In this document: positions 1-48,051 of the stretch, piece by piece
Layout: every line of letters begins with the position of its first letter
Position numbering within the stretch: the first letter of the stretch is position 1
Assembly (NCBI GenBank): GCA_023231475.1
Contig: JALJEE010002038.1
Span: 1 to 48,051, forward strand
Length of the DNA: 48,051 bases
Direction: 5' to 3'
From: Seison nebaliae
Lineage: Eukaryota
Position numbers and translations under genes: made by a program
Notes under the pieces: generated by a model
What the model was told of the DNA's origin: nothing
The model's input: only the letters and a program-made list of their open reading frames with translations
The model's database searches: none

Positions 1-926
1 AAATAGAGGAGAAATTGGGAATTGGCGCGTTCGAGAAACGTTGGCAACGAGAAATAACCGAGAAAGAGCAATTGGCTACTCGGGATAACTGTTGTGTGAC
101 GGAGAGAGACGTATTCAATAAAGTGAGAGAGATATCGAAAGTTTATTCGATAAAGAAAGAAATTGTAAAATATTCAGAAAGGATAAATCTTCTTTTATTT
201 TTGTCGAATTTAACATTATTTTTCTCATCCTTTGCATAAATAAGTTGCAGAAACATATGTTCGACTGAAAATATTCTTTGTTTATTTGCAAAATTATCTA
301 AACTTAAAAAAAATTGAAAAATGTCTACAATGTATCCAATTGATATAATGTTTAATAAAGGACATAATTTAGAATGGATTTAAAATATTGACTTATCAAA
401 ACAGTTGACAAAAATGTATTTAATTTATGATATTAATTATTGAATTTGATCATCTTCCTAAAATAATTTATATGTTTTAATATTTAATTTCAAACTTAAT
501 ATTTTGGGAAAATTTAATTAATTTTCAAGTTTAATTTCGAACGATTCAAAAATCATGACTCATTGAAGGAATGTTGATAAGCAGATTAAAGTTTAGCTTA
601 TCAATTACTTGGAATGATATAATCTAAATGACGATAAATGTTGAAAATACTCGTAATTCTCAAAGCGCAATTTTTGAAAATTACTATGAAAATTCAAAAA
701 ATCTGTAAACAATTGAATTGTTAGAAAGAAATTAGAATGTTGTTCTGAGCATTGTTCTTGGAGGAGATATTGGAATTGGCGCACTTTGGCTAGTTAGTGA
801 CTACTAAAACAAAGCTCAAATGGCATTTCAACAACGGAAACCACTTTTATTTCTTTCTCTCCTATATCAGTGTAGTTTTTATTCAATTCAATAATTTTAT
901 CACGTCTAATTCTCGTTTTTTGCACT

Positions 927-2749
927 ATGTCCCGGGAGATTAAAGACCCTAAGCCAATCTCCGTTCCGGCTAGTAGCGTTGATGTTAAAGGAACAAGCTG
1001 TAATGTGTTGAATGAGTTGTTAAACAATTCTCCCTCTTCGTGTTTCGATGATCCGGCTATTGTTGATGGAAGTTGGGATTATCAATTGGGAAAAGGACAC
1101 GAAATCGCCAATGAACATGCTAACTCCATCTCGAACAATTCACTACCATTTTACCCTGAAGCTAATAATGGTTACAATCCTCACCATTTTAATTATGGAG
1201 AGTATATGCCTTATGATTATGGATATGTTCCATATGATTCGAACTCCAATCAATGGTGCTACGATGAAGCACCTATCGTTGAAGATACAGATATTCATGT
1301 CGTGCCAATTGCAGATGAAGTTAGTGGAACTATTATAAATCCGGTTGAACCGAAAACTCCGGTAAATGCTCAACTACCTGGTGGAATGGTAGATGTTAAG
1401 GAGGACGTTGAACGCATCTTACAGAACGATATAGAAATTGAACGATGCAAAAATAAGTTAGATGATATTGACACACTCATGGAACAAATAGAAAAGGATA
1501 AGAATAAAATCAACACTGACCTTGATGTTCTGGTGGATAATTCTCTCCCAATTTTGGAATTAGAAGTTGAGGAACCTGAAGAAGAAAAGAAAGTAATTGA
1601 AGAAGAAATAATTCCAGAGTTTAAATGTTCCTGGACATTATGGAATTATAAACAGGAAAAAGGAAAACAATGGCGTAATTGTTTGAATGAGAAGTGTTCA
1701 TTTGTTGATTTTAAAGTTTATCAGGAAACGACGAAGACTATGGAAACTATTGATAAGTTACCTGTTGGTTGCGACTATATGTTATTCCGAACAGGAATAG
1801 AACCTATGTGGGAGGATGAACGGAATCAGAATGGAGGTCGTTGGTTATTTCAATTTGATCGTTTGATATATGCGAAGGAACCGGAAAAGTTTTTATTTAT
1901 TTACTTCTATTTATTAAATCTTTTTGAAAAATATCTTCTACTTTCAGAATAAATAAGATGTGGAAGGACACTATTCTACATATGATGCGCGATGGTTTTT
2001 GTGCGTGCGACGATTTGAATGGCATCAATGGAGCGGTTGTTCAATCTCGAAATAAATCCATTAAATTAGCTCTTTGGATGGGAAATGCGAAGATCAATTT
2101 GGCTACAGCTGCTATTGGACAACAATGGCCATCAATGCTCGATGTTCAACCCGAACTGATAACTTTCGAAATGTTGAATGACCAACAAAAATATTCGGCT
2201 ACACCTCAACGTCCACAAGTTGCCGCAGTTGCAGCAGCAGCAGCAGCGGCCGCAGGTTTATTTCGTCCTTTAGTTTTCCAGAATGTTCAATTGAACAACT
2301 TACAAACTATCCTAAAAAATAATCGACTAAATAACTTGACACAAAGACCCAATCCACAGCCTTCATTACTGAACACTCCGTTACTTAATCCATTGTTGTC
2401 AAACATTTTAACAGCTAATACTCAAAACACTTCATTACTTAATAATCCATTATATTTGAATAATTTGACAAACATGCTCCTCAACAACAATAATGATGGG
2501 AATTATATGAACAATCTAAATAGTACAATTTCAACTCTCACAAATTTAGTTTCGGCGAAACATGCAAATCATATTGACGAGTCCACCCCAAATACAAATG
2601 CCGATCAATTAGGTGATCGTGGTTGCGGTGGTGATGCATGTGATGATAGCAAAGGAAAAATCGAAAGTATCGTCGACAACATTAGAAATTCTACAGCTGC
2701 AACATCCAATGTTCATTCACGGGAAGGCGATATGACATCGGCAACATGA
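927..2749 (+). CDS. eIF4E: Divergent class I eIF4E-family cap-binding protein with long N- and C-terminal extensions (~587 aa, 2 exons)
   Basis: Exons 927..1888 and 1948..2749; intron 1889..1947 (GTTTTT..TTTCAG) joins EPEK|INKMWKD. Family motifs WTLW, GCDYMLFRTGIEPMWED, GGRW, GAVVQSR and KLALW are present. Confidence 0.93.
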
Positions 2750-3642
2750 AGACGAATAAATTGATCAGAAATCTATCTTTATTTATTTTTTTCCATTTTC
2801 AATTTACTCTATCATATTTGCTTATACTGATCCCTAATGTCAGTAAGAATGGTTCTGAACAGGAAAAATCAATAGTCCATTTATCTCTCCACAATTTTCA
2901 TAAATTGATGACAGAAAATATAGACTATAAATCTCTATTCGATAAATTATTATATTTATTGCTTCAATAAAATTTGATCATATTTAGCAAAATGAATTGT
3001 TTCCTGTAAATCGCTCTTTCTTAACGTTTAATAAATTATCTAACAAATAACTATCATAAATAAATGGGATGATGATTTGAAATAAGAAAACAATCGACTT
3101 TGTTCTTCTTCAATTTTTATTGTCAATACGTAGGACAATTGAAATTTCAACTGGTCGAAATTTCGATAGTTCTCAATTTTGATGGAATTAATTGAATTTC
3201 AATAGAATTGTCAATTATATAAATTTTTTGTTTTTCTGTCTCAAAAAAACCTGTCGATGAATATCAGTTAGATGTCGTTCGATTTTAAACAATTGAATAA
3301 AATTTCGAATAATTCGATAATTGATTTTCACCTTTTTCCTATTGCATCAACGAATTTCGAAACTGGCATTGTCACATAGAATAGTTAAGGAAAACGACAA
3401 AGCGAATATATAATACGATGACTCCTTTCGGAATTGTTTATTAGACGATAACAACAACACATTATATTTCCAACGCCAAATTCCAGAGTAAAAGGCAAAG
3501 TAATAAAAGGAAAGTTTTGTATCGGAATTTTTTTTATTTATATACACATATAGAGAACCCCCACTACGAACGTCAACTGCATTCAGACATTCGTCTTCCA
3601 TTTTCATATATTCAGTTGACATTTAGTCGACCCAATGTCAAG

Positions 3643-3734
3643 GTAAGTTATCTAATATTCTTATTTTAACTACAAAGAAAATTAGTCCCTACCACATATT
3701 TCTTTCAAATTATCTAATAAAAATTACTTATCAG
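3643..3734 (+). other. Candidate 5'-UTR intron with canonical donor (AAG|GTAAGT..TTATCAG)
   Basis: Perfect U1-type donor at 3643, AT-rich 92-nt body, CAG acceptor 18 nt before ATG 3753. No reading-frame test is possible in a UTR. Confidence 0.55.
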
Positions 3735-3752
3735 AATAAATGTTGTATCATA

Positions 3753-5489
3753 ATGAAGTGTTGTCTGATACTTTTATTCTTTGTGGCAATGGCAACTGCC
3801 GAAGATCTCAGCAATTTCCTTCGGTATGAACCGTCAACATCAAATGATTTCCAATTCAATGATACAATTAATTCAGACATGCTCGAAGTCATACAAGACT
3901 TCGGACGAGCTGGTAGTGGTGATTGTGGACCATGTCCAACAGATATGGATTGTGAATTAGATGGTTCAATTCCCGAACCTTACAATGCAATAAAGCAACA
4001 TTATAATAAAAATTCCAATTGTCAATGTGAAAGGAAAGATTATGTGACATTAGATGAAAAATATTGTCAAGATTTATTCGTTATAAAATATAATCTTGAT
4101 TTCTATTCATTAAAAAAAGATGAGCCAACTCCGTCAGCTTTAGAAGAACAAGTTACTCTTTGATATACTTCCTTCTAAATTTTAATTCATTTCTAATCGT
4201 AGTTAAAAGCATTATTAAATATAAATCAAGATATTTATATCAAAGTAAATATTGATCCGAAACCGGTCATTATATCATACGGCGGAGAGGATTATTACAG
4301 AAAATCAGCTGGAATGATCTTCGGTTCTCCTCAATCGTTTTTTTCTCAAAGAGTCACCTCATCATTCTTACTGTTCGAACAACTCATAAAAGACACAGTT
4401 ACTAATAAAAGAACGGTTGTGGAAAATGGAACTTCCTCCGGAGAAGATGTTGAAAAAGCTTTTTTGGGAAACATTTTATTGTCACCTGATGTGAAAGCGC
4501 TTCCAATTACTATTAAACGGGTAACGGTAGTTGGAGATAACGAGAATTGTAAAGTACAAACTCAATCTGGTGAATGTATCGGTTATTATGCTCCACTTCA
4601 TTTTATCAGAATTAATCCTAATTGTCTTTTTTTATTATTAAAGATTATTGTAATGGTAAATATGTTAATAATGAATGTGTTTGTTCCACTCTTTATTATG
4701 GAGAGAATTGCGACAAAACGTATTTACCATATATATTATTAGCCGCCTTTATTGTTGGATTTATGACTTTAATTGGAATTCCCTTACTCGCATGGCGACG
4801 AGGAAAACCTTGGAAGAATGTCGTTAACAGAAATAGATCAGTTGACTTAAGTGGCAGAGATGCATCATCGAATTTTAGCAAAATAATGTTCGGCTCAGTT
4901 AATAGCAGCATACGTAAGAGAAATGTGACAAACATGGAATCTGAGCAGAATCATGAATTATATCAGAATTATGACGAATACTTTACGAAGGAAGATGCAG
5001 AAAGGTTTGAAAAACTCAACACAGTCATCGAAAATACAAAAAACATTGTTAACTTTTTTTGGAAAATAATATTCTTGAAACTTTTTGTGTTAATTTAAAT
5101 AGGACCCAGGTACTGGTGGTGTTATCAATCCCATGTTCCTTACCAGCACTACAAATTTTTTAACTATTCCCAAAATAAGACCGATAGTTCGGAAAGAAAT
5201 GGATGAAACAAATCCAAATATTTTTGCTACTGTCGACATAAAACCAATGTCCAGTTTATTTGGTCATGTTATCAAAGGCAATCACAATGTTCAAGTCCCA
5301 GAATTACCAATGGATTTCTTTAAACTTCCAAGAATCAAATTATCGAGCGACACCGAATTCTCCTTACCATCCACTAGATCATCATTCAGTAATAATATTG
5401 ACAATAATAATGCTGATGAAGATGAAATGAATATTTTCCATCTAAACAACAGATTCTTTCAGCAAAATTACAAACGTTGGAATAGATAA
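3753..5489 (+). CDS. Single-pass type I membrane protein: signal peptide, EGF-like, possible SEA-like spacer, EGF-like, TM, cytoplasmic tail (~522 aa, 4 exons)
   Basis: Exons 3753..4151, 4203..4581, 4644..5047, 5103..5489; introns 4152..4202, 4582..4643 and 5048..5102 keep the frame. Signal peptide MKCCLILLFFVAMATA; EGF end CVCSTLYYGENC; TM YILLAAFIVGFMTLIGIPLLAW followed by RR. The SEA assignment is inferred from architecture only. Confidence 0.8.
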
Positions 5490-6114
5490 TTATATTATCT
5501 TTACAATAAACATTCTTTAAACTCTCATCAATTATCCATAACGATGCATCTTAACCGGTTCAACAATCTTTTATAGTTAAAATTATTTATTATTTTTTTA
5601 TTTTCTTCTGTTTAATTTTATGTAGTTGTGTCTTATTAAATTTTATTTTTTATTATATCTTTATTATTAAATTTTCCTTTCAAATATATTGGCAGCGATT
5701 ATATCGAGTCCAAAATATGCCCCACCAAATTCCTTAAAATAAATTAATATTAATGATTTTTTAATTCGTTTCCGTTACGAACGTCTAACTCACTTCCACA
5801 TTACGGTAATTTAAACGATGAATTCTTTTAGAAATTAAAGAAACCGTTATATTTCCCATTATCAATATCATGATGGTTAAATAAACAAGTTCAAAGAGAA
5901 TATACTAGTGGAATTTCATAATCGATTAATGATTATAATCGTTATCAAGAGAATAATAAAATCTTGGACAATAAATAAAATGGAATAAGAAGTTTATTTA
6001 GAAATAAAAATCCATATTGAGTTTTATATCACTGTTTGGAGAATATGTATATTGATTGTTGTCCATTTAGTTGTTTTGATAACATATGTTTGTTTTGTTT
6101 GGAGAATGTTCGTA

Positions 6115-7072
6115 CTATATTTCTGTTTGCTGTCTAAAATTATAATAATCGATGGAATCTTGAGGACGAATATGTTCTGGAAATGATTCATATGTCCGAG
6201 ACAATTTTTTACTTTCACGTCGTTGCTTTTTCTTATCACGACGTTTCTTGTGTCTTCGACGTTCCTTTTCTATTATTTCATTTTCATCGAAGTCATCATC
6301 GTCGAAAATTCTTTCAACTACGTCCATCGGAATGATTTGCGGTTGACTATATCCACCAGGAACTTAATAAGACATTTTCTACAAGTTTTTTATTATTGAA
6401 AAGCGAATAAACTTTGATATTCATCTTGCATGAATTCTTGTAGAAACTTTTCATCGAGAACGTCATTTTCATCCTCTTGTCTCTCGTCATCATTAGCAAT
6501 GACAATAATCGAATCCTTCCTGATTTTTTGATTTTCATTATCTAGTATCTTCGGTTCGATAATTATGGAATAACAGAAAACTGCAGCTACCAAAGCTAAT
6601 AAAGTTACTTAAAATTCGAATTATAAAAATGAGAGAAATATAATTAATGAGAACTTGCTGATACAATAGCGGCAATTTTACCATTTCGTTTGTTGATTTG
6701 TGAAATTGAATGAATTGGATCAACGCCAATATTAAAAAAAATTTTAGCTGTGAAATTTTCTCCTAATGTGCAAGTGAATATTCCCGAATCCACTAACTGA
6801 ACAGATGCAATCGTTAAGGTCGTTCCATTGGAATAAAAACGAATTTTAAATTCATCATAAGACACTTCTTTACTTGGATGATGCCAAACGATTTCATCGT
6901 TGTCATTAAGAGTGAAATTCTGTAATCGTTCCAAAGGACAATCGAACGTTATCATATCATTCAACTTCGCATGATACATCCAATAATAATCAATTGTTAG
7001 ATCATCAGAAAATTTGATTATTTCTCCTGATGTCCCATAGATGACAAGGAGAATGGTTAAAATACGAAACAT
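6115..7072 (-). CDS. Single Ig-domain type I membrane protein (~286 aa, 3 exons)
   Basis: Exons 7072..6655, 6607..6413, 6362..6115; introns 6608..6654 and 6363..6412. Signal peptide MFRILTILLVIYGTSG; Ig hallmarks FDC..IVW..LTIASVQLVDSGIFTC; splicing completes the TM IAAIVSA|ITLLALVAAVFCYSIII; the tail ends TEI*. Confidence 0.85.
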
Positions 7073-9877
7073 TTCCAACTCATAAGAGGACAAACAAACG
7101 ACGAAGCAATAGTATGTTGAATAATTAAAAAAATTATTAATTAACTGAAGTTCACGATTACAACGAGCATTAGATCAGAGTAGACATTCGCCTCTTTTGT
7201 ATGTAAATGAAATATATTTACATATCTCAACACTTTTTAGTCAAGAATTAATTATCTTCTAAGTTCTTTTGTTGTTAATAGTTAAAGTGTTGTTAATGCT
7301 ATTTGAGGTGTCAAATCCATTAAATGAGAGTCAGGCCCATATTCCATTAGAATAGTTCACATTCCACCTAAAATCTCTCTCTAAATGTCTTTTTGAATTG
7401 AATGCATATCGTAATGATGTGCAATATGGAAATACATGAAGCTAATCGTAAACATAGACATCAAACTTTAAACATTTAAACGTTTAATGGAGAATACGTG
7501 AAATATTACGATTTGGATCGATGATTTGTTGAAGATTTTTCGAATTAATATTATTCACCAAGAAATCATTGAATAACTAAATAACTTGGTAAAAGTCTGT
7601 TTATTCAAATACGTGTTGAAATGAAAAAGAAATAGATTTATTCGGATGTTGCATCATAAAAAAAGAACTCCTGATGATAACTTGTTCATTTCGAAGCATT
7701 GACCTTCAACTTCTAAGATCAATGCTTAATGTGAAAGAATATTCATAAAATCATACTTGTTTCAATTCGACAGGGAATTTTTCTTATATCGGAAAGATTT
7801 ATTAGAACTTGATGCAGTCGTTCCCCTCAATTGGTAATTATGATAATTTTTCACTAAATGAACTGATGCCGTTACACATATTATTATTCCACAAGAATTC
7901 GTTCCTTTTATCTTTCCGGATAGTCTTGATAATAATATGGTTAATATCAATATACAAATCATCATATTAGATGGTTATAACATTGGATCCTTATCTTTAA
8001 CATGTTAAATTTACTACACATTTTTGAAAATAAACTTACAAAAACTTGTTAGGTGCAAAATCGATAGGGCGAAAATTCATCTTCATTTTGTCGGATCGGT
8101 GATGTTGGATTGTGTGGAGAAGTAATTGCTTAAATTGATAGCGATAATATTTAGTTATTAAATGTTTAGGAGGAGATACAAGACCTGGTAATTTAGGCAG
8201 AAGGCCATCCCAAACATTACCATTCTTTCTTTTGTTTATTCCTATGACGATATAACATATATGGTATGAGTTATAAGTAGAGCAGATTTTTCTTCATTCC
8301 TCTATCTTCAAACAAATCACCAACTTCTTACATGAACGAACAGATTCTTTAATATTTCAATACATTTCTTCGCACAAAATCAAATTTTATTCATGAATTA
8401 GAGAGATTGAAATAAATAAACTCCGTTAAATGGGAAGTAGGAAGATTTATGATTAAAAATAAGAATTCCTTTCGTTGAAAATGATAAAGAGTTATCCGAT
8501 AAATAAAGAAATTTTATTGATGGAGATCCCCAAATGTTTTTTTCCCTAACATGTTTTATCATTGGCGAATATAAAAGATGAGGATATTGTGAAGGTCAAT
8601 AGGACATATAAGTGAATATGTTAACATCTGGTGAGAAAAAAAAGAATTGAGTTGTAAAAGTGTCTGTACCGTTGGAATGGAAGACCAAGAAAACAAACGA
8701 AACATTTGATATTTCTACATTTTTTCCTCCTTCTTCAAATTTACTTTCCATTTTTTCGTTATGCTTCCAACCAAGAAGATTGATGAAATTGATCTACTTT
8801 TGAAAAGTTTATGTAAGATTGCAACAGTAGTCCACCATCGGTTATGACGGTAAGAAATGAAATTTTGGTAGAATAAGTGAAATATATACATCAAATTTCA
8901 GAGGATGTATCGAAATTTTCCTTTTTCCCACTTTCTTTATTCATCGACGATTGTTCGAACGGTGTTTGTTCAAGATGAACGTTTATTAGCTGTTGTCTAG
9001 TAACTGTAACAAGTTGTCTTTATAATTCATTTTCCTACCATCGCATTCTACTGTACGATTATCATACTTTTCATTTATTCTACGTCCGTTCATATTTTAC
9101 TGTCCTTTTTTCAATTGATCTACTATCTATCTCCAGCCCACCACTCCTTTCTTCAAACCATAGGTATTTGAAGAGTTTTGAGGGGGAAGATACATATGTA
9201 AAGGAAAGACGTTGAGGAAACGACGATATATGTAAGTCTGGTTATCTGCTGAGCAAAGATAATGCCACTGGAACCAATTGTTGATCGAATACTACTCAAT
9301 CAGTTGATCATAATGGAAGAGATTGAACGGTTATCATTTGAAAGAAATGGTCAGTGTTGAATGTTCGGTATAGAATGTCTAGAATAGTTCGTGGAAACAG
9401 GAAATAAATTAGAAGAAAATCTAATCGTCAGTTGTTATATTCATATGATAATAACAGGGGAAATGAAAAGATATCGGACTGGATCGATGAACATCGTTTT
9501 TAGTGAATTCCACTCATTCCAGACCGAAGATGGATTGCCAACGAACATATATGGAACTATTCTGTCTCTCCCTCATCGCCTTCTCTTTTTCATCGATCCG
9601 TTCTGATGGAAATACACTTTTATCTATCATCATTACTTATAATTATATAAGAATGATAATGAAGTTAATAATAATAATTGATGATCAAATTATTATATCA
9701 TATAATTTCCTTTATCAGTGAAAAAAAAAGTTTGTTTTAAGTTCTTCTGATTGAAAGTTATCAATCTCATCATAGTCTCATCTTCAAATTGTTTCTTATT
9801 TTTGTAATTCATTCAACTAAAAGAAAGAAGATTAATAAATGGTATCTTCAAACTAATTTCTTTTCCATAAATATCAG

Positions 9878-10176
9878 ATCTGTATTCCATTCAACCACAT
9901 GATAATACTCCGCTTCCATATAACGATGTAGTAAGAAGCATGATACGAAAATTCCTAGATAAGACGACGAAAAAACAATTGATTCGAACGTCGTCTAGTT
10001 ATGACTTGCCAACGTATGTCAATTCTATGATGTACATTGATTCGAGTTGGAACGGAAAAGATAATCTTGATCTAAAAATGATTACGACAATCAACAATTC
10101 AACTGAAATCACTCAATTGACAGCATCTACTCCTAAAATTATCAGTACAATAAAACCGTCAGACGTCCAACAAAAA
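9878..10176 (+). CDS. Probable upstream coding exon of the ASPP gene
   Basis: Open frame between a CAG acceptor (9877) and a GTTAGA donor (10177), phase-0 compatible with the acceptor at 18345. The peptide LYSIQPHDNTPLPYNDVVRSMIRKF weakly resembles the second half of the ASPP N-terminal RA/ubiquitin-like domain. The start exon was not located. Confidence 0.5.
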
Positions 10177-12324
10177 GTTAGATTTTTCATTTTTATTTAT
10201 CTTCTTTTTCCAATCTCATCATAATCCATATTTTTCCCTAAAAATATCATTGAATTATTATTTTTAATTGAAGTCTCTTATGAAATATACGACGTGATAA
10301 TAGAAAAATTATGAAATAATAATTTCATTATTCTCTTCGAAAAAAACATTCAATTAACACTTCGGTACTATTTTCAAAAAAAACATAAGAACAGAATATG
10401 TAGTTGAATAGAGAATTGAATAAACTTATCCGTTTAACAACATGTTAAAACTAAACTTTGTTTGTTGAATTCGAAAAATCTATGTTCATTATTCATCTGT
10501 TTCATGCGATATGACGAAAGTCGTAAGCGAACGCTCCATTATGAAAATTTCTCACGCCCAATACCACTTTTTTCACGTATTTGTATCAAACTGAATTTAT
10601 TCGGATCTCTGCTACCTTATTTCCTCACGATCGAGTTTCTAATAAGTGTTATATTTATGAGCAATTCCCTGACGATATTCAGATTTTACGATCAATTTAT
10701 GTGAACGAATATTCTCACAACTAACATTCTTTATTGGAGAAGTAATTAAAATATCAGTTAATCATTCAGTTATTCATCGATCAATATTCAATAAGATTGA
10801 AGTCGATTTTAAGTTTGTCGATATATTTTCATATAAATAATAATTTCGCTTAAGATTTTGACATTTCGGATTAATTTCATATGAAGATTGATAAAGAAAT
10901 AATTACTATTTGTAAAGAAATCCAATAGAATTATTAATAAAAATCTTTATTATAAGTTTCAATTAAATTCAACCGGTTCTCGTAACTACCTCCTCGAGCT
11001 ATCTTGCTATATAATTCATTATCGATTCGATAATATTGAACTTCATATTAAGTACGTTGATTACCAATGGAGTCAGTCAAATTGACAACATTTATCGAAC
11101 GGAGGAATTTGAAGAATGAAAAGTAAATAAATGCAATTTTATATTTTTTTGATATCATGATTGGTAGTGTAGGCATCTATGGAAATATGACTAGATATGA
11201 TGCGGTTCATGATGTACATCGTTTTGGACGTCCACGTACGTATAAATAAAATCTATATTCAAATAAAGATTTCAAATACCAAATGACTTATTGGGAGTAG
11301 TTGTATTTCTAGAGGCATGTGTAGTTTTGTTTATAAAGGTCTTATATGTAGATGTATAATAAAAGTATGACTGGTTATGTACCTGTGAAACGGAATGTTC
11401 GGACATTAAACGGATTGAGGTGGAGGGAGTGAAAATAAATCACGTCGTTATTATCTTTTCTCTCTTATCATTTAGTCTCATATATATCGAAATTTCGAAA
11501 AAAACATCACTGTCATTATCATCTTTTTTGTTGTTTTTTCTTCATTCGTTCCAATGAGGTCTTCTCCATCCGGCCTGTACAGCTTTCTTCGAACCTCTAT
11601 TATGTTGTTGAATGAAAGGGAATTTGGTCTTCTTTTTTTCTTTGAATTTCAGTCGAGCGAAACATTTATGACATCTTAAACCACGTTAAAGTTTCATGGT
11701 CTGTTCAATGTCTTTCATTCGATTTATATCTTCATCTTCATTGTTCTACTTATCAACTAAATAGTTAAGGATGATTGTTGTACTAAATAGAATGATCAAT
11801 AATCGACTGTGTACGTCGTTCATTTAAAGATATAGAGACCATAGTTCTTCCTCTGATAATCGTCTAATCCATTTGTCAAACAACGCCTTAAATATAATTT
11901 TATTTTTCTACATATACATACTCTCAAACACACACAAATCTACGTAACCCGACTAAATAGGATTGTATGATATTTATTTTAATTTAGTTTCATATTATTA
12001 TCATTATTTCGGGAATAAGTCTTTAAATAAAAAAAGCAAAGAAATAAGAATTCTTATTATTCCACGAGCACTATCCAACTAACTGATTTGTTAGTTATTT
12101 GAGCAGTTGTATAATTTTATTCGGAATAATTTGAATGAAAATAAAGAAATAAAGTTTTTTCATGATCAGTTGAATAGAATAGAACCCAATAGAAGGATAA
12201 AAGTAGGTGGAGAATTCATTCGATTTCTACAAGTTTTCTTAAAAATAAAAAAAGCTACAATAAGAAATTGACGGAAATGGAGAAACAATAGAAATTTATT
12301 GCTTTTCCCCAAAGATATCAGTTA

Positions 12325-12520
12325 GGGAGATCGTTTCACGCACTACTACTCGTTCTAACAGTTTTCATGACTAAATTCAATAATAGAATCAGACAATTAT
12401 ACGTTAAACATAAAAATTATCCATCGTCAAAAAATTTTCCCATCCTAAGGTTTAGTTGGATAACCAACCTGCATTTGAACACTCCAAAGAAATATTTTTG
12501 AATATTGAATAATAATAATA
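12325..12520 (+). mobile_element. Possible highly decayed LTR-retrotransposon integrase remnant
   Basis: Peptide scraps DRFTHY and FSHPKV*LDNQPAF resemble the two integrase Asp motifs (DRFTK; FGxP..SDNGPxF) in the expected order, with stops and frameshifts. Confidence 0.25.
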
Positions 12521-15500
12521 TTGACAGTTCGTTCCATAAAATTACCTTTTTGACTTGATTTAATTGAAGTATGTCGAATATAATACTATCGAGTAATGAG
12601 AAGGAGAGTTCGTATGCTTAATGGATAGTTTTCCTTTGCACTTTATGCTGTTGAATAGTTACGTAAGTAGAGATTTATGTTGGGCATTTCCGTCTTGCTT
12701 CTATTCGATTATGTCGAAATTTTGTTGAAAAACATAATTTCAAATTTCCTTTGCCTTTCTTTTACTCCAATTTATCATTTATTGTTTCGTCTACTCATAA
12801 TTATCATTCGGATTTCTAACCAAATAATTTTCTTTTTTTTTTGATTGACGATTATTAGAGAGTGTTAACAGAAAAGTTATTTAACAAATACTTCACTTTT
12901 TGATTTTTACTCCAATTCTTTTTCGAATCGCAACGGTTATTGCTTGTTCATTTAGAAAATATGCGCCTGCTGATAGAGGATTTAGGAAAGTGGTTTATCG
13001 ATGAGGAAATGCACATAATTATGACAGGAAGAATAATACCGAAAAGCAAATGAAAATACCATAATTTTAACTGATTCCTTTTACATTACCATTGCCGATT
13101 TATGAATTCGTTCTATAGTTTTTTTCGTAAAAATTTTAATGAATATTATTATCCACGTACCACATATTCTCATATGCTGATAATGAGAAGCTTGTACAAC
13201 AGATTAGCAAATTGTGCGTATAATTTGCGGGTGTGGAAAGTCAAATAATTATCTGCATAAATTGATTCTTAATAAGAAAGAATAAATGTAAATTATCCAA
13301 TAGATTATTGACTGTCGAATAACGGAATGCAAATAAGAAATTCATCGATGAGAAAGGGGAAAGAATATTCAATTATTCAATTTAATATGCATCAATTCTT
13401 ATATCAATATTATGCAGAGTAATTTTAAAGTCATTCTTGTATATCCTCCTCCGAGACATTCAATGACGAAAGATTAAATTTATTTTAATTATGGAATAAG
13501 AATATCATTTTCATTTACTGAAATTATCTCCAACATCTTCAACATTTGACTAATAAATATTGTAAATTGCTCTAACGAAAATAAAATTGTTGAATTATCA
13601 GAAAAAATTTAATTTTTTTTTATAGTTTGTATATTATAAAAGTAAATATTAGTTCGACGATAATTGCAAATATCGTAATTTATGATGGAACGGCAATTAA
13701 TCATCAAACTGTCTGACAATGTGAGTCTGAGTATTTAATAGATCTTCATTGCACGTGTAATTCAATCGTATTAGCCTGTTTATTTTTTGTTAAACTTTAA
13801 ATTCTGTGAATAGTTCCTCATTATTTTGAACAGGTCTCGATCAATTAGCGGACATTGTATATATTCAAGTGACATTATATAATAATTAGTAGGATGAACC
13901 ACCTCGAAAATGAGAATTAAATGGTTATTGTGATATTTAAATTATGTTGAAGAGTTTATTGAATGAGACGTCTTAATAGAGGAAGAGATATTTCAAGTTC
14001 TTAAGTTTCAGAAAATTTCCTTGAAAATACGAAAAATAAACATTATGTAATAAATTGGATTGAAGGATTTCCTTTTTTATGTATTGGTAATTAAAAGGAG
14101 AATTCGAAATATGATAACAAAAAGAATTATTCATATGAAGAAAGTAATAAAGGAATCTCTCGAATTTGGACTTCATAAATTTTCACCAACGTATTATACG
14201 TGAGCGATTTCAATTCACTCACTCATTCTCTTTCATTCACTACATTCATCTCAACAATGATGAAGACGAATGAATGAAAGAAAATTAAGAGATTGACTTA
14301 CATTCTTCCGGTTTCTACTTCGAACCATATTCCTTTCTCGCATGTACACGTTTGACGACTGAATGTTGAGAAATGAAAACCTGAAGAGGAAATAACATCT
14401 GAGTCTCATCAACAACAATATCCCCAATTTCCACGTTACATACTTTTACATATGACAGAAGAAATATTTCATTCTTTAAATATTATTTGAATGAATCAAA
14501 TAAATATTTACCAAATCTTCCCACCAATTCGTTTTAGCCGTATAACGGTCTAACTAATCGTCTTACTTCCCAATTTTCTACTCCTACGTTGACTAGTCGG
14601 GAACATTGACTTTATGTAATGGTGGCTTTCTTCTCAGTTTTCCTGCTAGAACAATATTTATAAGTCATATTCAATGAACCCCAACTACAGTTCCATTGTT
14701 TATTCTATGGTTATTTTTCAATGAGTTATTGGCTATAAAGTCACAATTGCCGTGCATTGTTTTCATTATTAAAATTGGAAGTTTCCTTTAAAATCTTTCA
14801 GTTACTCCACATCTCCAATGTAATGAGAAATGTTATGAAAGAATGATTGGAAAAAACAAAGTTCATTCTGTTCTGAATAACATCATCAAATGATTATCAT
14901 TCTAAAATTTGACAAGTAGCACGCATAATCATTAAAATTGTTCTTTTGTTATCAAGAAAAGAGTTTGTCAAAGAGCTAATGAGAAGAAAAACAACAAAAG
15001 AACTAAAGAATTGTGATTATAAAAGTTGAATTGTTATTCAGTTGGTCAGAGAATTATGTAACATATTTATCATATTTTTGACATGTTAATTTTATTTCTT
15101 TAAATTACTAAATATTCCACTGGTGAAAGAACATGAGGAAACGACAAGATTATCATCAAACAATTTTCAAGCTAAATTTGCTTTCCTCAAAGTTCTTCTT
15201 ATAAGACTTATGGGTGAAATCCATTAAATATTGAGCTTATTAAATGTCCGGTGTCCAAGTTGGAACCAACTTGTCTCTAGTTCTCTTATATTCATTACTT
15301 TGTAGTAAAAGTTGGAAATGAAGTGACAACTGTGAAGAGAACTATTCCATGATAGAGTAACGCAACTCCATTTAATTCAATTGAATGCTATGTGGCAAAT
15401 GAGTAAAGAGAAAAAATTTTATCAAGTTTCAACTTCTCAAATCGACGTAGGTAAACGAGGAGGGACGACCAGATTAACGTAAAAGAGAAAACTTTAGAGA

Positions 15501-17012
15501 GAAAAAGAGAGTTTTGGTACCGAAAAAAATGTATTTAATAAATAAGTTTAAGGAGATGAAACGGTTGACAATCCACCATTTTTGTATCCTTTAACCTCTT
15601 CCACCTTCCCTCCCACCGCAAAACTTTTCGTCCTGTGGATAACGAAATAACAATAGTGATCGCTCGAAGGAATTTTATTTCTACATGGAAATTATAAAAA
15701 ATATTACAATTGGTCATCATCTTGTCTTCGACGATTACTAATCAACGTTCATATCAATTAACTGAAGTAGAATTATATTGTGTTTGAGAATGTTTTGTTT
15801 ATATTCCATTCATTTGTTCGATCTCTTCTTGCTACCACTCTCACAAATGTAGCTCGCTAGATGTGTGTGTAATAAATAAATAAATAAATTTAATAAAACT
15901 TCTCCAATAGATGGAGGTCGATGTAGTTCGGAAAGAAATGAACGGATGAATTAAAATAATTTTTATTTGTAGGAAAAATAATAATTATTAATTATAAATG
16001 GAATTGAACGATATTTTGTTTATGTTCTATTCGATTCATAAGAAATTCTTTTCATCTATTTCATTTTATCAGATGGAAATCGACATTTATATTGCCGATT
16101 ATTTCCTTCTATTTAATTTCGACATAAATGTATTCCTCCTATATATGAGCTACACGATTTTTATGGGAAAATATTAATTAAATGAATTTTCTTCCATTTC
16201 GAAAATAGTGGAATGAAGATAAATTTAATTTTCGAAGTAAATTTTTTTTGAGAAATTTACAATTGTACCAGGAGAGACATTTGTACCTTTAAAACGTAGG
16301 AGAATGGATAAATGATTAATAAAATCAATGTTTCTAATACTTTGCATTGGATGATAGATGTAATGAGTCGTTAAATGTAAATAAATTGTTTGATAATAAT
16401 GTAACCGGGACGACATACACATAAATGATTTGACTTCTGTCACATATTCGAAAATGGAGAATAGTTAATTCTTTCCTTGCCAATACGGGAAATGTAGTTA
16501 TAATGAAATGAAATATTCTCATTTTATGTCTTTCTTGCCTCTATGTAAAGTGTTTAGATCGTGCTATTATCACAAATGACAAAGTTAATTAAGGAAATTT
16601 AGTTTCGAAATTGAATCGATTCCTGCCGAATTAATGTAATCGAATTATTGTCAATCTGATTACATAAAGAGTCGATGGTAATTAGAACGATGAAAATAAG
16701 CTTCTTTTTCTAACAATCTCTTCTAAGTTTATTCTATTAAATCTCCATCAAGTACGATGCTAATTCAGTCAACTATGGTTTCCATTTTTTTCTCCACCTT
16801 AATCATCAACAGGATATATGCGCACTACATCGAACTTATTCATACTGAATCATCAATCGTTGCATTGACTATTCTATTGGAAATCAAATGTATCGTGCTA
16901 CTTTTTCTCTAAAGTTCTCTAAAGTAAACGAAATTGTATTGAACAGTTGAACAAGAAACTTTCTTTTCCTTTCAAAGAAATCGACCAATTCTTCCTTTTT
17001 TGGGGGTTTTGT

Positions 17013-17471
17013 TTAGTAAACATTACCACTAACAACAACGAGAGCAACATCATCAACAAAGTCGATAATAATACAAACAATAATTGTAATGAAGTTTCTG
17101 CATTCGGAGCGATATATCCATTTTTTTGTTCGATAAAACTTAATCGGAGAATAATGAACATTTTCAATTCATCCAACAAATGTTGCGAACGTTTTCCAGT
17201 TGAAAAGTATGATTATTTTTCTCATTAATAATTTGCCTGCTGACACTCGAAACTTTTTTCTCCGATTGGTCTACCAGAGTGATGGTACAACCGTTAATCA
17301 CAATACGTATCGTGTTATTGGCGATATGGTTTATTGGGTACACATCGATCTAATAAATAATAGAAGACGAATGAGTTTTGTTCAAAATGATAAACAATTA
17401 ACCATAGAATAATTCCATTTAACTAGAATCGCCAGATTGATAGACAGATAGAAGAATAAAAATTTGTTCAT
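17013..17471 (-). CDS. Candidate small secreted protein (~117 aa, 3 exons) nested antisense in the inferred ASPP long intron
   Basis: Exons 17471..17403, 17349..17191, 17138..17013; introns 17350..17402 (GTTAAT..TTAG, 53 nt) and 17139..17190 (GTTCGC..TAAG, 52 nt). Signal-like N-terminus MNKFLFFYLSINLAILVKWNYS. The 3' end is uncertain. Confidence 0.55.
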
Positions 17472-18345
17472 CTTTATGTTTCGTGTAAGTGAAAAGTTGT
17501 GTTTGATTAGAAGATGTCAGAAATGTTATATCATTTCCTTCGATAGTTCATTTATCTTCATCTTCTCCTTTTTCACTCGTTAAATTGAAGTTTACTATCG
17601 ATTATTTGAAATGGTTTTAATCTATCGCCTGTCGGATATTTACTATCCTTCTCATCATTAACTTCCTGTGAGTTGGTATAATTTTAATTTAAGACATTTA
17701 TGTTTGGAAATGTTGTTTTAGAAAAGAAATTTTTAAATTCTGTATCAGAACTGGTGAATTTAATGAAAAGTTAATGAATGAATAATATAGTTGAGTTAAT
17801 CATTAGTAATGTTTCGAAGTGATCGTTTTGTACTGAAGAATTTTTAAATTATTAAAGTTGATTAATGAATAAATAATCAAATATCATTAAACTACTTCTA
17901 CTGCTTCGTCATTATTATCATCTTCTCACTTATCGTTAAGTTGTTCTTCTTTCTTTATTTACTTTTCATTTCCACACCGATTTCCGTCCATCATAACGAA
18001 TTTGTTGTCATCGAATCTAGTTCAACTGATATTGATCTTGTTTCTTATTTCTATACAGTTCTTCTTCATTTCTTTTTCTTCTGCGACTAATGCTTATACT
18101 ATTCTCTATACTGTACAATTCCACTCTGAAGAAAAGAGTAAGATACGACGTTTAAAATGAATGGAAAAGTAATTTTGTGATTTATTTTATCTGATCATGA
18201 TGATCTTGATAACCTTCAGCTTCTATCAATATTTTGTTAATAAATCAAAAAAATCGATATGGAAATAAAATTTTAATTGTAAAGAGAATTTTAATTAAGG
18301 AAATTTTAATTAAGTCTAATTAATTTTAATTTTATCCATTTGAAG

Positions 18346-21300
18346 AAGCCTACGTCCAATAATGAGTTAGTGTCTCCGTTAATAAGATCGGAGCATAATC
18401 TGAGCGATGATACATTATATGATAATCGCTTAACTGAGAAAACGATCAATATTAATGAAAGCGATTCATTAAAACGAAGAAAAAATAGAAGAAAGAAAGA
18501 AAAGAGTTTAAACAATTCGAAACAATCGATAAGTAATCCATTCAAACGATCGTCCTCAAACGACAATCGATTTTCCCACCAAAAGCACCGAGATCATCAG
18601 AAAACCATCAACCATCGAAAAAGCAGTTGCTTCTTATCAGAAGATTCGCTTATTCATTTCCCGGATAATATTTTGGAAGAAACCAAATTAGAATCGAGTG
18701 GATCAAATCAAAACTTTTCATTAAAAACTGCATTTTTCTTTCAACCGAATTTCTGGAGGAATTCTAATCAGTTGACAGGAAAACGAACTAAATCGAAACG
18801 ATCTGAGAAATTGTTGCCCGATGATCAAGATCATCATTCCATAAAGAATTTAGAAGATAATTCAGCCGATTTTCTTTATGATAATAATGAGAATAACAGT
18901 ATCGATAATTCTATTGAAACTACAACAAATTCATTAAGTTCTTCATCGAAACGTTTATTAACTGGAACGACTGCTGCATTTCTCACGTCGTTAAGACGTT
19001 TAGATGATCAGTGGAAGAATAAGGATAATAATCGTCAACGATCTCATCCTCATCAACGGTTATCAAGTGCAACTGCCATAACTGATTTGACATCGATCAG
19101 TTCAACTGTTAAAGCCAAAAGTTTTTCACCTATTTCTCATAAGATTGACGCCATCCATAATTTACCGACCACACCGACGTCGAACGTTATTGGAAAATCG
19201 AATCAATTATCAACAATTAGTAAACGGTCAATTCAAAAGAAATTTGGAAATAATCGAAATAATAAGGAACAATTGAGAAAAGGATATACGAAAAAAGATT
19301 TATCAGAAATTTATTCGAAACTCTCTTCAGTTAATATCATTGCAACAACCGGTAGTGATTCGTCGTTTATTGAAGGTTATGCCCCAGTTATTCATGAGAA
19401 AAAATATTGTTTAAATCAGACCGATAATAATGTTGAAACGAAGATAACTCGATTCTCGAATATGACATGTCGAAATTATTATAACGATTATCATGAAACT
19501 GAGCCATATCTTGCAGCGAACAATAAAACTATTTCAACGATCGATGGTCGAATGATGAATAGTATTTACGAAAATCATTATTCGTCATTAGCCAATGCAT
19601 CGACTATAACAACGACAGCGATTAATGGTTCGATTATGAATAATAATCAAAGAATTAACCGGAAGAATTTGTACGCGACATCGAATCATAAAAATTATCG
19701 ATATGGAAATGAAAAGAATCATTCAGATATCAGACAACAACATGAGGTCTACAATGAATCGAGTGATGTTTTGGATGAGTTAGATGGAATGTCGAAGGAA
19801 GAGATGGAACTTCGACAATTTGCTCATGATCAAGTCCGGTCGATCGATAAGAATCAGAAGGAGATCGAATTGAAAGAAAAAAAATTACGAGAAATTATTA
19901 TGAGTCGAACATTGACACATAACGAACAACAGAAAGAAGAAACGGAAATGGAATTGAGCAATTTGAAAAATATTCTCCAAAATAAAGAGACTGAGCTCAA
20001 ATACGCTGTCGATTATATTAAACAGTTGAAGGATGATGTGGAACGATTGAGACGCTCTCAGAAACAACAAGCAAATCAGATGGAATCGTCATCAGCTTAT
20101 GATAATTATTATTTGAACGTGAATGATTATGAGGTGAATGGTAAACGTCAGACGAAAGAGATGAATGGAAATAATTGGAAAAATAGTAAGAATAATTATG
20201 AGAATGGTGATCAACCAAATGGAATTTTTGATGATGGAATTGATGAGAATAATAAGACGTTACCAACATTTATTAATGATGAGTTTGTGAATGAAATAGG
20301 AAATGGATATTTATCATTGAAATCAGCTTCGAAGAATCAACGAATAGATTTGAATTTTCTACTTCAGGAATTACAATATTTGGATGATAAACGATTTGGT
20401 AATAATAGTGAAAGGATTTCCATCAAACAACAAAATCGATTGAATGTTTTAATGAATGAAATCGATGCACTAAAGGATCAGCAAAATATACAGAATTGTT
20501 TGAAGAAGAACACACAAGGTCACCTCCAATTCCAATCGCAACAACAAACACAGAAGAGACCGGTAAGAAATATTCCGATTGATTCAAACATGAGTATTGG
20601 GCACTCATCGAAACGATCCCATTTCTCACCAACGCTCAATGTAATCAATTCGCCAACATCATCAATCAATTCCTCTTCTAATTCATCCAATCGACAGAAT
20701 CATTCGATTGATAATGAACCGAACCTTCTCATCAACACATCGAAATTAAATGGAAATCATTTAAACTCTTCTTCCTCACTACAGCAACAATTAAAACAAC
20801 AGAATTTAACTAATAAATCACGAACGATAAATAATCATATGATGAATAAGAACAATTTGAATGGAAGGGAAGATCAAGGTCCCAGACAAAAATCTCTGCC
20901 AAATGGAAATAATAAGAGTACGGTGAAACGAATGGCAATTCAAGACATATTACATAATGGAGTAAATTATCGTTCGCTCAACAGATATTTCCATTCAGAT
21001 ATTAATGATGATGTTCAACGATTGTCAGGTCATGAAAGGAATTTGAGAGATCAACATTCAAATCAATCACCAACAAATAACCGATTTCCATCACGACAAA
21101 TGGATCAGACAGATAATTTATATTGTCCAAATGCGAATGTCATTCGAAGGAATAATATGAATAATCTAAATAATGAGATGAAATCGAATAATATTAATCA
21201 TCATCAATTGACGAATATGCCAAATGGGAATTGTGATGAGAGAGTTGTTAATGAGAAAGAATTGAGATCGATCTCTTCCGATCCTAATGACAAAAGAAAT

Positions 21301-24300
21301 TTTGTGAAGAAATTACAAAGAAATAAGATATTCATTGATAATCAATATAATGACGATATTGATAATGTGATACATCGAGATCACAATTCCAGTCGAACCA
21401 GTAGTACAAGTAGTCATCAATCGAATTCATTAACAGGAAATCGATTTGGTCGTTCGACGAAAACTAATAATTCAACATCTAATCAATTACAAGCACAAAA
21501 GAATAATATCAATCATCGATTTGCATCGAAGGCTGTTATCGCCAATACTTATATGACGAAATTGGGACCGATGACATTTAATAAAAATTCACAATCCAAC
21601 CAACAACAACAACAACAACATAATTCATCCCTTCCACCAAATCAATATCTTTCTAATCGTCAACAAATGCCCCAACAACAACAACAACAACAACAACAGC
21701 AGCAGAAATTTAATTATAAATCTTCTTCACATAATGAAATGTCGAGGTATGTGAATCGATCAGAAGCGAATCATCAACAACCGAATCATTCCCATCAATA
21801 TCATGAAGAAGAGAAACATATTGATAATCAACACGATACTGGTCGTCTATCATTCCGTCACTATAATCCGAAAGCCATAAAAAAACGTCATTCGATTTCG
21901 GAGAATAATCATGGAACAAATTTGTTGGGGGTGGGTGGAGGAATTGCGACAAATATGAAAGAATTTGATAAGAATAAATATCGAATTTCATCGTCTAATA
22001 CGATATCGAATGAGAAGTATCCTCAAACTGAGAAGGAACATGGAGAAAGGGTTAAATCGACGTCATCTAATATTACAGCATTCTATGTTGCTTCAACCAA
22101 TTTGCCTTGGACGAACTCGTCCGATAGTAATGTGTGGAATCAACATAATAATAAATTATCTCCTTCGATGAATGTAGATAAACATCGAACTCCATCGACA
22201 ATCCATCGGTTCTCTGATAGAAATCTGGAACACCATACGACGAATATGGATAAAAGGAAAAAATTCTTCAATAATGACGATCTCCTTCAACAGGCTGAAC
22301 AGATTAACAATTTAGGAAAAATTAGTAATAATTCACCTAATCATCAAAAGCAACATTATTCTACAATGAAAAATGATAGAATTATTAATAATAATAATAA
22401 TAATAATCGGAAACCATCGCCAATGACAAGTCCCAGAAGAGAAGGTAATAATCAGATAGAAGTTAATACAGATAATTTTTGTGGGAGATTAGATAACGTA
22501 AAATCAGTTGGTACATCACCGATTCCCTTGATAATTCTCAATCGATATAAATGTGGAAGTCAACAATCAGATAAATTAGACAATCGTAATAACCAAACTG
22601 AATTGATGTCAAGAGAAAATAATGTTTTCATTTCGTCAATCGATAATCAGAATAATGATGCACAGTTATCTTCCAGAGTGTCATCACCATTATCAGCAAC
22701 AGCGAATTCAATGTCATTAGGAATATCAACAACCAGTACGATGAAAGATAATGAAAGTAAGTCAAATAATTATTTGAATATTGTTGGGAATCAATCATCG
22801 AAATTATTCCCATCTCCAGCATCCACTACGTCATCAGTCTTATCTTCTCCCATGCTCATAAACAAATCATCGTCATCGCCAAAGAAAGAGAAGGAGAAGA
22901 AAGGAAGAGTTGATCTAGTAAACAATTCATGTCTCGATTCTTGTGTAAACACTTCAACTGATCATCAATTGGAGGAAGCAGTGAAGAGTAGTATCAGGTA
23001 TACGTCATCCTTCTATTCAGCTGGAGATACACATAACATAATTTATTCTCACATTAATCCATATTGTGCAGTTGTCACTAATTCAAACGTATCTGATATC
23101 AGATCAACAACTCCCGCCACAACATCCTTCTCATTAACAACTGTTGGAGGGTCTTCATCTACATCTACATCAACATCTACAATGGCAACAACACTCCATC
23201 CTTCTTCTCAATATCAAAATTCCACAACGAATTTATTTGATGATAAGAAATTCCTTCAAGATCCTTCACAATTTCCATCACGTTTCAATTCGAAATCAAT
23301 CAACTCATCTCTTTCACCCAAATCGTCATCATCAACAGCGTCTTCTGTCACTTCATTCCTGTCAGATCAGACTAAGGTTAATGAAGGGACTACATCAACA
23401 AATCCAACAAATTCTATTGGAGGAACAAGTTCTCCAAAAACGAATTGTGAAGAGAAAAATAATACGAGTTACAACAACAATAAAATTAATAACGCAACTT
23501 ACCATATCTCTTTGGAAACAACGACAACAACGACAAGTACAACAACTCAAATGAAATCGAATAATAAGAAAACTTCACCTAAAACATCCAGAATGGATAG
23601 TGCACCCATTTTGAAAGTGCAGACACACACAACACTTAAGAGTACATCAGCCAGAAATATTTGCGGAAGTATTATAAAAGATTTGGATGCATTAGATTTA
23701 TCGGAAATTAATGGATCTATAAGCAATAATAATGATGATCGACCGAACGATATGGCAAACATATTACAGACGATGTCGACCGATGTAATGATGTTTGATG
23801 AGCAACCAACTACAATAAATAAATCAGATCTAGCGAAAGATGGAAATACTTTGGGTAAGATTCCTCCTATAACTAAAATTGATGATGGCAAACGAACGTT
23901 GAATGGTTCAACGAAAGTTTTGGAAGGCAAATCCGATGAATTATTAAAGGAAATTCCCAAACCATCATCGTCGACAACAGAAGAGCAAACAGATGGAAAA
24001 ATTGATAATGTTCCATTTCCTCCACCTTCTTCCATCCTCCGTAAGCGTTCGAAATATGCAACGCAGAAGGAGGTGGAAGAGGAGGAGGCGAATAAAAGTT
24101 CAGAGAATTATTCGACAACAAATACGATTGGAACAAACTCAACAAACACATTGACATCCAAAAGTAAGAAGTTGAAAGCATCACTTTTCCTGCTTCGATC
24201 GAATAAGGGAATAGAAGATGTAACAATGTCCAATCGGAAGATTGCTTCAGAAGATGATGATCTCATCAATCGTAACAATATTCCACATTATGATGATTAT

Positions 24301-25518
24301 CGTATTCAGAAGAAGAATGCTACAATTGATCCGCATGCTCTCTTATTAGATGGTGCTGTAGAAGGTGAATTAACAACTGTTGTTGATAATTGTATAATTA
24401 TAGGATCTGTAGAAGCATCGAAACCAAATGATGAAGGTTCATTTTTTATCGTTTTCTTATTTTAATTATTCATTTTCTTTTATCTAATTAAGGTATTACT
24501 GCGTTACATAATGCGGTTTGTGCTGGACATGATAATATTATTCGATGGTTGATATTTGAAGCTGGAGTAGATGTGAATGTATGTGATGTAGATGGATGGA
24601 CGCCTCTACATTGTGCTGCATCGTGCAATGCAACTGATTTGGCAGGAATGTTAATTGAATCTGGTGCATGCTTATGGTCACGTACTTCAATCGACGATGA
24701 GATGCCAATCCATAAATGTGAATTGAAAGAAATGGAATATGATAAATGTTATAAATATTTGAGAGGTTTATTTTCCATTCCTTCTTTATCTCTAAAGTTT
24801 ATTAATGTTATTTTGTAGAAATGCAAACACGAATTGGTCGAATGAATAATCGAAAAGTTTATGCGATTTTCGATCATCAATCCAATGAGAACGACGAACT
24901 TAATGTTCACATTAATGACGAACTTACCGTTCTCTCTTATGGAGATGAAGAACATTTGGAGACATTAGAATCGGATGAAACTCTACTTTTGAATGATGCC
25001 AAATGGTGGAAAGTGAAGATTACCAATTCCTATGAAGATAGTCGAAATGGTCAAATTGGATTAGTTCCTCTCAACATTCTTGCCGTTAAACATTTCTCTC
25101 TTTATTCTACTCTTCACTTTATTTACTTTAAACATGAAAATTTTAGTTATATCCAAGAATTATGCCACAAACATTATCAGATAATCATCGAAAAGCATTT
25201 TTTATCAACACCAACGGAAGAGATTTACGTCCACATTTATCCTCCACGAACATCGACGACATTTCAATGAATAAGAAAGAGAACTGGTTATCATCACCAT
25301 CAGAAAATGACGAGAATACGAGTAATGCACCGTATATTCCATCGGGAGACCGCTTGATCAATACAACAACAACAACACCAACAACAATAACGAATAATAC
25401 ATCTTTAAAGAAAACAGGAAATGTTGACATTTCAATGAAAATGGAAAATAACAATAGTACGAGTAATGAATCAATAAGATTTGATCGATCTCCATACAGT
25501 CAGGAATGCAACGCTTAA
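18346..25518 (+). CDS. ASPP: ASPP family (apoptosis-stimulating protein of p53 / PPP1R13) ankyrin-SH3 protein, >2300 aa, 5' end upstream
   Basis: Exons 18346..24436, 24493..24765, 24819..25084, 25147..25518; introns 24437..24492, 24766..24818, 25085..25146. Splicing restores DPHALLLDGAVEGE..PNDEG|ITALHNAVCAGH..DGWTPLHCAASCN, then an SH3 domain ending GLVPLNILA|LYPRI. There is an N-proximal coiled coil and a long N/S/Q low-complexity middle. Confidence 0.93.
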
Positions 25519-26201
25519 TTAAATTCTAATTATTCGTTCTTCTCCTTCAATACAGTGACTATATATACGACGTTAATACGATCGTTGTACAAACATATTT
25601 CTAAGCGAGTGAGCACAACAAATGATTAATCATTCTGTTTTTCCTTCCTTTCTCTTTCGTAACGAAGTTTAAATATTTATTAACATTTCTTCCATTATCC
25701 CAATGGTCGGACATTCTATCTTTTTATTCTTATTATACGTCTCAACTCCATGAACTAGTGCTGTCCATGATCAGGATATCTAACAGACAACTTAACCAAT
25801 TTCTATATCGTTTCAAATCCATTTAGAGAACAGTTCCAAAGAACTTTCTTTTGATTGATTACCAATTATAGAATTCATATCAATTCAACTTTTCAACTAA
25901 TCTTTTGATGAGTACAACATTATTTTTATATATTTATTCAATCTACTTTTTCATGTTCTTATATTTCCTTATTTCATATCTTTCTCTAATGTACAATACA
26001 AGAATTAATGTTATTTCTCTAAATCAAATTAATATTTATTGATCATCGAAAATATATAAAATATAATATCTTTTCTCATTTCAATTACAGTTAAGTTCGT
26101 CTTTTTATTTCTAGCAATTAACATCATTTACGCGTTGTGAGAAGAAGAAATTCTTCGGTAACACTTACAAATTTTAAAATCAATATTTTAACGACTCTCA
26201 A

Positions 26202-27152
26202 TTATCGACCCGATGATTTTTGTCGATAACGATGCCGATGTTGGTTATGTGACAATTTCTGTTGAGATGATCGTCCTTTCTTTGTTCTCACATAAATTTG
26301 ATTTTCTTCATTGTTTTCGTGAATATGAGGTGGACAAACATTTTCTCTAATATTCTTACTTCTTGAATGTCCACTACGAGATTTTATGCTTACTTTCTCT
26401 ATTGGTTTTGGAGAGATTGGTCGTTCTCTGACATAATTATGATGATTTTTATTTACTTCATATTCTACATTTCGTTCTAACGGATTGATATTCTTATTCT
26501 GAATTGGTGTTCTCTGATTGACACATTCAACTGGACGTTCAACTTGGTGAGAAGTACAATTATAATTCGGTCTTATTGGTTGTTGAGTCATATAAACTTT
26601 CTTCGACTTTCTGTTATTTGGCCTTTTTTGAAAATTCTTAAAGAATAAATCCAATTTATCTTCCGAACAATTTTCACCGCAAATTGATGATGAGATACTG
26701 GTAGCGAATAATTCATGAAATTCATTCACGAAACTGGGACATTTTGATCGATTACTTCTGGTTCCTTTAGATTCTGATTGTTTATTTTTATCATGTTCTG
26801 TTTTCTCTCCTATCTTATCCTCCAACCGTTCACGAAGACCAAATTCATCCGATTCCGGTGGTTGATCCAGAAAATCGTCGATTATTGAATAATTACCTGC
26901 ATTCATATTCACATTTGGTTGGAAGTTTGACGTTTTAAGACTTGAAGGAAAAGTGTTACAAGTTGAATCCACATTTTGCAACGTCTCATCAATATTACTA
27001 TCATTTTCCGACAATTTTTTTAAATGTCTCTTCTCCAAATATTTTTTATACATTTGCACAAACAGAATGAGAAGAATAAAGGAAAATATTGCAGTTACAA
27101 TAGCTTGATTGCAGATGAATTCAAGATTATGGAGAATAGTCCCCAACTGCAT
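26202..27152 (-). CDS. Hypothetical protein (316 aa) with N-terminal TM anchor and a disordered, basic C-terminus
   Basis: Uninterrupted 951-nt ATG-initiated ORF in AT-rich DNA; hydrophobic AIVTAIFSFILLILFVQMY followed by KKY. No family recognised. Confidence 0.7.
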   Translation of the reverse strand: MQLGTILHNLEFICNQAIVTAIFSFILLILFVQMYKKYLEKRHLKKLSENDSNIDETLQNVDSTCNTFPSSLKTSNFQPNVNMNAGNYSIIDDFLDQPPESDEFGLRERLEDKIGEKTEHDKNKQSESKGTRSNRSKCPSFVNEFHELFATSISSSICGENCSEDKLDLFFKNFQKRPNNRKSKKVYMTQQPIRPNYNCTSHQVERPVECVNQRTPIQNKNINPLERNVEYEVNKNHHNYVRERPISPKPIEKVSIKSRSGHSRSKNIRENVCPPHIHENNEENQIYVRTKKGRSSQQKLSHNQHRHRYRQKSSGR

Positions 27153-27292
27153 AATTCTTTCAAATTGAATTAGAAAAAATAAGAGAAAAGTGAAAATAAT
27201 TCCGATTCTCTACAAGTTTTCACTATTTTTTTTATATCCAAATTATAAATTTATTTTAGTTCCAATTTATCAGTTAACAATCAGTTTTACTA

Positions 27293-29534
27293 ATGCCAAA
27301 AATGTTATTAAGCAATTATTCAAGAAATAAAAATAATGTTAGTTTGGAGAAAACGTCAAAACTGCCAAACAAGCCGTTTGTGAAATCTAAAATCAATCGT
27401 TCAGAGACAAGATCATCTCAAGAAAATCTTCCTTATTCAAATCAGTTCTATGGGAATTATATTCAAACTAATTCACTAATTGATAATGATTCCAATAACA
27501 ATACGAATCATGACAAGAAGATGTACGTTTATGATGAAATATTTCCTTCTCGAGGATCGAGTTCGACGAAAGTAAAAGATTCTTTAAATTTATTGAATGA
27601 AGGAATAGAAAAATGTCAGAAGGAAGTTAAACAATTGAGATTAATTCGACAGTCCGCAGATCGGTTTGTAGTAAAGCAGTTATTATGATCTTTATCTAAA
27701 CATTCAATCTTGACAATATTTTATACAGTTTCGAAGATGATAATGTTAGTTCAAATTCAAAAACCGTAAAACGTTCTTATGAATCAGAAAGTGCATCTAA
27801 TCAATATGGTATTCCTAGATCGCCATTGAGAAACGAATATTATTCTCAATACGAAGTTGAAGGTTTTAAATTCTTCTTCTCTAAAAGATCCGAGAAATTT
27901 TTTCTATATATTTTCAAGACAGCGCAAAACCGACAACAGCTGCTGCTCAATATTACACAACATCTTATTTACCTTCTGATCTAGATAATAAAGTATATCC
28001 ATCCTCCAACATAAAAGAAACTAAACGTTTCACTACACCTAAAGATTCGACGATGAAAATGATGGCTAAAAATTATCAATTTACTAAAATGCCCACCGAA
28101 CTCTATGAAACCAGTAGTGAAGAATACTCTTCCACTGGAAAAACTCAGCAACGTACTAATACAAAACCGACTCAGAATATTATTGAAACGCCGACGCAGA
28201 GAATTGTGGGAAATCCGATGGAACATATAATTGTCTATCCTTCCGAAAAACCGGAAAAAGAGCGAACGGAGAATTATACACGACAACAGACGGAGAGTAT
28301 TGCTCGAAAACCGATGGAAAATCTTACTAGAAAACCGAAGGAAAACCTTACTAGAAAACCGAAGGAAAACCCTTCTAGAAAACCGACGGAAAATCTTACA
28401 AGTAGACAGACAGAAAATCTTACTAGAAAACAAACACCAAATTTTTCTAGTAGACAGACGGAAAATCTTTCTGGAAATTTAATTCCTAGTAGACAGACAG
28501 GAAATTTTAGTAGAAAACCAACGGAAAATTTTATAAGAAAAAAAACAGAGAAAACGACATCGCGATTAATAGATAATACGACTAGAGAATCAATCGACAA
28601 TACTTCTCAACAACCAACGGAAAATACTATGGAAAGAGCCATCGAAATTATTAAGAGTAGAACAGATGATAAAAGTAGAAATTTAACTATGGAAAGAACG
28701 AACAATAAGACATCGGAGAAAAATTATTCAAAAACCTTAGAGACGTCAAATAATAAGACATCAGCTGGTCCAATATCAAAAAAAGTAAGCTCGACTGTTG
28801 TTTATGAAAAGATGATGCATTACACCTCTCCAAATGGACTTATTGGGACTCCAAATTCAAACAATATACAAAGTTATTCGAAAAAACATATCCTTCTTGA
28901 TCTTCCATTATCTGGAGTAACAGTAAAAGAAAGTGATTATTCCCCACAAGAAACTGTTAACATGCCAATTATTAAGACACCAGATGTAGAAGATAAAAAT
29001 TCTATAAAAAATTCTGAACCCACAAAACCATACGAGAATACTCATATCGATGACTACGAATCAAAACGATTCTATGAAACAACAACTCGAAAAATAAGTA
29101 AAATTACACAACTTTCTGATGGAAGTTCAATTTCAACTTCTCCTCTCTACTCATCAACTTCCTCTTCTCAATATAGTAGCACTTCATATCATCCAACTAC
29201 AACAACAAAGTTTCCTGCGTGTAAACGTCACAAACATCAATACATTCAATGTGATTTTGACGTAGTGTGTGGTGGTGAAGAGTCAGAGCATAATGATATA
29301 TCAGTTCGAGTTCCACATGAACCCATAAAACAAGTAATTGTGGAACGAGCTCCCAAAGAAAAAATCGTTTATCAAAAATCGCCTCCATCACATCAACCTA
29401 ATCATACCACCGAGTTTTATACAGTCATCTTAATGTTATGTCAAATATTTAGATCGTTCTGTTCAATTCTCCTCAATTTAATAGGATTGGCTTATTGTTT
29501 TTTTCGGATGAGAAAACTGAAATATTGTCCTTAA
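27293..29534 (+). CDS. Hypothetical S/T-rich repeat protein with hydrophobic C-terminus (3 or 4 exons)
   Basis: Exons 27293..27663 (or ..27678), 27729..27862, 27919..29534. Introns 27664 (or 27679)..27728 and 27863..27918 link the 131-aa and 493-aa ORFs in frame. A possible extra intron 29497..29566 would extend the CDS to 29658. Confidence 0.75.
28276..28640 (+). repeat. Coding 24-bp tandem repeat (ENLTRKP[K/T]-like octapeptide), roughly a dozen degenerate copies
   Basis: Units such as gaaaatcttactagaaaaccgaag / gaaaaccttactagaaaaccgaag / gaaaacccttctagaaaaccgacg, decaying towards both ends. Confidence 0.9.
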
Positions 29535-31034
29535 TTCATCATTAATAATTATCAAATTATAATTAGATACAAATAGGATAGTTGGATGTATTGAACCAGA
29601 ATTAAAATTACTAAATTTGTTATTTCCTAAAGATAATAATAATACGATAATAATTTAATACTGTGAGTTATCAGAATTGACATAAAAAAATATCCGAATT
29701 AAATTCCTTAATAAAATTTCTTGTATTCTTGAATATATTATTTACTAATAACACTGTACAATAAAAACAAAGTAAGGGAAATATGAAACCTGTTTCTAGA
29801 TCGGAATTTTCAGTAGATTAGAAATATACTAACCAATTTTCTTGGGAGGTCGTAATTTTTTCAGAAAAACCAATTTTATAATTTTTTGTCATATTTTTTT
29901 GAAATGGAAAATTTGACCACTAATATTGAACCTTTTTCATTTATTTTTTATGAAGAATCATATATTATAATTTATGATTCATTATAAATTGAGTATTCAT
30001 CAACAATTTAAGTTACTGCGAGAAAAAAGAAATGAGAATTGTATGAACAATTCAGTTAGAGTATCTACAATATCTTATTCGATGGAATTTGGTAAATAAT
30101 ATTTATTAATGAATTCATTTCAAGTCGGAAAGAAAAGCGACGAAAGAAAACATAAGTTAGAATTGGAGAAATATAAAATGGAAAATATCTTTAAAATGGT
30201 TTTTACGTTACGAAGAAATAGATAAATTGTAATATATATTAATTCAATGATAAATGATATAAAGTTTTTAAAAAGAAACTGACTGATTGGTGACTGATTA
30301 AAAGAGTGTCTAGAAGTACGAGATAAATTTTATCTTTTTTAAATTCGATGTGAATGTTTTTTGTTCGAGAGATAAGATAGAAGGAGAGATCAATCGATAA
30401 GACTTTTTATATCTTAAACAAAATTTCCATTTTTCAATATAATAAATTTCATAAGTTCCATTTTCAGATGTTTGTTATTGGATGAAATTAGAAAGTAATC
30501 TGGAAATAATGAATTAGTGAAATGAAAAACAAATTAGTGAAAGATGATATTTAGTTTTTTTTTAAAAAAAAGAAGATGATATATTGATAGATAACAATAT
30601 AAATGACAAAAAATCACATCACTAAAAACAGTTGTGATGTTTGTATATTAAATGGATGAAGTAACGAAAAGAAATAAAAGATATCAGGAAAAATATTTTA
30701 AAAAAGATTTCTAATAAAAAATCATAAAAAAAATGAAAAATAAGTTCCAACAGTTTATTAATATTAAAATTGTTGCCGTTGTTTTTGTTGCAGACGATGA
30801 TGTGTTGTTGGTGCAGAAATCGATTCCAATATAAAAAAACAGTATATATTTGGAAATAAATAGAAATATAATAAGTGTGAGAAATGCTTAAAAACATATA
30901 CGGAGAAAATCTGAAACGTTGTATATTGGTGAATTTATAGAGAAGGAAAAAAAAATGTTAAATTCTGACAATTCGCAAAGGAAAATAAGAGAAAACTAAT
31001 CGAGATCAATAATTGTGGCGACGTAATCCCCAAT

Positions 31035-31221
31035 TTACTGATAATTATTTCTATATGAATCATCCGTATATGATGAAACGACATGATAACTGGTATTGCT
31101 ATTGTTGTTGTAATTGTTGCCATGTGAAATGTATTGTGGTTGTTGATGATTACTATCATTCTGATTTGTTCCATTCATATTATAACGACTTGAATAATTT
31201 GATTGATTATTTCCAGATATC

Positions 31222-31253
<32 letters not shown>

Positions 31254-33326
31254 ACCGTTTTGTGATAATTGGAAATTTCGATTTCGTGCACGACTAATTA
31301 ATCGATTTCCATTATAATCAGGAACTGATCGTATTCCATTATTAATTGGAATATCATAATGATCTTGTTGATTGTTTTCAATGTTATTTCCATCACGATG
31401 CATCGATGAATTAGTTGCATCGACACTCAACGAATGATTTACTGATGGATTGGATGATGATTGTTGGGAGACATGTTCATCATAACGAGCATATCGTCTA
31501 CTTATATTTCTTTTAATTCGATTATTCTGTTGCTGTACATTATTTTGAGTTGTTTGGTGATATGAATTATTCGAGTGATAATGACTTCCATTATCGTTCT
31601 GTGGAGAAGGGGATGATTTGGTTAATGAACGATTGGATGACACATGAGGATATTGTTCATCTTCAGCGAAATCAGCGACAACGAAACCGTCAAGCACATA
31701 TTGATTGTTGAGATTATTAAGAGAATGTTCACTATTTCCTCTACGAACATCGGGAAATTCGACGTCACCACTCGCACGCTCGTATTCTGGTTGGTTGTTC
31801 CTCAACGAGTACAAACAATCCATCGTAAAATGGCGGTAGTTGAGGAGATGAGATCTCAGACCTTTGTAACAATCGAGAAATTCTTGTCGTTTTATGGCAT
31901 ACAAGACAGAATAAGGATCCGAAGCACGAGCTAATTTATGGAGAGCGATAGCTAAACCTTGTTCGATAACACTCATCCTCTTGCCCATCAACGACATGGC
32001 ACCACTATGATAGACTTTGATGACGACTTTATCTTTTCCTATGGGAATTGTCATTTTCGCTCCCGAATGTATCATCGGTTCATATGATACTTCTTGAGGA
32101 TAAAATTTGAGTAATAATTTCAAATCGACCGAACTAGACCAAGGTACTTGAGCCACACCAAGAACATTAACTATTCGATATTTGGTGAATCTGGCCGAGA
32201 ATAGATTTCGCTTCTTACCGATTCGATAAATGTATTTGGCGATACGTCTCGATGCTTTGAAAGCCGATTCTTCTGATACGCAGCCAGTACATGTGGCGGA
32301 ACCACTGGCAAATACAGCCATTGTCGCTTTCGGATCTCTCCAACGAATTGTACATCTCGCTTTGTCTCGAGCATATTCAATGTTTGCAGCATTCATCGTG
32401 AGATCATATAAGCTGATTTTCGTGTCAAGATTGAATGCAGTGACAACATTCTCTACACGACACTCTGTCATTGGCATTCGTTTCACTTTCTCATTGTGGA
32501 CAATTCCTTTGAACTCTTCCACTTCTTTGTGAGTGATTTGCACTTTACTGAATTGGTGGAGAATTGATTCCAGTTCTTGTCGACGAAAGTTACTTAGGAA
32601 TTCATCTTTTGCCCATTTACTTTTATTCTCTGATCGATTATTAATTTCTTGAGAATATGATGATATCGTTGGCGATTGGGATTGTGGAGGTAGAGATCGT
32701 TGTTGATGATATGACATATCATATGAATAACAATTATTATTATTCGTGTTGTTGTTATTATTATTATGAATTCCATTGGAATAATTTGAATTTGTTCGTA
32801 TCAAATAATTCCCATTTCTTTCATTAATATTCGAATTATGATTGTCAAATGTATCGATGGAATTTGGTTCAGGTTTCATTTGTTGGATATTAGAAAGATT
32901 TTTTGGAGGAAAAGAAATGATTTGTATTAAACTATTTGAGGAATATTGATTCTTCTGAAATTGTTCATCATAATAAGAATTATCTACAGAACGTTGTTGT
33001 TGTGGTTGTTGTTGCTGTTGTATCTGATGATGACGATTATTATTATGTTGTTGTTGTTGTTGATGATGTGATGGATAATTTGAATGATTTATGTAATTAT
33101 GTTGTTGTTGTTGTTGATGGTGATGGTGGTGGTTATTGTTGTGATGTGGTTGAAATTGACTATGTCGATTATGATTATTATAATGGTAATTATTTACATG
33201 TTCCATTGGACTTGATGATTTTGTTGATATGTCTCCATCATCGATAATGCGATAACTTACATTCTCAGTATGAGACAAACCATTGCGAATTTCAAGATAT
33301 TGTGGTTGATGATTGGATGTGCTCAT
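31035..33326 (-). CDS. TBPL1: TBP-related factor of the TRF2/TLF (TBPL1) type, with an intronless CDS and long N/Q/H-rich termini (763 aa)
   Basis: Two TBP repeats, NVVTAF..NIEYARD..PKATMAVFASGSATCTG and RIVNVLGVAQVPW..SYEPMIHSG. The short EYxRD loop, NVLG..PW and YEPxxH match TRF2/TLF rather than TBP. Confidence 0.88.
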
Positions 33327-34139
33327 GATGATAACGAAGAAATTCGAGTGGAGATGTGTTGAATGAAAATATTTAATTAGACAAGGGGGACAACTCTTAG
33401 AACATGTCCGATCGTTCTACCCCGTCGTTATACAGAAAGATATATGTCAAAAAATTTTCTAGAACTAATTCATGAAAAAATTAAAATTTATCAAATTCTT
33501 CCTCCATTTTATACAACATTCTCATTCCACGCATGAGCACAAAAAAAAAGAAGTTAATTCAACAAAATATTTTTTCTCTTCCTAATCATCGTCTGTGACA
33601 TCACACCAAATGACAACATAATGAGATGAGTAAATAAATTTATTCAAAAAATAATAATTGGGAAGAATTGAAGGAACTATTGGATTTGTTTAAATTTTAT
33701 TTAATTAAGGATCAAGTAGGAGTAATTTCATTAATTTATATCGTCCAGACAGTTTCCACTCTCCTCCTATTCTCTTCACTCCCATTACATGCCCAACAGC
33801 AACATGTCGTTGCAATTTGACGGATCAGAGTACGTACTCTTCCATGCAACATAATAATCAATTTTTTTCTTATTCCACATTTTTTATGGGATCAAATTTT
33901 TTTTCTTTCTAATAATGTTGTTGTTTAATTGATTTGTGTTTCCGAGAAAGATATTGACTTCTAAAACTTCCCAGAGTGTTCTTGTTACCAGTTAGATAAT
34001 TCTTAAATTCCAATTTCAAGCTTTGGATATTGAATGACCAATTTATTCCACATTTTCATTGTGAAATGTGTTCTTATGATAGTTATGTATAAAAAAAAAA
34101 CGTAAAGCTAACTGTGGAAGAAAGTCATCTAATTCTACA

Positions 34140-35842
34140 ATGAATAAGGAGATTGCTCGAATATTTCAAATTTTAGAAGAAAATGATCTCAATGAATTCA
34201 TAGAGTTATTCTAATTAATTTTTCACATTAAAACTAATTTAGCGGCATTCATCTCTTCATCCTTCTCCTCTCACACAAACACACATACACACACATGTGC
34301 ACTTAAATATCTAGTTGTATGATTCATAACAAATTATGTTTCATTAAGAGAAATAAAGAGAATAAATGGAATATCCATAAGCTTCTCCTTAACACTCACA
34401 ATCAGATTGATACGGATTCAATAAATAAATTATGTCGTTAACAATTACCATAATTACGCCCACCATCAATTTAACATTTATTTTAATCAAATTTCTCAAC
34501 TAATCGAAAGATGGACAAAATGTACGAATTTCAAACTGTTCAAAATGGCAGTTCGATACTCACAAAGTTGAGGAAATGACAATTGGTCATTTTCTAAAAG
34601 AAAAATGGAAAAATAGTTCAAATGATCGATACTATTGTAAAGACTGGCATTTATTCAAGTTTATTCATTGTTCTCATTATTTAATTTAAAAGTATTCTTA
34701 AGAGAATTACCAAATTTAAATTTGTATGAGTTACCAGAAATTCTGAAAGAAGATTATCTGAATAATTATTCTCTCAATTTTCCTAACGGATCCGATTATC
34801 GTTTCGTTTATTTGGGAGAAGAGAGAACATGGACTCCTTTGCATCATGACGTGCTTGCATCATATAGTTGGTCAATAAACTTAAGTGGAAATAAAAGATG
34901 GTTATTTATAATCGAAAGAGGAACGTTAAAAAATGTGAAGGATGTTAGATCGATAATGAAATGTGAGAATGAATATTCGAAATATAAGAATATTTCTTAT
35001 CGATTGGAATTCATTGAATTATATCAATGTCTAATTTTAGATATGATTCAACCAGAAGATTTCTTTGTCTTTGTTCCTTCTCGACTTTATCATCAAGTTC
35101 ATAATTTAGTTAGTTTAAATTTTTATATAAATTTTTTTTTATAATTTTTCCTAATAATTTCTTTCTTTAAATTTCTTGTGATAAATCTGAACTATATATT
35201 TTTCTTGTAATATAAGACGGATGTATTATCAGTCAATCATAATTGGTTCAATCAATATTCGATCGAAAATGTTCTGAATTATATCATCGACACCTATGAG
35301 AAGAAAATCAAACCAGAATTGAAACACTTACCTTCATTTCCATTCAAGCGATTGATGGAACAAGTTTATTCTAAACAATTTGAAACGTTTGTCAAATCTT
35401 TTTTGTAAAGGAATTGCTATCGAATCTATTGGCGTTCGATCTTATTCAAATTGTCGATTTGATTTCTTTTAATATCAATCATAAGTTTCCCAATCTAAGA
35501 TTACCATCCGAAATAAAGAAATCGATAAAATTGAAAAATTTATGGGAATATCAACATTTTAAATTATTTGAATTTTGGATTAGATTATCATTATTGGATA
35601 GTAAACAATCGAATTTAGAACTATCCAAATTAATCAATTTAATTACAACAAAAATTCTTCTCAAAGATGATTATTTGATAATTTTGATATTTTATTATTT
35701 TTGTCAACATCATTTATGGAAGGACAATACCGTTGAATTAGTGACTTTTCATCATGAATTGTTAGAGATTCATGAAAAGATCGATTTAAATGAATTAAGA
35801 ACGTTCCATAAGACGTATTTGGAGAGAAGAACATTTTTTTAA
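34140..35842 (+). CDS. JMJD4: JmjC-domain 2-oxoglutarate oxygenase JMJD4 (~439 aa, 6 exons)
   Basis: Exons 34140..34204, 34315..34436, 34511..34658, 34703..35108, 35217..35363, 35411..35842. Motifs YCKDWHL, DYRFVYLG, WTPLHHDV..SYSWSIN..GNKRW, VPSRLYHQVHNL|TDVLSVNHNWFN; the HxD..H metal triad is intact. Confidence 0.92.
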
Positions 35843-36251
35843 GAATAAAAATAATTTTATTTTTGTAAATTCTTAATTGTGGTGGACGTATTTTGTAAAA
35901 GAAAAAAGAATAATTAAAAATGAATAAAATGGGACAAATGTTAAAAGAAAGATAATCGGATAGACATATAAATGTATCTCTCCGAAAAATGTATCTTCCA
36001 AGAAACGAGGAATGAGAATGAAAAAGTTCTATATAAACTCTTTGTTGTCTTTCAATGAACTATGTTGAAAAATTTGAATAGAATGAGAATAAATGTAGAA
36101 ATTCTTACCAAAATTATTGAAAATAATTTATACTGTAATCTGTAAATAATTTCGACGGAATTGATAAATTTGATGTTCTGCTCTCAAAAGAGAACTTTGA
36201 AAATTTTTCATAAAATATTTTCCTTCATTCTTCGAAATCATTTCACCGATT

Positions 36252-37207
36252 TCACAATTTGCCTGAGCAGATCAAACATGCAAATAAGATGCACAATATC
36301 TGCACGAGAATGATACCAGCGGCCACGCAAGCCATTAATATTTGTTTCGAGGCAATACCATCTAGAATAACAGGAATGCATCCTCGAGCACCATTGTTCT
36401 TCGTTGCGTCCACACCATCATTACAATCGTTTCCACTGATATCTTTCTTACAACAACTCATAGGAAACTCGTCAGCATCTTCCACTTTCTCATAAGCGAA
36501 CGTACTGTAATCCACACCTCCATTAACACCACAACATTGGGCTGATGCTTGAAGAATATCCCAAACGTTCTCTGAATTTGCCCCTTCATCTTTCTTATAA
36601 GTTGCTTTCAATGATTTCACAAACAACTCCTTCAATGGTTTACCTTCACCCTTCATCATAACTATTGCGACGATAACAACAATTAACTGCACTAATAATA
36701 TCAGACTGACTGATACAATATACTGACAAAGAAAAAATTATTTAATTAATTCCTTTCATACTTGGATGTTTCAATTTACTAACGAGAATTAAACAAATTC
36801 GGTTTCCGGTACATGCGCCACAACACCCAAGCAACGCGATACAACACATTACGGAACCAAAAATAATTAAAACAAGTGTGGCACTTTTGATGATGTCCAA
36901 TTCCATAAGTTCTAATGAAAGAAGAGAAATGATGGATTGATGTTAAAGTTTTTAGGAAACTTTCGATTTTTTCTGTATCAGGTATGAAATTCATAATGCC
37001 TCGTATCAATTTGAGCTCCTTGTCAAATTTTAGATAAATCCCAACTGCCAATATTCCACCACCCGCTAACTACAAATTGAAAATGATGGTATTATTGTAA
37101 TTTAATTTTAGTCTAACGAAAAACACGATATTGATCAATATGATGATCAGTTTGGCTAGACAGCCACATCCACCTTTACCTTCACCTGAACCTGTACCCT
37201 TACCCAT
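36252..37207 (-). CDS. Tetraspanin (~265 aa, 4 coding exons)
   Basis: Exons 37207..37118, 37069..36961, 36911..36784, 36722..36252; introns 37070..37117, 36912..36960, 36723..36783. Four TM segments plus LGCCGA, CCG, PMSCC and GC motifs. Confidence 0.93.
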
Positions 37208-37237
37208 CGCACTGATTATTACTCACAAAAAAAGTAT

Positions 37238-37342
37238 CTGGAGTTGAAAAAAAAGAGTAAGTTGAAAATGAAATTCTTGGTATGGAATAAAAAATGCTAT
37301 TTCATGATTAATATAAACAGGAATAGAAAAATCGATACTTAC
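37238..37342 (-). other. Candidate 5'-UTR intron with canonical donor (GTAAGT..CTCCAG)
   Basis: Minus-strand GTAAGTAT at 37342, strong pyrimidine tract CTCTTTTTTTTCAACTCCAG, acceptor 30 nt before the tetraspanin ATG. Confidence 0.5.
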
Positions 37343-40300
37343 TAAAGGATTGTTATATAAAACTTTCCCATTGTAAAAGATGACTGGACAAAAATGTTAT
37401 AGCGATGTTGAAATCGTTTCAATTATAATTTTCTCTTAACAATTTGTTTAGTGAACATCTTGGAGAGAATGGGAAGTGAAAGGGAATTCTTTAAAATTCT
37501 TTCAAAACTAAATGAATTACTTTCCGATAAGTCTTTGGCAATATACACGATGGAATTTTTTCAATGTAACTATGGTCACCGTATGAGAGAGACGAAATTT
37601 CGACGACAGAATGACCAGTAAGTGAATTGAAAAAAGAAAGTTTGGTTATTTGAAGCCATTTCGTTTATTCACCATCTTCGATTTTCCGATGAAATAATAT
37701 TGACGTCAACGTCGTACAAAGAACACATACAAATTATGTATGGAAATACATACCGGATTTAGCTTATAATAGCACCTCCATATTCTTCGCGATTACTTAA
37801 CCATAATGGACTAGAGAAAAATAGACGAAATTTTTTATATTGGGAAAATAATTTTTTCTAATTAATTTCACTCGAATAGTTGTTCCTTTTTTATTAATGT
37901 TCTGAGGATAATTTTTCCATGAGCTATGTTCGATCGATTAATAATATTAATCGGAATAAAATACTGGAATAATAAGAATTATGAAAATTTCAAGTTTCAA
38001 CATGCAATTTGAAGTTATTTCTCTTCAATGACCCAAGTGAAATCAAAGTCCAATAGTATACTGTTAGTAATCGATAAAAAAAGAAAAATTTGGGAAAAAA
38101 TATTTTTTATGGAATTAACTAACTAGTTTAGATATTTAAAATAGAGGTAATTTAAAAATTATTTTATTCCATGAACTTCAAAGAATGTTCAAAGTATGTT
38201 ACAGAATGTCACATTTTAACAATCTGAAGATACAATACGATTATATAATATTATAGGGACATAATACATTTTAAATTAGTGGGAGTATGTTAATTTATTA
38301 GAAAAGGTTTGGAATGACTATGAGAAGAAGTACCTTTGGCATTATTAAATAATAATGATTCTTTTTTGAAGAGAGACACTAATAAATACAGCATCCATCT
38401 AGTTCACGACATTTTTTACTCCAAATAGTCAGACAGATGAATCACTTACTTATTATAAATATTTTGTGATGAATATAAGATGGTTTTTTTTCTTCGCAAA
38501 AGTAAACAAAAAGAAATAGCTATTTGCACGAGACTTTTCATGAAACTCTTCCAGTTTATGTGTCAATTGATATCTAATTAACGAAATTTTTTGTGGGAAC
38601 AATATTTATCATGTCGGAAAGAAAAATTTGTCAAATAGAATCAAATGTGCGGAGGTGGTTCATATTTGTTATTATGAACGAATCGTTAAAAGTTAATGAT
38701 CTAACTTCATCGTATAAATACATTAAGAAATAATAACACGAATGAAATAATGAAATGAGAATTTATAGAATTAAAGAGAAACAAACTTCGGAAAACAAAT
38801 CTTAAAGTTGAGAAATGGTTAGCTCTTTTGAAATAGTTTGAAAATATCGATGTACATAGTAGAAAGAGTTATTTGTAGAATGATTTCTGAAGGCTATTTA
38901 TTCGGAAGTTCTTCTTATAAATTTTCTCTTTCAATCATTGGATACTAGTTATGACAACATAATATACACTTGAAGTTTTTTTTCATTTTCCCATATAATA
39001 AAAAGAGGCTTTTCAGTTTCAGACTCTCTTCAATTCGTTTTATCGACAGTTACAGAAAAAAAACTATAAAAGTGAAAGCTTGTCAAAGAACGTAAAAGGA
39101 GGTGAAAATACTTTTACTTTTGTTTTTGCTTTTCCTTTCATGCTGTTTCCAGTTAAGGATTTTATATTCGTTTAATTTCGAAACTTTATCACGAATTCGA
39201 TTCTGTTAATAGAAATATTATTACATCATGTTCATGATGATTCAACCTATGCACATTATTGTGTCATATTCGACAAACATAAAAATAGTCTTTGACTTTG
39301 AATAATTATAGTGGAGCTTATGGACGACGTACAGTGTTCACAATAATTCTTCAAATTTAGTTACCTGAAAATTAATCTCATACGAATGAAAACTTTACAA
39401 ACTTAACTCGCAAGTAAGTTCAATAAACGAAATTTCTATTTTCAAATATTCGTTCATTTACACTAACAATTTTGTTGATTTATGATTAAGAGCGAATATT
39501 ACGGTAAATGTTGCGGAAGTCATTATTGAGTTATTTATAGTTAATCGTAATTATTTGTAACATCATGCCGAGTATTGTAAGCAGCATCAGTACGAATAGT
39601 TCAGTCACTTTAACCAAAATAAGAACTTAATGGTAAGAAAATTAGTAATATAAGAAATATGACAAATTATCAGCATTAAACATTACTTTTTTTACGTTTC
39701 GACGACATTATTAAAATTACGACGGAAAAAATTAAACATTTTAAATTAATGGAAATGAATAAAGACTATGCAATGAAAATACTTCCATAAGAAGAATAAA
39801 ACAGACTATAATAATTATTGAACTTAAGATACTTTATAGATGTTCTTATTCTCGTCCATGAATGTTTACTCAAAAATAATTCTTAAATGTTGATTTTATT
39901 GATTTCATAATCAACGTCTTATAAGACTGTATTATATTTTCGTATGATATTTATTATTACACTATATTCAATTCTCAATCGAAACATATAAACATCAGGT
40001 TCTTATGTGAAGAAGCGAAGGTATGGAAAGAACCAAAATAATTAATTTGGAGGACATACAACATTTAACAGTAAATACTTTAATATCAATAACGATGATG
40101 CGTAACAGAAAACGAAAGTCAAAAATTCCGTCTGAACATGTTTAACAAGATATTTCGTTTCTACTAAAAGAATTATGTCAAATTTCTTTGGTTAGGAAAA
40201 AAATCTAAAGGAAACCGAATCTGCAAGAACTATTGTCACATCTGTCCTTATACATATAAAATCAGATAAAAGTTAACATGACAAATTCATATTTATGTGG

Positions 40301-41637
40301 ACAGGTTTAACCTCATAAAAGCATTGCTAATGTTGTCGCAAGTACAATCTTGTCCGTATCTCGACATGTTTCAAAACTGTTATTTCTTTTTCAACTCTTT
40401 CTTCCATCTTCGTCCAAAAGAAGTTTTTGGATTTTTAGTGAAAATTTTTTCTCTCATTTCGATTCAGCGAAAAACTATTGCCTTAAATTTGTATATTTGG
40501 ACATATATTGGAATATTTCCAATGAATTATCTTCAAACAAATTTCCTTTTAATTTTCTTATTGTCGATCAATATTTTATATAATTAATTATGAGTAGATT
40601 AAGATGAATACTAAAATGAAATATACTAATAAAAACAATGAAATAATTCTAAGTATCCAATAAGGAATATAAATATTTTTGTTTCTGTTAAAGTTATGGG
40701 AGAATTGAAAGATATTAGAAGGAAATTGATATGGAAATTGACCATACCATTATTGAAGTTTTAAGTTACATTATCTCATTTGTCTGTAACTCTCCTTTAA
40801 TATAGTCATGCATCAATTGATATTAATATTACATGCATTATTATTTCAGAGCTATTATTCTATTAGTAGCACATCTGCGTAAACTTCATTTGTTTAGTTT
40901 TCATAAAATTTATTCAAACAAATGGGAAAAAAACATATCTTATCAGGCTTTTCAAATTGAAGACGAATAGGCATCTTTTGATTTTCAGTAGCATAATCGA
41001 TTAAACGAGAAATGTCCTGGACAATTTTTTCAAATCGATGTAGAATATTTATGGCGACTTAAGACAATTCCAAAGAAGAAAATATATTGAAAATACACCT
41101 TATCTAGATTTGCATGCATCATATATCCGAGATGTACACTTATATTTCCATTTGTCTGCTATTAAAGAAGATGAAGCTCCAACTGTTAAATCGTATTAGA
41201 CTTAAAAAAGGAAAATATTTTTCTTTTTATTTCGCGCAAATAGAATAGTATATTATATTAAAATTATATAGCAGAATAACAAATAATATAAGAGATAAAG
41301 AGATGATACTATCATCATATCGACAGGTAGATATTTTGTAGACTATACGATATTTAAATAAGATATTACTCTTCTGTTTCAATTAATTATATGAATTATG
41401 CAATAGGCGATATTTATTTCAACACATCTTCCAAATTAGATATATTTCATGATAACACATCCGTATAATAATAATGATGAGTACGTCAAATTTTAGAAAA
41501 TATGCGCAATAATTAATAAAAGAAGAAGAAACAGTCTGGAAGATTTGGATTTATTAAAAATTAACATTTCATTTAATAATTAACGACTGATATAATATCA
41601 GTGAAATTGTAAGAGTTTAGACAGTTTATACTTCATA

Positions 41638-42303
41638 TCATACTGATAGACGACAAATAGGACAAGTTTTCTTATCGTTCTTAAACCATGTATCAATACA
41701 AGTTTTATGGAAGCAATGATGGCATTTACTCAATTTCACTACGGTCACTTTGCCATTATAGGAAAATTTGTCATAACAGATACTACAAGGATCATCAAGA
41801 ATTCTCAATTCTTCTTTTGATATCTCATAATACTTCTGTTTTAGTTTTGGCGCTAAATACCACCTTGGATTTATACTTCGATTATTTGCAAATGGATTAT
41901 GACTAAGGCGACGTGAAGGCATTCTAGATGGTACTGGATCTACAGGATTGTTTCGTGGTTGAAGATTGTGTGCAGGGCGAGATGATTTTCCTCGTTGATC
42001 TCTACGTTCTACAATTGGAATTCTATTTGTTCTTGAAAATTCCGTCTGAGATACGTTTGAATTTGGATTTTGCCCATCCCTCCTTGGAGGACCCGACGGT
42101 GATGTGTTGTGACGATCGTTTGGTTTGTTTTGTATTCCTTTATAATTCCTTTGGCACAAACGTTCCCAAATTTTTTTATGTTCATCCTCTACATTATACC
42201 TGTTGAGATGTTGAGGGAAAGCTAATTGTCCGAAACCTGTATCATCGACACGTGGTTTTTGTTTTCTATGTATTCTATTTTCGAGTTCGGTAGGCATATT
42301 CAT
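41638..42303 (-). CDS. RING-H2 finger protein (putative E3 ubiquitin ligase), 221 aa, intronless
   Basis: C-terminal CSICYDKF..LSKCHHCFHKTCIDTWF..TCPICR is a C3H2C3 pattern. Confidence 0.9.
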   Translation of the reverse strand: MNMPTELENRIHRKQKPRVDDTGFGQLAFPQHLNRYNVEDEHKKIWERLCQRNYKGIQNKPNDRHNTSPSGPPRRDGQNPNSNVSQTEFSRTNRIPIVERRDQRGKSSRPAHNLQPRNNPVDPVPSRMPSRRLSHNPFANNRSINPRWYLAPKLKQKYYEISKEELRILDDPCSICYDKFSYNGKVTVVKLSKCHHCFHKTCIDTWFKNDKKTCPICRLSV

Positions 42304-44040
42304 AGTTCATATATGGAACAAGAAATTTTTAACCTTAATTAAGTTTTTTACCTTTTAAAAAATTTACTTTTTTCTTCTAAATGAAGTTTTTCACATAATG
42401 TTACAAGCAGGAGACAAATCTAATATTTGAAAAAAAAGGATAATTACATTAGAATTTACTTTAGAAATGTTACAAGGAACCTTCTTAAAGGACCTGAACA
42501 CAGAAATATTACTCGTAGAAATTACCCGTTTAAATTCTGTTCTCCGTTGAGGATTAATATCGTTACTTTATCTGAGAAGGATGAATTTACATGCTTTTTC
42601 TAAATTTCTATCGTAATGTTTTAACATAATCCCCAGTGGTGTTTCGAACGCGTTAATTCCTCTTGTGTTGTTACTGTTACTAACAGATTTACGCATTGCA
42701 TTGTCCTGTATGAATATTTATAAGGTCATGTTTGTTAATGCATAATCTCTAATCTGAAGTAAGTTGATTATATCAATGAAATCCCCTTCGCCAATGTGGG
42801 TTTAAGTAATTTGAGAGTCTTCTAAATTGCTACACTCAATCCTTGCTATATTATGACTGGATGTACAATAAGAATGCTTCTTATTTGTTGGCCATTTATT
42901 AGAGCATTAATGTTTTCTACAGGCGGATCCGATATTTCTTCTCCCATTCTGAATCACTTACATGGACTTAAAAAGAATAATTACTAACTCACCCTTAAAA
43001 TAGTCCCTATTAATATGTCACTAGGATACTAATTTACCAAATACATCGTGCAACAAAGGGTAGATAATCTTTGGTATAGATATTACACAGACTTACAAGT
43101 GTTTGTATTTGTAGTCATTTGGAAATATATAATCTCCACTAACGAATGACTATTCTGAGAACAATGTTATCCTGATCATTAACCTGATGAGATTATATTA
43201 TCATAAACTTTCCCAAGGATTCAGAGTTCAAGAAATGCATTCACCGTTCATATGGCAAACAGGAAATGTTAAAATTTTAATTTTTTATTATTATTTACGT
43301 TTTTAAATCTTTACTTCTAAATGAGTTTTTTGACATAATGCTACAAACGACAGTCTTTACATTTACTTATTAGTCTTTTATTTCTTTATAAAAATATTTT
43401 TGTACATGGTTTCCTCCTTATAGAAAATTATAATAACCTTCATTATTAATGGAAACATTATACACAGGAGACTCTACGCTGTAGAACATATTGGTACAAA
43501 ACTATAGTTTTATTAATATGAATATATTAATAATAAAACTATGAAATAATATAATAATAATATTTAAAAATAAATATACCTAGTATAATAATTTATTACA
43601 ATTAATAAAATTAACTGCTTAGAAATTTGGTATAATAAGTTCTGTTGTATTTAATTTTATAAACTGAACAATAGAAAATTATAAGAAATCTTTCCTAAGG
43701 AAAGAAAAGGAAAGTTTCCTTTTGTAAAAATAAAATTTAAAGGATCATAAGTTAAATTGTTTAAAAGTTAATATTGCGCTAAAGAAACATGTCGAATAAA
43801 ATATATCCAGAAGGAATAAAGATAAAAATGACGAGCAGCCGAAAAGCTGCGTTCGTTACAAAAAGTTATTTCTTATTTTCGTAATGATCCGTAAATAATC
43901 TTTTAAAGGGCTGGTGGCAGTGGTTAGGAAAAGGGTCAAAAGGGTCGTCGTATTGAGTTAGATTAATCAAAATAAGAAATATTTTATTCTTTAAGGACCA
44001 TTATTGTGTCTCTTTTGAATGGTTATTCGTCGGTAAATTA

Positions 44041-44099
44041 AGTGGTCGTCAGTAATTTGGTAGTTCGTCAGTAAGTTGGTAGTTGGTCAGTAAGTTGGT
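44041..44099 (+). repeat. 19-bp tandem repeat x3 (tagttcgtcagtaagttgg-like)
   Basis: gtcagtaatttggtagttc gtcagtaagttggtagttg gtcagtaagttggt is directly visible. Confidence 0.8.
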
Positions 44100-44252
44100 G
44101 TTGCTTAAATTTGGTGAACGACGTGGTGGTTTAATAATGGTGCTCAATTTTGTCACATATTATTCGACGAGGTGGTGAAATGGTGATTAAAAATCGAAGT
44201 ATCAATAACGTAAAAATTTAATTAATGTATAATAATTAACTAACTTTTGAAC

Positions 44253-46640
44253 TTTATTTATTTTATTTATTTATTTAAAGAAAGAAAGAAAAAAAATATA
44301 AAATAAATCTATAAACTCCCATACAGGGACAATTCAAACGGCAATCTCGAAGAGAATCCTCAGAGCGCTAGACTGATTTGTTTCTATCAGGGTCTTGGCA
44401 GAATTTAAGGTGGGTACCTGTTCATCACGTAACCGAGACACTGATTAGAACGAGAAGATGAACTCACGAAATGTAGTAGAAAGAGGTGAGTGGTTTATCG
44501 AGTAATATACGATGGTGTGAAAAAAGATGGAATGATTCGATGTGATACATCGTTGAATGAAAGATGACATGTCGGGGAAGAGCCCCGATGACGAAAAGTT
44601 GTCTAGGACGTGGAAAATGCGTGGACAATATAAAATATGAAATGGAGGAATATCGGTGACTGCGAAAATAAGATTCCAATTAATTCTTCGGAAGCAACCG
44701 ATAAGTCGACGGAAGATGTTGTTGTAAGTTCGGTCCATTCTGAGGAATGAGTTGTTGGAGACGAATAATAGTCCATAAAGCCGAGTCCATATAATGGGAG
44801 GACAAATGAAGAGAAAACACGAATTTGGATTGAGAGTGGAAGATACTTCGATCGTGTTGCGAATGAGAATGATGCACGGACAAATTTATTTCGGATGTGA
44901 TCGAGTGAGGCGGATGCCATCATTTTGGAATCGAGAAGAACTCCTAGGAACGTATGGTTTGGAGCAGGAGAAAGAGATAGATTCCTCAGGAGAGAGGGAG
45001 TTGTGGAAACGACAACAGTTTTCGTCGGATTTTTCTTAATTGACACTTCCGCCAAGAGAATCTGTGCTCTTTCGCCAATTCGAATCAGTTGTCGTGGAGA
45101 AGTAGCAAATATGAGAATGTCGTCAGCATATGCGAGTGCTACGGGAATTCGCATGCCGTTAACGTTGTTGTTGTAAAGTTTATTCAATTGAAGAATGACC
45201 CAGTCAAGAGTGAGGCCGAAAAGCCAAAATCCCAGGATGGAACCTTGTCTGACGCCATTGTTGGCCAGGAAAGGAGTTCCCATAGTATGATCGAGTGATA
45301 CCGACACGGTGGAAAAGAAACATAATTGACGAATAAAACGCAAAACCATATCCGGTGTGTTCCTAGCTGCAATGGAGGAGAAAGCCGGTATTACGTCAAT
45401 GGAATCGAAAGCTTTCGATGAATCGAGGAACAACGCGTGTAATTGTGCGCGTTGTACTTGAGCTTCCAAGAATAATGAGTGGAATATGATAAGAATCGGA
45501 TGAACAGGAATCGCGATGAGCAGCTCTGCACGCGAATTGATGAGGAGAGGAATAAAAACTCGTCCTGTATCTGTTGAGTACTATTGCTCGATGAGACGAA
45601 GCATGAACGGACTAATGCAGATCAGACGGTAAGAATTCAGTTCGTGTGCATCGTTAGATGGTTTCTTCAGCAATGAAATTGATCTGAAGTGGAACCATTC
45701 CACGGGGAACACTTCTGTATCGAAAGCTTGATTGACGATTTCGAGAAGAAACGGCGACAGTTTCTCTTCACAACATTGCACGAGCTTCGGACAGATCCTG
45801 TCAATGCCGTGGGCCTTGTTACTTCCTAAAGAGTTGATCGCATTAGAAATATCTCGAGTTGAAAAAAAAAATCAGGACTGCTCGAGCAATCAGGAATTTG
45901 GTATGATGTGTTCTTGTCCATCTCCATCTGCAAGCGGAAATGCGAGGAAAATTGAGAGAGTACAGGACGATCTTCGGAACCGATATTCGGTCTTGCAGGG
46001 CGAAGGAAAACCCAGAGAGTCGACGGGTTCGTGGAACTATGTCGTACGCTATGTCGGAAAGCCTTCTTAGCCCGGATTAATGCAGCGGTTATTTCTGGCG
46101 ATGATGTGGTGGGGGAAAGGCTGGAGAGTCTTTCGCACTCTGTTCGGAGTGGCAGAATCGTGTGAAAAAGTGGAATAGATCGTTAATGTGACTGTGCAGT
46201 GTGAGAAGTGGCTGAGAAATGAGTCAGAAGTAACATTAACTGTGACGAGTCCTTCGAGTTATGGTCACGGTGGAAAAAAAATTTGAATCGATGTGTGAGA
46301 GATTCTTGGATTATATCGTTCGTTTTACAGTAGTTTCGACCAACTCTCGTGGAAAGAATATGGGAAGGATTGGGGTAGCGTGTTGACTTGCGATCGCTGA
46401 GAGAAAGGGAGCATGTCAACGGAGATTGATCTGACAGGAACGCCGGTTGTGTACTGTGAAGGATGGAACAGTTAAAATGGATGATTGAAGAGACGAGCAG
46501 GCGATGATATGTATGATCGATCCAGGATGAGTCTACAGATGAAGAGAAGGTGTAAGAATCGTCTGGTAACAGTAGTACGTCGACGAGTAAGGTATCGGAA
46601 GATGATAGAAAAGAAGAAAGGGACGCGTTCGTGGATGAAT
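44253..46640 (-). mobile_element. Non-LTR (LINE-like) retrotransposon, disrupted and probably 5'-truncated
   Basis: RT motifs KAHGIDRI, LLKKP..SYRLICIS, LDSSKAFDSI, GVRQGSIL, LAYADD and FLGV; stop/frameshift between ORFs 45581..45781 and 44603..45469; raised GC; (AAAT)n-like 3' tail at about 44253..44276. Boundaries are approximate. Confidence 0.9.
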
Positions 46641-46861
46641 AAAGATGACTCCTACGAGTTGCGTCTATATTGAAGTCATCAGCGATTATGAAAGGAATGG
46701 AGTATTCGCGTTTACGATGATCTATTCAATCGAAAAAATAAGAAATGATTCCTACGTCGCCTGTTGGGCGGTAGACGTTGTAAAAAATTGTGTTCTCTTT
46801 ACGGAACGAAATGGAACATTTACCAAAATCACAGATGTCTGTAGCGGTTAGATATTCGTGA

Positions 46862-47560
46862 ATGAAGACGAGGATACCAAGACCTGAAGTACTCATCTTT
46901 TCAATCAATATTCAACTATCCTCATTCAAAAAATTTGTCGAACGACTTAGGAAGTCGTCGGCACATGCGAATATTGTACGAGCAAAGAAAGTTGTTAAGG
47001 CTTGGTCTCCAAATAGATGGAGCTCCAAAGACATTATTCTGGAAAATAAAGATGTCGTTATTGAATGCAATCGGCGTCAAAGTACGACGGAGCGGAACAT
47101 GGGACGTTACAGACAAAATGTGCGCAATAAGCATCTTCATCAACATCGTTTCAAGGAGGATAAGTATACTCTATATTTTTCGGCATCAATTCCATGTCAC
47201 GAACTGACCGACGGGGATTGGTTCATGGACGGAACGTTCAAAAAGTGCCCAAACTCCTTCGCGCAGCTATTCGTTTTTGGAGTCCAACGAAACAATCGAC
47301 TCATCACACCTTTCTACGCTTTGATGAAAGATAGATGTAAAATTACCCACATTGAGTTCTTCACGAAAATTAAAGAAGAATTTTGGATTAATCCTGTATC
47401 CATAACGTCCGATTTCGAACAAGGTTCTATTTTAGCAACGTAAGCTGTCTTCCTCGCTGCCACCCTCCATGGGTGTTTATTTCATTTGTTGCAATCAGTC
47501 TTCAGACACATCGTGTAACTTGGTTTAAAGGAGATGTACTATACGAGCAAAGATTTCTAA
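46862..47560 (+). mobile_element. Mutator-like (MULE) transposase pseudogene fragment
   Basis: WFMDGTFKKCP..QLFVF, PFYALM, ITSDFEQG, and after a TAA at 47441 the same frame continues HGCLFHLLQSVFRH (MULE D..D and CxxH motifs); further in-frame stops follow. Confidence 0.88.
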
Positions 47561-48051
47561 AATCTAACAGATGAGAATCTAAACTCTCAACAAATTTTTG
47601 CGTTTATATTATTATTGGATAAGAATTCAATTTAATTGAAGGACGATAAAAATTTTACTTCATTTTTTTTTCATATTCTCATTTTGTTTTTTGATTTATT
47701 TAATAAATTTTGTTGTGTCCGTTTATGCTATTGAAATTTCCTAATTTTCAATTCTTTTGCCATACGGCATATTGTCCTGCTTTGATCGTTCTGTTCTTCG
47801 CCAAAATAGAACGATGAGTGTATGTATAGAAAGCGAAAAAGACAATCTGGATTTTTTCATCTTCTAAAATCAAATCGTTTTTTTCTTATAACTTTTCGTT
47901 ATCCTTTGGACGAGTCTAGGACATAAGAGCCACGCAGACTTTGATTTTCTGAAATTTATTAATAAAATAATAATAAAACACAGTATATAGCTACACAGCT
48001 GTATAGGATTGTTATGTCTGGATTTTTGTTTTCCAAAATTATACAGAGTCT

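Follow-up and report, generated by a model that had tools for sequence, protein, structure and literature searches.

Introns on a Seison nebaliae contig uniformly begin with GTT, suggesting a changed rule for reading 5′ splice sites

The standard U2-type donor of animals reads agGTaagt, and its +3 base is among the most conserved after the GT, staying A even in myxozoans and Dicyema (PMC13644364). In the literature covered here, transformed donors come mostly from intron-poor microbes, and most lineages with shifted donors, including Thecamonas and Micromonas, retain a standard U1. A fixed +3 U is described in Entamoeba, an intron-poor lineage with an AT-rich, reduced genome, in which 88–90% of donors follow a strict six-base motif, GUUUGU(U), alongside a co-evolved U1 arm, ACAAAC (Roy and Bowser, bioRxiv 10.1101/2022.06.08.495308). 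Intron-poor yeasts of the Saccharomycotina changed a different position lineage-wide, with +4 A/U switches linked to loss of METTL16 and SNRNP27K while U1 and U6 are reported as unchanged; candidates found in 236/240 fungal genomes indicate an invariant U1 arm (PMC10581693). Among animals, an altered splice code is handled by the major spliceosome of the tunicate Fritillaria borealis, where 95% of introns have abandoned GT/AG and U2AF paralogs and altered m6A are in use; its snRNA sequences are conserved, and proteins and modifications are what changed (PMC13326754). Myxozoans and Dicyema japonicum are host-associated animals whose 22–27 nt introns are down to three informative bases at the donor and a plain AG at the acceptor, with the ancestral purine, “GTa”, kept (PMC13644364).

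We analyzed a window of 48,051 nt on one contig of Seison nebaliae, a marine relative of the rotifers, in which all 21 introns found have the form GTT...AG (Table 1). These are spread over 7 unrelated genes on both strands, a further 3 genes being intronless, and were placed by published transcript alignments (5), by deposited proteins (13 more), or by reading frame only (3). The original prediction, which took the genes to be animal ones, as they are, held that every coding-region intron here begins GTT. All 20 coordinates that it listed indeed read GTT, and two introns that it did not list, both from deposited proteins (10177–18345 and the doubtful 4898–4948), extend its 19/19 to 21/21. Sixteen of its 19 introns are fixed by a source other than its own reader, namely 5 by transcript alignments and 11 by proteins P0002, P0052, and P0053. 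Its finer observations were borne out as well, with a +3 purine in 0/21 introns, +5 G in 3/19 (three to four had been claimed), and a variable last exonic base (−1 G in 4/19), although its “tiny” introns are better called short, at 44–110 nt, plus one annotated at 8.2 kb. An altered donor code is thus supported on this contig, now including transcript-derived junctions. For the mechanism, the prediction offered a U1 variant or protein-driven definition of the introns, and the present data fit either. The prediction knew of no such description in an animal, and we likewise found no animal precedent for GTT or +3 U donors in the open-access literature searched.

Table 1. Introns and candidate introns in the window, in order of position.
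Position	Strand	Gene	Intron ends	Length (nt)	Phase	Placed by
1889–1947	+	eIF4E-family (927–2749)	GTTTTT...CAG	59		frame only
3643–3685	+	upstream of start codon of 3789–5489 gene	GTAAGT...TAG	43		sequence only; possible exception
4152–4202	+	no known family (3789–5489)	GTTACT...TAG	51		P0053
4582–4643	+	3789–5489	GTTATT...AAG	62		P0053
4898–4948	+	3789–5489	GTTAAT...CAG	51		P0053 only; doubtful (in frame, stop-free, 39% GC)
5048–5102	+	3789–5489	GTTAAC...TAG	55		P0053
6363–6412	−	Ig-domain membrane protein	GTTTAT...AAG	50		transcript alignment M387 D50
6608–6654	−	Ig-domain	GTTCTC...AAG	47		transcript alignment M195 D47
10177–18345	+	ASPP-family (9940–25518)	GTTAGA...AAG	8,169		P0052 only; annotated long intron
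24437–24492	+	ASPP-family, ankyrin region	GTTCAT...AAG	56		P0052
24766–24818	+	ASPP-family	GTTTAT...TAG	53		P0052
25085–25146	+	ASPP-family	GTTAAA...TAG	62		P0052
27664–27728	+	27293–29534	GTTTGT (27664) or GTTATT (27679)...CAG			frame only
27863–27918	+	27293–29534	GTTTTA...AAG	56		frame only; sole in-frame GT donor
34205–34314	+	JMJD4 (34140–35842)	GTTATT...TAG	110		P0002; sole in-frame donor
34437–34510	+	JMJD4	GTTAAC...AAG	74		P0002
34659–34702	+	JMJD4	GTTTAT...AAG	44		P0002
35109–35216	+	JMJD4	GTTAGT...AAG	108		P0002; best of 5 by 18 bits
35364–35410	+	JMJD4	GTTTAT...AAG	47		P0002; sole in-frame option
36723–36783	−	tetraspanin (37207–36252)	GTTAGT...CAG	61	0	transcript alignment + P0001
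36912–36960	−	tetraspanin	GTTTCC...TAG	49	1	transcript alignment + P0001
37070–37117	−	tetraspanin	GTTAGA...TAG	48	0	transcript alignment + P0001
37297–37342	−	upstream of tetraspanin start codon	GTAAGT...TAG	46		sequence only; possible exception

The transcript junctions were taken from published Trinity/GMAP alignments (PMC8351084, supplement 2), in rows that agree with the window at every base. All five introns that they place are absent from the assembled transcripts, and none can slide by even one base. At tetraspanin position 36783, the transcript uses the GTT donor despite in-frame GTA and GTG donors 4–43 nt away, and ten GTRAG sites are left unspliced within 7,878 nt of transcript-covered exon. 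In the part of the GMAP table that we examined, rows were antisense in at least 7,879 cases, sense in at least 214, and indeterminate in at least 11,810, an antisense excess that would fit GT-AG polarity genome-wide. The deposited proteins that place or confirm introns (P0001, P0002, P0052, and P0053) are gene models, and training a gene finder on this genome would bias it toward the majority motif. Junctions defined by transcripts or homology nonetheless match the models wherever both are present: P0001 repeats all three tetraspanin junctions, and the five JMJD4 junctions are each top-scoring, one by 0.5 bit only. That one is donor 34437, which the homolog profile hardly separates from a GTC donor 3 nt upstream (234.7 vs 234.2); at 34659, a profile of 31 homologs from outside Seison puts the GTT donor 22 bits ahead of a GTA alternative. 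In a divergent relative, ~81% identical, the JMJD4 intron at 35109–35216 is ~83 nt long, and the aligned pieces at three donors reach +4 or +6 and go no further. The spliced ASPP-family ankyrin region matches ASPP2/iASPP as one stretch (E 6e-44), and the Pfam IF4E match spans the eIF4E-family intron (2–83, then 86–153), where no GT donor but 1889 is open within −60/+45 nt and one GC donor keeps the frame too. Frame also admits a GTC donor at 27652 for the first intron of the 27293–29534 gene, and GTA/GTG alternatives 6–33 nt upstream of intron 4582–4643; the call at 4898–4948 may be an annotation error.

Beyond GT, +3 alone carries clear information among 19 donors: 1.54 bits (full), against 0.36 at −1, 0.30 at +4, 0.03 at +5, and 0.47 at +6, with a small-sample bias of 0.13. 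Position +4 is A in 10, T in 7, and C in 2, and +6 is T in 12, C in 4, A in 3, and G in none; enrichment over intron composition is slight or absent (+4 A, p 0.05; +5 G, p 0.10; +6 T, p 0.12). T follows GT at 42% of all GTs in the window, intron interiors are 47% T, and 9/23 frame-compatible alternative donors are GTT. At interior composition, the chance of 21/21 GTT is 0.47^21 = 1.3e-7, and the one-sided 95% lower bound on the GTT share is 0.87; for the transcript-defined set alone, the corresponding values are 0.47^5 = 0.023 and 0.55 (5/5). Interiors average 5% G, about 47–48% T, and 32% A, compared with 18% G and 29% T in exonic decoys, and their 3′ ends are T-rich, interrupted by A. Each of the 19 short introns ends at the earliest AG lying 40 nt or more beyond the donor. 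The base at −3 is A in 9, T in 7, and C in 3, two of the nine AAG acceptors being transcript-defined; this relaxed acceptor was not mentioned in the original prediction. A loose (C/T/A)TRAY motif lies 8–45 nt from the intron end in 13/19, at no fixed distance and as a count without a control.

These introns are of U2 type in having GT...AG ends (21/21) and in being removed from mRNA, as seen for the five absent from transcripts, but they depart from the GTRAGT donor consensus of that class, which comes with −1 G, +5 G, or both: 12/19 have neither. What they share with the standard animal donor, besides their ends, is a mild preference for A at +4 and T at +6; they differ in +3, −1, +5, and the frequency of AAG. 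The minor-spliceosome (U12-type) donor is RTATCCTTT, which none matches, all having +3 T, and shifted-register donors (GUUAAGU type), in which the consensus is displaced by one base to put G at +6, do not account for them either (G at +6 in 0/19). They resemble Entamoeba introns in their +3 U (21/21) within GT-AG ends and in an AT-rich, reduced genome, but +4 is mixed, +4 to +6 are near-free, GTTTGT occurs in at most 1/21, and 21 introns in 7 genes, with up to five per gene, are not an intron-poor arrangement; the host is moreover an animal. Myxozoans and Dicyema are similar in lifestyle, short introns, and three informative donor bases, with A where Seison has T and with still shorter introns. 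Fritillaria replaced the GT-AG ends that Seison keeps, and the yeasts changed +4 rather than +3.

Two candidate introns beginning with GTAAGT, at 3643 on the plus strand and 37342 on the minus strand, could be untranslated-region introns that escape the rule. The tetraspanin transcript row ends at 37252, short of the second. The window shows no shortage of GTAAGT (24 occurrences vs 15.4 ± 4.0 expected, with 3/100 shuffles as high).

We reason that the ordinary major spliceosome removes these introns by intron definition, and that the Seison splicing machinery likely reads intron starts by a changed rule. A genome-wide shift of donor +3 from purine to U is highly probable in our judgment; to a change of U1 snRNA nucleotide 6 to A, proposed by analogy with Entamoeba, we give about half that confidence, which leaves our favored combination of the two slightly short of an even chance. 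A U1 arm 5′-ACUAAC-3′ would pair with +3 U, and since A at nucleotide 6 pairs only with U, where the pseudouridine normally found there tolerates both A and G, near-invariance would be expected at +3 while +4 to +6 stay loose. Because the leanings at +4 and +6 are the canonical U1 ones, this single change would explain the consensus. The remaining specificity would lie in interiors rich in U and in a length floor of ~40 nt, probably via RNA-binding proteins. Mean matches to the canonical U1 arm are 5.3/11, with 5/19 donors under five, and rise to 6.3, with 2/19 under five, when nucleotide 6 is changed, a one-match gain that is true by construction; the reported human mean is 7 and the threshold 5–6 (PMC8283771). 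As −1 G and +5 G are both absent in 12/19 donors and GTTAGT occurs in only 2/19, pairing looks weak under any arm. An extended version is marginally more tentative than the combination itself: U1 would carry an altered pairing arm, ancestral introns would have switched +3 by the thousand, and a second U1 of standard type might be kept for a few GTAAGT 5′-UTR introns. An Rfam search of the window returned no match, and hence no snRNA.

The most substantial alternative, although on balance unlikely, is that the shift is genome-wide with standard snRNAs, GUU and a U-rich, G-poor interior being read by changed proteins or RNA modifications (U1-C, LUC7, TIA1-type binders, Prp8, or m6A patterns), with length and first-AG scanning completing the definition. 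The near absence of donor information beyond GUU, the interior composition, the consistent use of the first distant AG, and the predominance of donor shifts without snRNA change among published cases all speak for it, as do the ~36% of BUSCO metazoan genes missing in Seison nebaliae, which make splicing-factor loss plausible. Exonic decoys are indeed rarely within the true-intron range, yet GTT (13/247) sorts them out no better than GTA (10/164), so that nothing in a protein route obviously explains U over the ancestral A; GTa is kept by other animals with reduced spliceosomes, and Entamoeba, the one lineage with a fixed +3 U in the literature covered, did change its U1. Alternatively, the constraint could come into play at a step later than U1, at the ACAGAGA box of U6 or in the catalytic center. 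There, +3 U would pair or stack with U6 by way of a G-U pair or an altered U6 base, and the loosened acceptor −3 would stem from the same active-site change. That both third positions are atypical (+3 T in 19/19, −3 A in 9/19) would suit such a change, and U at +3/+4 could improve pairing with U6, as remarked in the work on Entamoeba (bioRxiv 2022.06.08.495308). We consider it improbable, as the main U6 pair, +5 G, is present in only 3/19, the ACAGA box is invariant in 240 fungi (PMC10581693) and kept in Entamoeba (bioRxiv 2022.06.08.495308), and AAG acceptors may merely follow from first-AG scanning in AT-rich DNA.

This contig could also be an outlier, or reflect AT bias and annotation habits, with donors elsewhere mostly GTR or mixed: a single contig was sampled, 13/21 introns come from deposited gene models and three from frame, the transcript-defined set by itself departs from composition at p 0.023, and two candidate GTAAGT introns are present. 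We find this very improbable given seven unrelated genes on both strands, an AT bias that would favor the ancestral A too, and the agreement of transcript and homology junctions with the models. Least credible of all is an origin of the introns by recent copying of a mobile element (introner) with GTT at its end. Introner bursts spread unusual intron ends, and the length range is narrow, but similarity among the 19 interiors equals that of shuffles (pairwise local scores, mean 16.6 vs 16.3; maximum 28 vs 30), 13/19 junctions have no repeated base on either side, and the two phase 0 tetraspanin introns lie at what we take to be the positions of ancestral introns 1 and 2.

Splice tools trained on human data may misread the Seison genome; short gaps were already written as deletions in 64/72 cases in two sampled parts of the GMAP table, including 5/5 on this contig. 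Both the Seison genome and its RNA reads are publicly available, so the decisive tests can be made by computation. The Entamoeba paper leaves open whether intron loss must precede donor transformation (bioRxiv 2022.06.08.495308), and an intron-rich animal with a switched +3 would, if confirmed, be a direct test of whether intron loss comes first. It would also show a spliceosome finding introns whose donors hold about three informative bases, and, with a U1 arm altered to match, would represent, as far as the literature searched shows, an animal first for a compensatory change of core snRNA and splice code, achieved without the massive intron loss that accompanied Entamoeba's.

Every coding-region intron placed on this contig begins with GTT, and the GTT donors on the contig are a real feature. 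The union of introns defined by transcripts, by deposited proteins and by reading frame gives 21 of 21. In PMC8351084, supplement 2 tabulates GMAP alignments of Trinity transcripts, which were built from mRNA reads mapped with STAR. At least seven of its rows, in the 19,906 covered, fit window coordinates; they represent five genes on the minus strand, a short unspliced piece and a repeat, so that transcript support is confined to the minus strand among the rows listed. Two of the rows listed are spliced (35867-37252, M856 D61 M128 D49 M109 D48; 5976-7312, M387 D50 M195 D47), and from them come five introns, all starting GTT and none able to slide. These are exactly the five minus-strand introns of the original prediction, which had reported 19 coding-region introns in seven genes, and GTT is indeed found at all 20 of the donor positions that it listed. 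STAR prefers GT-AG junctions and is not known to score +3, so the transcript set should be unbiased at that position.

Exon queries returned four deposited proteins, each as sole match: three from Seison nebaliae, a tetraspanin (P0001), JMJD4 (P0002) and an ASPP-family protein (P0052), all at 98-100% identity, and P0053, of no known family (100%). Exact mapping of these proteins gave 16 introns (tetraspanin 3, JMJD4 5, P0053 4, ASPP 4), all GTT, from gene models whose annotation method is not stated and from one contig; a further three introns rest on reading frame. Against a profile built from 31 JMJD4 homologs outside Seison (from 49 fetched, length filter 300-650), the GTT donor ranked top at all five junctions, with a GTA alternative at 34659 scoring 22 bits worse and a GTC alternative at 34437 only 0.5 worse. 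The spliced end of the ASPP-family protein matched ASPP2 and iASPP continuously across its three short introns, and the P0053 intron call at 4898-4948 is exonic in appearance. Across 18000-37900, depth was flat in sequencing runs X1, X2 and X4 and spliced joints were absent, so that these runs behave as DNA.

The window is animal DNA with a GC content of 32%, and further Pfam domains in it include eIF4E, Ig, TBP, RING and reverse transcriptase. Its source belongs to Rotifera/Syndermata and lives epizoically; the genome is compact, at ~44-46 Mb, and ~36% of BUSCO metazoan genes are missing from it (PMC8351084, in part). Individual features are collected below.

Features of the window, with candidate introns carrying GTAAGT donors
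Feature	Position	Strand	Observation
eIF4E-family protein	927-2749	+	~590 aa; extended at both ends (N-terminal part long and acidic, C-terminal part Asn-rich); typical eIF4E far smaller
Candidate 5'-UTR intron, GTAAGT	3643	+	43 nt; typical composition; 100-150 nt upstream of start codon
ASPP-family gene	9940-25518	+	annotated 2,412 aa; one ~6.1-kb low-complexity exon; first intron annotated as 8.2 kb, in a genome of 50-nt introns
Non-coding gene ends	25696-25891, 26011-26030, 33879-33898		divergent contigs at least 90% identical, vs ~81% in nearby exons
Short multi-copy repeat	29748-29937		depth up ~five-fold and many variant contigs, three DNA runs
TBP-family gene, intronless	31035-33416	-	two TBP domains in a 793-codon frame, Asn/Gln/His-rich; under a single unspliced transcript row (30138-33574)
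Candidate 5'-UTR intron, GTAAGT	37342	-	46 nt; typical composition; 100-150 nt upstream of start codon
Two similar AT-rich blocks	42300-43340		near 42330 and 43275, ~950 nt apart, upstream of an intronless RING gene; by eye
Decayed mobile elements	44354-47443		GC higher; include a broken reverse-transcriptase frame (RVT_1)
Frame like a MULE-type transposase fragment	46862-47443		by eye; no Pfam match

Base composition falls well short of the observed uniformity. T follows 42% of all GTs in the window. In another set of 19 introns, with those at 10177 and 4898 in and the 27293-29534 gene out, T and A account for 47% and 32% of the interiors. In-frame alternative donors were GTT in 9 of 23 cases, a count that omits the eIF4E gene, the Ig gene and the 27293-29534 gene. 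At a T frequency of 0.47, the chance of 21 of 21 is 1.3e-7, and that of the five transcript-defined introns alone is 0.023. The expectation for an animal is even lower, since the usual donor motif is agGTaagt (PMC13644364, in part).

Beyond GTT, little of the donor is constrained. For 19 introns (leaving out those at 10177 and 4898, and taking an ambiguous donor as 27679), information was 0.36 bits at -1, 1.54 at +3, 0.30 at +4, 0.03 at +5 and 0.47 at +6, against a bias of 0.13. Base counts were A 10, G 4, C 4 and T 1 at -1; A 10, T 7 and C 2 at +4; A 8, T 6, G 3 and C 2 at +5; and T 12, C 4 and A 3 at +6. Both -1 G and +5 G are absent from 12 of the 19 donors, which hence fit neither of the two usual animal classes, AG/GU and /GURAG (PMC11347140, in part). 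The introns are short (44-110 nt), and 72 distinct short gaps, transcribed manually from 2 of the 400 parts of the GMAP table, span 42-92 nt with a median of 49. Mean G and T contents of the interiors are 5% and 48%. In all 19, the acceptor is the first AG that lies 40 nt or more from the donor, with an AG at 23-38 nt passed over in seven; acceptor -3 is A in 9, T in 7 and C in 3, and AAG is transcript-defined in two. Under the same rule, exonic decoys within the true composition range numbered 13 of 247 for GTT and 10 of 164 for GTA. The GMAP calls of deletion versus intron (64 vs 8) might reflect weak donors across the genome, but this indicator is itself weak and was not relied on, because poor acceptors would give the same result.

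Possible exceptions are the GTAAGT sites, of which the window holds 24 against 15.4 +/- 4.0 expected. The two candidate 5'-UTR introns lie beyond the reach of any transcript row among those listed, and the GTAAGT at 33260 and 26168 (both minus strand) are unspliced in transcript-covered sequence despite an AG at 50 and 58 nt. Ten GTRAG sites are seen unspliced in exons, about the composition expectation by hand estimate, and so give no more than a weak hint.

Low-depth contigs in runs X2 and X4 match the JMJD4 and tetraspanin exons at ~81% identity and represent a divergent relative. Two lineages are described within S. nebaliae (PMC8351084, in part). The relative's aligned pieces stop at 34662, 35114 and 36778, four to six bases inside three donors, and a 108-nt intron is ~83 nt in this relative, a length change intolerable for any exon. 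These alignments suggest that GTT donors may be conserved in this relative. The three non-coding gene ends conserved in divergent contigs are possible regulatory elements. As for intron age, six phase-0 introns are ancestral in tetraspanins, whereas introns that break the frame are derived and concentrated in the small loop (PMC2650405, in part). Intron phases in the Seison gene are 0, 1 and 0, and its spliced product aligns gaplessly with CD9 and TSPAN7 over both phase-0 junctions. We take these junctions to be ancestral introns 1 and 2; if so, old introns were switched to GTT instead of being replaced.

As to how the shift arose, a change in U1 is our tentative preference. The simplest version would turn nucleotide 6 into A (5'-ACUAAC-3' vs ACUUAC), which would make +3 U near-obligatory while A at +4 and T at +6 stay slightly favored; mean donor complementarity would rise from 5.3 to 6.3 of 11, a gain that is automatic. 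Such a change has occurred in Entamoeba (bioRxiv 2022.06.08.495308, in part), so a compensatory U1 change is possible. However, most lineages with shifted donors retain a standard U1 (PMC10581693, in part), Fritillaria has altered proteins and modifications instead (PMC13326754, in part), and donor pairing is weak here whichever arm is used. Changed proteins acting with standard snRNAs would be a somewhat unlikely route, and a change in U6 or the active site an improbable one. An Rfam scan of the window returned no matches, and so no snRNA genes.

That the contig is an outlier or artefact seems very unlikely, even with a single contig, gene models of unstated method and one exonic-looking call in its favor. 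Least credible would be a spread of introner copies, as the 19 introns share no similarity. When metagenomes were scanned for U1 genes whose nucleotide 6 is A, 16 loci emerged, one of them an Rfam U1 match (L007, 96 bits). This candidate (L007:1-126, minus strand) was rejected: it is without a normal 5' arm, adjoins a LINE-like 912-codon frame and is probably a 5'-truncated retrocopy whose source animal has no relation to Seison.

The original prediction knew of no animal with such donors, and our search of the open-access literature likewise turned up neither an account of splice sites in Seison nor an animal with +3 T donors, although a logo may exist in figures, supplements or subscription papers. 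In the accessible text of the Seison genome paper (PMC8351084), the sole mention of splice sites is in the methods, and the accessible parts of PMC10125929, PMC13161344, PMC3033335 and PMC11347168 are not informative. Even myxozoans and Dicyema retain 'GTa' in a 2026 comparison (PMC13644364, in part), whereas Seison uses GTT. The open-access search for 'Seison' with 'spliceosom' returned no papers, and donor data for bdelloids, monogononts and acanthocephalans were not found in the literature search. GTT donors form a sizeable minority in nematodes and Oikopleura; hence what is unusual in Seison is not GTT donors as such, but their near fixation together with the loss of +5 G.

What the first reader, a model, noticed from the sequence alone, without database searches (positions are those of the whole stretch)
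3643..37342. Possible two intron classes: canonical GTAAGT in 5' UTRs versus GTT in coding regions
Seen: just upstream of two start codons are textbook intron-like segments, 3643..3734 (+, AAG|GTAAGT..ATCAG, 92 nt) and 37342..37238 (-, GTAAGT..pyrimidine tract..CCAG, 105 nt). All six coding introns of these same two genes are GTT. Inference: normal U1 pairing may persist for cap-proximal introns (the cap-binding complex is known to aid U1 recruitment at first introns), while internal short introns use another route or another U1. That would be a position-dependent dual splice code. It rests on two unverified cases.
Basis: partly seen in the sequence, partly recalled or inferred. Interest (0 to 1): 0.75.

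Follow-up and report, generated by a model that had tools for sequence, protein, structure and literature searches.

The report
Rotifer introns start GTT; exceptions unproven
In this stretch of a marine rotifer's genome the introns placed inside coding sequence begin GTT instead of the usual GTA/GTG, while the two GTAAGT segments in front of start codons are only predicted introns and are likely exceptions tolerated by the same splicing machinery rather than a second, position-dependent code.

Summary
The window's proteins are filed as Seison nebaliae, a seisonid rotifer. Both segments exist as described. The GTT bias is real and stronger than reported: 16 of 16 introns in four database gene models begin GTT, and 21 of 21 with my frame-based calls (two ambiguous, two doubtful). 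Homology and a diverged second sequence type support the junctions. The two GTAAGT segments look intron-like (G-poor), but splicing is not shown, each has a competing GTT donor, and 12 of 24 GTAAGT sites in the window show the same GTAAGT-YAG-ATG layout. The strict cap-proximal rule fails: JMJD4's first placed intron (110 nt, 65 nt after ATG) is GTT. Most likely one spliceosome prefers +3 U and tolerates otherwise good GTAAGT donors. A true dual code is about 12% likely. I found no paper on Seison donors; Entamoeba is the precedent, and this scan noted GTT donors earlier in Bonamia.

The parts
3643..3734 (+). Candidate 5' UTR intron of gene 1 (P0002), AAG|GTAAGT..ATCAG, 92 nt; splicing not shown
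   Evidence: G-poor, lowest 0.4% of non-coding windows; branch-like CTAAT at -21; weak pyrimidine tract
3647..3734 (+). Rival reading: same acceptor from the GTT donor TAA|GTTATC, 88 nt
   Evidence: species-trained score 5.8 against 3.9; 4.4 against 7.1 when +3 is ignored
3643..3685 (+). Rival reading: 43-nt coding intron that joins ATG 3635 in frame to the main ORF; weak acceptor
   Evidence: frame; acceptor score -1.0
3753..5489 (+). Gene 1, predicted secreted or membrane protein without a Pfam family; four GTT introns at 4152-4202, 4582-4643, 4898-4948 (doubtful), 5048-5102
   Evidence: start at 3753 inferred from the hydrophobic leader
37238..37342 (-). Candidate 5' UTR intron of the tetraspanin, TTA|GTAAGT..CCAG, 105 nt; splicing not shown
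   Evidence: strong acceptor (score 9.2); composition like coding introns, lowest 2.8% for G
37238..37318 (-). Rival reading: same acceptor from the GTT donor CCT|GTTTAT (81 nt); a further GTT donor AAA|GTTTTA lies at 37363
36252..37207 (-). Tetraspanin gene (P0001) with three GTT introns: 37117-37070, 36960-36912, 36783-36723
   Evidence: Pfam PF00335 over 2-224 of 225; diverged contig aligns 36778-36913
34140..35842 (+). JMJD4-like gene (P0004) with five GTT introns; the first (34205-34314, 110 nt) starts 65 nt after the ATG: counter-example to the first-intron rule
   Evidence: diverged contigs break at the introns
9940..25518 (+). ASPP-like ankyrin/SH3 gene (P0003), four GTT introns, one of 8,169 nt (doubtful)
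27216..27259 (+). GTT-starting candidate intron (44 nt, no G in its core) 33 nt before the ATG at 27293
793..870 (+). GTTAGT-starting candidate intron (78 nt, pyrimidine tract) upstream of the eIF4E-like ATG at 927
7079..7145 (-). GTTAAT-starting candidate intron (67 nt, weak acceptor) upstream of the Ig-domain gene's ATG at 7072
35294..35331 (-). Chance control: AAG|GTAAGT..pyrimidines..TAG followed by ATG, antisense to a homology-supported JMJD4 exon
37673..37725 (.). Non-coding block kept in the diverged second sequence type, holding the window's only TGACGTCA palindrome; possible promoter element upstream of the tetraspanin donor

Best explanation
This rotifer's coding introns begin GTT, and one ordinary U2-type spliceosome that has likely shifted its preference to U at intron position +3 would also accept the two predicted GTAAGT donors as minority exceptions. 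Shown: T at +3 in 16 of 16 database-model introns, with loose +4 to +6 and a loose exon end. Inferred: a single determinant (an A opposite +3 in U1, or a changed U1 protein or U6 contact) fixes +3 U. Inferred: a GTA donor pays one mismatch there but passes if its other positions are good, so surviving GTA donors look textbook (GTAAGT). Inferred: if such donors cluster near the cap, that reflects relaxed demands on cap-proximal donors, a quantitative bias, not a second code. At least one of the two segments is probably a real 5' UTR intron, with the donor used undecided.
For: +3 T in 21 of 21 placed coding introns against 42% of GT dinucleotides in the window; 0.42^17 = 4e-7 for the 17 best. 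JMJD4 homology runs across all five junctions; diverged contigs align over exons, end at +6 of two GTTAGT donors and restart at acceptors. Coding donors match the canonical U1-complementary 9-mer at 4.4 positions on average and a +3U variant at 5.4; the two GTAAGT donors match the variant at 7 and 5. Ignoring +3, they score 7.1 and 5.1, inside the coding range 3.7-7.9. First and long coding introns are GTT. In Drosophila, cap-proximal first donors are weaker, not stronger (PMC4889658, passages), which fits GTAAGT being the tolerated off-consensus form here. Entamoeba shows that a GUU donor can co-evolve with U1.
Against: No U1 gene or spliceosomal protein was examined. If +3 were one pair among equals, some coding introns should be GTA with compensation; none of 21 was placed so (95% upper bound 13%), although one ambiguous Ig-gene intron could be GTAAAA. 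Both GTAAGT cases fall upstream of start codons (P 0.007-0.13) in the two most G-poor upstream regions of 9 genes, and both end in CAG, which only 4 of 21 coding introns do; this leans towards a real UTR class. The database models are predictions, so their GTT uniformity is partly circular. Several lineages with shifted donors keep a standard U1.
Confidence: 0.5

Rival explanations
1. The GTAAGT motifs are incidental. The regions are either unspliced leader/promoter sequence or are spliced from neighbouring GTT donors (3647; 37318 or 37363).
For: Each site has a GTT donor that outscores it on a matrix trained on 17 coding introns. 12 of 24 GTAAGT sites show GTAAGT-YAG-ATG, one antisense to a conserved exon. 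In gene bodies GTAAGT is no commoner sense than antisense (4 against 5). Both putative first exons hold an upstream ATG.
Against: The matrix penalises +3 A by construction; without +3 the GTAAGT donors win. Co-occurrence with start codons and with G-poor tracts is unlikely by chance. GTAAGT is over-represented, 21 against 11.4 expected, rank 40 of 4096 hexamers.
Confidence: 0.24
2. Position-dependent dual code: 5' UTR introns keep GTAAGT and a canonical U1, coding introns use GTT through a second U1 or another route.
For: 2 of 2 GTAAGT candidates in transcribed-looking 5' regions against 0 of 21 coding donors (Fisher P = 0.004; P = 0.03 if three GTT upstream candidates are counted; all UTR entries unverified). 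Both end in CAG. Two coexisting intron classes with duplicated recognition factors exist in Fritillaria (PMC13326754, section 21).
Against: JMJD4's first placed intron is GTT and close to the start. GTT candidates lie upstream of three other ATGs. One variant U1 would pair with both types equally well. Two unverified cases, picked by resemblance to the textbook.
Confidence: 0.12
3. The acceptors at 3734 and 37238 are spliced-leader trans-splice sites, and the G-poor tracts are outrons.
For: Bdelloid rotifers trans-splice a leader to more than half of their transcripts (as cited in PMC1925144, passages). Trans-splicing would remove the upstream ATGs at 3635 and 37372. The tetraspanin acceptor is strong.
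Against: The monogonont Brachionus showed no leader; nothing was found on Seison. A donor upstream of an acceptor normally favours cis-splicing (general knowledge). Most other genes in the window lack a strong acceptor before the ATG.
Confidence: 0.1
4. In gene 1 the GTAAGT donor opens a 43-nt coding intron (3643-3685) that joins ATG 3635 in frame, so GTA is not limited to UTRs.
For: The join is in frame and the length is typical.
Against: The acceptor scores -1.0, the added 25 residues come from the G-poor intron-like tract, and 3753 already gives a plausible leader.
Confidence: 0.04

Closest known systems
Entamoeba transformed donors GUUUGU with a co-evolved U1 (bioRxiv 10.1101/2022.06.08.495308; abstract and Results parts 1-2 of 3 read)
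   Same: U at intron position +3 is close to universal; GT-AG ends are kept.
   Different: Entamoeba is intron-poor and strict over +4 to +7 (88-90% GUUUGU). Here genes carry 3-5 introns and only +3 is fixed (+4 A 11/T 8/C 2, +5 G 5, +6 T 13 of 21). This is an animal. Its U1 was not examined.
Two classes of 5' splice site and the +4 A/U switch tied to METTL16 and SNRNP27K (PMC10581693, passages)
   Same: Donor preference shifts between species and classes of donor coexist within one spliceosome, without changes in U6.
   Different: That switch is at +4; here it is +3. No link to UTR or CDS position appeared in the passages read. The proteins were not looked for in Seison.
Cap-binding-complex help at the first donor (PMC4889658, passages)
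   Same: Gives a reason for cap-proximal donors to differ from internal ones.
   Different: In Drosophila the effect is statistical and makes first donors weaker; it is not a separate code. JMJD4's first placed intron here is GTT.
Fritillaria borealis canonical and non-canonical intron classes with duplicated U2AF (PMC13326754, abstract and section 21)
   Same: An animal with a rewired splice code and a small canonical minority (5% of introns).
   Different: There the terminal dinucleotides change; here GT-AG is kept and only +3 (and often acceptor -3) shifts.
Spliced-leader trans-splicing of bdelloid rotifers (as cited in PMC1925144)
   Same: Acceptor-like sites shortly before start codons.
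   Different: Here a donor-like site lies upstream in cis; no leader evidence for Seison was found.

Membership tests
U2-type GT-AG intron (the two UTR candidates) | GT and AG ends | tested here: met
U2-type GT-AG intron (the two UTR candidates) | Length and composition like the species' introns | tested here: met
   92 and 105 nt against 44-110 nt in 17 coding introns; G 5% and 8% against 8%
U2-type GT-AG intron (the two UTR candidates) | Branch-point-like motif and pyrimidine tract | tested here: inconclusive
   YTNAY at -21 and -24, but five such motifs in each segment; tract present only in the tetraspanin case
U2-type GT-AG intron (the two UTR candidates) | Removal from the mature RNA at the stated donor | not testable with these tools
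   needs RNA junction reads
Entamoeba-type transformed donor | Near-fixed U at +3 | tested here: met
   16 of 16 database-model introns; 21 of 21 placed
Entamoeba-type transformed donor | Strict GUUUGU hexamer | tested here: not met
   +4 T 8, +5 G 5, +6 T 13 of 21
Entamoeba-type transformed donor | U1 snRNA with a complementary change | not testable with these tools
   no genome held; no Rfam match in the window
Cap-proximal (first-intron) canonical class | First introns begin GTA/GTG | tested here: not met
   JMJD4 first placed intron GTTATT, no GTAAGT on that strand upstream within 11 kb; true transcript starts unknown
5' UTR-specific canonical class | UTR introns begin GTA/GTG, coding introns GTT | tested here: inconclusive
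   2 GTA and 3 GTT upstream candidates, none verified
Length-dependent donor class | Introns of about 100 nt begin GTA | tested here: not met
   108- and 110-nt coding introns are GTT
U12-type intron | RTATCCTT donor | tested here: not met
   3 such motifs in the window, none at a candidate or placed donor
+1 shifted-register U1 pairing (lead from earlier scan notes; original paper not read) | Canonical motif moved one base, giving G at +6 | tested here: not met
   G at +6 in 0 of 21 donors
Spliced-leader trans-splice acceptor | Shared leader on capped 5' ends; SL RNA gene | not testable with these tools
   needs 5' RNA ends; no Rfam match in the window

The most novel reading that the evidence does not exclude
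Seison runs two donor-recognition systems side by side: a U1 rewritten to read GUU for coding introns, and a canonical U1 kept for 5' UTR introns, giving an animal whose splice code depends on where the intron lies in the transcript.
Probability: 0.12. Interest if true: 0.8.

Novelty: new variant of a known kind. Interest (0 to 1): 0.45.

Why it matters
An intron-rich animal whose donors are fixed at GUU but loose everywhere else would be a natural test of which spliceosome part reads position +3 and how U1 and thousands of donors can shift together. The known case, Entamoeba, is intron-poor and strict. Transcriptome and small-RNA data for the species are reported (PMC8351084 abstract; PMC12256650 passages), so the test is cheap. 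If GTA donors proved to be confined to 5' UTRs with a second U1, it would be a new kind of position-dependent splice code. If not, the flagged contrast is a minor bias on top of the more solid GTT finding. It also matters for annotation: gene finders trained on GTRAG will misplace exons in this species.

Tried and rejected
No whole genome is held, so no genome-wide donor count or U1 search. Run search: no RNA holder listed; all laid runs behaved as DNA or laid nothing, so no splice junction could be seen. Rfam: no match in the window. Folding: neither candidate is more structured than shuffles (z -0.40 and -0.66); the GTAAGT/ACTTAC complement in the tetraspanin candidate is not significant. 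U12-type and +1 shifted-register readings rejected. Length as the cause rejected. Possible extra ASPP exons near 17158-17484, ending at a GTAAGT, found no Pfam support and are not in the database model; left open. Literature: 9 searches gave no description of Seison or rotifer donor consensus; PMC8351084, PMC12256650, PMC10125929 and PMC9907507 had nothing on it in the passages found. No supplements were opened, and subscription papers are not in the library. Earlier notes on this genome or look-alike stretches: none.
Full report
Source and layout. The window is AT-rich, gene-dense eukaryotic DNA. Three proteins encoded in it are named by their source as hypothetical proteins of Seison nebaliae, a seisonid rotifer. 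I placed ten genes: eIF4E-like, gene 1 (no Pfam family), Ig-domain, ASPP-like, two genes without a clear family near 27 kb, TBP-like, JMJD4-like, tetraspanin and a RING protein. No whole genome is held, so everything below rests on these 48 kb.

Observation. Both segments are as described: 3643..3734 (+, 92 nt) and 37342..37238 (-, 105 nt). The second has a real pyrimidine tract and a strong acceptor (13 of 15 pyrimidines; score 9.2), the first does not (7 of 15; score 2.2, below all 17 training acceptors). The acceptors lie 18 nt before ATG 3753 and 30 nt before ATG 37207. The ATG at 3740 opens an out-of-frame 29-codon ORF; 3753 gives a hydrophobic leader and is my inferred start, while the database model starts at 3789.

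Coding introns. Mapping four database proteins to the window gives 16 introns, all GTT..AG: tetraspanin 3, gene 1 4, ASPP-like 4, JMJD4-like 5. Two are doubtful predictions (an in-frame 51-nt one and an 8,169-nt one). Five more were placed by reading frame (eIF4E-like 1, Ig 2, 27-kb gene 2); two of these are ambiguous, and the first Ig intron could instead start GTAAAA at 6681. A possible third intron of the 27-kb gene had too many solutions and was left out. Over the 21, +3 is T in all, against 42% of GT dinucleotides in the window; +4 is A 11, T 8, C 2; +5 is G in 5; +6 is T in 13 and never G; -1 is G in 5; acceptor -3 is A 10, T 7, C 4. Because the database models are predictions, I looked for independent support. 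A profile of 40 of 149 JMJD4 homologs aligns to P0004 from residue 17 to 336, across all five junctions. Pfam covers the tetraspanin model over 2-224 of 225 positions. The eIF4E domain is split 2-83 and 86-153, with a single GT donor that bridges it. Runs X2-X5 hold, besides the window's own DNA, contigs at depth 3-5 that are about 80% alike; they align over exons, stop exactly at +6 of the GTTAGT donors at 35109 and 36783, and restart at acceptors, with one intron about 83 nt long against 108 here. The letters at those donors were in rows not shown, so their conservation is inferred from alignment ends. Two lineages are reported for the species (PMC8351084, abstract and passages), which would fit.

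Are the two segments introns? For: their G content falls in the lowest 0.4% and 2.8% of equal-length non-coding windows, and the second matches coding introns in composition. Of 9 genes, these two have the most G-poor region at -105..-20; by rank alone that is 1 in 36, with the span chosen after the fact. Two or more of 9 genes with GTAAGT upstream has P = 0.007-0.13. A non-coding block with TGACGTCA is kept in the diverged contigs 330 nt upstream of the tetraspanin donor, which would put the promoter upstream of it (inference). Against: 12 of 24 GTAAGT sites in the window are followed by YAG at 38-120 nt and an ATG within about 35 nt, including AAG|GTAAGT..TAG..ATG antisense to a JMJD4 exon, so the layout itself carries little weight. 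Both putative first exons hold an upstream ATG. Each segment has a GTT donor that could serve the same acceptor: 3647, four bases in, and 37318 or 37363. A matrix from 17 coding introns prefers these (5.8 against 3.9; 5.5 and 5.3 against 1.9), but with +3 ignored the GTAAGT sites lead (7.1 against 4.4; 5.1 against 4.1 and 4.0). So the donor is undecided. My estimate is about 65% that the regions are spliced and about 40% that both use GTAAGT.

Is donor type tied to position? The first-intron form fails on JMJD4: its first placed intron is GTTATT, 110 nt, 65 nt after the ATG, and there is no GTAAGT on that strand between 22757 and 37257; the transcript start is unknown, so an unseen upstream GTT intron is possible but would not help the rule. 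Length does not explain it, since 108- and 110-nt coding introns are GTT. In gene bodies GTAAGT occurs 4 times sense and 5 times antisense.

Mechanism. Coding donors match the canonical U1-complementary 9-mer (recalled) at a mean 4.4 positions and a version with T at +3 at 5.4. The two GTAAGT donors match that version at 7 and 5. A single machine tuned to +3 U would therefore accept them, and would let GTA survive mainly where the rest is good, which makes survivors look textbook. Cap-binding help is reported to go with weaker first donors in Drosophila (PMC4889658, passages), so a cap-proximal excess of off-consensus GTAAGT would need no second U1. All of this is inference: no U1, U6 or spliceosomal protein was seen. 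Entamoeba has a U1 changed to match GUUUGU, but other lineages with shifted donors keep a standard U1 (bioRxiv 10.1101/2022.06.08.495308, Results parts 1-2), and +4 shifts in yeasts track protein loss (PMC10581693, passages). A +1 shifted register, suggested by earlier scan notes on other genomes, is excluded by 0 of 21 G at +6. Trans-splicing remains possible, since bdelloids do it and Brachionus apparently does not (PMC1925144, passages).

Novelty and verdict. Nine literature searches found no account of donor sequences in Seison; supplements were not opened and subscription journals are missing. PMC10599564 (passages) added nothing specific. The scan noted GTT donors before in Bonamia and an unidentified protist (unchecked notes). 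The solid result is an animal with donors fixed at GTT, a new variant of a known kind, shown on one contig. The flagged dual code rests on two unverified segments, fails in its first-intron and length forms, and is not needed to explain the data: probability about 0.12. Interest 0.45.

Noticed in passing
window, 21 placed coding introns: Acceptor position -3 is A in 10 of 21 (AAG), T in 7, C in 4, so the 3' site is also off the usual YAG.
   Followed up: partly
window 37673-37725: Non-coding block kept in the diverged second sequence type, with the window's only TGACGTCA; a half site ACGTCA also lies at 3570, 73 nt before the other GTAAGT.
   Followed up: partly
window 27152 (-) and 27293 (+): Two genes lie head to head with inferred start codons only 140 nt apart, each with an acceptor-like site just before the ATG.
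   Followed up: partly
window 9232-9940 and 10177-18345: The ASPP-like model's first exon has an acceptor-like CAG at 9877, so more exons may lie upstream; GTAAGT at 9232 and several GTT sites could serve it. The 8.2-kb predicted intron holds an ORF at 17158-17412 and a GTAAGT at 17485.
   Followed up: partly
window 18346-24436: A single exon of about 2,030 codons, rich in N, Q and S, precedes the ankyrin and SH3 domains.
   Followed up: no
window 33326-31035 (-): Intronless TBP-domain gene with long N/Q/H-rich tails, head to head with JMJD4.
   Followed up: no
window 43100-41638 (-): RING ORF preceded by short, stop-interrupted ORFs and a cluster of GTAAGT/GTGAGT at 43096, 42992 and 42961; may be a decayed gene or mobile segment.
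   Followed up: no
window 43900-48051: Higher-GC end with broken reverse-transcriptase and MULE transposase fragments.
   Followed up: no
window 927-2749: eIF4E-like gene with long N- and C-terminal extensions around the domain.
   Followed up: no
window 37342-37257 (-): The donor hexamer of the tetraspanin candidate is complementary to the branch-like ACTTAC near its 3' end; the pair survives in the centroid fold but the segment is not more stable than shuffles.
   Followed up: yes
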